This document shows positions 1-64,000 of a stretch of 64,000 bases of DNA, in pieces (within the stretch, counting starts at the first letter, position 1; every line of letters starts with the position of its first letter). The stretch covers positions 11,532,001 through 11,596,000 of the forward strand of contig OX597834.1 of the NCBI GenBank assembly GCA_951406725.2, written 5' to 3'. A model generated the notes under the pieces. It was not told the DNA's origin and ran no database searches. It saw only the letters and a list, made by a program, of their open reading frames with translations. The position numbers and the translations under genes were made by a program. The stretch is from Octopus vulgaris (lineage: Eukaryota).

Positions 1-66
1 AGGTGTTTATAAGCCATTTAAGAAACACACAAAAGCCGTTCGATTCACTTCAACATTTAAGTTTAA

Positions 67-117
67 TTTGTCAAAATATTTTCGTCGCTATAAGACCGCG
101 ACCTGTTCACTGACAAA
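67..117 (-). ncRNA. Minimal type I hammerhead-like motif with G3-C8 swapped core
   Basis: UUUGUCA-GUGAACA-G-GUCGC ggucuuaua GCGAC-GAAA-AUAUU-U-UGACAAA: 7-bp stem I, 5-bp stem II, palindromic AAUAUU stem III. Confidence 0.65.
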
Positions 118-204
118 AGTCCGTGCACACCTCCCACGCTGCAATTGTTTTCGTTTCAGCACACGATCTCAGTTCAAATCACTTGCTATGCAAGTACATC
201 TCCG

Positions 205-254
<50 letters not shown>

Positions 255-259
<5 letters not shown>

Positions 260-301
260 TACTGTTTGTGTCTGTATATGTGTGTAACTGCTAAATATCT
301 A

Positions 302-341
<40 letters not shown>

Positions 342-446
342 AAGTATAAATATACTGTTTGTGTCTGTATATGTGTGTAACTGCTAAATATCTATATATA
401 TATATGTATAAATATACTGTTTGTGTCTGTATATATGTGTAACTGC

Positions 447-499
<53 letters not shown>

Positions 500-554
500 A
501 AATATACTGTTTGTGTCTGTATATGTGTGTAACTGCTAAATATCTATCTATCTA

Positions 555-603
<49 letters not shown>

Positions 604-702
604 AGATACTGTTTGTGTCTGTATATGTGTGTAACTGCTAAATATCTATATATATATATATGTATAAATATACTGTTTGTGTCTGTATATGTGTGTAACT
701 GC

Positions 703-710
<8 letters not shown>
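255..710. repeat. Six copies of a ~45-bp unit (aaatatactgtttgtgtctgtatatgtgtgtaactgctaaatat) separated by variable (TA)n
   Basis: Near-identical units start at about 255, 348, 410, 500, 602 and 666. Confidence 0.9.
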
Positions 711-738
<28 letters not shown>

Positions 739-1344
739 TATGTGGGTGTGTGTATGGTTGTATATATACATATAATTATTATCTCCTGAGTGAGAGCGGG
801 GCCTAGAGCATTCTATACTTAATAGGATGGTAAATTTGTTTCGTCGTTTACGCTCACCTGATCTCCGTGTCATTAAGTTTCATGCAACGTATTCAACCAG
901 GCGTTGAAAATGTCTTGTGGACATTATTAGTATTACTGCGAGGAGCTCAAAAGACAATGATAAACCAACGGAATTTTAGCAGCCAGAAATTTATTCACTG
1001 AACTATTTTCATTCAGGTGAATGAAGCTTATTGAACTGTAGTATGATGCAAAGCATTGACTGCTAAATGAAAATATCGTGTAGAATATAAAATAATTTCT
1101 GTTTAATATTCTCAGAATTGTCAGAATAAAATTAGTTTATTTGAATGGAAACTTTCCTTTTTGGTGACTTTCTTTTTAGCTAACCCATTCATATATTATC
1201 AATAGACGCTGGCAGATTTTACGATAATTAATTTTAATATTGATAATTGAATAAATATTAGATTGTGGTTAAAAGTAGTAATTAAAAAGACTTATTATAT
1301 TTAAACGTTTAATCTTCGGGCAATATGATTACACATGCACGCAC

Positions 1345-1345
1345 G

Positions 1346-1380
<35 letters not shown>

Positions 1381-2425
1381 ACATGTATATATGCGTGTGT
1401 GTGTGTGTGTATTTATACATGTGTACAGGTGCGTGTAGATATAAATATCCATACACACACACACAAACACATATGTGTATGTATCCTTGCATGTAAATAT
1501 GTGTGTATATGCATATATTTGTACATACGTACATACATACACACACACGTAAATATATGTGTGTGAGCGTGTATATATATATATATATATATATGCATAC
1601 ATACATTATATATATATATGCATACATACATTATATATATACATACATACATATATATATACACATACATACATTATATATATATACACATACATACATT
1701 ATATATATATACATACATACATTATATATATATACATGCATACATTATATATATATATACATGCATACATACATTATATATATATACATACATACATTAT
1801 ATATATATACATACATACATACATTATATATATATATATATATACATACATTATATATATATACATACATACATTATATATATATATACATGCATACATA
1901 CAATATATATATATATATACATACATTATATATATACATGCATACATACATTATATATACATGCATACATACATTATATATATATATATACACATACATA
2001 CATTATATATATACATATATATAAATACATTATATATATATATATATACATACATTATACATATACATATATATACATACATACATTATATATATACATT
2101 ATACATATACATATATATACATACATACATTATATATATACATTATATATATACATATATATATAAATACATTATATATATATATACATATATACATACA
2201 TACATTATATATATACATATATATAAATACATTATATATATATATATATATATACATACATACATACATCATATATATATATATATATACATACATTATA
2301 TATATACATATATACTCACTCTTATACACCCAAAAACATAGTTGCACACGCACACACACACATGTATATACGTGTGCGTTTGTGTGTGTTTAGATATATA
2401 TATATATGTGTGTGTGTGTGTGTTT
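1345..2425. repeat. Compound TA/CA microsatellite and tacatacattata(ta)n minisatellite
   Basis: Directly visible; source of the spurious YIHT-rich ORFs. Confidence 0.9.
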
Positions 2426-3303
2426 GCCTCGTGTGTACGTGTACATATAAGAATAGAATCAATGAGGATTCACTAGCGAGTGTTAGTTTCAAAATGCTTA
2501 CATAGCAAATCATTGTCGTTTGTCCTTGGAATATTGTTTTCGCACAATTGGTAGAACAAAAACCGCGCTCAAATTCAATTATCAATCAATGAACGTCGCT
2601 AGTACCTTAAAATGATTGATTCAGGAGGTCAATTCCATTAAGTCTAAGCAAATAGATTGCGCTTAGTTAAGATGTAAACTGTTTTGGGTGATTTTTACGG
2701 CGTATTTCACTTGTTTCGTCAAAACCAAAGCGGATTTGTCATCAATTTATATAATGTTTTAAGTAATGTGTTATGCGAAAATAGATTCTTTCATTAGCAA
2801 AGTGATGTAACATATAACATTACGTAACGTAGGCCAGCTCTGTTCATGTAGCAGGAAAGCTGAATCAAAACCAAACTTTGCGCTACATGATAATTTATAT
2901 AATTCTTCATTGACCGAAAATCCTGTTAATCATAAAAATCAGTGAGACACTATGATTTTAATCGAAAGTTTGTTGGGAAATTTACTTGGAGTTTAGTTAA
3001 AAATCCGACTTTCAGAATTGCGTGATTAATTACACGAAATTGCTTCGGGAGATTAAAAAGAAATTACGCGTATATGGAGAAGATATTCGCTACAGTTTTA
3101 TAGATAATGCCGTCGGTAATGACAAGGCCTCGTGATTCGTGTTCGTTTATCTCCTCAAGTTATTTCAACTAATCAACCTTTGAGGTATCTCTATCGTCAC
3201 AGGATCACGGAAATTCAAGCATTTCGCCTCCATTCATTTCACTAGCGAACACGGCTATTTATCTATCCGTATACACACACGCTATCATACTCACAAAGAT
3301 GTA

Positions 3304-3351
<48 letters not shown>

Positions 3352-3896
3352 ATAGCATAACTTTAGACTATCATAAAATTATAAACTTACCACATACATA
3401 CGCATATGCGCGCACATACCAGACTCATACACACACAACTCACACGCAGACACTCACACAATCATATACATACACATATATACAGACAGAGAAACACACA
3501 TATGCATATAAATATATATACACTGTTAAAAGGAAAATAAAGAAATGGATATGTTTAAATTCAATTCAGTTTAATTAATTCTTAATCGCGTTTTACGTCG
3601 TACTGACAAGCTCAATAAGTGTCCGAAATAGTGCTATACATGGCCACTGGTTTAAGATCCTTGTCATGGAATATCGAAAAAATTAAAAGCTTTACATTGA
3701 AGTTGATGTATGCTCTCCACTCATTAATATAGATTCGTCATCATTAGCTGAAATAGACCTAGAGGCGAGTTCTCCCCTTAACTAGCAGTACCGCGTTCAC
3801 TTCCACTGGGTCGCGCCTTGGTCGAGTGTCCTCTACCAAAAACCCCGGAGCGACCAATCATTTTCAGTGAATTCGGCCGAAGTAAGTTGAAAGAAG

Positions 3897-4096
3897 TCCA
3901 TAGATCAGTAGCCACTACACACAATTTTTTTTCTCTCCTTGTTTTTTTGTTTTTTTTCTGTGTCCCTTTCTGTAGAAGAGCGAAGGCTCGAAACGTAAAA
4001 GACTTTTTCAATTTCCTGAGCGTTATACTAATACATCTGTTTGTTTTATACACCACCTGTCTTCGTCTTTTGTTTTTTTCGTAAAACTTCCCTTTA
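3897..4096 (+). mobile_element. Short Penelope/retrozyme-like element family P1 carrying a hammerhead motif (3966-4001)
   Basis: Homologous to 22896, 32748 and 61457; CUUU-CUGUAGA-A-GAGC gaag GCUC-GAAA-CG-UA-AAAG; ends in (TA)n. Confidence 0.7.
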
Positions 4097-6728
4097 TATA
4101 TATATATATATATACATACACATTACAGACATACATACTGTAATTCCTCGCCATATCTTAGTCAACTATCGCGGTTCACCTATCATGGTTTATGATTTAA
4201 GCTTACGTGGATTCCCCCGTGGTGTTGTTTAACATTTATAATGAAATAAATGTATACAAATTATAAAAGCATGCAGTGCACTTCTGTTTTTACTTCACGG
4301 ATTTTCAACTACTGCGGCGTTTTCGGAACTTAACTCCCGCGATAGTCGAGGGAATACTATATATATATATCTGTATCTCTGTGTGTGTGTGTGTGTATAT
4401 ATATGTGTGTGTGTATATGTATACGCGTATATATATATATATATACATACGTGTGTGTGTGTGTGCATAGTTATGGTTGTGTTTGCTCCACCTCCAGCAA
4501 CTGACAAAATGTGATGATATTTGTTTGCATCCCCGATAGAATATTTTAAAATATTAAATACTGAGATCGATTTGTTTGACTAAATCCTTCAAGGCGGTGC
4601 CCGGGCGTGGCAGCAGGATTGAAACAAACCGAAGGAAAGTAAAGAAACGACACATATTTATACCACGCACATACATATACCACCTCCGCAACAGATATAT
4701 AGATACATAGATAGATAGATTGATAGAGAGAAAGAAAGAGAAAGAGAGGGAGGGAGAGAGAGATACATGCCATGAGTATATTATGAAATGCTAAAGTTCG
4801 TATTAGAATTATAACTGCGTAATTTTAAAATTTACAAGAAAATATCGATTATCTCATGATTTTGGTCACTTATGCAAAATATAAGCTCGTGAGAGATACG
4901 CAATAGCTGTATTTGGTTTTTTTTTTTTTTGGCCGCGTATTCCTTGGTGAATATTTGGTATGCTCAAAGATATGAAATTAATTTGACATTGAACACGATG
5001 AATTTCAAAGACAGGCGTTATGTTACCGGGACTGTTTTATATTTGATAATTTAGACGAGAATTCGTAGTCTTTTGTGAAATATTCAAGGCTGGTTGAGGA
5101 AAGAATTTAATCCAAAGGAAATATATTAGCCACACAGGCAGTGTGAATACAGGAAAACAATATTTATTCCCACTTAAAAGCCGCGGTTCTGTTTGAACAG
5201 ACTATACTACGGTAGTTAACAAGAGAGAAACTCTTATTGGCACTTGTGTTAATAGCAATAGCGAAGAGATAGATCCCCTGCTATCTCCAGCGCCGAGACC
5301 TGCAGCTAACGTGATTTCGACCTTGTTTGGTCTTGTTAATGATGGACACTCGACTACTAGAGGCAGCACTGATTCATCTCTCCACCGGTGATATATAAAA
5401 TGGCAGTGCTAGAAAAGGAGCTGAGGTCGCGATTGAGAACAGGTTTTAGTGGCTGTAAAATGGATACTAATACAAGTGGATGACGGATTAGATTTAGCCA
5501 CAAACAATGGCGTAATCTTTCCGTTGACTCCTCACTACAAAATGCAATCACAAATTTGGAGTTCACTTGTGAAAACGGTGGAAAATGACCGCACAAGATT
5601 CATTACAATTCAATAACGCAAACAATACATTAGAGCAAATCGCAGACAAGACATAGGCGCACACACATGTACATATATACATAAGGTACGCAGAACATAT
5701 GAACATGTGTCTATGTATCTACTTATGTAAATGTATGTATATATATATATATACGCATGTGTGTGTATACGTTTGCATGAATATATGTGTGTATGTATTT
5801 ATATAAGTATGTATGTATCAGGGGTTGAACAGAAAGAACATAACAAGGAGAAAAAGTTAGCCGAAAGCAAACCAAACGGAAAACTAGACTAAAACTTAAC
5901 AGACGGGAAATATAGGCATTGACACGATTCACAGAATATTCGCAGCTAATTGTTTCTCGTCAGTCAATGACCAAAAATATCATAGTGGTTTCGCGCCATT
6001 TGCATGCATATAGATTTTGTAGCACTTCTGTTAATTAAATTCTCTTGCGAATATATATTCTATCCCCCAGTGTGCGCCTATCGTAGAAAATACTTAATTA
6101 CTTGTCGAAAGTTCAACGTCACGTGTTGAACATCTCGAACCGTACCAAGAAATGGCAGACCGAGTGATTTAACCAGACATTCCTGGCTTCTGTATTACTG
6201 TGTTATGAATGATGTGGCCGTAATATTCTCAGATAATTTATATTGCTAAGTAGATGTAAAAAATGTCAACTTCAATGAACAGTGATTCATGCGTTTCAAA
6301 GACTTAAAACTTGAGCGAACATAAACATGAATTTATGAGGAGTGTGTTCACATTTAATTTACTCTTAATATATCATATACTGTGTTAAAATCATTGCCAA
6401 TTATTTGTTCAAGTAATGAGAAAGCAAATAAAGACCTCTTACTTCAATTAGTTATATTATCAGCCAATAAGTAAGGCTCTACTGTGTGGAACGAGTTACT
6501 AGAAATATCAGTTAAATATACCTCAAACAAAACGTACTGACTATTGAGGATATACACGCTGGATATTGTGTATGTATGCAATATATATTATATACTTTGA
6601 TATTAAAGCTGTAAAAACATCGCAGACATATCTCAAAAGAACTGCCACTCAGAGTTTCGAGTTGCTCTGAGGCTAATCTGCATCAAAAATACTATTACGA
6701 CAACAAGAACAAAATCCAATGACACAGT

Positions 6729-7142
6729 ACTCTCTTTTACTCTTTTACTCTTTTACTTGTTTCAGTCATTTCACTGTGGCCATGCTGGAGCACCGCCTTT
6801 TAGTCGAGCAAATCGACCCCAGGACTTATTAAGCCCAGTATTTATTCTATCGGTCACTTTTACCGAACCGCTAGGTGTGTTTACGGGGACGTAAACACAC
6901 CAGCATCGGTTGTCAAGCAATGTTGGGGGGAAAAACACAGACACACAAACATATACACATATACATACATATACACATATAAGACGGGCTTCTTTCAGTT
7001 TCCGTCTACAAAATCCACACACAAGTCTTTGCTCGGCCCGAGGCTATAGTAGAAGACACCTGCCCAAGGTGCCACGCAGTGGGACTGAACCCGGAACCAT
7101 GTGGTTCGTAAGCAAGCTACTAACCACACAGCCACTCCTGCG
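6729..7142 (-). mobile_element. tRNA-derived SINE family A, near full length, internal microsatellite, (gagtaaaa)n tail
   Basis: Head gcaggagtggctgtgtggt...ggttcagtccc (A/B boxes); more than 15 copies or fragments in the window. Confidence 0.9.
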
Positions 7143-7269
7143 TCGTAAAGACATATAGCATTTAGATATGTCAATTAAGGTCGTTTAACGATTGAATCGA
7201 CAAAACCAAATGAACTGAAAGGTATATATATAAAAGACACGTGCGTTTATAATTACGGGAACAAAAACA

Positions 7270-7660
7270 ACCACTGCCGTTGTGTTACTACTACTACTAC
7301 TGCCGCTGATTCCTCTGCGGCTGCTGCTGCCACTACTATATTGCTACTTCAGATTCTGCCACTGCTGTCACAATAGCCGTTAATTCTGCTGCCGCCTTTG
7401 TCGCAGCCGTCGTCACCAACGCACTACGCACTACTACTTGTAGTAGTAGTAGTAGTACAACAACAACTACTTCTAATACTACTAATAATAATAACAACAA
7501 TAATACTGCTGCTGCTGCAGCCACTGCTCCGTTTGGTAACAGCAGCGCCACGACTACTAGCATGAACCTTACTACTACTACTACTATTACCACCACCACT
7601 ACTACTACCATTACCACCACCAACATCACCAATACCACCAACACTACTACTACTACTAGT
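7270..7660. repeat. Degenerate trinucleotide repeat (CTA/CTG/CCA/TAA)
   Basis: Visible triplet runs; the poly-V/L ORF is an artefact. Confidence 0.85.
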
Positions 7661-8266
7661 GTTCTGTATTTGTGATTGACCTGGTAAAAGTTTAGTTCAC
7701 CTCACTCGCGTTTGTATAATGTACCTTATCCAGATTCAGAGAATAAAAAAACAAAATCTTTTCAAGTGGGTAGTCTTGAGACATCATGGAATCGCCTCGT
7801 GATCGCTCGACATGTAGCAAGAAATAAGTAAATTTCTCGCTCATGACCTCCAGTTAGGGCCCTTTTTAGAAACCTGGACCCTGTATATAAGACGTTTTTA
7901 GGACCCTGTATGTAAGACTGCAGTGTGCTCTATAGTGGTTATTTATTTACAGTAAACCACAACATACCTAGATTAGAATAGGGTTAGCCCCGCGTAGCAC
8001 CCTTAGGACGAATGCCCAGTTTACTCATATTTTGAGAGGGCAGCAAACAACGAAAGAAAAATGAGAAACCCTGGATAATGTAGTTTAGATATGCCATTAT
8101 TTTACTATTTCATAGTTTTACTTGATTAGTCAATTAGAACTTTGTTCATGCTGCAGTAGACGTTTGGTTGTGCAGCCGCTTATATTGGTATCAGTATTTA
8201 TCTATGCTTGAGGAATTATTTCATCGATATCTATTTATCGAATGAGTTAGTTACAGTTTGATGTAA

Positions 8267-8498
8267 GGCGGTGAGCTGGCAGAATCGTTAGTACGCCGGG
8301 CGAAATGCTTAGCTGTATTTCGTCTGCCGTTACGTTCTGAGTTCAAATTCCGCCGAGGTCGACTTTGCCTTTTATCCTCTCGGGGTCGATAAATAAAGTA
8401 CCAGTTACGTACTGGGGTCGATGTAATCGACTTAATCCGTTTGTCTGTCCTTGTTTGTCCCCTCTCTGTGTTTAGCCCCTTGTGGGTAGTAAAGAAAT
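8267..8498 (+). mobile_element. SINE family B (ggcggtgagctggcagaa... head; gcctttcatcctttcggggtcgat core) flanked by 86-bp direct repeats
   Basis: Homologous to 17718, 24860, 38176, 38495 and 40347; flanks 8181-8266 and 8502-8587 are duplicated. Confidence 0.9.
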
Positions 8499-8714
8499 AT
8501 ATATATTGGTATCAGTATTTATTTATGCGTGAGGAATTATTTCATGGATATCTATTTATCGTATGAGTTAGTTACAGTTTGATGTAATAGGACGGAGTGA
8601 AGCATGATGGAAAGACAAGGTCAAAATTTATGGATGAAATCGAAAAGAAAAAAACCATAAAAGTGGAACGTGTTAGTTCATAGTTTTTTTCTGTATCATG
8701 ACTTAGCTGGAGCT

Positions 8715-9065
8715 ACACGAAGATGACGTCGACGGCATCAAGATCATGACGACGATCCTGACAACGGCTACGACTGCGAGAGCGTGGACAATGATGACGG
8801 CAATGTCGACGATGATGGTAACGTCGACGTTGACGGCAACCTTGACGATAACGGACGCAGCTACGACAGCCATAGGCAGTGGCTAAGACAGCGGTGATGA
8901 GAACGATGGCGCCGTCGACGACAAAGACGACGGACACAACGGTGGAGACGAAGGGACGACGTTTGCGGTACTGGAAACGACGTCGACCTCAGCGATGGCG
9001 TTAAGATGACGACGTCGACGTCAGCGATGGCGTTAAGATGACGACGTCGAAGGTGAAGACAATAC
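8715..9065. repeat. Degenerate (GAC)n CpG-rich tract with a 32-bp tandem duplication at ~8978-9050
   Basis: acgacgtcgac(c/g)tcagcgatggcgttaagatg present twice. Confidence 0.75.
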
Positions 9066-9103
9066 GAAAATCAACAGCGAGAACAACAATAATAGCAGAT
9101 TTG

Positions 9104-9481
9104 GCTTGCTCACGAACTACATGGTTCCGGGTTCAGTCCCACTGAGTAGCACCTTGGGCAAGTGTCTTCTACTATAGCTTCAGGCCGACCAAAGCCTTGT
9201 AAGTGGATTTCGTAGAAGGAAACTGAAAGAAGCTCATCGTATATGTATGTGTATATATATATAATTTTAATCCAAACGGGAATATATATGTTTGGGTGTG
9301 TGTTTGTCCCCCCCCCCATGTCACTTGATAACTGATGCTGGTGTGTTTACGTCGTCGTAACTTAGCGGTTCGGCAAAAGAAACCGATAGAATAAGTACTA
9401 GTCGATTTGCTCGACTAAAGGTGGTGCTCAAGCATGGCCACAGTCAAATTCAAATGACTGAAACAAGTAAAAGAGTAAAAG
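9104..9481 (+). mobile_element. SINE family A, 5'-truncated, ~50 nt from the exon donor site
   Basis: Homology to other family A copies. Confidence 0.85.
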
Positions 9482-9532
9482 TGTATTTGAATGAAACGAA
9501 GAGTTAATGGCAATTTTTTGCTGTTTACTTAC

Positions 9533-9634
9533 TTTACGTAGTCCAGATTCCTTTAGCTGCAGTATATCCAAGGAAAAGTCCATTCGTCGACCGTTCGTTA
9601 ACTTTATATTTCCTGACAGACCACGCATCTGAAC
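9533..9634 (-). CDS. Next iGluR (kainate-like) exon: VQMRGLSGNIKLTNGRRMDFSLDILQLKESGLRK
   Basis: 102 nt, phase 0/0, acceptor ttcaatttag|GTT, donor AAA|gtaagt; matches the GL(T/S)G.I.F..G.R.DF.LD.I.LKE.GL.K end of the kainate ATD and is collinear with the two upstream exons. Confidence 0.93.
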
Positions 9635-10226
9635 CTAAATTGAACACAAAAAAAACATAATACATTAAAACATGTCTCAAGAAGACAAGTAACTATAGAA
9701 TCATTTTCCCAACTTAATCTTTTAGTCAAGTAATTGAATTTTGTTATAAAATAAACTGAAGGCAAATGAGTCATAGTAAAAATGAATACTAATAATGTTT
9801 TGTTTTCGTAAGTAGGATGAATCATGTGGTAGGGTAACGGATGTAACGTTCTTAATTTTCTTCGTGAAACTCAATACTGGACCATATCCGTGTCAGAAGT
9901 AATACAGCATTTCTTAAACTTATGTACTTTGATTATACACAATATCCTTAATGTGGCGAGAGAACAAAATTAGTAATATCTATACATTTCGAGTTATATA
10001 TTTATCTTTCTCAGCCCTGTACGTATGTTCCATTCCCTTTCTTCAGACATTAAACCTAGGAACACTGATCTGTACATGTATAATCTAACTTGAGCACCAA
10101 ACTCCCGAAAGTCGACACACTCGTCTCAATGGCGCAGGAATATGCTCCTTGAGCCATGTAACGTAAGTTAATTCTATTGATGCTAATATCATGATTATAA
10201 CACGTATATTTACAATTATTTAAGGT

Positions 10227-10592
10227 GGAGGCGCAATGGCCCAGTGGTTAGGGCAGCGGACTCACGCTCATAGGATCGCGGTTTCGATTCCCAGACCGGG
10301 CGTTGTGAGTGTTTATTGAGCGAAAACACCTAAACCTCCACGATCTCCGGCAGGGGATGGAGGTGATCCCTGCTGTACTCTTTCACCACAACTTTCTCTC
10401 ACTCTTACTTCCTGTTTCTGTTGTCACTTCCTTGTCACTCTCTGTGTCACGCTGAATATCCCCGAGAACTACGTTAAGGGTGCACGTGTATGTGGAGTGC
10501 TCAGCCACTTACACGTTAATTTCACGAGCAGGCTGTTCCGTTGATTCGGATCAACCGGAACCCTCGTCGTCGTAACCGACGGAGTGCTTCCA
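10227..10592 (+). mobile_element. tRNA(Arg)-like SINE family C, tail type 1 (possibly octopus OR-type SINE)
   Basis: Head ggaggcgcaatggcccagtggttagggcagcggac...gtttcgattccc; tail shared with 46140-46457. Confidence 0.85.
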
Positions 10593-11013
10593 TCACAATT
10601 ATTGAAGGATTTTATAATAACTTACAAAAATATGTGCGCGATATGTTATACCCTTGTATTAAAACAGCCAATGAAATGTAGAATTATTACATATTTGAAT
10701 TATGCAGTAACTATTTAGGAAGTTCGTGATGTTTGTGACAGCCATAGAGACCCATTAGACTTTCCAGTTGATTTTCCATGTGTATCTGATTAAGACTACT
10801 ACAATTTGAATTTTAAAAATGACGAAGGTTAGTAATTAAATCTTGTCCATTATAGAAAAAAAACAGACAATTCAAACTTGTCGGTGGAGAATCAAAGATC
10901 TTAGAAACGTGATATAAATACAGTAGAGTATTTAATACTGATTTGGGCCCACAAAGAGGGTAGAACTGGTGGGAAGATCTAGGGAGGGGTGCGTTAAAGA
11001 AAAGGGGGTCATT

Positions 11014-11260
11014 ATGGGGTGGCCCAAAGTGGTGGATAGGTGTATAAATAACAAAATAATGGTTTAATTAGATTAAGTTTCATTTGCGAAATATAGTTGG
11101 TCAATGTTTTTTGGTGGGGAGTGGTGGTGGGGGACGCAATGAATATGACCTGCGGACCAAGGGGACGGCAGCCCGAAAATTTTCGGGAACCTCTGGTTGG
11201 CAGGAATGTCAAAGAAGTCAACGAAATTTTAAGCATCAAGTATTTAAGGGTTTCAGTTTT
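11014..11260 (-). mobile_element. Decayed Tc1/mariner 3' end with TIR-like end
   Basis: TA-tggggtggcccaaag terminal sequence; a minus frame gives EVPENFRAAVPLVRR, resembling a transposase C-terminus. Confidence 0.4.
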
Positions 11261-12235
11261 TTTTTTTTTTTTTTGAAAAGAAAATATCGATATGATCACG
11301 TATCCATCAAACAACTTAGGGATTCCGGTGCCAATTCGAACCAGCAATCGGAAAACTGTATGACGAAATATAATTGGCGGCAGATTAATACATCAGTTCT
11401 GCAATCGCGTAATTGCTAAGATCAATATAACCGATATCATTAGAAAGAAATTTAATAGACCACGCCAGTTGCTGCGTTAATCTCAAAATGATGATCTACA
11501 GAAGTTGAATTTGAGGTTTTCGCTTCTATCTACAGGATAATTTTGATATATTTGAAGTATTATCCTGACAAATTATAAGGCATACGTATGAAGTTCAATA
11601 AAAATTATACTCAAATATTTCTGCCATACACTATTTGATATTCCCCTAGAGATTCATCTGTTTTTTTTGGGTTTTTTTAATTATATTTGTATATTTTATA
11701 TATTCAATTATTTTTAGTGAAACTGAATATAAATATCCACGAATTTCCATTTAATATACCTAAATCATTCTTTATATTGCTCACTATATGTCAAAGGAAA
11801 TTTAAATTACATTTCTACTCAGCTGCATTATAACATTTATCTAAAGCTTGCATACTCTATTTACCCAAATTTTATCAGCTTTTTGTTTTTGATTTTATTA
11901 TAATGCAATTATGGATGATGAAAGTATGTATTTATTATTAATATAGAGAATATTCGTTGGGCATTCTTTCCTTTTTTTTTTTCATTTTAAAACCAAACGG
12001 TGTGAGATCAAAGATATAATTATTAATGTTTGATTATGTAATTTCCCCTTAGAGCGTCACAAATTCAGTACGTGAAATGGATATAAGAATAGCAAAAATC
12101 CCTCAATCTGACAGCAAATTTAATGTAATATAAAAATGTCTGACGTATAAAATATCTGTAATAAGAATATAATTCATTAATATTTTATGGCGGATGACAT
12201 GGATGACCTTCTACTAGAATTAGATATTTAGTAAA

Positions 12236-12287
<52 letters not shown>

Positions 12288-12386
12288 CAAAAAGAAATAT
12301 TCACTATTCAAAGGGAAAACGGCTTCAATATTGGTGAAAAAAAAATCAAACTTCATTCACTACAGGAAACATTAAAAGCTGTCTAG

Positions 12387-12454
<68 letters not shown>

Positions 12455-12600
12455 CATCATCATCATCATCATCATTATTATTATCATTATTATTATTACT
12501 ACTACTACTATTATTATTATCATAATCATTTTTTGATATTGTTGATGTTTTTAGTGTTACAATTAATATTATAATCATCATCATCATCATCATCATTAAT
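12236..12600. repeat. (TAA)n, (TTA)n and (TCA)n microsatellites
   Basis: Directly visible. Confidence 0.95.
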
Positions 12601-13308
12601 ACTTGTATTATTAGTTGGAGTAATTGACTCTAATTTTTTTGTTTGCTTTCTATCTGTTTCTTTTGTTTTTGGTTTGTGTTTTTTACTCTCTTTTGGTGTA
12701 TTGCAATTATTTTCAACTTGAATTTGTTTATATGAAAGGTCAGTCGTTAGAAGTAGCCAATTAAACAAACCATCAAAGCAGTCATTATCATTTCATTATA
12801 TTTTGTTTTAGTTTATTTTTTACTTGAAATAATTTTTTCAGACAAAATCCCAACCTTGTCCTTCACGTTCACAGAAAAGAAAATACAACGCACACACATA
12901 CAACACGATATCCATTTTAAATTAAATTCGAGGAAAATATAAAAGAGAGCTTCGCCATTTCAAAATGGTTTCTCTACCATTCATGGATTTTAGCCAATTA
13001 TTAACCCTTAAGAGTTCAAACGAAACATTAACCAAGCTAATTTTACAAACGCCTCTGATATGAGCCAAACAGAAAGAGCTTCATGGATTATAGCCATCAT
13101 TCGATATATCTGAATCCTTACATTTAACAATAATGAAAGTACTTTGATATGAGAATCGAAGCATATTCAGAAAGACTTATATTTGATTTTATTGAGATAA
13201 ATTAACTAAACAAAGTGAAGCAATATATATTGTATTCGTGTTTCATTCGTTCTATTCTAGCTGGCTTTAACCAAAATAATGTAATGCGATGATACAGCTA
13301 CCTATATA

Positions 13309-13760
13309 CGAGGGGGTACCCGAAAGAAATCGGAATTTGGCAATGTTACTATATTCATTTGGTTTACATGTTTACACTTTTATTGCCTTTAAAATATTCT
13401 CCGTTTGAAGCAATGCATCGGTCCATATGTGTTTTCCACTGTTCGAAGCCTTGTTGGGACTCTTGTGGAGTCATGACTTTTAATGCCCCCGTCTTTTTAT
13501 TCTTCACCTCTTCTACATCTGCATAGCACCAGCTTTCGTCACCAGTAATGACCTCCGAAAAAAAAACTGGATTAATTTCCAACTGTTCTTTCGGTTCATG
13601 ACAAGCATTCAGCCGTGATTGCTTTTCACATGCCATGAGCAGGCGAGGCACAAATTTTACTGGAACTCTTTATTCGCAATTCCTCGCACACAATTCGTTA
13701 GCAGGAGCTCCAGGACACACCAGTCATATCAACAGGTTCGTCAATTTCTCCAAGATAAGG
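13309..13760 (-). pseudogene. Internally deleted mariner transposase remnant
   Basis: RVPVKFVPRLL, VITGDESWCY and FEQWKTHMDRCIASNGEYF motifs; TA|cgagggggtacccgaaag TIR at 13309. Confidence 0.85.
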
Positions 13761-14099
13761 AAATGAGCAACATTCTTGAAGTCTACTGAACGTATGAGTA
13801 GACTAAAATAAGTAATTTACCACTTAAAGACCATCTATAACGTTACATATATATATACATACATATATATATATATATATACACATATATATACATACAC
13901 ATATACATACATATATATACATATATATATATACATATATATATACATATACCTATACATACATTTATAGATATACATATATATACATATACATATTTAT
14001 ATATACATATACATACATGCATATACATACATACATATACATACATGCATACATGCATATACATGCATACATACATATACATATACGTATGCATGTATT

Positions 14100-14135
<36 letters not shown>

Positions 14136-14350
14136 TATATATATAAATATATACTTACACAAATATATATATATATATATGTATGCATGCATGTATTTAT
14201 ACACACACGCATATATGTATAAATATATATATATATATGCCTGTATTAATACACACACGCATATATGTATAAATATATACTTACAAATATATATATATAC
14301 ACACAATGGACATATGAATGAAATTCTGAAGAAACAATGTATTTACTTAC

Positions 14351-14503
14351 CGTGTTAAGGTAGGTATACAACATAGCGCCAGTTATCCATTTAGTATTTG
14401 AGTCACAAGTCAGGTTTGTTAAAGGAATTGTTGATTGTTTTGCCATATCTTCAAGACCTTTGGCGAAGAGGTAGACGGCGTCAAACATAAGGGCAGCTTC
14501 GTA
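14351..14503 (-). CDS. Next iGluR (kainate-like) exon: YEAALMFDAVYLFAKGLEDMAKQSTIPLTNLTCDSNTKWITGAMLYTYLNT
   Basis: 153 nt, phase 0/0, acceptor cccttgtcatcgtag|TAC, donor ACG|gtaagt; the AALM(F/Y)DAV...L.C....W..G motif is characteristic of the kainate receptor ATD. Confidence 0.93.
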
Positions 14504-14711
14504 CTACGATGACAAGGGTAGAAAAAAATGGTGGAATTAGTAAACATAATAATATATTAGCATATATTAAATTCTATCAGCATATATTAAAATTAAAGAT
14601 TATCAATGTATATTTTTGTGTACCAATAAATGTTCTCAATTACCTGTTATTTCGCAGGAGCACTCTATTACACAGTAACCGTGCTTCAGATCATGTATCA
14701 CTCCTTCATGT

Positions 14712-15119
14712 GAGTACTAATCTGATCAATAAGTATCCGGATTTTTGGTGTAATAATAAAGCTAAGGCACATCAGAGTGAAGACACTTACTTTAGCTCTT
14801 TACAGCAGTGCTTGGAAGGAAGGTGTGTAGCATGTGATCGTCGCATTGACCATCATAAAGAAAGTTGAGATGATCTGCATCAAATTTTGCACAAAGTTTG
14901 GTTATACCTGCTCAGAAGACCTACGCAAAGTTTTCAAAACTGCTTCATCGTTCTCGAAACAATGAAGGAGATCTTGTGCAGCTGAAAACCAAATATTTTA
15001 TGGCCAACTGAAAGCAGTTTTGGCACAAACTTAACAGACACGCGTCTCATACCAAAATGTTCAGTGACAATGGATTGAACTGAACCGTAACTAATCTTCA
15101 TAACCTCTGATAACTCACA
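14712..15119. pseudogene. Rearranged mariner remnant (N-terminus on +, HTH/WVPH-type segment on -)
   Basis: + strand: CIKFCTKFGYTCSE; - strand: [33 protein letters not shown]. Confidence 0.75.
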
Positions 15120-16246
15120 AGTATATATGTATATATACATACATGTATATGCATATATACATACATGTACATACATGTATATATATACATGTGTATATAT
15201 ATGTATGTATATATGTATATATATATATACATGTATATATATGTATGTATAATTATATAAACATATATACATATATATATGTATATATATATATATAACT
15301 TTCTACTCTAGGTACAAGGCCCTTCATTTTGGCGGGAGGGTGCTAGTCGATTAGATCGACCCCAGTACGCAACTGGTACTTAATTTAATGAGCCCGAAAG
15401 AATGAAAGGCATATTCGACCTCGGTGGCATTTGAACTCCCAACCTTTTTGCCAGCTAGCTGCCTTTTATATTCAGAGAGAGAGAGAGAAAGAAAGAGAGA
15501 GAGAAAGAGGGTGTGAGACATATAGAGACATACAGAATGATAGACAATACGATATTTGTTTGAAAGCCAGCAACTTTAGGGGAGATGGTTAGTTTATTAC
15601 ATCGACCCCATTGTATGACTGGTACACATTTTATCATCTGCGAGAGGTTGGCAGGTAAATTTCATTGATAGTGTTTGAACTCTTAACATAATTACCACAA
15701 AGCATTTAGTATCAAAAGCTAACGATTCGGCCTGCTCACCGTCTTTGAAGTGTAAATGAAATTGAAAGAAAGAATTACTTGTAAATAGAAAGAAATTGAA
15801 GTAAAACAGATAGAAAAACGAAAAGAAACAATGCTGAACAGAAAATGAATGCAAACGATCAGAAAGACAGAAGAAAATGTGGAAATGATAAAGTACATTT
15901 AAGTGTTTAATGTAAAATAAGATTGGATGACTTAAAAATGTAGTGTGGCAGGAAAGATGTGTACTGTTAGAAAACAAGACAGAAAAAGGGGAGATGATTT
16001 GTGTCGCATATTTGTACAGTCAGCCAGAATAAAATAAAATATTGTGTGAAGAAATAGAGTTGAATAAAAAGACGTGAGTATGGCTGTGTGGTTAAGATGA
16101 TCGCTTTGCAATCACCTGGCTTAGGGTTCGGTCACACGGCGCAGCACGTTGGGGGAACTGATCTCTACTATAGCAACGCGCCGACCAATAGTTTGTGAGT
16201 TAAGTTGTTAGAAGGAAACTGCGTGAAGACCCGATGTTTGTGTGTG

Positions 16247-16278
<32 letters not shown>

Positions 16279-16895
16279 AGACAAGCACGCAAATGGAGAC
16301 TGCAGCACATAACCATATATACACTAACACACACACTTTACTCCAAACAAGGACACATATGGAGACAAGTGTCCACACATATAGAGATGAACATCCATCC
16401 ATACAAACATGGTACTTAGTTGCAAAACACACACACAAGGAGACAGAGGTACATACATTTACAAACACACACTCACACACAAACATGCATAAAAAATACA
16501 CAAACACGGACATGCAAGCACATGAATATGCAGATACATACATACAAATGCACACACATACATATATACATACACACATGTATACATACACACACATACA
16601 TACATATACACATACATACGTACATCAATGCATGCATAGGCATACACATACTGACCTACACATATGCGCACAAAGAAAAAGGCACGCAGTGTAAATAATG
16701 GACAGTCAAGACTATTGAAAAGGTGCAAGATGCAACGGAAATTTTAGGAAATTAAACATAAGAAATAAGTGGAAATTTTACCGGTGTGTGTAAATGACTC
16801 TTCCCAGACACAACAGAATATGCTTCAACACACGAACTCACATAAAGAATCTTGTAACCCAAATCCCAAAACGAAATACATACATATGTATACAC

Positions 16896-16946
<51 letters not shown>

Positions 16947-16947
<1 letters not shown>

Positions 16948-17110
16948 GGGCATTATACATACATGCCAGAAGGCATTATATATATACATGCCAAACGCTA
17001 AGAGGGACAATTAGTCATTTCTACCCATTTTGGTAGAAATGACTAATTGTCCCTCTTAGCGTTTGGCATGTATATATATAATGCCTTCTGGCATGTATGT
17101 ATAATGCCCT
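16947..17110. repeat. Perfect inverted repeat, 79-bp arms, 6-nt loop, within (TA)n
   Basis: 16947-17025 is the exact reverse complement of 17032-17110. Confidence 0.95.
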
Positions 17111-17238
17111 CTATATATAAATTAATATGTTCAATAAGAAATAATTATTTTCGAAATTTTTTCTCTTATGAGGTTTTTACGCTATCTACCTGACAATTTC
17201 TTGCTAAGTTTTCCTTATTAAGTAGTTGTCCTTAATTG

Positions 17239-17277
<39 letters not shown>

Positions 17278-17717
17278 AACACATACATACACACACATAT
17301 ATATATATACATGCACATATATATATATATATACACATACACACACACACGCACACATATATATGCGTGTGTGTGTGTATATATATATGTATCATCGCCA
17401 GTTAATGTTTGTTTTCCATGCTGGCATGGGTTAGACAGTCTGATAGAAACTGGCTAACCAGTGAGCTGCATGCCCTTCTCAACACCAAACACTCGAAGAG
17501 TGCATTTACTGCTGTTTACGTGCTACCTGCGCAAGTGCCATTTAAATGATACCGGCATGTGCCTCAACTGCGATTTCACGGGTGCCATTTACATGACACT
17601 GGCCACGTCTCTAAGCAATATTTTTTTTATGTCACCCACAACCACTCGATAAACCGGTATGGTTTCGTTTATCTACATAGCAGTTGTGTCAAAGAGACAG
17701 AATAAGCACCACATATT

Positions 17718-17950
17718 AAGGCGGTGAGCTGGCAGAAGCGTTAGTACGCCGGGTGAAATGCTTAGCGGTATTTCGTCTGCCGTTACGTTCTGAGTTCAAA
17801 TTCCACCGAGGTCGACTTTGCCGTTCGTCCTTTTGGGGTCGATAAATAAAGTACCAGTTACGCACTGGGGTCGTGGTAAACAACTTAATCCCTTTGTCTG
17901 TCCTTGTTTGTCCTCTCTGTGTTTAGCCCCTTGTGGGTAGTAAAGAAATA
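17718..17950 (+). mobile_element. SINE family B nested in an old family A tail, ~18-bp TSD (agaataagcacca.atat)
   Basis: Homology plus duplicated flanks. Confidence 0.85.
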
Positions 17951-19679
17951 AGAATAAGCACCAGATATCTAAAAAAAATGTATAAATAATGTAGGCTGAT
18001 ATGCGCCACTGAAATCTTTAAGACGATGTTCCAGCATGGCCGCAGTCCAGTGAGTGAAACAAAGAAAAGATAACTGATGAAAGAAATCGAAGCATTCAAT
18101 GAAAGTCAGACAGAAAGAATGAAACGACGGAAAAGTTTGATAAAACGAAAGAAAATGTAATGGAAAGTAGTTGACATTCAAAGACAAATTAACTTAGTCT
18201 TAAAAGCAATCAATACAACCAACAGTTATCAAAAAGAACGATTCTTTCCCCAAAATAGAAATTAATCAAATCAATCAAGCATCTATCGATTTACTTCGGT
18301 GTTTACGCACTGCTGGATTTTTTTTTTTTTTTTTTGTTTTTGCTTTCTGATTTTGTTTTTGTTTTATGTGGGGTACATATTTTTTTCTCTTATTTATTCG
18401 GCATTAAACTTTTTTTTTTTTTAACAAACCATTTTTTGCTTTCTTCATGATCATTATCATTGTTATTATTATTATTATTCGGTTACTCTCTTGCTATTTT
18501 ATTATTCAACCATTTGCGGATTTGCGGGCACTTATGTACCAATAAAAACTGTTCCGATAAACACACGCACGCACATACACTCATACACACACACACATTA
18601 ACTGATAAACTATTGCGATAGATACATATATACATACATACATACTCACACACACATACATACATACATACATACATATACACACATATATATATATATA
18701 CATCAGCACACATACACAAACACACACGTATGTGTTTACTGCTAAATGTATTCTTTGAAATGGACGTCTATATTTTGGAACAATTTTACAAAGTTTCTTT
18801 TCGCTTTCATATCTGATATATCGATCATTATATATTTTGGGTAGGAGGAAGCCCATACCCTGTTAGGTAGGAGGAGGGCAGAATTAAACGTTCTGATGTT
18901 CATTTATTTTACAAATATCTAAAGCGAAGAATAGAAATTCTTTTGAATTGGTTTGGAAGAGTAATTGATTCACTGTTCCGATACCTCGAAATGTGAATTC
19001 TTCCATTATAATGAGCACCATTTAATTACTCTTTGATATTTGTTTCCGTGATGCCAGCTATGTAAAACATGACTTAATTTACTAACGAATTACTTAATTA
19101 CTTATTTAGGTAAGTAAATCATGTAGTTTATTTAATTAACTAACTAATTGGTAAATTACTTAGTGAAGAATGATTTTTCCATTTAATCTTTATTCTCGAC
19201 ACTCACCTTGGCATTACACGAGTATCTTTCTCAGAGAAATGTCTGTCTATAAGTGTGTGCACGTCTGTATGTATGTGGGTTTACGCATACGTCATATACA
19301 TATACACTATATATATATATATACACATGTTCGTGTGTGTGCACGAGTGGGTGTATGTGTGTTTTCAGACGAACTATTAAACTTCAAGCGAAACAGCTAA
19401 AGCTATATATAATAGCTTGCAAATCTTTGGTTCATAAAGGCGAACGCTTCGAGTTCCATCTTTCCAATAAACAATACGTATACATACATAGTCATACATA
19501 CATACATACATACATACATACATACACACATACACACATACACACATACATAATGCATACATGCATACATAATGCATACATACATATGTAGATGAGTAAA
19601 AGCACATTTATATATACTGTCAGGATAGAAAAATGCACCAAGATATATATATATATATTATATATATTTATATATGTAT

Positions 19680-19947
19680 GGAGGCGCAATAGGCCCAGTG
19701 GTTAGGGCAGCGTACTCGCGGTTTCAATTCCCAGACTGGGCGTTGTGAGAGTTTATTGAGCGAAAACACCGAAAAGCTCCACGAGGCTCCTGCATGGGGT
19801 GGTGGTGATCCCTGCTGTACTCTTTCGCCACAGATTTCTCTCACTCTTTCTTCTGTTGGCCTGCTCGTCATTTGAAAGCTAAAACAATGCGAAGCGCATT
19901 GTGACCAGCGATGTGTAGCAACATCTGATAGTCTGGTCGGTCACGGT

Positions 19948-19950
<3 letters not shown>
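19680..19950 (+). mobile_element. SINE family C, tail type 2, ending in (TA)n
   Basis: Homologous to 44281 and 50010. Confidence 0.85.
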
Positions 19951-20004
<54 letters not shown>

Positions 20005-20007
<3 letters not shown>

Positions 20008-20575
20008 GTTGGTCTCTCGTTCAACTATGTGCTCCACATAATAATCAGTGCGGATGCAGTCTAGAGAGTTAGGTGGCCAAATGTTAGGGATGATGTGGTC
20101 GCAAAAATTGTCTGACAGTCCTGACTGGGTTCTCCCAATTGTGTTGCATGGTGCACAATCCTTTTGCCATCCTTTTTACCCACCCCAGCATTACCTCATC
20201 TAGGCAACTGATGTAGGCCTCCGTGTTAAGTCTGAGACCGTGTGGGACATTGTATGTAAGCATTACGTCGTCGTCACTATCGATCGCTCAAAACATCTTG
20301 TTGTTGACTGGATGTCCTCAGATTGCAGTCTCCAGATTGACATCCAAACACTCTCAAATGTTCGTATCGAAGCTTCCGGTGGCGCGAATGCCAAGCAGTA
20401 CAGCAAATCGTTTCCAAATTTCTGGAAGTGTAAATTGCGTCATGGTGCTGTTTCTTTCACACACGGTGCCCAACTGACCCTATTATACTATATAGTTGAC
20501 AAAATCGAAAACAAACAAATCGCAATCACGAAACAAAAAGAAATAAAATGGCGACAGTTTACCCTTCGCACCCTG
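20005..20575 (-). pseudogene. Internally deleted Tc1/mariner-superfamily (DDxD-type) transposon
   Basis: TA|cagggtgcgaagggtaaactgtcgcc TIR at 20575; MTQFTLPEIWKR start; PHGLRLNTEAYI and WQKDCAPC...WPPNSLDC...DYYVW motifs. Confidence 0.85.
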
Positions 20576-20585
20576 TATATATATA

Positions 20586-20656
<71 letters not shown>

Positions 20657-21474
20657 CGATGAATAGCTTTGCGTAAACCATGGTCCGTTTTGTTCTCTTA
20701 CTTTATTATCACCTTATAATCATCTCATAATAATGACTTTTTTATGACTCGTATTACTACCTCAGTCAATCTAAATGTATATATTTGTTGTTACCTGTCA
20801 TAAATAGCCTTTTTTTTATTTGCAATGTGCATTTTCGTTGTTTTTTCATATTTTACCCCTATATATATATATATATATAGGCTTGAAACTTAGGCACAGG
20901 ACCAGCAATTTTGGGGAGGGATACGTCGATTACATCGACCCTAGTGCATTACTGGTACTTGTTTTATAAATCCTGAAAGGCATGTTCATTCTCCAAGAAC
21001 TTTGAAACTGACAAAATGCCGAAAAGCATTTTGCCCGGCGAGCTAATGGCACAGTCAGAACGCCTCCTTGTACGCATATTAATATATCATAATGTGTGTG
21101 CTTATAATTTATACGGTCTGATAGAAATTGCATGAAGGTAACAAGGATGGAGAAGTCCATTTGCATTTGTGTACATCAAAAAAGAAATACGCAATAGGTC
21201 TTGTATTACATTCTAACACAATTCTATGAAGAGAATCTCCTATTTTGTTTCCTTTTGTTTATTTTACTTTGTTATTATTTTTTTTTTATATTTCTACTTA
21301 TGCAGACCAATCAAGGGAAACACAGATCAATTCTGTTTGGGTCTATAATATTACATATGGAGTTTTAAATATTGAATACTGGTTATTTGATACGTGATAT
21401 GTACACCCAAACACACACGAACACAGACCAAACACATAGCATACACATCCATATACATAACATAACTTATGCAC

Positions 21475-21514
<40 letters not shown>

Positions 21515-22108
21515 TGTTTTTGTACCTCGTTATTTTTACGTGTTTTATATGTAAAAGTATTTTGATATCACGCCAACGATAGGAATATGGCTGCAGCTGG
21601 AATATACAATTACTGAAATATGTTAGTATGAAATAAATAGCTGATGTCGCTAGGGTCGATTAAATCTTCCGTCCGCTGGCACACATGCCCACACACACGC
21701 TCCAGCGCACCCACAGATGCACACATACACGAACGCAAACACACATTATATATGACGGGGGCGGGTGTCGTTAGGAACGTTAAAAGTAACCACCACCTAT
21801 AAATGTAAACTATTCAATGTAGGAAATTATGAGATGCATTGATATTTCAATATAATAATCTGGCACAAAGGTTATTTTTTCTTTCTTTTCTTTTCTCTTT
21901 AATGTGTGGTTTGGTTGAAGATATTAAAGAATATATTATCCTGAAACATATGGAAGAAGCCAAGACAAAAGTCATTGACTGTTTGGAAACAAGTATTATA
22001 AGAAACTGATCGATGGACAAACCGTGTGTTTAAGAAACTTACGACTTACCTATAGGAGCTAAATGATAAATGCCATGAAACAAGGATAGTCAAGACCCCC
22101 AAGATCAA

Positions 22109-22525
22109 TACTCTTTACTCATTTACTTGTCTCAGTCTTGTGACAGCGGCCATGCTGGAGCATCGCCTTTAGCTGAGCAAATCGGCCCCAGGTCTTATTC
22201 TTTGTAAGCCTGGTAATTATTCTCTCGGTCTCTTTTGCCGAACCGCTATGTTACGGGGACTTAAACGCGAGAGCATCGGTTGTCAAACGATGTTGGGGTG
22301 AGAGTCGCAAAACCACACACACACACATACTGACACACACACACACATATATATGTATATATATATACGACAGGCTTCTTTCATCTCCGTTAACCAAATC
22401 CACTCACAAGGCTTTGGTCGGGTATAGTAGAAGTCACTTGTTGAAGGTGCCAGGCAGTGGGACTGAACCCGGAACCATGTTGTTTGGTAAGCAAGCTACT
22501 TACGACCCAGCCACTTATGCGCCTA
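22109..22525 (-). mobile_element. SINE family A
   Basis: Homology to other copies. Confidence 0.85.
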
Positions 22526-22535
22526 TACACGCACG

Positions 22536-22624
<89 letters not shown>

Positions 22625-22895
22625 GTGCATGGTGACCGACAAGAAACTCCTTTTGTTGAAGGCTATCAAGTCTGTAACATCTCTGTGCAAAAGAATCTAA
22701 GTCACTTCCGGACTGATATATCACGCTTGTGATGGGACAGGTTCTGATATTTTCGCGAACGAGGAGGCAGCCATCCTACACTCTCCTCACACACACAAAT
22801 AGGTGTCTTTTGTGGATTTCAGTCTGCGTATCACCTTGGATAAGAATTTTCTGCCATAGGCCGGGGCTGACCAAAGCCTCATGAAACCCGCCGTG

Positions 22896-23070
22896 ACGCC
22901 ATGATAGATCGTTAGCTCATACACGCATTTTTTTCTCACCTCGTTTCTCTTCTCTGTATCTTTCTGACGAAGAGCGTAGGCTCGAAACTTAAAAGACTTT
23001 TTCTATTCCTGAGCGCTATACTAATACATTTGTATGTTTGTACTCCACCTGCCTTCGTCTTTTGCTTGTT
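22896..23070 (+). mobile_element. Family P1 element with hammerhead motif (22959-22996), canonical CUGACGA core
   Basis: UCUUU-CUGACGA-A-GAGC guag GCUC-GAAA-CU-UA-AAAGA (stem III G changed to U); ends in long (TA)n. Confidence 0.75.
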
Positions 23071-23086
23071 TTCGTAAACCTTCCCG

Positions 23087-23142
<56 letters not shown>

Positions 23143-23524
23143 CTAGCAGTATCGCCCGGCGTTGCTCAGGTTTGTAAGGGAAATAACTATAAAGCATTTT
23201 TAGAGAGTTATAGCCAAAAAATAGCAAAAAAATAGAAAAAAAATGATGGTAAATTTTTTTTTTAGAGTAAAAAAAGGTTGAGTTGCGTCCCCTAGACAGT
23301 CTGTGGTTTATTTTTTTTTGATTCTCGACCCCATGTCGAATTTATCGATTTTTTTTCAGAACTGGGGGAACTTTTCAAAATTTTCGCTGCGTTAGTTTTG
23401 AATTATGACATTGGGCTATGTGTGTGTCAGTTTCATCAGAATCGGTTGAAAGCCGTGGTCAGGGTGAGGGTACAAGCAAACAGACACACAGAAACACGCA
23501 CAGACAAACTGCCGTTTATATAGA
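23143..23524 (-). mobile_element. Non-autonomous Helitron
   Basis: 5' TC(tatataaac), 3' hairpin cctgagcaacgccggg plus CTAG|T; 3' end shared with 30847 and 63721. Confidence 0.8.
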
Positions 23525-23569
23525 TATATATATATATATATATATATATGGTGTGTGTGTGTATCTAAG

Positions 23570-23775
23570 TATCTTTGGGTTTGTATCTCCATCACCGCTT
23601 GACAACCGGCGTTGGTTTGTTTACTTCCCAGTGACTTAACCGTTTGGCATGAGAGACAAATGGAATAAGTACTAAACTTGAAAATAAGTCCTGCTGTCGA
23701 TTTGTTCAGCTAAAACCCTTCAAGGCGAAGCTCTAGCGTGGCCGCAGTCAGGTGACTGAACAATTAAAGCAATAA
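23570..23775 (+). mobile_element. Diverged SINE family A tail
   Basis: Homology; inverted relative to the adjacent copy at 23801. Confidence 0.75.
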
Positions 23776-23800
23776 CAGTATAACAGAATATGTATATATA

Positions 23801-24214
23801 CTCTTTTACTTGTTTCAGTCATTTGACTGCGGCCATGCTGGAGCACCGCCTTTAGTCGAACAAATCGACCCCAGGACTTATTCTTTGTAAGCCTAGTACT
23901 TATTCTATCGGTCTCTTTTGCCGAACCGCTAATTTACGGTGACGTAAACACACTAGCATCAGTTGTCAAGCGATTTTGGTGGGACAAACACAGACACACA
24001 AACACACACACACACACATATATATATGTATATATATATATACATATATACGACGGGCTTCTTTCAGTTTCCGTCTACTAAATCCACTTACAAGGCTTTG
24101 GTCGGCCCGAGGCTATAGTAGAAGATACTTGCCCAAGATGCCACACAGTGGGACTGAACCCGGAACCATGTGGTTGGCAAGCAAGCTACTTACCCTACAG
24201 CCACTCCTGCGCCT
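23801..24214 (-). mobile_element. SINE family A, full length
   Basis: Complete head and tail. Confidence 0.9.
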
Positions 24215-24428
24215 ATATGTATGTATTTATCTGCAAAATCTGAATATATTCACAAACACATTGATATACGAACACACAGGCACATATACGCACTCACATC
24301 CTCACAATAGCACACGTATTCATACACCTACACCTACAAAACGCATGGTAAAGTTAAAAATTTCTCCATAGACTGAAAAATGATGAACAGCTTTAACTGA
24401 ATTTCGGCTCTTATTAGCGTCTTATCAG

Positions 24429-24467
<39 letters not shown>

Positions 24468-24859
24468 TTTCACCTGACTAACCCCAGAGATATATGTAAG
24501 CAATCTATGCATATACACACTGCATAACCAGTAAGAAAATATTCAATCGAAGATCAAAGAGGCCGAGAAATCCAAAGAGGAATCTATAAAGTTTTAAAAT
24601 GCCTGTAACAAAAATTTCGCACAAAATAGTATGATTTCACATTTATATTCCAGACATTATTTGGGTAAGACTTAATTAGTATAGTAGCAATATTTTAAGA
24701 AAAGAAATGTAATACTGCAAAAATAATTGGAATGCTAAAAATCTGCTGCTTCATATACTTATGTCATAGCTAAGCTGGACATTTACAAGTTTATAATCTT
24801 CCTACACAAATATTTACGTTGGATTTCAGTGGCCATTTCTTTAAAAGTGTCGTTAATTA

Positions 24860-25220
24860 TACCTATTTCTTTACTACCCACAAGTGGCTAAACACAGTGA
24901 GGACAAACAAGGACAGACAAACGGATTAAGTCGATTACATCGACCCCAGTGCGTAACTGGTATTTATTTAATCGACCCCGAAACGATGAAAGGCAAAGTC
25001 GACCTCGGCGGAATTTGAACTCAGAACGTAAAGACAGACGAAATACCTATTTCTTTACTACCCACAAGGGGCTAAACACAGAGAGGACAAACAAGGATAG
25101 ACAAACGGATTAAGTCGATTACATCGACCCCAGTGCGTAACTGGTATTTATTTAATCGACCCCGAAAGGATGAAAGGCAAAGTCGACCTCGGCAGAATTT
25201 GAACTCAGAACGTAGCGGCA
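24860..25220 (-). mobile_element. SINE family B tandem dimer
   Basis: Two head-to-tail units joined at aagaaata|ggtatttcgtct. Confidence 0.85.
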
Positions 25221-25642
25221 ACATCATTTCATTGCGTTCACATCAACACACACACAAAAGAAAAAAAAAAGCATACATACACACTCATAAATATTAGCTA
25301 TAAATCTATCACACCGTCGTCATCTCTTCCACCCTTCCTCTCTTTCCCTCACCCATTCTTTCAGGCTCTCTCTTACTCACTCACTCACTATTCCCCCCAC
25401 ACTTACTCTCTCCATATACGCACGAATTGTGCGCGTACGTGTATATGGGCCTGTATATATAGAAACAGGTGTTGGAGTATGGAAAGCATGTGCTTCCTGA
25501 TTATATAGCTCCGGATTTAGCCACAGTGCGTGGCATATTGGGCAGGTGAATTCTACTCTAGCCTTGAATCGACAAAGGACTTCCAAGTGGATTTAGTTGA
25601 AGGAAACTAAAAAAGCCCATCGAATACACACACACGCAGAGA

Positions 25643-25679
<37 letters not shown>

Positions 25680-26364
25680 TATTTGTACGTATGTATAGAT
25701 ATGCACGCTTACACGCGCATTTACATTCTTACAACCACCTACTATCCTCTCTCTCTCCCTCTCCTTTCTGTCCATTCGTTCATCCTTACTCCTTGCGTAT
25801 TTATAAATATGCATACGCACACACACAAAATTTCATTTCATGAATTACACGTCTTCGTGAACTCAAAATTTCTGCAAAAATTCTAATCGTACATTTATTT
25901 GTTTGGGAATAAAATACACCACTGGAATTCATTTTGCTTAAATAATTAGCTATCAAGTTAGCATCGATGACACAGTATTGGAATACTCAAGTACTAATTA
26001 TGTTTTATATCACGAATTGGATCAATGTTATAATTAACGCTGCTGTAGTTTCTCTCATAGGAAACAATTATATGAAGCATTTGAACGTGATATTTTTGAT
26101 GTATTGCGTTACATATCTGCAGCCTTCTCTTCCAGTGCAGTATCGTACTGTGTTCTCTAGTAGTACAATGCGTTTGCTAAAGCGTATACACAATTGTGGT
26201 TATGATTCGAAATATGTGTCCGGTAAAAGGACACCTAAGTACCAGATGCAGAAATTATTTGAAGTGTTTAGTTACATAGCTACATGCCTTTACTTAATTC
26301 AGTTATGATTGTTTGTGTGAATGTGTGTAATTGTGTGCGCATGTGCCCATTTATATATCTAAGA

Positions 26365-26515
26365 GAGTGTGCTGAAAATGTCCTATTTTGGAGTAAAAGA
26401 AACAACAGGGAGGTCAGTTAATTAGGATTTTATTCATCATGTTGCCTTCTCAGACACACACACTTATTGTAGCAGTCCTTCAGTTTTTCTAAACCCGGTA
26501 AAAGAAGTCACCTTG
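26365..26515 (-). mobile_element. Mariner 3' end fragment (same family as 33650-33835)
   Basis: gctgaaaa.ttcct TIR-like end and cagttaatta.gattttattca shared between the two loci. Confidence 0.5.
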
Positions 26516-27034
26516 AAGACGACGTATGATTGCTAAGCTTTTGGCGAACGATTTGCACAAAAAATTTCTTTATACTGCCCCATTAGCTTATCTGAAAAGG
26601 TGCGTGGTGTACGACACGTTAAGCGTTGAAGTGATCGCAGAAAAACATAAGATGCGTTCAAGAACAGAATGCAATACCCGGTCTGGAAATTGAAACAACG
26701 AACTCCCGATTGTTAGTGCAACACTCTAACCACTAAACAATGCACCCTCGAAACATATATAAATATATTATCATTTCAAACTTTAGCACTATGCCAGCAA
26801 TTTCGGGGAGGGTGTAAGTCGTTTAACATCGACCCCCAAAGAATGAAAAGCAAGATCGACCTTGCTGGAATTTGAATGCCGGTGTATGCCATATGCTTAT
26901 TCAGAATGCGTACTTGAATGTTTCTCTATGACCTTATGTGTGTGTGTATATATTAGACAAATATATATATATGTGTATGCAGGTTATACGTATATTTTAT
27001 ACATATATGTTTTCATATATGCCTATTACATACA

Positions 27035-27283
27035 TTATATTATGATTTGTAATGTATATATATATATATATATATATAGGTTGATAGATACATAAATATA
27101 TAGATAGACTGATAGATATGATGTGCGTGTATATATATGTATATATATATATATACATGTGTGTGTGTATGTGTGTGGAGAACTATATACACATACAGAT
27201 ATATGCAGGCACTTATATTCATTTATGGATGTATGCATATACATCTGATATATATACATACACACACACACATATATATACAT

Positions 27284-27316
<33 letters not shown>

Positions 27317-27323
27317 CACACAC

Positions 27324-27354
<31 letters not shown>

Positions 27355-27399
27355 TATATATATACACACACACATATATATATATATATATACATACAT

Positions 27400-27439
<40 letters not shown>

Positions 27440-27497
27440 ACACACACACACACACATATATATACATACACACACACACACACACATATATATACAT

Positions 27498-27550
<53 letters not shown>

Positions 27551-27574
27551 TACAAACACATATATATATACATA

Positions 27575-27622
<48 letters not shown>

Positions 27623-27629
27623 CATATAT

Positions 27630-27698
<69 letters not shown>

Positions 27699-27920
27699 CA
27701 TACATACACATACATGCACACACACACACACACCTATCTATATCTCATTTTCTTTCTCAATTTCTGTGTTTGTGTATTTTTTATGTGTTTGTATGTTTGC
27801 ATGTGCGCCTGTGTTTATGCGAGTGTATGTGCGTTTGCATACGCGTGCGTATCTGTACGTGTGTGCGTATCTGTGTGTTTGATCCTGTGTGTTTGTGTGT
27901 GTGTGTGTTTGTGTGAATAT
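27035..27920. repeat. Long compound (TA)n/(CA)n microsatellite
   Basis: Directly visible; gives multi-frame spurious ORFs. Confidence 0.95.
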
Positions 27921-28381
27921 TAAGTATGTATTTGTACGGGCAAGTTCAGTTTGCAATTCTGTAACATCGCGTGTAGCGGAGATCTAGAATTTCCCAAACT
28001 TCAATGGAGAAATTGGTGCGTGTCAAATTCTCCGACAACTTTTGGCATATTTTATTTATTTGCTATGAATTATGTATGTCCAGCAGAGACCATACTCTAA
28101 CTAACTAAATTCCGGGATAACGTGTTTTAAGTCCGCGCATTTATCCCCGGTGCACTGGTACACGCACACGATTACGTATCATATATAATTTATACATACC
28201 ACTCACACACACACACATACATATGTAAATATAAACGCATACACACACACACACACATAAATATATATATATATATATGTATATAAATCTATGTATAAAT
28301 ATGCACATATATACCTATATATATATATATATATATACGTATATTTATATACATATATATACATGTATACATGTGAGTACG

Positions 28382-28427
<46 letters not shown>

Positions 28428-28984
28428 GTGTGTGTAGATCATATATATATATATATATATATGTATATATGTGTGTGTAGATCATATATATATATATATA
28501 TATATACGTATATACATATGTGTGCAGATCATATATATATATATATATACATGTGTATGTAGATCATATATATATACATATGCTTGTGTAGATCATATAT
28601 ATACATACATATATATGTGTGTGTGTAGATCATTTATATATAGACATATATATATATCTACATATAATCACACACTGTTACGTTTGCAGTGAGCGTGCCG
28701 TATGCTTATTCAAAATGTAAACTTGAATGTTTCTCAATGACCCCAAGTAACATTGTTAGAGAGAACAGATAATTGTCTTAAATCATAGGGATAACAATTG
28801 AATATTCCTTTATAAACTGGATTTATATCACAATAGTCATTGTTTAAGTTACAAGGATGTTTCAGAAAGCAAGAAGCGGGCTTTTGTAGATAATTTGGCG
28901 GGTTGTGTTTACAGCAGATTAAATATCTAAAAGGCCTATTCAATTTCGAAATGAGAATTTCTGAGATTGTGTGGTACATTAATT

Positions 28985-29192
28985 TACTCTTTTACTTGCT
29001 TCAGTCATTTGACTGTGGCCATGCTGGAGCACCGCCTTTAGTCGAGCAAATCGACCCCGGGAATTATTCTTTTCTAAGCCTAGTACGTATTCTATGTTTT
29101 TTTTTTTTTTTTGCCGAACCTCTAAATTGCAGGGACGTAAACACAACAGCATCGGTTGTCAAGCGAAGTTGAGAGGGACAAACACAGACACA

Positions 29193-29242
<50 letters not shown>

Positions 29243-29266
29243 CGCACACATACACACACACACACG

Positions 29267-29315
<49 letters not shown>

Positions 29316-29465
29316 GATGGATTTCTTTCAGTTCCTGTCTACCAAATCCACTCACAAGGTCGGCCCGAGCCTATAGTAGAAACACTTGCCCAACGTGCCA
29401 TGCAGTGCAACTGAACCCTGAACCATGTGGTTCGTAAGCAAGCTACTTACCACATAGCCACTTCT
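28985..29465 (-). mobile_element. SINE family A
   Basis: Homology; followed by further family A fragments at 29465-29587 (-) and 29730-29897 (+). Confidence 0.85.
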
Positions 29466-30846
29466 CTTTTATTTGTTTCATTTATTTGATTGCGGCCATG
29501 TTGGAGCACCGCATTTAGTCGAGGAAATAGACCCCAGGACTTATTCCTTGTAAGCCTAGTACTTATTCTATCGGTCTATTTTGCCGATATATATATATCA
29601 TTCCATCTTCAGACTCCATCTTGTCAACACCTCAAGTGTAAAATTCTCCGAAGTAAAAATCTCCCTGAAGACGGAGGCGATATTGGACCCAAGTAACCAT
29701 CCTTATTCCGGACCACCAAACTCCCAGAAACCGATACTGGTGTGTTTATGTCCCCCGCTAATTAGCGGTTCGGCAAAAGAGACCGATAGACTAAGTACTG
29801 CGCTTACAAAAGAATAAGTCCCGGGGTCGAGTTGCTCGGCTAAAGACGGTGCTCCAGCATCGCCGCAGTCAAATGACTGAAACAAGTAAAAGAGTAAGGG
29901 TATATATATGTATGCATGTATATACACACATGCACACACATGAAAAATTATGAGGAGTGAAAATTTGAATTATTTGTTTCCAACGTACGTTTCCTCATTG
30001 TGGGTACTGTGCATGTTCTGAAGTGGATGTTCACAGATCGGATGCATTTTAATGAAAACTATCTCATGTGTGTCACACCATACATTTATATTTTTCTCTT
30101 ATGAACTATCGAAGGCCAGGATCCAATTTAATTAGGAACATCCACTGCAGAGTATGCAACTCTTCCAAAACGGTGAAACGTACGGTGAGAAAGAAAATTA
30201 TATAAGTTCTTATAGCAATTTCTATTATGTGCAATAGTAACCACACAACTTTACAGTAAATACTCTGACTGATGATGCACTCATTTGAGAACTAAAGTCA
30301 CCAGTAGTAGAGATACTGCATATTCATGTATGTGTGAATGTGTGTGCATAAGCGAATATGTTTCCATATGTGCGTGTGATTTCGTGAGAGTATGGAGAGG
30401 CATTTATGTTCTATATCATAGTGGAGGATAAAAGTGCAACTAATAAACTTTCAAATAAATATTTCTTTCATGATATAAATCTGCCGTCTATAACATTAAC
30501 ATCAGAAAGATTAAAAGTATAAAAATGAAAGAAAAAAAAAATCAGATAGCACAAACAGAGGCTACACTTTCTTGCATTTATAGCTTCTGGCGCTTTCAAC
30601 ATCAGGCCAAACTCTGCACCTCTTTGGTCACTCTGTGTCATATGTCATCTTGCCACCTCTTCCTCTCTCATCATGCGCTTAGCAATCTATATGTCTGTCT
30701 ATATATATCTATTAAACGACACAAACTGAAACATCCACATATATACTAATAAATTTGTGGATGCTTGTGCTTGGAAAGGTTAAACGAAAGGAGTCACAAA
30801 CTAAGAAAAAAAGGTTAGTAACATCCTCATAATAGATAGCGTGACA

Positions 30847-31241
30847 TCTTTATATATAAAACTAAAGTTGTGTGTCTGTCTCCTACGATTTAGATTCCTA
30901 ACTACTCCCACATTTTGCGGTGCAGTTTAACCAAAACCGAGTATCTTATAGTCGTGATTCATATCGAGCACTTCTGGGTATTAGTGCACGTCTACGATGA
31001 GTCTGTGATTTAAAAAAAAAATTACCATCAATTTTTCCCATTTTTAACGCATTTTTTTCCTATTATATAAGGTAAGTACCTCTCTAAAAATGTATTATTA
31101 AATCTCAGAACGTAAAACGCTACAGTAACACCCCCCTTTGTGGTTAGCCATATTGAGATGGCTATTATACTTTATATCTCTAAAAATGCTTATATAGTTA
31201 TTTCCCTTACAAACACGAACAACGCCGTGCGATACTGTAAG
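30847..31241 (+). mobile_element. Non-autonomous Helitron (diverged)
   Basis: A|TCtttatatataaa start; ...cttacaaacacgaacaacgccgtgcgatactg end; internal match to 63721-64000. Confidence 0.7.
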
Positions 31242-31509
31242 TTTAAAATATAAAAAGAAAGATTTTTTTTTAAAATCATCTATACGTTTCAAAAACTGTA
31301 TTAATTGTTATAGACTTTCATATGTGTGTGTGTCTTTGTGTGTGTGTATGCGTGTAACTTCGTCAGACATTGTTTTACATCAACATTGAGCGTGACGTAT
31401 ACAGACTTTTCCCCGCACACATACATTTCATAAGATCCGAATGTCATAACACGTGTGCGTGTAAATATATGTATATGTGTGCATATGTGTGTGTGTGTGT
31501 GTGTGTTTA

Positions 31510-31748
31510 TAGGTTCCTTTCCGAATCATATAGACTCATCTGGTTGGTTTCGCGGTTTCCATGCCCTATATTTTCCCCACCTGGACGGGACGCCAGTCCA
31601 TCGCAGGCTTACACACTTTTGTCAGCTGGGTAAATGTAGCAATATAAAATAGTGTTTTGCTCAAGAATACAATGCACAGACCAATCCAGATATCGAAACC
31701 GCAATCTTGCGATCATGAATCCAACACCATAAATACTAAGCCACGCGT
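31510..31748 (-). mobile_element. Older tRNA-derived SINE (family D)
   Basis: Minus strand gtggcttagta...gtttcgatatc head and cttgagcaaaacact core; cctgcgatggactggcgtccc segment. Confidence 0.65.
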
Positions 31749-32132
31749 TCCCTAGATAAGTTGTCTCTGTACTGCCTTAGTTTTTTCGCGGTTCTTCTCT
31801 TATGCATATGTGGTTTGTTCTTGATGAATATGTTCGAGATATTTCTCGACATATCAAATAATTAGTAGCACTTAAAGAAATGTATTGAGTCCTTAAAATA
31901 AATGATACCATTCTCTCACTAGATGGAGTAGAAATCATGCTGAGTTTTCTATAATATGGAACAGTACCCCAGAACTTATTCTTCGCAAGCCTTGTACTTA
32001 TTCTAGCGTTCCCTTTTGCCGGATGCAACCAGACCAACATCCGTTGTCAAGCGATGGTTGGGGGATAAAAACACAGACACACAAACATATACACACATAT
32101 ATACATACATACATACACACAGTGGTAGAGTA

Positions 32133-32272
32133 ATATGCTTTATTTAAAGCAGCAGAAGATTCAACAAAACCTCTTACTCTGAGTTTCCCGTTGCAGCAAA
32201 AACTGTCCGATGAACGGAAACGGGAAACTCAGAGTAACAGGTTTTGTTGAATTTTCTGCTGCTTTAAATAAA

Positions 32273-32278
<6 letters not shown>
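32133..32278 (+). mobile_element. Family P2 fold-back element (60-bp inverted arms) with hammerhead motif 32197-32246, inserted in the microsatellite of a family A SINE
   Basis: CAAAAACUGU-CCGAUGA-ACG gaaa CGG-GAAA-CUC A GAG-UA-ACAGGUUUUG; arms 32133-32192 and 32219-32278 with 3 mismatches. Confidence 0.75.
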
Positions 32279-32350
<72 letters not shown>

Positions 32351-32674
32351 GAAGGGCTTCTTTCAGTTTCCCTCTACCAAATCCACTCAGAAGGCTTTAA
32401 TCGGCCCAAGGCTATAGAAGAAGACACTTGCCCAAAATTTGTTAACGGTCAGACATTGAGACCAGAAATATTGGCATTGACGTAGCGACACTTGAAGTTT
32501 TGTCTTGGTGAATCTACCCGAAGAGAACTAATCAAATTTACGTTAACAAGCGTAATTTGGAAAGTTCGAAACCTAGGTCCTAGATTATCCACATCTGGGT
32601 TGCACATTTATTTAATGTTCTCACTACAGGTCATATGAACTTTTTTATGTTTGCCCCCTAGCATTTTTGCCAGT

Positions 32675-32747
<73 letters not shown>

Positions 32748-32750
<3 letters not shown>

Positions 32751-32930
32751 CGGGAAGCTTTATGAAAATAAACAAAACGCGAAGGCAGGTGGAATACAAA
32801 CAAACAATTGTATTAGTATGGCGCTCAGGAATATAAATAAAACAAGTCTTTTACGTTTCGAGCCTACGCTCTTCAACAGAAAGGTACACAGAAAAGAAAC
32901 ACGGAAAGAAACAAGGAGAGAAAAAAATAT
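32748..32930 (-). mobile_element. Family P1 element with hammerhead motif (32848-32883)
   Basis: CUUU-CUGUUGA-A-GAGC guag GCUC-GAAA-CG-UA-AAAG; flanked by (TA)n. Confidence 0.75.
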
Positions 32931-33535
32931 ATATATACAAATTGGGACAAGAACGCAAAACATCCAGATAGACGATACAAAAATCACGGACGGGTCATTC
33001 GAAGCTTTTAATCTTCAGTCAAGACCCGGATCATCCTCGCAATTTCGGCTGAAGCTTTACTATAGCGTCGTATATTATCGACTGCTATTTCCAGTAAAGA
33101 TTGTTGCAATATTGCACCACTATCCTACATATATATGTATATCACGGACAGTATTTCATATATATATGTAAGTAAACACGTCTCGTGATCAATGCTAACC
33201 CGAGTGTAAGTAATAGATGCATGCATGATAATGAAAACTTTTCAAAGGAAATAGTCATTTCAGATTCAAACGAGATAAGATTATACTCTACATTTCTAGC
33301 TCGCATTGTCAAGGCCACACTCAGTAGCGTGTTGTATAAATTCCTATTCAGATATTATCAGATTCACTTTGCTACAAATTATGATCAGATATTTTAAGTA
33401 GATAGTCAAAACTGAAAACAGATGAATGATAAATTTTCAGATATGTCATTCATATATTTATACTTATATCTCTCCTCTGTCTGTCTCTTTCGCTCTCTCT
33501 ATCTATCTATCTATATATATATCTATCTCTATATC

Positions 33536-33570
<35 letters not shown>

Positions 33571-33953
33571 CTCTATCTCTCTATCTATGTATCTATCTAT
33601 CTCTCTATCTATGTATCTATGCATCTCTCTCTCTCTCTATGCATATCTGTGCGTGGATGCTGAAAAGTTCCTAGCTTTAGGTAAAGGAAACTACAGTTAA
33701 TTATGATTTTATTCAAAATATTTGCCTTTCAGATTCACGCATTTTATCCAAGCCCCGTAAAATAACTACAAAGGATGAGTCACCAGCCAGGCCTTTTGTG
33801 ATATACATCAAGCCAGGGATATTCTCCTCCTCTGCCTCCATACATACAACTACTTGTATCTATTTCTTTCTGCAAACAGAAACACGCGTACACACTCGCA
33901 CATATAAATAACACTGTTTCTGAAACAACCGAAAAGTCCTACACGCCATCTTG

Positions 33954-34004
<51 letters not shown>

Positions 34005-35017
34005 ATGTGTGTGTGAGTATGCATATATATGAGTATATATATATGTAATATTTGTATGCATATATATATATGTATGTGTGTGTGTGAGTATGTATATATA
34101 TAAGTATATATATATGTAATATTTGTATGCATATATATATATGTGTGTGTGTGTGAGTATGTATATATATGAGTATATATATATGTAATATCTGTATGCA
34201 TATATATATATATGTATGTATGTGTGTGTGAGTATGTATATATATATGAGTATATATATATATGTAATATCTGTATGCATATATATGTATGTGTGTGTGT
34301 GTGAGTATAGACAATCACATACGTATATTCCTATAAAATAAAACATGCTCCCATGCGTATATTCATTCAATTTGTGTATATGCATTTATGAACGTGCATT
34401 TACATACAGAAATATATACATATATATATGCACACAGACACACATATATATATATATATATATCATTGTTATTATTTTCAAATGTGTATGTCAAACTTTG
34501 GACAAATGCTTTATTTTCACTCTGTATTTTTGCCAACAATAGCCGGTTCTTTTAGTCAAACTATCGTATCTACATCTTTCTCAAAGTTACTACAACGATT
34601 TTGCTATGGAATGGTGAAACTATTTTATCGCTTTCCAAAAAAAGCAACGTTTTGAACTCACGACACTTTTGCATAATAGCAACGATATATAAACACACAT
34701 ACATGCATATTCTCCTCTGCTTTTAATTACCTAAATATTTCCCCTTAGAAAGGAATTGGTTACTAAGTAAGATACAAATAGCCATCGTTGGATCATAGAT
34801 GACAAAAACAATGCCCGATTTTAAACTTCAGAGATGTTATACACATTTATATTCTTCCACTTACAGCTTGTATTTGTAATATGCGAGTTAATTGTCGTCT
34901 TTACCTGTGTTTTTTTTCATCTCTTTTTCATCTGAGTACTCGAGCGTATCCACATTGTCACTTAAATTTACTCACAAATAATGTGCGTGAATTATTATCA
35001 CTATATATGTATATTTT

Positions 35018-35215
35018 TTTTACTTGTTTCAATCATGTGACTGTGGCCATGCTGGAGTACCGCCTTTTTAGTCGATCAAATCGACCGCAGGACTTATTCT
35101 TTCTAAGCCTAGTACTTATTTTATCGGTCTCTTTTTTGCCGAACCGCTAAGTTACGGGGACGTAAACACACCAGCATCGGTTGTCAAGCGATGTTGGAGG
35201 GACAACACACAAACA

Positions 35216-35261
<46 letters not shown>

Positions 35262-35384
35262 AACATAATCAAATAGGATAATAAAATAAATTATTATTAC
35301 GAGTGGACTAGCACAAAAGACGAATTAGTCATTAGACTATATATTTTTCGTATAGAAATATAATAAAATAAAATAAAATATATT

Positions 35385-35427
<43 letters not shown>

Positions 35428-35591
35428 AGACGGGCTTCTTTCAGTTTCCGTCTACCAAATCCACTCACAAGGTTTTGGTCGGCCCGAGGCTATAGCAGAA
35501 GACACTTGCCCAAGATGCTACGCAGTGGGACTGAACCCGGAACCATGTGGTTGGTTAGCAAGCTACTTACCACACAGCCACTCCTACGCCT
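35018..35591 (-). mobile_element. SINE family A with ~130-bp insertion in its internal (TA)n
   Basis: Tail 35018-35215, head 35428-35591. Confidence 0.85.
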
Positions 35592-35773
35592 ATATATGTG
35601 AATTTATGATCTGGATGTAGAAGGAGCAGATTTGTAAGCCGCTGTTCACAGTTGTCCTCTTTCTCTTTCATTTTCAAAGAAATATTCATATCAGCAAGAG
35701 AGCGGACCACTCTGATGGTATATACTTTATCTTGTGTGTCTCAAAGAACAATAGGGTTCCCAAAGACTTGAAG

Positions 35774-35805
<32 letters not shown>

Positions 35806-36655
35806 GTACTTGGAGAAGAAGAACGGTACGAAACGAACGAATCGAATCGAATCGACGCGAGGGCGCTCAGTCATACAATAGTGTAATAAATAAAATATAT
35901 GCATACATACATACATATATGTACGTACCTACATCTACATGTATATATACATGCATATATAAATATATATACGTGAGTACAGGACACCACAAATAGACGT
36001 AGAACTCATCGAGAAACGAAAACGGAAAAACAAGCATGGAACAAACCATTTTTTACAACAGAAAAACAGAGTACAAGACTAACTACACAAGGAAAAATCC
36101 CCTTCATCAGCTGTCCCTAGTTCAAATCCAGCGTACATGCATGTATGTGTGCGTGTTGCTGGTTACTGAACTAAATATATGTAGATTGATGACGAATAAA
36201 TATCTGTGCACAGTAGATTCTTCAACATTTAAATGTAAATCAGTTTTGCAAAACTAAAGAAAAAGATTGAGGCTTATTGCCATTTTGAATCTAGAAGTTC
36301 GCTGTACTTTTACGTAAGATATAGACATAGATAACAATTGAGAAGTATCTGGAAATTGATAGATTAATTTGAATGGCAATGTTGGTACGGTGCAGAATAA
36401 AATTCCGTAAACGTGTAGTGTTAGATTATTTACCGACGATTGTAGACAATATCCGATGTATGGGATCTGAGTGTTTATTTCGTCGTGTGTATAGTCAAAC
36501 GCATGACTAATGTTTATTTACCTACCTAATAACGAACGTACGTGCCCTCCTACCTACCTACCTATCTCGCCCTTTATATATACGTGTATATGTATATATA
36601 TATATATATATATAACAAGTCAAGATAGAAAATGCTAAAATAATTTTATAAAGAA

Positions 36656-36703
36656 CATTTCAGTACCGGTTTCCGTCTTTTTGAGACCTTTTCAACTGTA
36701 ACG
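36656..36703 (-). ncRNA. Minimal type I hammerhead-like motif with U3-A8 core
   Basis: CGUUACAG-UUGAAAA-G-GUCU caaaa AGAC-G-GAAA-CCGG-UA-CUGAAAUG; palindromic ACCGGU stem III, GUA site. Confidence 0.65.
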
Positions 36704-36735
36704 ATTAAATAATTAAATTTAGAAAAATTAAAAGA

Positions 36736-36825
36736 AAAGTTTTTTTAAAGGAATATTTGTATAGTGTTCAATATATATATATATATATATTGAACACTAT
36801 ACAAATATTCCTTTAAAAAAACTTT
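36736..36825. repeat. Perfect 90-bp palindrome centred on (AT)n
   Basis: aaagtttttttaaaggaatatttgtatagtgttca(at)10tgaacactatacaaatattcctttaaaaaaacttt. Confidence 0.95.
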
Positions 36826-36889
36826 AATATATATATATATATATATATTTGTTGGCTAAACTGGCAAAATGACCATTCCGAAATATAAC

Positions 36890-36922
<33 letters not shown>

Positions 36923-37355
36923 CAATATATACATAACTATATACAAACATATATAAGTATTAAAGAATCTTTGTATTCTCTATAAATGGTCACTGTGACC
37001 ATTTGACATTGACCTAGTTTTCCTAATACATATTTTGTTTGCCAAATAGTAGTAAACGGCCTCTGTAGCATTACAACCCCCTCTACCTCAATTTCTTTAT
37101 ATAGAACTTTGACATCTATTTCACCCCTATTTCTATAAATAGAAACTTTTTCTTGTCTCCTTTCAATTGGTCATTCCTCCCAAACCTTCTAGCTGTTCAA
37201 AACAACTGAATATTCTGAATATTCTTCAGTCAGTTGATAAACTCTACTACCTTAATGTTCTTAAAATTTAAATCGACATCTTATATCTATATATCTACAT
37301 TCTCTGTAATGTTATCAATTGATATGAAAATTATGTTTTAATGGAAAACCTTTAT

Positions 37356-37447
37356 TAATGGCTGATGATTGCTCAACATTTTAAAACTGTTGTAATACTT
37401 ACAACATTTAATAAAATGATGTAGCGTGAAACGATCGTACCAAATTA
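37356..37447 (+). ncRNA. Type I hammerhead ribozyme motif, canonical core with long stem II
   Basis: UAAUGG-CUGAUGA-[~59-nt hairpin incl. UGUUGUAA uac UUACAACA]-GAAA-CGAUCG-UA-CCAAAUUA; predicted cut after A37439. Confidence 0.75.
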
Positions 37448-37487
37448 CCGAAGTTATTCTTGTTGCTTATTTTGCTTATATATATAT

Positions 37488-37563
37488 AAAGAGAAAACAC
37501 AATGCGAGGACGTGGAACAAGTATAGTGTTACTGGACGCTCAGGAAAGGAAAGACACGTTTCG
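37488..37563 (-). mobile_element. Truncated copy of the P1b element (homologous to 53670-53740)
   Basis: aacactatacttgttccacgtcctcgc shared. Confidence 0.7.
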
Positions 37564-38175
37564 GTGTGTGTATGTGTATGTGAATGTGCTTGTGTGTATG
37601 TGTATATAATAAACGGGAGGAAATAAATAATACAATTAACTATTACCTATGATAAAATATACTGATAACTATGTTGTGTGCTGGAATCGTGTATAATATG
37701 AAATTTAAAATGCTGCAATAACGATTTTTACTATTACTACATTTTATATATTTTAAATACAACTGTTTTCCAAATTGAATCATGGGAAGTAAGGATATAA
37801 GATTCAGTTATATAAATTAAAAAGGTATAAATACCGAGAGTTTTTATGAATATATTGAATTAATGTAAAAGAAAAACACTATCAAATATAAAATCGATAC
37901 ATTTTTATTTACGCTATTAAACGATACAAAATCTCAATGTATGTGAAATTGGATTAATTAAAACGAAATAATCTCTCATGGATGTTTGTAGGAACAAATT
38001 ATTAAAGGAAGTTGGATAATTTAATTTGAATTCATAAAATGAGTAGAACTGTGGAAAACCATAAAGAAATCAGACTCTGAGCAGAAATGTAAATAGTAAA
38101 ATGCTCAAACTGAACGATTGCTATAGACACCACAAATAAACGTAGAACACAACGAGAAACGAAATATATATGTAT

Positions 38176-38388
38176 GGCAGAAACGTTAGCACGCCGGGCA
38201 AAATTCTTAGCAGTATTTCATCTGTCTTTATGTTGTGAGTTCAAATTCCGCCGCGGTTGACTTTACCTTTCAGAGTCCATTAAATATGTAGCAGTTACGT
38301 ACTGGAGTCGATGTAATCGATTCAATCCCTTTGTCTGTCCTTGTTTGTCCCTTCTATGTGTAGCCCCCTGTGGGCAATAAAGGAATAT
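38176..38388 (+). mobile_element. SINE family B
   Basis: Homology; shares 3' flank with the 40347 copy. Confidence 0.85.
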
Positions 38389-38494
38389 ATAAATACACAT
38401 ACACTGTGTGGTCTTACCTAGAAAACATACAGATTTTTGAGGAGTAGTAACTTATAATTTATATAAAGTATGTATGCGGATTTAAATATTATTT

Positions 38495-39036
38495 TCTACC
38501 CTCGGCACAAGGTTCAAATTTTGGCGGGAGAGGGCCAGTCAATTAGATCGACCCCAGTATGCAACTGGTACTTAATCTATCGACTCTGATAGGATGAAAG
38601 GCAAAGTCGACCTCGACGGAATTTGAACTCAGAAACATAAAGACAGATGAAATACTTATTTTTTTACTACCCACAAGGAGCTAAACACAGAGAGGACGAA
38701 CAAGGACAGACAAAGGGATTAAGTCGATTATATTGACCCCGAAAGGATGAAAGACAAAGTCGACCTTGGCGGAATTTGAACTCAGAACATAGCTGCAGAC
38801 GAAATACCTATTCTTTACTACCCGCAAGGGGCTAAACACAGAGGACAAACAAGGACAGACAAACGGATGAAGTCGATAATATATCAACCCCAGTGCGTAA
38901 CTGGTAGTTATTTAATCGACCCGAGAAGATGTAAAGCAAAGTCGACTTCGGCGGAATTTGAACTTAGAACGTAACGGCAAACGAAATACAGCTACGCATT
39001 TCGCCCGGCGTGCTGACGTTTCTGCCAGCTCGCCAC
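38495..39036 (-). mobile_element. SINE family B tandem trimer
   Basis: Three head-to-tail units; junctions at ~38650 and ~38805. Confidence 0.85.
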
Positions 39037-40346
39037 TTTTAATCGATCTTCGAATCTTATTGTGTTCTCATCAGATGCGTCTACATCTTTCTGACGGTCT
39101 CTTATGGAAATTTGAATATTAACTAGGAAACGGTTAAATTTTCTTTAAGTATATTCGCTGAGAGGATTTCTTTTTATATTCAATGTCTTTAAAATTGTTA
39201 AGAGCGATCAAAAAATATAGAGGTGCGATTTATCAAATATTTCAGGTTATTGTAAAAATGAATTTATGATCTGTTATAATTTACTGAATTTAAAACACGA
39301 TAAAGGGAAAATATTATCTATAGAGCTTAGGAATTAAAGAACATAATAATTGGTGATAGAACGTGTTAAACGGTAATAAATAAGAGATAATCAGATTGAA
39401 ATGCATTAGCTAAGGTAAATTATTGTAAAAGTTTCTGGAGCTGACGTCGTCAGTTTGAGAATTCAAAAACTTCAACGTTTAGGTAAAGAAAATAACAATT
39501 AGTGCTTACACGATGATATGAATGAGTGTAATTTAGAGGAATTAAGAGAAGAAAGATAAAAAAAGAAATAAAATTGTGATACACAGTTGTCAGAAGGAAA
39601 TATTCGAGGTATTAGAGCGCTATTCTTCTACTTTTAGAGTATTGCTTAAAAACTGTCTACTTAAGAAGAGATCTTATATGTCTTTAAGTGGAATGATAAG
39701 TGGTATCGATAATTGTGAGCGCTCTACAAATGTGTAAAAAAAAATAGCGAAAGTGGTTTTAGCTAAGGCTTGTGTTTCTGACGTGAATCGCAAGATACAA
39801 CGTCTATAGGAGACTTGGGCGTTGTAGTACTGCATACGTATGCTATCTGTACGTAATCAAATGTAATTTGAAGCCATAGTATGTTAAATATGCTACACGG
39901 AATGAATTGCGTGTTGTTATATACACACAAATGCTGTTAATTAATGAAATTAGGTTTACTAGAAATGCCTATATATGTAAATGTATATGTAGGATACAGA
40001 AAAAACTCAGGTCTTATTCGAATAATGCTTGTGAAAGAAATTGGGGAGGGGTGTTTAAGCCGGAATGATTCGAACAAAGTATGCAAAACCAAATATCATG
40101 TGGAGCTAATTAATAGCATAAATAACTCTATAACGTTACTACGTCGCGTCAAAAATTAGTATCCCAAATTTTTATTCTTCATTACGTATCGCCCTAAATA
40201 AAGTATACAAAGCTACATTGCACAATACATTTGTCTCTCTCTCTCTCTCTCCGTATATATATATATAGGGAAAATTCACAAAAAAAAAAAAAAAAAAGAC
40301 GAAGACAGGTGGTGTAGACAACAAGCAGATGTTTATATATATGTGG

Positions 40347-40577
40347 AGGCGATGAGCTGGCGGAAATGTTAGCATGCCCGGCGAAATTCTTAGCAGTATT
40401 TCATCTGTCTTTATGTTCTGAGTTCAAATTCCGCCGAGGTCGACTTTGCCTTTCATCCTTTCGGAGTCGATTATATAAGTACCAGTTACGTACTGGAGTC
40501 GATGTAATCGATTCAATCCCGTTGTCTGTCCTTGTTTGTTCCTTCTATGTGTAGCCCCCTGTGGACAATAAAGAAAT
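40347..40577 (+). mobile_element. SINE family B
   Basis: Homology. Confidence 0.85.
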
Positions 40578-42570
40578 ATATAAATACGCATAAACTGTGT
40601 GATCTTGCCTAGAAAGCTTTTGACCTGGGTCTTGTTAGTGAAAACTGATCAGCCAATAAAGACCACTAAAGAGAATAAAATACGACACAATAAATTTAGT
40701 AATAATTATTTCTGTTGTAGGAAAAATGCCTAAAATTTCGGAAGAGGGAATTAGTTTCTTTGATTCCAGTGCTCAACCGGCAAATATTTCATCATTTCTG
40801 GAATGATGAAAGTCAACTTCTGTGGCATTTGAACTCAGAACATAGACCCTGATATTCCACGAAGTACTAATGATTCAGACCACCTCACCCACTGTGAGGA
40901 CTTAGTAACTTTGGCTTCAAAATTTCGCGCAAGGGCCGCAATTTGTGAGGAAGGGTAAGTCGATTGTATCGACCACAGTGAATGGTACTTATTTTATTGA
41001 CCTCAAAAGGAATAAAGGAAAAGTAGACCTAGGTGGAATTTGAACTCAGAACAAAGACGGACGAAATATCGCTAAGCACTTTGTCCGCCGTGTTAATGAT
41101 TCTGTCCGCACACTCCCTTCAAAAACACAAAAGTAAATAAAATAGGAAATTATATTGATTTTAAATTTTGGCACAAGGCCAGCAATTACGGAGGAGTGGG
41201 TAAGCCGATTTGAACACGGGCGTAAAGACAGGCGAAATGCCACCGAGCATACAGCATACTTGCTTTATTGATTCATAATTATTTAATATTGTTGTTACTA
41301 TTGCAGCTTAAATGGATGCCATTCCCGATCGAACTGGCCTTTTAGTTATAGAATATTTAGTCTATGTACAACAGCCGTCAATCGCAATAGATTATGATTT
41401 GCCAAATTGTACCATGATTTCGCTAATTGTTTTAGGTGTTCATGTAGTCAGGACAAGACATCGATCCACACTCTGATTCTACCCTTTCAAATTTTCCCGG
41501 AGACATATAAAGAATCTCAAAGATGGATGGAGATAAGCCAGCCACCGGAACTGGAATTACACTCTTTGTATCACCAACCTGAATAAATAAAGCGAAATCA
41601 TTCTAAATGGGTGGGGTTGAATTCAGAGCTAATTTATCCTAGAACAAATATTGCAATGCTTTATATCCCAAGTTTCAATAAGTCAACAAACAGACGGACG
41701 TTTATCGTTTCTAAATCTCAAATCTTTATGACTTCAGAGAAAATCCAGCTGTTATTCTTAGGTAGTTCTAAAATTATCGAGTGGAATGCATTTTTTTTTA
41801 TATGTGTATATTCTATCTATTTTAAACACGACTGTTTTCCAATACGGAATCTTATCCATCAATTCGTATAACATAATGAACAATACGTTTTACACTTAAC
41901 TCATTCCATATACCAATCTATTTCTCTATCAGTTCCTTACACAGAAGACAAAAGCAGGAAAATAATCAATGAATCATTTTCTTTTACTGAGTAAATTCTG
42001 TTTTATTGTTATAATAATCTATTTGTTTTTACTCTTCAATTAATATAGTTTTTCTTGTGTCTCTCTTTTTACATTTTTGTACTAGATAAATGTTTTCATA
42101 TTCACAAAAGAAAACAAAATACTTCATGATTACAATTTATTTTATCATTCTTGTTTATTTCTTTCTTTTGTTTTTAATTCGCTGTTGATGTTGTTGCTGC
42201 TGTTGTTGTTATTTGTATTCTTACAGATGTTGTAATTTCAATGCATTCAGAGAATACACTGAGGGCTCTTGTATGGAAATCTATTCATCTTTTATGTATT
42301 AAATATGTTTCTATTTTTCCTTTGCAGATATATGTCAATGTGTATCTCTGTATATCTCTTCTACCGCATACACACTTTTTTTTTTCCCTCTCCACACATC
42401 TCTCGCGATCTCTCATATACAAATAAAAATCTATACACAAGAAAATAAGGCAGAAATAAATGAGAATACACACATCTATATATATGCTTAACTGCATGCA
42501 TATATGTGTGTGTGTGTTTGCATGTTTGTACACACGCAGACACTCACACACACAGATATACATACACACA

Positions 42571-42602
<32 letters not shown>

Positions 42603-42654
42603 TTATGTATACACATATGTATATGTACATATACATATATATATATATATATAT

Positions 42655-42965
42655 ATGTAGATATACATATATTTACATATACATATGTAGATCTACATAT
42701 GTATGTATATATATATATATATACATACGTAGATATACATACATGCATACATACATATGTAGATATACATATGTAGATATGCATACATACATATGTAGAT
42801 ATACATACATGCATGCATACATACATATGTAGATATACATACATGCATGCATACATACATATGTAGATATACATACATGCATACATACATATGTAGATAT
42901 ACATACATGCATACATACATGCATACATACATACATGCATACATACATATGTAGATATACATACA

Positions 42966-42970
<5 letters not shown>
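42655..42970. repeat. Minisatellite atgtagatatacatac(atgc)n
   Basis: About 9 variable units. Confidence 0.85.
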
Positions 42971-43010
<40 letters not shown>

Positions 43011-43892
43011 GTGTATATATCTATCTATCAATCTGTGTGTGTTTGTGTGAGCGAGTGTGTGATGGTGTGTGTGTGTTTTTGTGAGCGAGTGTGCGATGGT
43101 GTGTGTGTGTAGCAGTATGAGAAATTTGAGTATCATAGCAGTAACGTTTTATGAAAGACATTTAATCACTGGCAGTACACAAGGTCTCAAGAAATAGTCG
43201 GAGTGATTAATTTCTTTCTTTCTCCGTATCTAACAGGCATGTAAAATTATCTTTAACTATTTTGATATCTCACAATAACGAAATTATGGGGTACTTACTG
43301 GATGTCGGACCGTCACCCTCTAGAATTATTTTTTAAGAATAATCAGGCTTTGCCTTTTAATATATTCTTTTCTACTCTAAAAGCAAGGCCCGGCACTTTT
43401 GGGGTAAAAGAACCAGTGGGTTAGATCGACCCCAGTATGCGACTGGTAATTAATGTATTGAACCCGAAAGTATGAAAGGCAAAGTTGACTTCGACGGAAT
43501 TTGAACTCAGAACGTAAAGAGATTACAGACAAAATGACTAATCATTTCCTGTACAATATTCAGTGTTTTTTAGCTGACTTCCCCAGCGATTGATACAGAA
43601 ATAAACCAAGAACAGATGTTGACGCAAAATGGTTATTTAATGCCTCGACAAGAATTAATAAATGTCTTTAAATTGTTGTAAAATATTCAGAGAACTGTAG
43701 TAAAGGAATGAAACTTGTGACACTAGAATACGAACCACATTCCAACGGTGTCACAGCTTTGAAGACAGGAGCTAGACAAATATAGTAATTACTTTCACTC
43801 AGTCGTCCATACCGTCATAAGACCTATATATATGTATGTATGTATTATATACACACGAACTTGTTACATACGCATATATTTACAACCATACA

Positions 43893-43934
<42 letters not shown>

Positions 43935-44061
43935 CTTGCTACATACGTATACATTTACATACATACATACATACATTCAAGGTGGTAAAAATTGTGGAAA
44001 AATAGTATTCGAACACCAGAGGTAAAGTAATATGCTTTATTAAAAGCAGCAAAAATATCAC

Positions 44062-44108
44062 AAAATTTGTTACTCAGAGTTTCACATTATCGTTCGTCAG
44101 TCAATTTT
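44062..44108 (-). ncRNA. Family P2 hammerhead motif (canonical core, damaged stem I)
   Basis: AAAAUUGA-CUGACGA-ACG auaa UGU-GAAA-CUC U GAG-UA-ACAAAUUUU; inverted partner at 44613-44658. Confidence 0.65.
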
Positions 44109-44280
44109 GTTTATATATCGAAATAAGGTGATTAAAATCACAATAAACAAAAAGTACGATCGTACTGCATTATCTCTGGATATCCTTGTTCCTTATTTTG
44201 ATTATTATCACCTTATTTTTTTGAAATTTATGGATAATACCGTACTGAATAATGATGCCTTAACTTAAGTGTGTGTGTGT

Positions 44281-44566
44281 GGAGGCGCAATGGCCCAGAG
44301 GTTAGGGCAGCGGACTCGCGGTTTCGATTCCCAGACCGGGCGTTGTGAGTGTTTATTGAGCGAAAACACCTAAAGCTCCACGAGGCTTCGGCAGGGGGTG
44401 CGGGGTGGCGATCCCTGCTGTACTCTTTCGCCGCAACTTTCTCTCACTTTTTCTTCTGTTGGCCTGCTTGTTTATCCAGCGGGGTGGCGTCATTTGAAGG
44501 CTAAAACAATGCGAAGCGCACTGTGACCAGCGATGTGTAGCAACTTCTAATACCTGGTCGGTGACG

Positions 44567-44570
<4 letters not shown>
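44281..44570 (+). mobile_element. SINE family C, tail type 2
   Basis: Homology; ends in (TA)n. Confidence 0.85.
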
Positions 44571-44609
<39 letters not shown>

Positions 44610-44612
44610 TCT

Positions 44613-44658
44613 CCGACGAACGGTAGCGTGAAACTCTGAGTAACAGTTTTTGTGATAT
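44613..44658 (+). ncRNA. Family P2 hammerhead fragment (5' stem I strand missing)
   Basis: CCGACGA-ACG guag CGU-GAAA-CUC U GAG-UA-ACAGUUUU. Confidence 0.55.
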
Positions 44659-45200
44659 ATATGCATTCACACCTACGCGGGAACGAAGGAATGAAATGAA
44701 TTCTCAATGATATTTATTGATTATAGTTTCAAAACTGAAGTAACAACAATCGTATCTTATGTTCATCATCAAGAACACATGTAGCAAATGCACTAATCAT
44801 TTTGTCTGCAATAATTTTAATGAATTGCAATTATGTTTTATAATTATGGGGTGATAATGACAATAACAACATCAAACAACAACAACAACAACATCAAAAA
44901 TATAAATGACAAAGATAATTATAGTAATGATGATGATGTTGATGACGATGACGACAATGATAGTGATGATGATGTTAATAATAATAATATTGACAATAAT
45001 AATAATAATAATGATAATAATAACAATAATAATAATGATACTAATAATAATTAGCCAAAACTGTTCATACATGCCAACGAATAAAGTGCTAATACATGAG
45101 GTTAAAAATTGCTATGTAAAATCTTTGTGATTGCTGAGGATGTTATACAATGAATATTTGAAGCATTCGATGAAAAAGAAATCCCGGACACAACCTGAAA

Positions 45201-45706
45201 CCTATATATATATATATAAAACTCAACTTGTGTGTCTGTGTGTATGTCTGTGTGTGTATCTGTGTTTAACTTCCCGACACATCTCTTCCTAGCCAACAAA
45301 TCGTAGAACCACCAAAAATGGGTCACTTAAAGTTTAGGCGAATGAAAATTGAACTGCGCTATTTCTGTTCCGAAATTCATCTCGCTAGTGCAAAAATCGA
45401 TAATGTGTTTGTTTAGGCCTTATCCCATGAACTGTACTCAGTTAGCTGTTTGACGTGAACTGTGTTCACCACGTGTGGAAGCATGCGTAAATTGCATGAA
45501 AAATAAATAAAAAAATCAAGATATAAAAACGAATCGCCGTAAATATTGTAGAAATTTTGCAAAGAAATGAATTTTCGGGATGTAGCCTGGAGGTTTTTTT
45601 TCGTATTAATCGTTTGGATTTGTGAACACATACCAATTGTTTTCATAACATTTTTAACGCTTTGAATTAAATGTGACCATTTTGCAAAGCCGGGCAAAAC
45701 TGCTAG
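45201..45706 (+). mobile_element. Non-autonomous Helitron, second family
   Basis: ctatatata...aaaactcaacttgtgtgtctg start; gcaaagccgggcaaaactgCTAG|T end. Confidence 0.65.
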
Positions 45707-46139
45707 TATCATATAATACAAAAACAAATACAATAAAATGACATACTGTATAACCCAACAATACACCGGTGGGAACCCATCTGCTATCTCGGGGAAAACT
45801 ATCTCACGGATCACATACTGTCTCTGAGTGCAATGATAATCGGGAGCATCACAAAGCTCCCTACAAGATACTTTTTCCATTGGTGATAGTGAAAGTGTGC
45901 CGCCTGCTCGTTGTATTTTGAAAGATTTATCTTTTCTACTCTAAGCAAACGGCCCGCAATTTTGGGAGGAAGAGGCCAGTCGATTATATCGATTCTAGTA
46001 CGAAACTGCTACTTAATTTATCGACCCTGAAAGCAAAGTCGAACGCGTCGGAATTTTGAGTGAATAATATGAAGTATTATTCATCTTGTCTCCACCTATA
46101 TCGATATCTTTTACCTGACAACTACAAATGGTACTGTGA

Positions 46140-46457
46140 AGACGCATGGCTTAGTGGTTAGATGTTTGCTTACAATCGTAATGCCGTGACTTCAATTCCT
46201 GGCGATAAGTTGTGTCTTTGAGCAACACGCTTTATTTCACGTTGTTCCAGTTCTCTTCGCTGGCAAAAATTAATTATACCTGTAATTCAAAGGGCCAGCC
46301 TTGTCGCACTCTGTATCAATCTGAATCTCCCAAAGAACTTCGTTAAGGGTACACGTGTCTGTGGAGTGTTCAGCTACTTGCACGTTAATTTCACGAGCAG
46401 GCTGTTCCGTTGATCGGTTCAACTCGAACTCGCGTCGTCGTAACCGATGGAGAGCCA
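46140..46457 (+). mobile_element. Chimeric SINE: family-D-like head with family C type 1 tail
   Basis: Tail matches 10440-10590; head differs. Confidence 0.7.
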
Positions 46458-48906
46458 ATTACGAATGGGGCCATAAAATATTCACCTAATTGTAAATGAC
46501 TATTAGAACATCGCCATTCGTTTGCAGCAGCATGAACTTAATATTAACCATAGAATATGACCCTGTTGTAGTGTTCTCCGCCTCCTGTGTTTAGGCATTA
46601 ACCCTTTCCCTCGCTTTTGTTTATTTCTGCCCACTTCATATACTTCCTTTTCCTCGGCCTTCATCAAGAGAATGAGTGGCGACGGGGAAATGAAAAGAGA
46701 GGGCGGGAATTTTACCGGTATAAATCAATTGAGCGATTGTAATAAAATAGAAAAATTATCCAGGCGGAATTTCTAAGGAAAAAGAAGAATGAAGGCTTAA
46801 TATTAATATTATACAGTTACATAAGGCGGTGAGCTGGGAAAATTTTCATCACGCCGACAAAACGCCCAGCGGTATTTCATTTGTCGTTACGTCTGATTTT
46901 AAATGCCATAGAGGTCGACATTTTCTTTCATCATTCCGGAGTCGGTCAAATAAGTACCAGCTGTGCGCTGGTTTCGAAATAATCGACTTTAACCATCTCT
47001 CAAAATTGTTAGCCTTCTTTCAAAATTTGAACTCAATATTACTATTTTACGTTTGTCTTTATGTTTTAAGTTCGAATTTTATCAAGGTCGACTTTGCTTT
47101 TCAGCCTTTCGGATCGAGAGAAGAATTAGCTGGGGAACATTGGGGTCGATGTAATCTACTTAATTCCTACTCGAAATTGTTGCACTGTGCCAAAATTGGA
47201 AACCGATAGAATATCGTTAAATATTTACTGTTTACATTTTTACGGGATATTTCTACGAAGGCTTTTGTTGGGGAGCAACAGGTAATCATAAGATGCTATT
47301 AAATAGAACTAAAGATTTTACAGGGATTTATTATTTTAATGGAGATTGGGGATATGTAAAGTAATTTCCAACAGAAACACCAATTTCTAAATAAATATTA
47401 CGATGTTCATTTTCCAATAATTTACTGTTTTCTTCCTTTATTTTATTTGCTGTAATGCAATCTTAATGACATAGAAAATATGGGGCTAGTTTATTTAAAG
47501 CTTTGCTATTTAATATAAGCATTAATATATTTTAAACGAAAAAAATATGGCAAAAAAATCGTTGTATCGACGTAAACATAACCAGTTATCCAACGAAATG
47601 TTTTCGTTCGTTGAGATGTCTTTACAAACGGCGATTATCGTTTCGTTATTATCTCGTTCAATTAGTTTGTTATTGGTTGTACAGATAATGTATAGTATTA
47701 CAAAGTTATTTATTTCAATATATTTCTTGAAGGATATGCACCGAATGACATGGAAATATTTAGCCTATTTTCTTAATATTTTAATACATGAATCTACTTG
47801 AACACTGCCGATATTAAACGTAACTTGTCTCGTGAAAATATTTGAATAAGAAAACATTGGTATCAGAACAAAAATGTTTGCAATACTATGATTTTAGTTG
47901 TATGCTTCAAATATCTTTGTAAGAATATAATCATTGTATATACATACATACACTCACACATATGTATACATCACACACACATATATATACGATGAGAGAT
48001 TGATATAAAAAGATCACATAAGCAGAGCAAATATATTTACTCACTATCATACTTGAGCGTACACATAGAGAGATAAATATGCATATAAGCACAGACACAT
48101 ACACACATAGTTAATTATTGCTTTTTAAATATTTGCTACCGTGTCACATCGCATGAGTTTATAAATAATATCAATAAGGACAGACAACCTCCAATTTTGT
48201 TTGTCTTACATGGTCTCTCAACACAGCATTTTACATATTGTTATTTATAACTTCATGTGATGTGCTTCAAGAGTCAATATTACAAAGAAAGAATTATTTC
48301 GCGTTCTCTCGAAAGTTATTGATACTTATTGATATCGAAAATATTATATATGTATAAGAGCGTGTGAATGAGAGAGAGAGAGACACACACAGACAGAAAG
48401 CGAGGGAGAGAAAGAGAGAGTTTGTGTGTGTGTGCATGCAACCATAGCCCCACTTGCGTATTTGCGTAATTGTCTGTCTGTATGTGTCTCTTCTCATGCT
48501 CGCCTTTCCTTTGCAGAGATCCTTATAAAAATAAACCTTAAAAGAACCTCACAAACACATTGGGACGCACACAATACTCAGGTACGAATGTATATTTAGA
48601 CAAACAAATATTCTCGCTAACACAACTCCCACTGGCTTATTTCTTTTTCATGAACGCTCATCATGAACGTAGGTTAATGAGACGGTTGTGATCTATAAAC
48701 AGTCTTGAGAAGGAACCAGAAAGAGACGTGTGAACATGCAATGCGTATGTGCACAGTGGATTCATAAAACGGAAGACAAGAATAAAACTAGTTATATGGT
48801 GGTCTGCAGGCCACATCTGACACTACTATGATGCAGGCTTGCTGCATTTTTTCTCGTTCTTTAAATCTTTCTCTCTCTCTTGCACGAAGATATAAGTGTT
48901 ACTTAC

Positions 48907-49074
48907 TGACATGGATCCACTTTTGTTGAGAAGCTGTAAATCGGTTTGGATTTCGTATATCTCCATGTCCCGCATTATTTTGTTCGTGTAGCTGTTATCC
49001 GGGTCCACAATTCGAAAGCCGGTCAAATTCACAAAGTTGTGTTTGAAGTCCTCCATATCAATTGTTTCAACGTC
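48907..49074 (-). CDS. Internal exon of ionotropic glutamate receptor (kainate-like), amino-terminal domain: DVETIDMEDFKHNFVNLTGFRIVDPDNSYTNKIMRDMEIYEIQTDLQLLNKSGSMS
   Basis: 168 nt, phase 0/0, acceptor ttcttccag|GAC, donor TCA|gtaagt; the D..T.D.EDF.....N.TGFR.VD motif matches the kainate/AMPA receptor ATD. Confidence 0.92.
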
Positions 49075-49424
49075 CTGGAAGAATTAATAAACGAGAAATG
49101 AAACAAGTAAATACATACGCATGCACAAACACGCACACATTTATGTATATATATATATATCTGCGTGTTGGTTGCTAATTAGTAAAAAAATATTATAATG
49201 TATGAAATATCATTAGGAATTCAAATATAATAACATATAATTAAAAAGAAGCCACCCCACAAAAAACCCCACAAGTTTAACAGGTCCAAGGAAAGAACCA
49301 GTCGATTATATCAACCCGCCAGTTCCTTAGTAGCTGATTGGTACATTATTTTATCAACTCCGAAAATAATGAAAGCAATGTTTGAACCCCAAAAGTTAAA
49401 AACTGTCAAGACTATATATATATA

Positions 49425-49474
<50 letters not shown>

Positions 49475-49883
49475 GCATATTCAAAGGCTAAGGCGCGGCT
49501 ATGTGGTAAGAAGCTTACTTCCCAACCACATGGATTCAGGTTGAGTTCCACAGATGGCATCTTGTGCAAGTGTCTTTTACTATTGTCCCGGACCGACCAA
49601 AGTCTTGTGAGTGGATTTGGTAGACAGAAACTGAAAGAATCCCGGTGTTGGTCAAAACGGACTGATAGAATAAGTACCAGACTTAAAATGAATAAGCAAG
49701 CACTAGGGTCACTTCATTCGACTAAAAATTCCTCAAGGTCACGCTCTAATGACCGATGCAAGTAAAAGACAAAAATTTGCGTATGGATGAATGGATGGGT
49801 GGAAACAATCTACTTATTGTATTTGTACGTATATGTATATGAGAATAACACAAGTGGAACAAAAGCACACACGAAGACGAAAA

Positions 49884-49923
49884 GTGTCACTGAAGAGGTC
49901 ACAGATGTGTGACGAAAGATTTG
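49884..49923 (+). ncRNA. Hammerhead-like motif, canonical CUGAAGA core, degenerate 3' stem I
   Basis: GUGUCA-CUGAAGA-G-GUCACA gaug UGUGAC-GAAA-GAUUU; same architecture as the 67-117 motif. Confidence 0.55.
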
Positions 49924-50009
49924 CGGATAATGAACACGAGTTAAAATAAGAGCAGTAATAAACGAATGAAGAACAATATATAGTGCGTGTGTTTATTTAG
50001 CAAATATAT

Positions 50010-50314
50010 AGGTGCAATGGCCCATTGGTTAGGGCAGCGGACTCGCGGTCGTAGGATCGCAGTTTCGATTCCCGGACCAGGCGTTGTGAGTGTTTATTGA
50101 GCGAAAACGCCTAAAGCTCCACGAAGCTCCGGCAGGGGGTGTTGGCGATCCCTGCTGTACTCTTTCGCCACGACTTTCTCTCACTCTTTCTTCTGTTGGC
50201 CTGCTCGCTTAGTCAGCGGGGTGGCGCTATTGACAGCTAAAACAATGCGCTTCGCATTGTGACCAGCGATGTGTAGCAACATCTGATGACCTGGTCGATC
50301 ACGGTGATCACGGT

Positions 50315-50317
<3 letters not shown>
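50010..50317 (+). mobile_element. SINE family C, tail type 2
   Basis: Homology; ends in (TA)n. Confidence 0.85.
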
Positions 50318-50379
<62 letters not shown>

Positions 50380-51884
50380 TTGGTAAACGCTTGTTACGAT
50401 CTCAAGGTTACGTCATAGCTAATTGGGTTAAGGGTATAGTGCTAAAATGTGACATGATTTCCTCGAGGAAACGGAACAGAGTTTTGCTGCAAAGCTACAG
50501 AGAACAATGATAGGACAACCAGAAAGCTTGTGTTTCTGCATGCTGGTAAGAATATACACAATAGATGTAAACGATTGATTAATGCTGAAGTAAAATTTCC
50601 TTGGAATAAGCGCTGTCGTGAGATTGATGTTTTAATTGTACAGATAGCAATTCTTTTGTTGTTAAAATATATATTGTTCCTTGCTTAATCTGCCCCAGAA
50701 ATTCCTATTGCAAATATGCAAGAGAGCTTTCTTCCTATACACGTCAGTCCGAAGAATAAAAACGCCATTGTGACGTCACCTCAATTTCTGTTTTATCTTT
50801 TGTTCGCGTATTCTGGTTCTTTCATCAACTTGTATTGTCCTATTCACTACTTACTGATCCCAGCATCGCTAGTATCTGGAACGTGTCCGTGTCTATCTTA
50901 AAAGGCTATCTAACTCTTTATAACTGCTGGATACATTCCTTAAATGCTTTACTATTTTAAATTTATTGTCCTCCTAATGCACATCATTAACACGGTAATC
51001 GCCATCATCATAGCATCAAAGGAACGTATTTGCTTTTAAGCTTACATTTATATACCGTTATAATAGTACTTCCGTTATGCTATGTTTATTAATACAGTTT
51101 TATGAGTTTTGCTATAGAAAATAATGTTCGTTATATTGCTTTACTAAGTAGTAGCAAGCCTCCATTCAATATTTTTAAATGATCTTCGTATTCAGATCTT
51201 GCATCGGAGGTAAAAATATATGCGAGCTTCCACAATACATTTTCGCTCTACGTAGTCGCAACTGAAAATTTCGGAATGTATGCTAAGTGATTTAGCGAGA
51301 TTGTTCTATTTCCGTTCGTATTTTGTTAGCAACGATTCTCCAAATCCTAATTTTCCACCCAGGAAACGTGTGTCATTTGAATCATAGACATATAAGTATT
51401 CCTTTGACTACAATACACATCTTTTTTCTATGTAACAACCTTTTGGCTGTTACATATTCTCAATTGAGATCGAATTTGTTCAAACAAGTCAAAATCAGTT
51501 TAGTTCAATAGATATTTAATACAAGACAATATTGGATATGTACGGAGACCCATTTAACGTCGTTCATTATCCTCGCCATACGTATCTCATATACATATTC
51601 TAGTTTAGGTTTTCTGTTTTTTTTCTTTTTTTGTTTTTTTTCTGGTCTCTTATTTTGTGATTGTCTTATGTTGTTCGTAATCGAATCCAAACTCTTGTGA
51701 GAATGATGTACTGCAGTGATAATCGATTTAAATCTAATCCAATTTCTGGGGAGATTTTTACTACTGCAGTGGTTGATCGATTACTTTTTGTTTGTTTATT
51801 TCTTTTTTTTTCTTTCGGTCATTCTTCTTTTTCTTCATCATCATGGTTGTTACCTTTCTTTATATTTTACTTTTCCCTCGTCCC

Positions 51885-52880
51885 CATCTACTACTGCTAT
51901 TACTACTAATGCTGCTGCTACTACTACCACTACTACTAATGCTACTACTACTACTACTACTACTACTAATAATAATACTACTACTAATATTACTGCTACT
52001 ACTACTGATACTTCTACTACTACTATTACTGATACTACTACTACTGCTGCTGCTGCTGCCGCTCCTTCCAATGCTATGAATTTGGTTGTTGATGTTGTTG
52101 TGCTGGTGGTTAATAATAATGGAGGCCAGGAAGTTGACAACGACAGCGGAGACGTTGGCAAGGGGAAAACGGAAGAGGATGCTGCTGCTGATGATGATAC
52201 TAATACAAATAGTATCAACTTCAGCTCTACCAAAGCTGCCACTACAATCACTACTACTAACAAAACTATTACTACGGCTACTACTGTTGTTACTACTACT
52301 ACTTCTACTACTAATATTACTGCTACTACTACTACTAATAATACTACTGTTGCTACTACTGCCACTACTCATACTACTGCTGCTACTACTACTACTACTA
52401 GTGGTGATGCTGCTGCTGCTACTACTACTACGACTACTACTACGACTACTACTACTAGTGGTGATGCTGCTACTACTAGTACTACTAATACTACTAGGAC
52501 TGCTGATGTTTCTACTGCTAGCACTACTACTACTAATACTACCTCTACAACTACTGGTGATGCTACTACTACTACCTCTACTACTATTGCTGCTACTACT
52601 ACCACTATTGCTGCTGCTCCTACTACTACTACTACTACAACTACTACTACTACTCTTATAATTTTATCTTCTATTTCTACTCCGTCATATTTATTCATTT
52701 CCTCCTTGCCTAATCATCACAATCACAAACCGTTATTATGTCCCCGATCCTCCCAACCACCCCTATCATCATCATCATCATCACCACCATCCTTCTTTTC
52801 GTACTCCACCTCCTCGTCCTCATCACACACTTTCTCCTCCTCCCCCTCCTCCTACTCATCATCATCATCATCATCATCAA
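51885..52880. repeat. Long degenerate (CTA)n/(CTG)n/(TCA)n/(TCC)n trinucleotide tract
   Basis: Visible triplet runs, open in several frames on both strands. Confidence 0.85.
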
Positions 52881-53281
52881 TACGTTTATCCTCACTCTGT
52901 TTGTCGTAAGAGTACTTTCAACATAATGACTATAATCGCCATCATCAGAAGTTGAAAGAAAAAAATATTTGCTTTGAAATAAGATAAATTTGCATTGACG
53001 TCGTTTTTGCTTATCTCAGTTGTTTGTTATCAATGTATATTCATCCGTATACATTCATAAAAATACATAAGAAACAAAAAAAAAAAAAAAAAAAAAATGA
53101 GGAATATTAATCACACTACAAGAGACCGAGATTAATTTCACTCAAGTTGTCTTAAATTGTTCAGAAATGGCGCAGGGAGGAAAAAACACACACATATGTA
53201 TATACGTCTATATAGATACCTACGTACGTATATCGTGCGTGTGTATGTATGTGTGTGTATATATATATATATATGTATGTG

Positions 53282-53357
<76 letters not shown>

Positions 53358-53609
53358 ATTATGTGACCGCGTGTGTATCGTTGGCGATTTTCTTTCTCCG
53401 TCTTCCCTTCCTTGAACACTCTCTCTCTTTCTCTTTTACTTGTTTCAGTCATTTGACTGCGGTCATGCTGGAGCACCACCTTTCATCGAGCAACTCGACC
53501 CCGGGACTTATACTTTTGTAAGTCCAGTACTTATTCTATCGGTCTGTTTTGCCGAACCGCTAAGTAACGGGGACATAAACACACCAGCATCGGTTGTCAA
53601 GCAATGCCA

Positions 53610-53760
53610 GCTTCTTTTTTCTATATTTCTGACGAAGAGCTCCGCTCGAAACGTTAAATCCCCCTGCTTTCTTTCGTTTACTGAACGTCTGATAACACTA
53701 TACTTGTTCCACGTCCTCGCGTTGTTGTGTTTTCTCTTTGTTCATGTATGAATTAACTAT
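53610..53760 (+). mobile_element. Family P1b element with intact hammerhead motif (53625-53659)
   Basis: AUUU-CUGACGA-A-GAGC ucc GCUC-GAAA-CG-UU-AAAU; stem I covaries relative to P1 (CUUU/AAAG). Confidence 0.75.
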
Positions 53761-53907
53761 ATATTTATATATATATTTATACACACACAAAATAGGTATG
53801 TAACTACATGTGGATTGTTGGCGATACTTGACAACTAGTGTTGCTTTGTTTACGTCCCACTGATTATCATCAATTCGGTAGAAAAGAGACCAATAATTAT
53901 CATAATT

Positions 53908-53948
<41 letters not shown>

Positions 53949-54764
53949 AAAAGCTCGTGGTCCATTTGTGCAACTAAAACCTTTCAAGGTGGCGCTCATG
54001 TATGGCCCTAATCCAATAACTGACACAAGTTAATAAAAGATAACTATATCACTTCGTTAATTAACAAATGCCGTAGTGTTTCTGTTTTCTTGAGGACATT
54101 TTACGTGTACACCTGCTTTTGAATTGGCTAAAAATTATATAGTGTACGTCTATATGATAAGGTTAAGAGGCTCTGGTTTTAAATAATCAATGATTTACCA
54201 TTGTCATTTCCACTTAGGTGACATGTAATAGTGTTAGAGAGATAATGGTATACATGTTGCGTTTATGGTTGTATTCGTGTTTATTTTTGTTTTGTAATCA
54301 GCTCTTCAGTGAAGATATTTTTGTTGTTGTTGTTGTAGCTATATTTACAGTATTCTTATTTATATCGTGGTAGTATTCGTGGAAGTTAAGATTCTATGTA
54401 TTTAGGATCGGAAACAGTTTCTAAGTATTAGAAATGTTACTTAAATTTCAATACATGGCTATGTTAGTGTTCACGTGTGTGTGTCGTGATGTATTTCTAT
54501 GTAGATTTTATTTTTTACGCATTTCAGTAATTAGACTAATGGCATTTTGGGTGCTGGGGCATCGTCTTGAAGAATTTTTAGTCGAATGAATCGATATCAA
54601 GAACATTTTAAAGCTTGGTGCCTATTCTATCGGTGTTTACCGAACCGTTAATTTCCGGGTACGTAAACACACCAACACCGGTTATCACGTGGTGGTAAGG
54701 AACAAACACTGACGTAAACACACACCATCTCACATATTTTAATTTTAATTTTTAATTTATTAAA

Positions 54765-55165
54765 TTTATTTTATCTAGTTTCAGCTCACGAGCTGTGGCC
54801 ATGCTGGGGCATCGCCATTCGGTGTTGCTACATTATTTTCCTTCACGAATGCTTTTTAGCAATTGCCATTTGGTGCATGAGAGAGATCAATGCAGCTGCC
54901 CTCATCTGCACCCCCTGCCGTGAAGTTGGTTCATCTGGGACACCTGACAGGAAGAGATCTAGTTTTATTTTAAAGACATCTGCATCCAACCCATGCAGGT
55001 CTCTCAGGTCCTTCAGGAGGATATTGAAGAGCTGTGGGCCTCGGAAGCCCAGGCTATCACAGTATCTTGTCCTACATCTTGATGGCAAATTTGGAGTCCT
55101 TAGCACTATGAAGTGGCGCCCAGTTCTGGCATTTGTGTAACTCTAGATGTCAAAGTTTGGGACAT
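54765..55165 (-). mobile_element. 5'-truncated LINE 3' end (ORF2 C-terminus plus 3' UTR; CR1/L2-group-like)
   Basis: RYCDSLGFRGPQLFNIL.KDLR...DVFK.KLD.FLS.VPDEP C-terminal motif; UTR ends gccccagcatggccacagctcgtgagctgaaactagataaaa. Confidence 0.8.
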
Positions 55166-55577
55166 TACTCTCTTTACTTGTTTCAGTCATTTGACTGCGG
55201 CTGTGCTGGAGCACCGCCTTTTTATCGAGCAACTCGACCCCAGGACTTATTCTTTGTAAGCTTAGTACTTATTCTATCGGACTCTTTTGCCGAACCGCAA
55301 AGTGACGGGGACATAAACGCACCGGCATCAGTTGTCAAGCGGGCTGGGGGGACAAACACAGACATACAAACATACACGCACACACACACACACATATATA
55401 TATATATACATATATACGACAGGCTTCTTTCAGTTTCCGTCTACCAATCCACTCACAACGCTTTGGTTAGCCCGAGGCTATAGTAGAAGACACTTGCCCA
55501 AGGTGCCACGCAGTGGGACTGAACCCGGAACCATGTGGTTGGTAAACAAGCTACTTACCACACAGCCACTCCTGCGC
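55166..55577 (-). mobile_element. SINE family A, full length
   Basis: Homology. Confidence 0.9.
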
Positions 55578-56849
55578 ATATACGTATATACGACGAGCTT
55601 CTTTCAGACTCTACAAAATCCACTCATAAGGCCTTGGTCGGCTCAGGGCTACAGTAGAAGTTACTGTCTGAAGGTGGTTGGGAAGTAAGCTTTATGGAGA
55701 CACTTATAATATAGCGACTGGAATATATTTCGAAACAGACGAATTCTATCTTTTTGTAATCGTGTTCGTATTATTTGTACGTTACGTGAATTCTGTTTTA
55801 ATCAGAATCTCCTCAAACGAATCAACGTTACACTGCGAGGAGCTACTAAATGACTATTCAATCCTTTACTAATGTTACCAACTAGAGTCTCTCCGATAAT
55901 GGGAGGTTGATTAGATCGTTAGTATATAAGGTGCGTTTTATTAGTCTCACTAATTCAATACAAAACCCTTGCATACAAATAAGCTGTATAAGTATCCATT
56001 CGTAATCAAGATATATTATCGTCAATAAGATTACTATAACGATCTCCATCGTTGAATTTAATGAAGTGCAATTAAGCGATGCTATATTAACTCCAAATTT
56101 AGTCTTTAGCTGACAGTGAATTTAAAGAAAATTTATAATGCAAGACACAAGAGAATTATCTTTTAAAACAATTTCCATTATCAATACAATACAAATACGC
56201 CCACGGTTTAAATATATAAAATTTACTAACTCTTAAAATAATGGAATGGAATCTACTTGAAGCTGCACTGAAAATTTTCGCTAGAGTAATATCAAATATG
56301 AGGAAGCGATGTTTACACAGACACAAATATACATATTTCTGAATACCGTAGTGTAGTTGTAACGTTAATATATCTTGTCTTCTCAATGATAGATGCAGTC
56401 ATAATGCATTGCGTTACCGAACGGAATGCTTTTCATGTGATGTCAGAATGGATATTGGTTTAACAATCTGCTCAGTTAAAAGCCAATATATGTAATTTGG
56501 ATTCCATTTTCAATTTTCAAAATACTGTCAATGGTGAAGTATATTTGGAGTTTAAAAAAATAAACACAACAAACACAGTAAAAGAGAGTAATTATTCATT
56601 TAAAACGCCATTCTATCAGCACAATGATCCAGTAGCCATTAATTCTATATTGCATAGAAATATAGCAACTTTACAACTAACACAATATTATTAAATAAGC
56701 TTCGGATTTTGCTAACGTTAAGACATCTATCTTTTGAGACAGTATCACCTACGGCTAGGCTAAGCTAACGAATTTATATCTACAGACCACAGACATTACA
56801 AAAAAATGTGTTACAAAAGGTGTCCTTCGTTATGAGTTTATCTTTTATC

Positions 56850-57440
56850 TGTTACTTGAAGTAATCATTAGACAGCGGCCATGCTGGGGCACCAGCTTCA
56901 ACAACTTCAGTGAATCAACCCCCTGCTACTTATATGTTGTTCAATCTGTTACTTATTCTATCAGGTCTTTCGCCGAACCGCTAAGTTATTGGGATGTAAA
57001 CACACCAATATTCGTTGTCAGTCGATTCTGGAATACACACACATTCACATATGCGCGCGCAAACACACGCATATATATATATATATATATACACACACAT
57101 ATATATATACACACACACATATATATATACACATATATATATATATACACACACATATATACATACATATATACATACATATACATATATATACACACAT
57201 ATATATATATATACATATATATACACATACAAACATACATATACATATATATATACACATACAAACATACATATATATATATATATATACACAACAATTT
57301 CCGTCTTCCATATCCACTCACCACGCTTGGGTCGGCCCGAGGCTATAGCAGAAGACATTTGCCCAAGGTGTTACACAGTGGGACTGAACCTGGAACCACA
57401 AGGTTGGGAAGCAACTTTCTACGAACAAAACCACACCTGC
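56850..57440 (-). mobile_element. Diverged SINE family A with expanded internal microsatellite
   Basis: Homology of both halves. Confidence 0.75.
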
Positions 57441-58107
57441 GACAGTTTACAGAAATATATTTCTTTTAAAACACGTTATATAATCAGAAAAAAATGTATG
57501 CCTCTAATATAAGGGTTTCTTGGTGTTATTTCAGATTAATAAAGCGATGAGACGTCAGAATTATTAAAGAGCCGGAAAAAATTATAAGCAACATTTCTAC
57601 CGGCACTTTGGGCTCTTATTTCAAAAAGTGACATCTTCAAATTTAATCAACTTTAATCACTTGTGTTAATGACATAAATACCATTCGAGCACTGAGGTGT
57701 GTGTATGCGTGTGTGTGTGTGTGTGTGTGTGTGTTTGTGTACGATATGTGTAGGCTCAGCGATGGTTCATTGGTTAATAAGTTTGCAAATACGGTATTAG
57801 GGATTCGATCCAACACCATAACAGCAATCGTCAATTGTCTTCCACCTTGAGTACGAGTTGACTAATGCCCTGTCAGAAGATTTTCTACACGCATATTACG
57901 TACATATGCGCCCGCTCATGTGTGTATGTACGCGTCTGTCAGTCCCTGGGTGTGCGCATGAAGAGTGTGTGTGCCATTAGACAAGATGTCAATTGAAAGT
58001 TGATCTATAAATCAAAACGTCTAATAAATTTGATTGTAGTCTTAGCATGGCCTCTTCAATTTAGTAAATATTCTATATTCACTTTTGAAAATCCATATCA
58101 ACGTCCA

Positions 58108-58160
<53 letters not shown>

Positions 58161-58237
58161 AACTATACGTACAGGTAAACATACAGTCATATATGTAAGT
58201 ATACAAATATATTTGTTCATATGTGTGTGTGTGTGTG

Positions 58238-58275
<38 letters not shown>

Positions 58276-58743
58276 CATATGCAGACATACATACACAAAC
58301 ATACACACACACATATATAGCTGCGTGTTTTCGAGTGTGCGCATATAAGTGATTACGTACGAAAATGAAATGTATATTTACACAAATATATCCCCGTATG
58401 CATATTGGTGTTTATACGCAAGCAGAATCACCTACACAAATATATTTATGCATATATACACATGATTTTGAATGCATACATACAGAGATGCATTTATATA
58501 TATGTATATATAATCATATATACATTTATTAAATATATACATATATATACAACTATATATGTGTATATATATAATTATATTTGTGCTTTATATATATAAT
58601 TATATATGTGTTTATATATGTGTTTATATAATTATATATATATGTATATATATATTATATATGTTTATATACTTATATATAATTATATATGTTTATATAC
58701 ATATATATAATTATATATGTTTATATATATGTATGTATATGTT

Positions 58744-58798
<55 letters not shown>

Positions 58799-59601
58799 CA
58801 TGTGTAAAACGTGTGCTTTGGGGACTGGGGGAAAAATATGAAGCATAGCAAGTTAATTAGAATATAGTGACATTATTTCTGTTGTAGTTGATTAGAATTT
58901 TTCAACAATAATCTGGGGACGCATGATGATGCGAACACTTCAAATTAGAACATATTATTAGCGTCATGAAATATACAAAAGAAAATATGCAGACGAATTA
59001 AAGAGACAAAGCGGGATAAAATATATTAGAAATTATGAATGTAACAGGAGGAAATCTAATTTTCTTAGCTCAGCAGATTCGTTCTACACATATATCATAT
59101 GGAACTTCTCTTCCTCGTGTACACACTCATACACACAGATGAGTTATATATTAAATGTACATGCTTATGTAAATACGTTTTTATATAATGTAATATCCTG
59201 TATACATACATATTTATGTGTGTATGAGTATATATATATATATATATAATACATATACATATATACATACATATACGTATATACATATACGTATATACAT
59301 ACACGTATATATACATACACGTATATATACATACACGTATATACATATACATATATGTACATATATATATATATATACGTATATACATATACGTATATAT
59401 ATATATATACATACATATACGTATATATATATACATATACGTATATATATATACATATATATATATATATACGTATATATATATACATATATATATATAC
59501 ATATACGTATATATTTATACATATATACATATATATACATATACGTATATATTTATACATATATACATATATATACATATACGTATATATTTATACATAT
59601 A

Positions 59602-59633
<32 letters not shown>

Positions 59634-59641
59634 CATATATA

Positions 59642-59687
<46 letters not shown>

Positions 59688-59695
59688 CATATATA

Positions 59696-59741
<46 letters not shown>

Positions 59742-60063
59742 GATTGTGCAAATCTTGCTTCGTGCCTAAGTTCTACATATTTCTAATTAGCAACTTTATA
59801 GATTATGTTTCCGTCCTTGAAATTTTTTTTCGAGTATTGTTTACAGTTACCTGCAATCTAAATTGCATTCCCTGCGTGATCATCACATTTTCTTTACCTT
59901 CTTTTTTATTGCTAATGCAAATTTACCTTGACTATAATATATTTGTGATTCATATCTATGATTGTAATTTTTTTACGCTGTCCCTAGGATATGAAATTAA
60001 TATTTGATCTGAAAATCGCGGTGAATTTATATTTATTTAACATGTTAGAAACCATTTGGCCAC

Positions 60064-60120
<57 letters not shown>

Positions 60121-60689
60121 GTGTGTGTGTGTGTTTGTGTTTGTTTCCCTCCCCCAACATCGCTTGGCAACCGATGCTGGTGTGTTTACGTCCCCGTAAC
60201 TTAGCGGTTCGGCTAAAGGGACCGATAGAATAAGTACCAGGCTTACAAAGAATAAGTCCTGGAGTCGATTTGCTCGAATAAAAGGCGGTGTTCCAGCATG
60301 GCCACAGTCAAATGACTGAAACAAGTAAAAGAGTATGTAGTAATAACGAATTATAACTTCCACATATTGTCACTGACTTCTGTATATTTCCTCGGGACAA
60401 TATTTCTATTCCTGTTCTCTTTGATCGTACGATGAAGAAATATTTAGGCTTTATAACCCTATTACGAGTATAAATTTAACTATGGAAGGAAGATAGGTTT
60501 ATTCATATACATTGCAACAATGTTCACTGTTTGTCTTAGGGATATCCTGTCGGTTGACATGATGCTGAATCGGACGGGAAATTGGATCCGTTAAAATTCA
60601 TATACTCAACCAATGGATCCAGTGTTAACTTGAAACTTGGAGTGACCGGATAAGGATATCACGAGCACCATTAATACTATTGAAGAACA

Positions 60690-61110
60690 TAGGTGCAGAC
60701 ATTGCTGTGTGGTAAGAAGCCAGCTTCCCAATCGCATGGTTTTTGAGTTCAGTCCCACTGCATACACCTTGGCTAAGTGTCTTCTATTATAGCCTGGGGC
60801 CGACCAAAGCGTTGTGAATGGATTTGGTAGAAGGAAACTGAAGGAATACCGTCGTATATGTATGTATATATGTATGTATATTTATGTGTGTGTGTTTATG
60901 CTTGTGGTTGTCTTCCCATCGTCTCTTGACAACCGATGTCGGTGTGCTTACGCCTCCGTAACTTAGCGTTTCGGCAAATGTGACGGATAGAATAAATACT
61001 AAGCGTACAAAGAATAATTTCTAGGGGCGATTTCTTCGACTAACTGTCTTTTAGACGGTGCCCCAGCATGTCCGGGGTCAAATGACTGAAACAATTAAAA
61101 GAATAAAAGA
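60690..61110 (+). mobile_element. SINE family A (older copy)
   Basis: Full head and tail; inverted relative to the 61209 copy. Confidence 0.85.
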
Positions 61111-61208
61111 ATATATATGGTTATAAATGCAAAGTTTCTAAACTTGAAATTATAGACATACGGTTTTCAAACAAACATTTTCTGAATATTTCGTGACACT
61201 AAAGGTAT

Positions 61209-61421
61209 TACTCTTTACTCTTTTACTTGTTTCAGTCATTTGACTGCGGCCATGCTGGAGCACCGCCTTTAGTCGAGGAAATCGACCCCAGGACTTATTC
61301 TTTGTATGCCAGTACTTATTCTATCGGGCTCTTTTGCCGAACCGCTAAGTTGCGGCGACGTAAACACACCAGCATCGGTTGTCAAGCGATCATGGGGGGA
61401 CAAACACAGACACACACACAC

Positions 61422-61456
<35 letters not shown>

Positions 61457-61667
61457 GATCGCCATGCTGATTCGCTAGCCGCTGCACGCATTTTTTTCTC
61501 TCCTTGTTTCTTTCTGTGTTTCTTTTCTGTGTATCTTTCTGTTGAAGAGCGTAGGCTCGAAACGTTAAAGACTTATTTTATTTATATTCCTGAGCGCCAT
61601 ACTAATACATTTGTTTGTTTGTACTCCACCTGCCTTCGTCTTTTGTTTATTTTCATAAAGTTTCCCG

Positions 61668-61699
<32 letters not shown>

Positions 61700-61776
61700 G
61701 ACGGGCTTCTTTTCAGTTTCCGTCTACTAAATCCACTCACAAGGCTTTGGTTGGCCTGAGGCTATAGTAGAAGACG
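61209..61776 (-). mobile_element. SINE family A interrupted by a P1 element
   Basis: Tail 61209-61415, body 61697-61776. Confidence 0.85.
61457..61670 (+). mobile_element. Family P1 element with hammerhead motif (61534-61571), inserted in (TA)n
   Basis: UCUUU-CUGUUGA-A-GAGC guag GCUC-GAAA-CG-UU-AAAGA; (TA)n on both sides. Confidence 0.8.
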
Positions 61777-62654
61777 CCCTTTCTTTTTTAAATCACTAAC
61801 TACCTGCATATTAAGATCTATTATACATTTTATTAACCAGATGCAGTTTTACCCGACCAAAGGTTTAAACTTCTTGTTTGTAGCACAGGTGCTTTATCTC
61901 AAGTGATATTCTACAATCTTTGCTGAAGCTTGCACTTCAGTGATCTGTTTCTCTAGTTTCATGTTACATAGGGGTTAGCCAACAGCTAATATAAAATGTG
62001 TGCCGTTGTAGCACCCTACAGATAGCCAACTTATGCAACAGCATACGTAAACTGCGAACTTATCCTACTTTTGGAAGCAGGCCGTTGTTAAGGAATGCCT
62101 TAGTTATGCCACTAGGATTATCAATGAAAAATCCTCTCAGTATTTATGTTCACTTCTGTTCATGGTGCCGGTTCATGTCGGTTTATAGTTAGTCAACGAG
62201 TGAGTTACATCTTCATTCAGAAATTGAGGCAAAGATTGAGCAATTTCTTCTACTACCAACGTATTTTTATATGACTCTGGCATTTCATTATAAATGCCGG
62301 GGAGAAAAAATTCCGTGTACACATCACCATTCTGTAGTTTGGCTTAGTTTTGATAGCCTTCTGACATACATTATTTTTGTATTGATGCCAGAGAAGATGT
62401 GGGTTTGTCAATTCCATCTGCTCTGAACAAGGAATTGTCTTGTTATTTCTTAACGAATCGAAACATTATTCATTTAAAAACTGGCATGTTTTCAGAGTAG
62501 AAGAAGAAACCATAGTCTGTAGAGGCGAATTGCGCACATTATCTGACCAGAAATAAATCTATTAATAAACTAAACGTACTTAGAATGGCGCACAAGAAGT
62601 TATATTCAAAGCACTATTCCTCTGAATGCGGTTTCTTTTAGTTAAGTTATACGT

Positions 62655-63003
62655 CTCCTAAATATTTTGTAAAAGACATGAGTACATCCCTCCTAAATAT
62701 TTTGTAAAAGACATGAGTACATCCCTCCTAAATATTTTGTAAAAGACATGAGTACATCCCTCCTAAATATTTTGTAAAAGACATGAGTACATCCCTCCTG
62801 AATATTTTGTAAAAGACATGAGTACATCCCTCCTGAATATTTTGTAAAAGACATGAGTACATCCCTCCTAAATATTTTGTAAAAGACATGAGTACATCCC
62901 TCCTAAATATTTAGTAAAAGACATGAGTACATCCCTCCTAAATATTTTGTAAAAGACATGAGTACATCCCTCCTAAATATTTTGTAAAAGACTGAGTACA
63001 TCC
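62655..63003. repeat. 35-bp minisatellite x10 (ctcctaaatattttgtaaaagacatgagtacatcc)
   Basis: Near-identical contiguous units with no spacers. Confidence 0.97.
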
Positions 63004-63069
63004 AGGCATAAGCTGGTCCTTGAAATCCCTCTAACTATATGACCTTTAGATATCAACAATGATTTTACA

Positions 63070-63483
63070 TACTCTTTACTCTTTTACTTGTTTCAGTCAT
63101 TTGACTGCGGCCATGCTGGAGCACCGCCTTTAATCGAGCAACTCGACCCCAGGACTTATACTTTTGTAAGCCCAGTACTAATTCTATCGGTCTCTTTTTG
63201 CCGAACCGCTAAGTTACGGGGACATAAATGCACCAGCATCGGTTGTCAAGCAATGCTAGGGGGACAAACACAGACACACAAACACACACACGCACATACA
63301 TATATATACATATATACGACGGGCTTCTTTCAGTTTCCGTCTACCAAATCCACTCACAAGGCTTTGGTCGGCCCGAGGCTATAGTAGAAGAAACTTTCCC
63401 AAAAGGTGCCACGCAGTGGGACTGAACCCGAAACCATGTGGTTGGTAAACAAGCTACTTACCACACAGCCACTCCTGCGTCTA
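63070..63483 (-). mobile_element. SINE family A, full length
   Basis: Homology. Confidence 0.9.
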
Positions 63484-63720
63484 TACATATCAACAATGAA
63501 TTCTCATTTATCGGTATAGTACATTACGTTGCTCTTCAAAGAAATTAGTATAACACTTAACGTAGAATGAATGAATGAATTGGAAATCTGCGTTCTCATA
63601 TCAAGCAAAAACGCTGTAATAATATGTGGTTGTTTTCAAGTTTCTCCGGCCAGTCAAGATGAGCAATGAGAAATGTTTTGAGGAGAAATACACCTTAGAA
63701 TGTTTAGTGCTTATATCAAA

Positions 63721-64000
63721 CTAGCAGTATCGCCCGGCGTTGCTCGGGTTTGTAAGGGAAATAACTATAAAGCATTTTTAGAGAGTTATAGCCAAAAAAT
63801 AGCAAAAAATGCATAAAAAATGGAAAAAAAAAAATTATGGTAAATTTTTTTTTAAATCGTTGACTCATCGTAGACATTTTTAGAGAGTTACTTCCCTTAT
63901 ATTTAAAAAATATGCATTAAAATGGAAAAAATGATGGTAAATTATTTTTAAATCGTAGACTCATCGTAGACGCGCGCTAATACCTAGAAGGGCTTGATAT
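63721..64000 (-). mobile_element. Non-autonomous Helitron 3' part (runs off the window)
   Basis: cccgagcaacgccgggcgatactgCTAG|T; nearly identical to 23143-23230. Confidence 0.8.

What the first reader, a model, noticed from the sequence alone, without database searches (positions are those of the whole stretch)
67..61670. At least 10 minimal hammerhead-ribozyme motifs in several short (TA)n-associated element families within a glutamate receptor locus
Seen: motifs with stem I / CUGANGA-type core / stem II / GAAA / self-complementary stem III / UH at 67-117(-), 3966-4001(+), 22959-22996(+), 32197-32246(+), 32848-32883(-), 36656-36703(-), 37356-37447(+), 44062-44108(-), 44613-44658(+), 49884-49923(+), 53625-53659(+) and 61534-61571(+). 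The stems differ in sequence between families but keep pairing. Stem III is usually a loop-less palindrome or near-palindrome (ACGU, AAUAUU, ACCGGU, ACGAUCGU, ACUC-N-GAGU). Established: Penelope-like retroelements and non-LTR retrozymes carry minimal type I hammerheads with palindromic stem III that cleave as dimers. Inference: these are multiple non-autonomous Penelope/retrozyme-like families at roughly one motif per 5 kb, an unannotated catalytic-RNA mobilome in this genome.
Basis: partly seen in the sequence, partly recalled or inferred. Interest (0 to 1): 0.9.

Follow-up and report, generated by a model that had tools for sequence, protein, structure and literature searches.

The report
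Octopus retroelement hammerheads with swapped cores
The twelve motifs are hammerhead-ribozyme folds at the ends of Penelope-like jumping genes that fill this genome, likely an octopus, at about one copy per 10 kb (a known kind of element), but several abundant, apparently still-jumping families carry altered catalytic cores, including a swapped G3:C8 base pair that I found in print only as a laboratory mutant, and these RNAs are predicted, not shown, to cut themselves slowly.

Summary
Observation confirmed, interpretation partly. All 12 motifs are present, exceed shuffled controls and lie in introns of a kainate-like glutamate receptor gene. They are not retrozymes. They are pseudo-LTR hammerheads of Penelope-like elements (PLEs): Neptune-like, Hydra-like and one unassigned clade. 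Families A, B, C and D (9 of 12 sites) were traced to RT + GIY-YIG ORFs; long-ORF copies of A and C are 98-99.9% identical. PLE hammerheads and (TA)n targeting are published, including in Octopus bimaculoides. G3:C8 (94 of 100 unselected copies; about 5,800 exact matches), U6 (98 of 100; 17,941), U3:A8, and C4 in two clades. Three Watson-Crick identities of the 3:8 tertiary pair occur in one 64-kb window. Genome-wide about 3x10^5 copies, mostly decayed (extrapolated from 400 kb). Copies span the cleavage site and start just upstream, likely at the capped transcript start, so their templates were uncleaved. No cleavage or expression data. I found no natural G3:C8 or U6 hammerhead in print, but five key papers were unavailable. 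The scan has noted PLE hammerheads in other genomes, none here.

The parts
67..117 (-). Family C hammerhead, G3:C8 core, stems I/II/III 7/7, 5/5, 6/6; short copy of an autonomous PLE of unassigned clade; same strand as the iGluR pre-mRNA
3966..4001 (+). Family A (Neptune-like) hammerhead, U6 core, stems intact
22959..22996 (+). Family A copy with A6 but a broken stem III palindrome (2 of 4)
32123..32194 (-).
32197..32246 (+). Family B (Hydra-like) hammerhead, C4 core, 2-bp stem II with tetraloop, 9-nt near-palindrome
32848..32883 (-). Family A hammerhead, U6 core, stems intact; same strand as the pre-mRNA
36656..36703 (-). Family D (Neptune-like ORF remnants upstream elsewhere) hammerhead, U3:A8 core; same strand as the pre-mRNA
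37356..37447 (+). Family E hammerhead, canonical core, stem II extended by a 51-nt insert; Hydra-type architecture, ORF partner not found
44062..44108 (-). Family B hammerhead, canonical core, one stem I mismatch; same strand as the pre-mRNA
44156..44202 (+).
44613..44658 (+). Family B hammerhead, C4 core, clipped in stem I
49884..49923 (+). Decayed hammerhead of an older relative of family C with canonical C3:G8 core
53625..53659 (+). Family F hammerhead (pLTR homologous to family A), canonical core, stems intact; many other F copies carry C4
61457..61668 (+). Whole short family A copy between two TA runs, from the shared 5' start to the sharp 3' end; hammerhead with U6 core at 61534-61571
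48886..49074 (-). iGluR exon (about residues 250-306 of P0123)
14345..14503 (-). iGluR exon (residues 306-358 of P0123)
9530..9634 (-). iGluR exon (residues 357-391 of P0123)

Best explanation
The motifs are the pseudo-LTR hammerheads of several Penelope-like retrotransposon families, left in the introns as short copies at TA repeats, likely made by the parent elements' own reverse transcriptase and nuclease from the uncleaved, probably capped 5' leader of the element's RNA; in the parent elements the fold is predicted to be a slow, dimer- or protein-assisted self-cleaving ribozyme whose core has drifted among tolerated variants. Shown: linkage to RT + GIY-YIG ORFs (A, B, C, D), tandem and inverted PLE architecture, sharp 3' ends at TA runs, 5' ends clustered 40-110 nt upstream of the cleavage site, and family-fixed cores C3:G8, U3:A8, G3:C8, U6 and C4. 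Inferred: that the 5' cluster is the transcription start; that reverse transcription starts inside the leader just past the pLTR (as shown in vitro for an Anolis PLE); that selection acts on the hammerhead only in master elements while genomic copies decay; and that the variant cores still cleave. The intronic copies are passive by-products.
For: Family A: 10 loci with 1,049-1,214-codon open frames, 99.0-99.9% identical, unit about 4.5 kb, one triple tandem; 18 of 18 hammerheads in them carry U6; RVT_1 hit. Family C: 8 loci with frames up to 1,025 codons, 98.0-99.5% identical; 14 of 14 hammerheads G3:C8; GIY-YIG hit. Family B: RT + GIY-YIG without CCHH upstream, hammerhead architecture like published Hydra elements. 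Family D: Neptune-like remnants upstream. With the core left free in the pattern, U6 in 98 of the first 100 of 13,947 matches; G3 in 100 and C8 in 94 of the first 100 of 2,678. Stems keep pairing with two-sided changes: 96% and 90% of cells paired, slid controls 21-42%; the 3:8 pair is G:C in 14 and C:G in 4 of 21 rows. In 17 family A rows, columns with a shared second letter: core 0 of 11, stems 2 of 18, free positions 3 of 7, flanks 15 of 56 (Fisher p = 0.025). The hammerheads of A and C lie outside the ORF. 5' ends within 2 nt of the cleavage site: 1 of 177 copies. Nine of 9 family C copies ending at the putative start carry an extra G. In an Anolis PLE the engineered C3G/G8C double mutant partly restores cleavage, and uncleaved RNA is the template (PMC11167929).
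Against: No cleavage or expression data. Changes at A6 are known to be damaging (natural A6C cleaves at less than 0.1 per min, PMC3088659), so the U6 motif may be dead. Stem I of family A is predicted to form in only about a quarter of the leader ensemble, and free homodimer folding prefers other pairings to the active dimer. The conservation test rests on few master lineages and related rows. Most extra-G copies sit at fold-back junctions where the G may come from the other arm, and the 5' cluster also resembles a 3' splice site in families B and C. The 5'-end count under-detects very short post-cleavage copies. Families E and F were not linked directly to an ORF end.
Confidence: 0.78

Rival explanations
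1. Same elements, but the variant motifs (above all U6, perhaps C4 and G3:C8) are catalytically dead or nearly so. The fold is kept as a binding site for the PLE protein or as part of the internal promoter, and families that lost cleavage spread freely because cleavage is not needed for insertion.
For: Hammerhead mutants insert normally in vitro and no RNA ends map to the cleavage site in Anolis. A6 changes give low activity. Copies span the cleavage site. Naiad PLEs thrive without canonical hammerheads. Other short flank motifs are also conserved across families A, F and G.
Against: The 3:8 positions pair only in the catalytically competent tertiary fold (established knowledge), and they covary three ways. 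Two core changes falling on 3 and 8 and restoring a pair has a chance of about 0.006 under a simple neutral model. Position 7, free in hammerheads, takes all four letters in U6 copies while the rest of the core is fixed.
Confidence: 0.3
2. The short elements are independent non-autonomous, retrozyme-like families that replicate through self-cleaved circular RNAs and borrow PLE enzymes.
For: Most copies are only 90-250 nt, share a 5' start and lack coding sequence. Animal retrozymes derive from PLE pLTRs and leave solo monomers (bioRxiv 10.64898/2026.07.22.740005). No ORF end was linked to E or F.
Against: Short copies match the pLTRs of ORF-bearing elements (up to 100% over about 100 nt). No head-to-tail arrays: 4 direct vs 38 inverted neighbours among 435 copies, and no hammerhead in the window's tandem repeats. 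Copies are not bounded by cleavage sites. The motifs are minimal, not the canonical loop-loop type of retrozymes.
Confidence: 0.08
3. Some intronic copies have been co-opted to regulate the glutamate receptor pre-mRNA by co-transcriptional cleavage.
For: Four copies lie on the pre-mRNA strand, three of them with intact family-state folds. Density is a little above average.
Against: Copies are young or decaying like others. Strand ratio 4 of 12 is unremarkable (p = 0.19). 100 kb of neighbouring DNA, largely within the same gene, holds only 6 copies. Single minimal motifs did not cleave in vitro.
Confidence: 0.03

Closest known systems
Minimal type I hammerheads in PLE pseudo-LTRs (Cervera and de la Pena 2014, PMC4209133)
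   Same: Short stem I, extra nucleotide after A9, palindromic stem III region, thousands of dispersed single copies, inverted pairs, U3:A8 variant.
   Different: None of the 56 representatives in its Fig. S3 has G3:C8, U6 or C4. Counts there are about 2,000-9,000 descriptor hits per genome; here 37,791 exact matches to four patterns and about 3x10^5 related copies (different methods, not directly comparable).
Neptune-clade PLEs (Craig et al. 2021, PMC8557442)
   Same: Family A: single ORF, RT motifs closely resembling the Neptune1_Ap rows seen in the supplement (by eye), CX2-5CxxC linker, GIY-YIG with CCHH, tandem pLTRs, TA targeting.
   Different: Family A carries a U6 core in all long-ORF copies examined; its sister subfamily and families F and G keep A6.
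Hydra-clade PLEs, including Hydra-1 of Octopus bimaculoides (PMC8557442, Files S1 and S2)
   Same: Family B: GIY-YIG without CCHH, RT thumb like the Hydra rows, TA targeting; families B and E have the Hydra-type hammerhead with a longer palindrome and a bulge before G12.
   Different: B has a 2-3-bp stem II without G10.1-C11.1, C4 subfamilies, and a linker lacking one cysteine of CxCX5C; E has a stem II extended by about 50 nt. Published Hydra cores seen were all canonical.
Engineered C3G/G8C hammerhead double mutant (as described in PMC11167929, citing Martick and Scott 2006)
   Same: Same swap of the 3:8 tertiary pair, which partly restores cleavage.
   Different: Here it is the natural, fixed state of a young autonomous family.
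Non-LTR retrozymes of animals (PMC7229834; bioRxiv 10.64898/2026.07.22.740005)
   Same: Short, non-coding, type I hammerhead, related to PLE pLTRs.
   Different: Retrozymes are head-to-tail arrays of 150-450-nt units with canonical hammerheads and circular RNAs; these are single or inverted copies of pLTR leaders.

Membership tests
PLE minimal hammerhead | Type I topology with stems I and II | tested here: met
   Full pairing of both stems at 9 of 12 sites; stem I imperfect at 44062, 44613 and 49884
PLE minimal hammerhead | Palindromic 15.1-16.1 segment in place of stem III | tested here: met
   Perfect or one-nt-interrupted palindrome at 10 of 12; broken at 22959, wobble-only at 49884
PLE minimal hammerhead | Located in the pLTR of an RT + GIY-YIG element | tested here: met
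   Shown for families A, B, C, D; EN remnant upstream for a sister of the 49884 family; not shown for E, F
PLE minimal hammerhead | Canonical core C3 U4 G5 A6 G8 A9 (or published U3:A8) | tested here: not met
   Met at 6 of 12 sites (5 canonical, 1 U3:A8); 3 U6, 2 C4, 1 G3:C8. Hence 'variant'
PLE minimal hammerhead | Self-cleavage as dimer or with protein help | not testable with these tools
   No assay; no raw RNA reads available
Neptune PLE (family A) | Single ORF with RT and C-terminal GIY-YIG containing CCHH | tested here: met
Neptune PLE (family A) | CX2-5CxxC linker | tested here: met
Neptune PLE (family A) | RT phylogeny with reference Neptunes | not tested
   Only compared by eye with supplement rows; no tree built
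Hydra PLE (family B) | GIY-YIG without CCHH; TA targeting | tested here: met
Hydra PLE (family B) | CxCX5C linker | tested here: inconclusive
   Second cysteine replaced in all 4 ORF-bearing loci read
Hydra PLE (family B) | DKT and RWK motifs | not tested
   N-terminal part of the ORF not recovered (longest frame 507 aa)
Nematis or Neptune PLE (family C) | CX2-5CxxC linker and CCHH | tested here: met
Nematis or Neptune PLE (family C) | RT similarity to clade references | tested here: inconclusive
   Only 21-25% identity to family A; unlike the three Nematis rows seen; 161 mostly unnamed homologues. Clade left unassigned
Non-LTR retrozyme | Head-to-tail arrays with a hammerhead in each unit | tested here: not met
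   4 direct vs 38 inverted close neighbours among 435 copies; no arrays
Non-LTR retrozyme | Canonical type I hammerhead with loop-loop contact | tested here: not met
   Minimal architecture; no Rfam match at gathering thresholds
Non-LTR retrozyme | Circular RNA intermediate | not testable with these tools
   No read data

The most novel reading that the evidence does not exclude
This genome holds the first natural, actively spreading G3:C8 and U6 hammerheads, part of an allelic series (C3:G8, U3:A8, G3:C8, C4, U6) in which PLEs have repeatedly tuned their ribozyme down. Sitting 40-110 nt behind the cap, the hammerhead would act as a dimer-dependent decapping brake on the element's own mRNA, and the most successful families would be those that weakened the brake without losing it.
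Probability: 0.22. Interest if true: 0.75.

Novelty: new variant of a known kind. Interest (0 to 1): 0.5.

Why it matters
Why PLEs keep a hammerhead is open: it is conserved, yet dispensable for insertion in vitro. A natural G3:C8 swap fixed in a young family is genetic evidence that the catalytic tertiary fold is under selection in vivo. The U6 and C4 families test how much activity is enough. Matched sister families with canonical and variant cores in one genome give a ready-made series for cleavage and transposition assays. Standard descriptors that fix C3, U4, A6 and G8 would miss most hammerheads here, so published counts in animals may be too low. The cap-like G and shared 5' starts, if right, explain the abundant solo pLTR copies as run-off copies of the leader.

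Tried and rejected
Rfam: at E <= 1 the 150 listed of 348 matches were microRNA-type models on simple repeats (198 not shown); at gathering thresholds 0 matches in 93.6 kb including four long loci. The repeat finder was swamped by microsatellites. The pattern had a gap one base too long and returned only 35 insertion variants; it was repeated correctly. The family E pattern had too short a gap for the long stem II and returned only 21 matches, so it is no copy count. An alternative register for family A, with a U3.G8 core shifted by three bases, was rejected because it depends on position 7, which varies freely. Single A3/C8 and U3/A8 copies among relatives of family C (L304, L303) may be decay and were not counted as families. 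My parses of 36656 and 37356 were off by one or two bases and were corrected. Sequencing runs: no RNA holder listed; no reads were laid, so expression, cleavage ends and the cores of related species remain open. Free cofolding did not favour the active dimer; it ignores tertiary contacts and is uninformative. No RT tree against reference clades was built. Earlier scan findings: none in this genome or by sequence; the 8 shown of 358 by words concern other genomes and did not change my reading. Not held, so unread: Lunse 2017, Seehafer 2011, Hammann 2012, Przybilski 2007, Arkhipova 2017.


Full report
OBSERVATION. A type I descriptor allowing two core mismatches gave 6 hits against a mean of 0.17 in 30 local dinucleotide shuffles; 5 hits are listed sites and one (12782-12845) is an AT-rich chance hit. 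A second descriptor, allowing any Watson-Crick 3:8 pair, gave 2 vs 0.05 in the window and 8 vs 0.4 in 400 kb of genome sample. Parsing by coordinate shows 5 canonical cores, 3 with U at position 6, 2 with C at position 4, 1 with U3:A8 and 1 with G3:C8. Three sites have imperfect stem I and two have a damaged stem III. The window lies wholly inside a kainate-like iGluR gene on the minus strand: three exons are in the window and the next exons lie beyond both ends. Four motifs are on the pre-mRNA strand and eight are opposite (p = 0.19).

HOST AND ABUNDANCE. G000 has 2.80 Gb in 227 contigs. The best homologue of the family C protein is labelled Octopus vulgaris by its source (54% identity), so the host is likely an octopus. 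Exact pattern counts, each with 0 reversed-pattern controls: 17,941 (family A, U6), 4,721 (the same frame with A6, mostly family F), 6,515 (family C type; 89 of the first 100 rows G3:C8, read by eye, hence about 5,800) and 8,614 (family B). Forty 10-kb stretches taken at round coordinates, spread over contigs C1-C30, held 43 copies overlapping a hammerhead core of these families or their sisters. That extrapolates to 3.0x10^5 (2.2-4.1x10^5) per genome, most of them decayed. The window (12 in 64 kb) is mildly above this; 100 kb of its neighbours held 6.

WHAT THE FAMILIES ARE. Family A (4 sites): a protein search had 14,168 candidates. I fetched 10 of the 150 scored, chosen for long frames. They have open frames of 1,049-1,214 codons stop to stop, 99.0-99.9% identity, pLTRs about 4.5 kb apart and one triple tandem. 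The protein has RT, a CX2-5CxxC linker and a GIY-YIG domain with CCHH, and by eye resembles the Neptune1_Ap rows of Craig et al.. Family C (site 67): 7,695 candidates; 8 fetched for long frames, up to 1,025 codons, 98.0-99.5% identical, with tandem and inverted structures and a GIY-YIG hit. Its clade is unassigned. Family B (3 sites): RT and GIY-YIG without CCHH upstream in 4 of 6 loci fetched for it, Hydra-like. Family D (36656): Neptune-like remnants upstream in one extended locus. The 49884 type has a sister with an EN remnant related to family C. F is tied to A by pLTR homology and E to Hydra elements by architecture only; neither was linked to an ORF end. Among 435 copies held, neighbours within 600 nt were inverted 38 times and direct 4 times, with no arrays: PLE architecture, not retrozyme.

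THE CORES ARE FAMILY STATES. With the core left as N in the pattern, 98 of the first 100 of 13,947 family A matches have U6 and none has A6 (rows from one contig, read by eye). In the random sample plus window it is 13 of 14, and 18 of 18 in the long-ORF loci. An older sister subfamily and families F and G keep A6, so U6 is likely derived. Position 7 takes all four letters in U6 copies. For family C, G3 is in 100 and C8 in 94 of the first 100 of 2,678 matches, 9 of 9 in the random sample plus window and 14 of 14 in long loci. Older relatives with homologous stems have C3:G8. Family D has U3:A8 in 29 of 29 hits, from loci chosen by likeness to the window copy. C4 occurs in 6 of 9 F and 4 of 8 B copies of the random sample plus window, in two unrelated clades. 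Named-structure counts: 96% of cells paired with 15 two-sided changes, all at one stem I pair, in 35 Neptune-type rows; 90% with 14 two-sided changes at 7 pairs in 21 family C-type rows, the 3:8 pair being G:C 14, C:G 4, other 3. Slid controls pair at 21-42%. These rows are related, so cells are not events. Within 17 family A rows, shared second letters occur in 0 of 11 core, 2 of 18 stem, 3 of 7 free and 15 of 56 flank columns (p = 0.025). The hammerheads of A and C are upstream of the ORF, so protein coding does not explain this.

HOW THE SHORT COPIES ARISE. 3' ends are sharp and abut TA runs; B and C have two 3' ends, like the optional PLE tail. 5' ends do not gather at the cleavage site: 1 of 177 copies not selected by a core pattern starts within 2 nt of it. 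They cluster about 108 (A), 56 (C) and 44 (B) nt upstream. The count needed 25 nt downstream and E <= 1e-6, so very short pieces are under-counted. In family C, 9 of 9 copies that end at one particular position carry a non-templated G (2e-7 by base frequency), as expected if RT copies a cap. Most of these are fold-back junctions where the other arm could supply the G, and the site also resembles a 3' splice acceptor, though no shared upstream exon was seen. I read the short elements as cDNA copies of the capped, uncleaved leader, primed at a nicked TA repeat and started just past the pLTR, as shown in vitro for an Anolis PLE. This step is inference.

MECHANISM OF THE RIBOZYME. Stems I and II of B and C are predicted to form in the leader; stem I of A is weak. 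Stem III can form only between two molecules or two pLTRs. The 3:8 positions pair in the active tertiary fold (established knowledge), so three Watson-Crick identities at this pair argue for selection on that fold in master elements. Published data predict low activity for each variant: G3:C8 partial, A6 changes below 0.1 per min, U4C reduced but viable in a viroid. I therefore expect slow, assisted cleavage that leaves most RNA intact as template. The U6 family may have lost cleavage altogether (rival 1). A role as a dimer-dependent decapping brake is speculation from the position behind the putative cap.

WHAT IS KNOWN. PLE minimal hammerheads, their palindromes, dispersed single copies and U3:A8 are in PMC4209133 (read: main text parts 1-2 of 4, supplement parts 1-2 of 3). 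Hydra and Neptune features, TA targeting and a hammerhead in Hydra-1 of O. bimaculoides are in PMC8557442 (passages, section 11, supplement passages and part 2). Also seen: PMC11167929 (parts 1-2 of 4), PMC3088659 (section 8, passages), bioRxiv 10.64898/2026.07.22.740005 (part 1 of 5, passages; supplements closed), and passages of PMC7229834, PMC6765202, PMC3884650, PMC6155905, PMC6962438, PMC8967140 and PMC13282606. The last reports 31 recently active PLE families in O. vulgaris and has no mention of ribozymes in its main text. Searches for natural G3:C8 or U6 cores and for octopus hammerheads found none; none of the 56 Cervera representatives or the Hydra rows of File S2 has them. Figure 5 of PMC3088659 was seen only as its legend. 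Lunse 2017 (a large survey of PLE hammerhead variants, recalled), Seehafer 2011, Hammann 2012, Przybilski 2007 and Arkhipova 2017 were not held, and any of them or their supplements could contain such variants. I put the chance that natural G3:C8 is unreported at about 0.65.

VERDICT. The new part is a natural series of core variants fixed in large, young PLE families, with hints of how solo copies form. New variant of a known kind; interest 0.5.

Noticed in passing
L146:1556-2590: An intronless dCMP deaminase reading frame (about 180 codons, Pfam PF00383) with UTRs is joined head-to-head to the 5' start of a family C short copy, and the unit ends in a TA run. It looks like a host mRNA retrocopied in trans by the PLE.
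   Followed up: partly
window:6760-7142, 8252-8506, 10225-10416 and many other places: At least four abundant SINE-like families fill the introns, often nested at TA runs beside the PLE copies. The label SINE is recalled, not tested.
   Followed up: no
window:37356-37447; L072:2276-2370; L150:1720-1810: Family E has a stem II extended by about 50 nt of imperfect hairpin; about 5 copies per 400 kb.
   Followed up: partly
L213:1-47, L219:8320-8369, L240:2185-2227, L246:9790-9920: Four further hammerhead types in the random sample, two with U3:A8 cores; their parent elements were not sought.
   Followed up: no
alignment A1, columns 68-90: Two short motifs 20-45 nt downstream of the cleavage site are conserved across families A, F and G while spacers vary; possible promoter or protein-binding elements.
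   Followed up: no
L205:4722-4745: The family C leader opens with a 7-codon reading frame whose stop codon overlaps core positions 4-6; probably incidental.
   Followed up: no
L003, L030, L067, L278: GIY-YIG remnants 31-35% identical to the family B nuclease without a recognised hammerhead downstream; possibly Naiad or other PLE families.
   Followed up: partly
window:207-734 and 62655-63003: A 90-nt TA-rich tandem array next to the site 67 element and a 35-nt, 10-copy, 98%-identical minisatellite; neither holds a hammerhead.
   Followed up: no
window:13367-13669 and 54846-55142 (minus strand): Fragments that look like a mariner-type transposase and a LINE RT C-terminus (labels from recall, no Pfam support).
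   Followed up: no

Follow-up and report, generated by a model that had tools for sequence, protein, structure and literature searches.

The motif and its host element

The window, by which we mean the whole stretch of 64,000 nucleotides of Octopus vulgaris DNA that was analyzed, opens within a copy of a Penelope-like pLTR, and the minus strand of this copy has, from position 117 down to 67, the layout of a type I hammerhead ribozyme. The features are as follows, with the basis of each assignment in brackets.

1 to 126, minus strand: direct arm of a solo pLTR, ending at the short, tail-less 3' end (locus L001 and ORF-linked copies)
127 to 208, plus strand: inverted arm, consisting of the pLTR 3' end and a tail of ~60 bases (copy comparison)
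209 to 252, no strand: (TA)n microsatellite adjoining the insertion, common beside the tail ends of other copies (sequence)
111 to 117, minus strand: helix I 5' strand, UUUGUCA (sequence, fold)
104 to 110, minus strand: core strand G3 U4 G5 A6 A7 C8 A9, with G3 at 110 and C8 at 105 (sequence, family state)
103, minus strand: extra nucleotide G between A9 and G10.1 (sequence; reported as typical of Penelope hammerheads, PMC4209133)
84 to 102, minus strand: helix II, GUCGC/GCGAC (102-98/88-84), with a 9-nt loop II that varies among subfamilies (fold)
81 to 83, minus strand: G12 A13 A14 (sequence, column counts in tail-picked copies)
75 to 80, minus strand: palindrome AAUAUU, A15.1 to U16.1, predicted to form an intermolecular helix III (sequence; dimer model of PMC4209133)
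74, minus strand: U17, with the predicted cut 3' of it, between 74 and 73 (hammerhead numbering, family columns)
67 to 73, minus strand: helix I 3' strand, UGACAAA, pairing with 117-111 (sequence)
49884 to 49935, plus strand: decayed hammerhead copy of the C3-G8 sister clade, core at 49890-49896 (sequence, masked tree)

Reading the minus strand directly confirmed the stems, the GAAA, the AAUAUU and the core GUGAACA that an initial annotation of this DNA had described. Stem I (UUUGUCA/UGACAAA) has seven Watson-Crick pairs and stem II five base pairs, and the core departs from the CUGANGA consensus at positions 3 and 8 only. U4, G5, A6 and A9, G12, A13 and A14, the A15.1-U16.1 pair and an NUH site are found in the window motif and across 80 copies; the literal core C3 U4 G5 A6 N7 G8 A9 is not, as G3 and C8 take the place of C3 and G8. 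The bases at these two positions are compatible with Watson-Crick pairing both in the motif (G3-C8) and in its sister clade (C3-G8).

Folding recovered both stems (-13.8 kcal/mol, z -2.59, with 3 of 200 shuffles equally good), and in the monomer minimum-free-energy structure stem I is lengthened by a G3-U17 wobble. For two molecules, the double-hammerhead dimer was computed at -25.4 kcal/mol against 2 x -12.4 for the monomers and -30.6 for the best cofold, that is, just 0.6 kcal/mol below two monomers and 5 kcal/mol above the best cofold. In 26 hand-picked rows, 85.5% of the cells in the helix I and II columns were paired, exceeding slid controls.

That such a motif would be invisible to canonical searches, as the annotation had proposed, proved correct, since CUGANGA descriptors and Rfam both miss it. 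Rfam gave no hammerhead match on window positions 1-205 at E<=10, and across the whole window the best 150 of 348 matches were nearly all microsatellites matching miRNA models. A type I descriptor with positions 3 and 8 free found two matches in the 64-kb window, the 117-67 motif and one at 22964-23000 (plus strand), an unrelated canonical minimal hammerhead-like motif with C3-G8 and the core CUGACGA plus an extra A. The 49884 motif failed this same scan. It had been called similarly built and canonical; the core CUGAAGA-G-GUC is indeed present, but the copy is decayed, with G at position 17 and a broken stem I 3' strand.

The direct arm continues ~20 bases outside the window edge. Because the window copy shares with Penelope-like elements its pair of 3' ends, its inverted arms and its AT-rich target (PMC8557442, PMC11167929), we classify it as a solo pLTR, specifically of a Neptune/Nematis-type element, the element frames showing the CX3CxxC linker common to both clades. 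The copy itself is probably an inert, solo rearranged fragment. Elsewhere in the family, the pLTR with its hammerhead lies behind a single ORF encoding a reverse transcriptase (RT) followed by a C-terminal GIY-YIG domain, and truncated inverted arms and an optional tail are all present. The ORF is open for 1,025 codons at locus L120, with a YVDD motif; the GIY-YIG profile PF01541 matched with an E value of 9.2e-05, above the cutoff. With regard to a direct 5' pLTR, all long copies examined were 5'-truncated or inverted. Neptune and Nematis as described by Craig et al. in 2021 (PMC8557442) share the RT, a CX2-5CxxC linker and the C-terminal GIY-YIG, as well as inverted truncated arms, an optional tail and microsatellite targets; their canonical members have CUGANGA cores, unlike the GUGAACA found here.

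Several further arrangements were seen around the pLTR. Just ahead of it, at L056:6135-6170 and in solo copies, lie a branch-point-like CTAAC, a pyrimidine tract and a YAG, and many solo copies begin at this point, often with an additional 5' G, so the point could mark either splicing or the start of a capped transcript. At L062 and in other pLTR copies, a frame that begins MAYKHLPRC stays open through the pLTR tail and is a candidate start of the element ORF. A tandem array (G000:C2:206158695-206186224) consists of units of ~2,183 bases with the pLTR motif in each. At L055, two pLTR copies 6.2 kb apart share the same flank and adjoin duplicated frames, which we take to resemble dCMP deaminase.

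Positions 3 and 8 across the genome

A pattern with 19 fixed letters and with positions 3 and 8 free gave 6,144 matches in the genome and 0 for its reversed control. Among the matches listed, 94 of 100 were G3-C8 and none was C3-G8. Non-G3 copies numbered 169; the 100 listed comprised 62 with A, 28 with U and 10 with C at position 3, none of them C3-G8, a state that was also missing from 100 listed G8 copies. With these counts, the reading in which the family is CUGAAGA and the window copy acquired two random mutations after its insertion retains next to no probability. From the pattern counts, we estimate about 5,600 G3-C8 copies, so the variant is far from rare in this genome, contrary to what had been supposed, and CUGANGA descriptors and Rfam overlook thousands of motifs in one genome.

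A second sample was picked by the tail and not by the motif, and comprised the first 80 of 100 listed copies of 2,606 matches. Among its copies that reach the core, G3 was present in 47/47 and C8 in 45/49; A13 and A14 were retained in 54/54 and G12 in 46/54, with losses of the CpG-decay type, and U17 in 57/57. The helix I 3' strand carries an A-to-G subfamily change in 14 of 58 copies, with a G-U pair retained. Long young copies agreed, as all 15 of their motifs listed were GUGAACA (10 loci, ORFs 92-100% like the query). Contigs from four public runs, which cover three organisms, showed no alternative letter at position 3 above the 3% threshold. GUGAACA, and with it G3-C8, is the family state. 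The consensus check that the initial annotation had called for hence came out in favor of GUGAACA, and CUGAAGA as the family consensus is refuted by the pattern listings and by the tail-anchored columns alike.

The swap is older than this family. An older family, which has C or U at N7, AAUU in helix III and a loop II of its own, is likewise G3-C8: its rows comprise 20 G-C, 4 A-C and 2 G-U, and all 75 matches of the search for it, counted by eye and with 2 in the control, include 46 G-C, 10 C-G, 0 G-G and 2 C-C. The nearest protein relative (P0001), which is 56% identical across the region searched, marks a sister lineage with C3-G8 and a pLTR like that of the 49884 family. We masked positions 3 and 8 and built a midpoint-rooted pLTR tree from 58 hand-chosen rows; two of the loci chosen were lost from it, and its bootstrap was unsettled. 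It separates a G3-C8 clade that includes the older family from a C3-G8 sister clade (99/99). The C3-G8 clade holds 23 rows (17 C-G, 5 U-G and 1 C-A), with the 49884 motif inside, and the G3-C8 clade holds 35 (19 G-C, 7 A-C, 5 G-G chosen on purpose and 4 others). Since the published Penelope hammerheads have C3 or U3 (56/56 in PMC4209133), G3-C8 is the derived state. On these alignments, we conclude that G3-C8 arose by one old double swap on one lineage. The view that this is a natural compensatory variant is borne out by G3-C8 in both families and C3-G8 in the sister clade; as one event on one branch, the covariation at 3-8 nonetheless has an n of 1.

Possible intermediates and independent origins were also considered. 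G3-G8 as the ancestral intermediate was rejected as a main state, being a minority in every subfamily counted: among the matches listed, the main family's most diverged subfamily had 80/100 G3-C8 and 6/100 G3-G8, and the TCTGAAA subfamily 97/100 and 1/100. A3-C8, at first seen in 6 of 18 old-lineage rows and later in 4 versus 20 G-C, fits G-to-A decay and was likewise set aside. No dominant mismatch intermediate was found in the diverged, TCTGAAA or older-family sets. A search for G3-C8 families of other descent, with GUC/GAC in stem II, gave 31 matches against 9 in the control, nearly all from the same lineage; A3-U8 on the same stem II scaffold gave 24 against 20, and in a metagenome scan 4 of the 120 matches listed passed a loose stem filter, none convincingly.

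Two families of the sister lineage depart from the hammerhead layout elsewhere. In the old 49884 C3-G8 family (L101-L104, L477-L497), the helix I 3' strand has two unpaired letters directly after C17, and the core-adjacent helix I pair is therefore missing. In a young sister family (L155-L184, e.g., L160:44-113), the core reads CUGAUGC-G-GUCAC, with C replacing the conserved A9 in 52/52 motifs at 30/30 loci; its frames reach about 1,310 codons and its copies are 99% alike.

Relation to known hammerheads

The pairing of C3 with G8 and the rescue of activity by a double swap, which the annotation had invoked, agree with published work (PMC3884650, PMC11167929, PMC9901934). Changing C3-G8 to G3-C8 in an anole Penelope hammerhead gave partial rescue (PMC11167929), and in a full pairwise scan G3-C8 was the only double mutant in this part of the core to restore activity (PMC9901934). 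In the engineered anole element, Poseidon, the swapped pair is the same, and its hammerhead too lies in a Penelope pLTR, with a tail and internal sites of RT initiation. Those swaps are laboratory mutants with partial activity, whereas here the change is natural, fixed and accompanied by long intact frames.

The Penelope hammerheads of PMC4209133 resemble ours in their pLTR site, the extra nucleotide between 9 and 10.1, G10.1-C11.1, a palindromic helix III and an occurrence mostly as solo copies. They differ in the core, which begins CUGA in 54 of the 56 representatives of Fig. S3, UUGA in 2 and GUGA in 0, and the only 3-8 covariant named in the accessible part of that paper is a natural U3-A8. 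The U3-A8 hammerheads of Perreault et al. in 2011 (PMC3088659) are likewise a natural compensatory change at 3-8; they take two transitions and keep a pyrimidine at position 3, whereas G3-C8 takes two transversions, and the accessible text of that survey does not name it. In the literature searched, G3-C8 was found as an engineered state and not as a natural one, and PMC11014351 gave no match; this search was not exhaustive, and an earlier report is possible, for example, in the survey by Lunse et al. of small Penelope-linked hammerheads. If it holds, the variant adds to U3-A8 a second natural case that favors a tertiary pair between positions 3 and 8, reached by two transversions that singly abolish activity according to published assays. 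Furthermore, lineages with G3-C8, C3-G8, G3-G8 and C9 in one genome offer a natural panel for asking what Penelope hammerheads are for.

Selection on the motif and its likely role

Our preferred reading, to which we give a probability of about 0.62, is that the pLTR carries a minimal type I hammerhead whose lineage has fixed G3-C8, likely with a 3-8 pair and a slow cut after U17. Because the engineered swap rescues (PMC11167929, PMC9901934), G3-C8 is predicted to be active. The element RNA would fold into the predicted hammerhead with G3-C8 standing in for C3-G8; helix III would form between the AAUAUU palindromes of two RNAs, each core then cutting the strand of the other, and cutting 3' of U17 would be slow, probably in the RNA dimer or with the help of the element's own protein. 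The computed energies do not favor such a dimer. According to PMC3884650, a Watson-Crick 3-17 pair may trap hammerheads; the same paper reports, with data not shown there, that G3-C8 is less active with C17. The fixed U17 therefore fits G3-C8 and may serve to avoid a Watson-Crick G3-C17 trap, while a G3-U17 wobble could still form.

The fold would have been kept by selection, and for the motif as such selection is moderately supported by the pattern of change. Between the majority sequences of the old and the young G3-C8 families, the core differs at 0 of 10 positions and the flanks at 48 of 125, a comparison in which half of the core is fixed by the search pattern and the flank count is inflated by alignment noise. 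About 12 positions are unforced, for which a test by hand gives a rough p of 0.03. The changes that separate subfamilies sit in loop II and in the flanks, and the single stem change keeps pairing as G-U. Pair 10.4-11.4 of stem II is G-C in this family and A-U in the young sister; the A-U may be CpG decay in old copies and is real in the young sister.

These data also bear on a loss of function in the ancestor, after which two chance complementary transversions would have hitchhiked with a successful element. The event is single, two changes are complementary with a 1 in 3 chance and the selection tests are weak; on the other side, the remaining core is unchanged while the flanks diverged as counted above, and stem changes all keep pairing. 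We regard such hitchhiking as very unlikely. The claim that the variant was kept by selection therefore stands for the motif at the strength given, while selection acting on cleavage is not established, given the single event, the uncut templates and the spread of G3-G8.

The copies themselves read through the predicted cut site. Of the 80 tail-anchored copies, 57 run past it, 20 begin downstream and 3 begin within 2 nt, all 3 at inverted junctions where stem I provides microhomology; in a second set, 97 of the 100 copies listed extend beyond the site. In neither set, of 80 and of 100 copies, do the 5' ends clearly accumulate at the predicted cut. Since most copies run through the site, the templates were mostly uncut RNA. 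Under the preferred reading, RT would start at two tail sites and copy through the uncut motif, and cutting may process long tandem transcripts or come late, so that the template 5' end is not set by the cut.

G8 copies (197) outnumber C3 copies (about 17) ~11-fold relative to the strand-symmetric expectation, whereas other mutation classes are symmetric (A3 about 105 versus U8 82, U3 47 versus A8 43); the position-3 counts are scaled from 100 listed of 169, and the position-8 counts were made with one more letter in the filter. Several subfamilies contain G3-G8, as do two ORF-linked older copies (L123, L131). The excess may come from source elements that carry G8, from a mutational hot spot or from local duplication. 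On one chromosomal stretch (G000:C16:0.6-6.6 Mb), 21 of 100 listed G3-G8 copies cluster, 18 of the 21 with one loop II type. The C9 of the young sister family likewise implies that the core tolerates change in these elements. Inactivating the anole ribozyme left insertion in vitro unimpaired, and its cutting needed the protein (PMC11167929); the uncut templates, the spread of G3-G8 and the C9 sister agree with this.

The same observations favor a hammerhead fold kept for a noncatalytic job, such as RT binding, RNA pairing or marking the template 5' end, in which cutting is negligible and G3-C8 preserves shape. The C9 family is both very young and abundant, and the loop II types described below fit a use of two RNAs. 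Against it stand the 3-8 pair, which is confined to the active conformation (PMC3884650) and is Watson-Crick in both clades, and the retention of G12, A13, A14, the A15.1-U16.1 pair and H17 in old and young families. We hold this noncatalytic alternative to be somewhat unlikely.

Inverted insertions provide a further view of the templates. In 4 of 12 inverted pairs (insertions at L032, L046, L049, L095 and L075 were compared), the two arms have unlike loop II types, which suggests two RNA templates per insertion. An extended version of the preferred reading would have a fully functional G3-C8 hammerhead coadapted with U17 in a long active lineage, its palindrome pairing two RNAs that both enter one inverted insertion; as a whole, we consider this unlikely. 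Within the same inverted pairs, the base at position 8 also differs between the arms in two.

Follow-up and report, generated by a model that had tools for sequence, protein, structure and literature searches.

Hammerhead ribozymes with a U3-A8 pair in the core are already known from the ends of Penelope-like elements (PLEs); to these our analysis adds, at the level of sequence, one octopus family. The U3-A8 pair has been reported as a natural covariation (PMC3088659), and the Cercyon PLEs of Schistosoma mansoni carry U3-A8 minimal hammerheads (min-HHRs) with about 1,300 matches, most of them solitary (PMC4209133). The preliminary description of the locus studied here, which called U3-A8 a known natural variant, thus agrees with both publications. 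The min-HHR consensus has an extra base between A9 and 10.1, and several published PLE hammerheads are without it (PMC4209133, PMC8557442). For PLE hammerheads a dimer mechanism has been proposed, in which monomers are inactive and the activity of dimers is low (PMC4209133), and the hammerhead of an Anolis PLE cleaves only in the presence of the element's protein (PMC11167929). Catalytic mutations in this hammerhead do not prevent insertion in vitro (PMC11167929). PLEs of the Hydra clade insert into (TA)n, have a hammerhead near their 3′ end and are present in Octopus bimaculoides (PMC8557442), and in O. vulgaris PLEs account for 6.83% of the genome, in 190 families (PMC13282606 supplement).

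We analysed a window of 64 kb (64,000 nucleotides) of O. vulgaris DNA, in which the minus strand has, from 36695 to 36664, the layout of a type-I hammerhead with a U3-A8 core, GAAA and a palindromic ACCGGU stem III (Table 1). We are fairly confident that this motif is a type-I hammerhead of the dimer type and belongs to an abundant PLE family of octopus, that it derives from a 157-nt, 5′-truncated 3′ end of an element inserted in (TA)n, and that the copy in the window is a lone passenger. By core numbering on the minus strand, U3 is at 36695, A8 at 36690 and A9 at 36689; G12 to A15.1 run from 36673 to 36670, CCGG from 36669 to 36666, and U16.1 and A17 are at 36665 and 36664, so that the palindrome ACCGGU occupies 36670-36665. 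The sequence has all the parts of a type-I core, namely N3-UGA-N7-N8-A9, a Watson-Crick pair at 3-8, G12-A13-A14-A15.1 and U16.1-H17. The cut is predicted 3′ of GUA, between 36664 and 36663, which is where the preliminary description had expected it. Stem I has seven pairs out of eight: three adjoin the core and are followed by an A.A mismatch and by four more pairs, one of them G.U. In stem II of the window copy a G.G opposition (36688/36674) precedes GUCU/AGAC, and the stem is not closed by a 10.1-11.1 pair. The layout that had been read earlier from the letters (a 7/8 stem I, GUCU/AGAC, GAAA-CCGG-UA and the G.G opposition) is all present on the minus strand. The flanks, U-rich on the 5′ side and AU-rich on the 3′ side, fit the PLE minimal hammerhead when compared with the consensus of Cervera and De la Pena (2014), and ACCGGU provides the palindromic 15.2-16.2 and loop 3 region of a dimer-type stem III that is another mark of the PLE minimal hammerhead.

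Table 1. Coordinates of the putative hammerhead, its repeat and the host gene in the window
Feature	Position	Strand	Remarks
Hammerhead core U3-U4-G5-A6-A7-A8-A9, U3-A8 variant	36689..36695	-	From sequence and contigs of 4/4 runs
Stem-loop II	36674..36688	-	Window copy: basal G.G, then 4 pairs, 5-nt loop
G12-A13-A14-A15.1, stem III and cleavage triplet GUA	36664..36673	-	From sequence
Stem I, 5′ strand	36696..36703	-	From sequence and folding
Stem I, 3′ strand	36656..36663	-	From sequence and folding
Stub of abundant interspersed repeat, 157 nt	36615..36771	-	3′ end near 36615, 5′-truncated at 36771
(TA)n microsatellite at 3′ end of stub	36575..36614		49 nt downstream of the cut site
(TA)9 spacer and 36-nt inverted copy (36790-36825) of the 5′-most bases of the stub (36736-36771)	36772..36826		Foldback at truncation point
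Host intron, 34.4 kb	14504..48906	-	Kainate-type ionotropic glutamate receptor gene
Exons of kainate-type receptor (GRIK2-like)	49074-48907, 14503-14351, 9634-9533	-	tblastn, in-frame AG/GT boundaries

The U-rich tract on the minus strand (36696-36745) ends in CAG directly before U3 and resembles a 3′ splice site. This CAG is kept in a minor variant of the family in spite of other letters upstream, as seen in the contigs described below. In Penelope of D. virilis the end of the intron is the 5′ side of helix I (PMC4209133), and splicing at the CAG before U3 would take away the 5′ strand of stem I.

Among the described systems, the Cercyon hammerheads of S. mansoni (families Sm3 and Sm4) are like the octopus motif in being type I, in U3-A8, in a palindromic 15.1-16.1 region and in their U-rich 5′ and AU-rich 3′ flanks, and the Sm4 example also reads UUGAAAA (PMC4209133). 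Unlike Cercyon, the octopus family is without the extra base after A9, carries a palindromic insert of 4 nt in stem III and has A17, whereas the two U3-A8 examples of Cercyon that are printed have G17 and U17 (PMC4209133). Hammerheads of the Hydra clade (Hydra-2_aMil, Penelope-1_NV and Hydra-1_oBim; PMC8557442, File S2) share with the octopus family a short stem II and an extended palindromic stem III. Of the 26 Hydra-clade rows listed in that source, 12 have A17 and several are without the extra base, as in the octopus family, but all 26 have C3-G8 where the octopus family has U3-A8, and its sequence is in none of them (PMC8557442). Assignment of the octopus family to a clade needs the ORF. 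The PLE hammerhead of Marsupenaeus japonicus likewise has a 4-bp stem II, no extra base, a 4-nt stem III palindrome and A17 (PMC4209133, Fig. S3), but its core is C3-G8 and its stem sequences are other ones. A search of the literature for hammerheads and octopus found no paper on the family of the stub, and the supplement of Craig et al. contains none of three motifs taken from the stub, two of 13 bases and one of 11.

The stub has no second copy within the 64-kb window. Words of its family were found in public sequencing runs: among 24 runs listed, 20, which come from nine studies and carry four organism labels, contain 0.64-0.73 of 11 sampled words; no run listed as RNA was among them. A profile of the family was compiled from contigs of four public runs, in which 3055, 2536, 977 and 209 contigs matched the stub; the depths given below are sums over contigs, not numbers of copies, and the variants are unphased. 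In all four runs the loose ends of contigs past 36771 continue into a shared sequence, which indicates that the window copy is 5′-truncated. Past 36614-36617 the loose ends lead, again in all four runs, into mixed TA-rich sequence, indicating that the 3′ end of the family adjoins (TA)n at many sites. The idea that the sequence beyond 36771 is coding was abandoned, as the loose ends include two variants that an indel of 10 nt sets apart. The repeat combines several PLE-like traits, namely a hammerhead near a defined 3′ end, 5′ truncation and a high, interspersed copy number, with insertion in (TA)n as in EN+ PLEs of the Hydra or Neptune type, the latter seen both in the window copy and in the TA-rich loose ends. 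A Penelope-like parent is likely, of which the stub would be the 3′ end, with no linked ORF: the window has 384 ORFs after filtering, and a Pfam search of the 150 longest found no RT or GIY-YIG ORF. With regard to a possible pLTR or inverted copy, the 36-nt foldback at the 5′ edge of the stub stops short of its 3′ end. Near-perfect foldback palindromes were seen at 36736-36825, centred on the (TA)9, and at 16990-17067, and the two could be products of template switching or assembly artefacts. Neighbouring stubs in the window likewise consist of a hammerhead followed by (TA)n.

The profile allowed the window copy to be compared with its family. In none of the four runs did a variant reach 3% at 36689-36695, 36670-36673 or 36664-36669, and this uniformity of the core and stem III marks U3, A8, the palindrome and A17 as features of the family. 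The preliminary description would have been contradicted by copies that lack UUGAAAA or the stem pairing; in the contigs of the four runs the other copies retain both. Two positions of stem II differ. At 36674 the window letter makes up at most about 0.6% of the depth, C11.1 being the family letter in 71-92% and U11.1 in 8-29%, and at 36678 between 97 and 99.7% of the depth differs from the window letter. The majority form of stem II has a 7-nt loop and four pairs, the first of which is G10.1-C11.1; G 36688 pairs with C11.1, and no base is left unpaired between A9 and 10.1. Both the G.G opposition and the fourth GUCU/AGAC pair are thus private mutations of the window copy: they are there as first read, but they do not describe the family, which closes its stem with G10.1-C11.1. 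A single genomic copy may mislead on structure, as these two private mutations altered the apparent stem II. The suggestion that the G.G opposition weakens this copy is borne out by folding, in which the pair probability of stem II is 0.36-0.39 in the window copy and 0.97 with the majority letters of the family. Possible compensatory changes, all unphased, are A-U at 10.1/11.1 in a minor variant and C-G in place of G.U in stem I. At the 3% threshold 13 of the 157 positions are variable, and because the family is so uniform overall, the invariance of the 17-base core is not significant (P = 0.21 over 157 nt). A value of P = 0.008 over 36651-36703 was discarded, since the ends of this interval are set by the variable sites themselves.

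An alternative origin of the stub, which we think unlikely, is a non-autonomous hammerhead-bearing element (a non-LTR retrozyme or a SINE-like derivative) instead of an ORF-bearing PLE. Metazoan non-LTR retrozymes resemble the octopus family in their type-I hammerhead with a short palindromic stem III, and some of them work better as dimers (PMC7229834). The 4-bp stem II of the family without an extra base, together with its short palindromic stem III, is close to the canonical metazoan type-I HHRs (PMC4209133), no ORF is linked to the stub among the 150 examined, and retrozymes have been proposed to derive from PLE pLTRs (bioRxiv 10.64898/2026.07.22.740005). However, retrozymes are head-to-tail tandem repeats of 150-450 nt (PMC7229834), whereas the stub is single at this locus and has a defined family end that abuts (TA)n, and its stem I has only three core-adjacent pairs as against the canonical six. 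We therefore retain the 3′ end of a PLE as the preferred origin.

The palindrome in stem III points to pairing between two molecules. In folding, an intramolecular stem III carries a penalty of about 5 kcal/mol, and a stem III of 6 bp is obtained only when two molecules pair; these are predicted to fold into a double hammerhead with this stem as the intermolecular helix (probability 0.85-0.92 for the window copy, 0.91-0.99 with the majority letters). The pair probability of stem I is 0.73-0.94 in the 48-nt motif and falls to 0.00-0.34 in longer context (0.00 in 181 nt and 0.33 in 271 nt for the window copy). A U3-A17 pair across the cut site is predicted with a probability of 0.77-0.86 in monomers and 0.71-0.83 in dimers, where it is worth 2.2 kcal/mol. 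By comparison with the C3-G17 trap that has been described for a hammerhead (PMC3884650), this pair can be regarded as a putative trap in the whole octopus family. A literature search for U3-A17, G3-C17 and C3-G17 hammerheads led to PMC3884650 only, and U3-A17 did not occur among its results; Lunse et al. (2017) and Przybilski and Hammann (2007) may cover the activity of U3-A8 and the U3/A17 combination.

By analogy with published PLE hammerheads, we propose that in the parent element two copies would pair through the palindromic ACCGGU and form a double hammerhead, possibly with the help of a protein, and that this would cut after GUA, by which the RNA of the element would be processed. As far as its sequence indicates, the family would do so with U3-A8 instead of C3-G8. 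The window copy is solitary and has lost G10.1-C11.1 by private mutation, and it would be a passenger in the host intron whose cleavage is probably very slow or nil. It is probably nearly inert, because the 10.1-11.1 pair is lost, there is no partner in the window and stem I is weak in context.

The intron belongs to a gene for a kainate-type ionotropic glutamate receptor. Pfam ANF_receptor matched two ORFs among the 150 scanned, one of which led, at 98% identity, to a 951-aa kainate-type glutamate receptor whose cluster includes GRIK2-like proteins of Octopus vulgaris, O. bimaculoides and Argonauta. Exons were mapped by tblastn with the window protein P0003 and with named Octopus GRIK2-like proteins, at 86-100% identity. 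The hammerhead lies between the first two exons of Table 1, in sense orientation, and should for this reason be transcribed together with the receptor pre-mRNA; the other intron of the gene in the window is 4.7 kb long. The sense orientation in a 34.4-kb intron, the abundance of the family with its invariant palindrome and the prediction that a homodimer of the window copy still folds as a double hammerhead would all fit a function in the host, in which this copy would pair in trans with further members of the family and so cut the pre-mRNA of the glutamate receptor. We consider such a function very improbable, as G10.1-C11.1 is privately lost, a second copy is missing from the window, the pair probability of stem I falls to 0.00 and 0.33 in 181 and 271 nt of context and U3-A17 can close over the cut site, and as published min-HHRs show no activity as monomers and little as dimers (PMC4209133) and the Anolis PLE HHR needs the protein of its element (PMC11167929). 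We hold equally little expectation for a wider model, in which the U3 and A17 fixed throughout the family would be a built-in brake, switchable by a protein or by splicing at the CAG, and sense intronic copies would cut host pre-mRNAs conditionally in trans. A family with fixed U3/A17 would offer a simple test for selection of slow or protein-gated cleavage, and it would become relevant to octopus neural gene expression only if cutting of host pre-mRNA were demonstrated. The motif is most likely a PLE-end hammerhead of the published U3-A8 type, and this copy a worn passenger.

To judge how often such a motif is met, we used two descriptors. The first had a single site in the 64-kb window, the minus-strand motif at 36695. 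The second additionally permitted an extra base after A9, an unpaired base that is common in PLE hammerheads, and had three sites in the window, at plus 53629, minus 110 and minus 36695, with C-G, G-C and U-A at 3-8, respectively. In 250 dinucleotide shuffles it found on average 0.10 matches per window with any kind of 3-8 pair, at most one, and a U-A match in two of the 250, rates which flatter the result, as the descriptor was composed after the motifs had been seen. As many as 10 of the 25 chance matches in the shuffles were also Watson-Crick at 3-8, so that three Watson-Crick pairs in three sites add little by themselves. The folding energy of the motif was unremarkable (z = -0.01). A search of the window with Rfam found no family at its gathering score, and at the motif the models of the hammerhead clan CL00010 stayed below their gathering cut-offs; Hammerhead_HH9, which had the lowest local E-value (0.11), scored 15.9 bits where the cut-off is 52. 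Over the whole window, the best 150 of 528 Rfam matches by E-value were almost all microsatellite-driven miRNA. Metagenome contigs scanned with two DNA patterns gave no match, and of 24 viral-contig matches to a looser pattern only one passed a weak stem filter, so that they were regarded as chance. The sequence at plus 16715 (UUGAAAA...ACGGAAA) was considered as a second copy and rejected, as it fails the descriptor and folds poorly. The better hammerhead fit of the majority letters of the family is the stronger evidence for a genuine motif. That an unrelated repeat should resemble a hammerhead here by chance is hardly credible: the unremarkable folding energy, the scores below Rfam thresholds and an AT-rich DNA that favours a U-A core would agree with it, but U-A matches were rare in the shuffles, the majority letters restore G10.1-C11.1 and raise stem II to 0.97, which is unexpected for a chance match, and the motif lies near a (TA)n-abutting 3′ end as in PLE HHRs (PMC8557442).

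The occurrence of C-G, G-C and U-A at the 3-8 pair within one window had been taken in the preliminary description as an argument for function. The observation itself holds, but the argument drawn from it is not supported as it stands, as the sites are separate repeat stubs, and those with C-G and G-C have no blastn match to the stub at 36615-36771. The three pairs are independent known core types and not covariation within one family alignment, and they are uninformative on the function of the copy at 36695.

The best-formed hammerhead motif in the window is at minus 110-77, on the sense strand of the host gene. It has G3-C8, an extra G after A9, a 5-bp stem II, an AAUAUU palindrome, U17 and a 7-bp stem I, and its folding z is -2.72. 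In the literature examined, natural cores with G3-C8 have poorer documentation than those with U3-A8. At plus 49890 there is a hammerhead-like motif with C3-G8, the 3′ half of which is broken, and it has letters of stem I and stem II in common with the motif at minus 110. The two may be related, in which case C-G versus G-C would be a real exchange, seen in two copies only.

Two further families of hammerhead stubs were observed in the window. One comprises the copies at 3970+, 22964+, 32879- and 61539+ and a related one at 53629+, with the hammerhead about 100 nt upstream of (TA)n. In this family A9 is followed by an additional A and stem II has 4 bp. In three of the four close copies A6 is replaced by U, while the relative at plus 53629 has an intact C3-G8. 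The other family (32207+, 44613+ and 44100-) has stem I, stem III and A17 as in Hydra-2_aMil, and the sequence at 32133-32278 is an inverted pair.

Other repeats of the window include the families at 8264-8506, 6738-7144 and 10205-10416, which are interspersed, about 200-400 nt long and present in many copies, and which are probably octopus SINEs. A tandem array of ten 35-nt units with 98% matches lies at 62655-63003.
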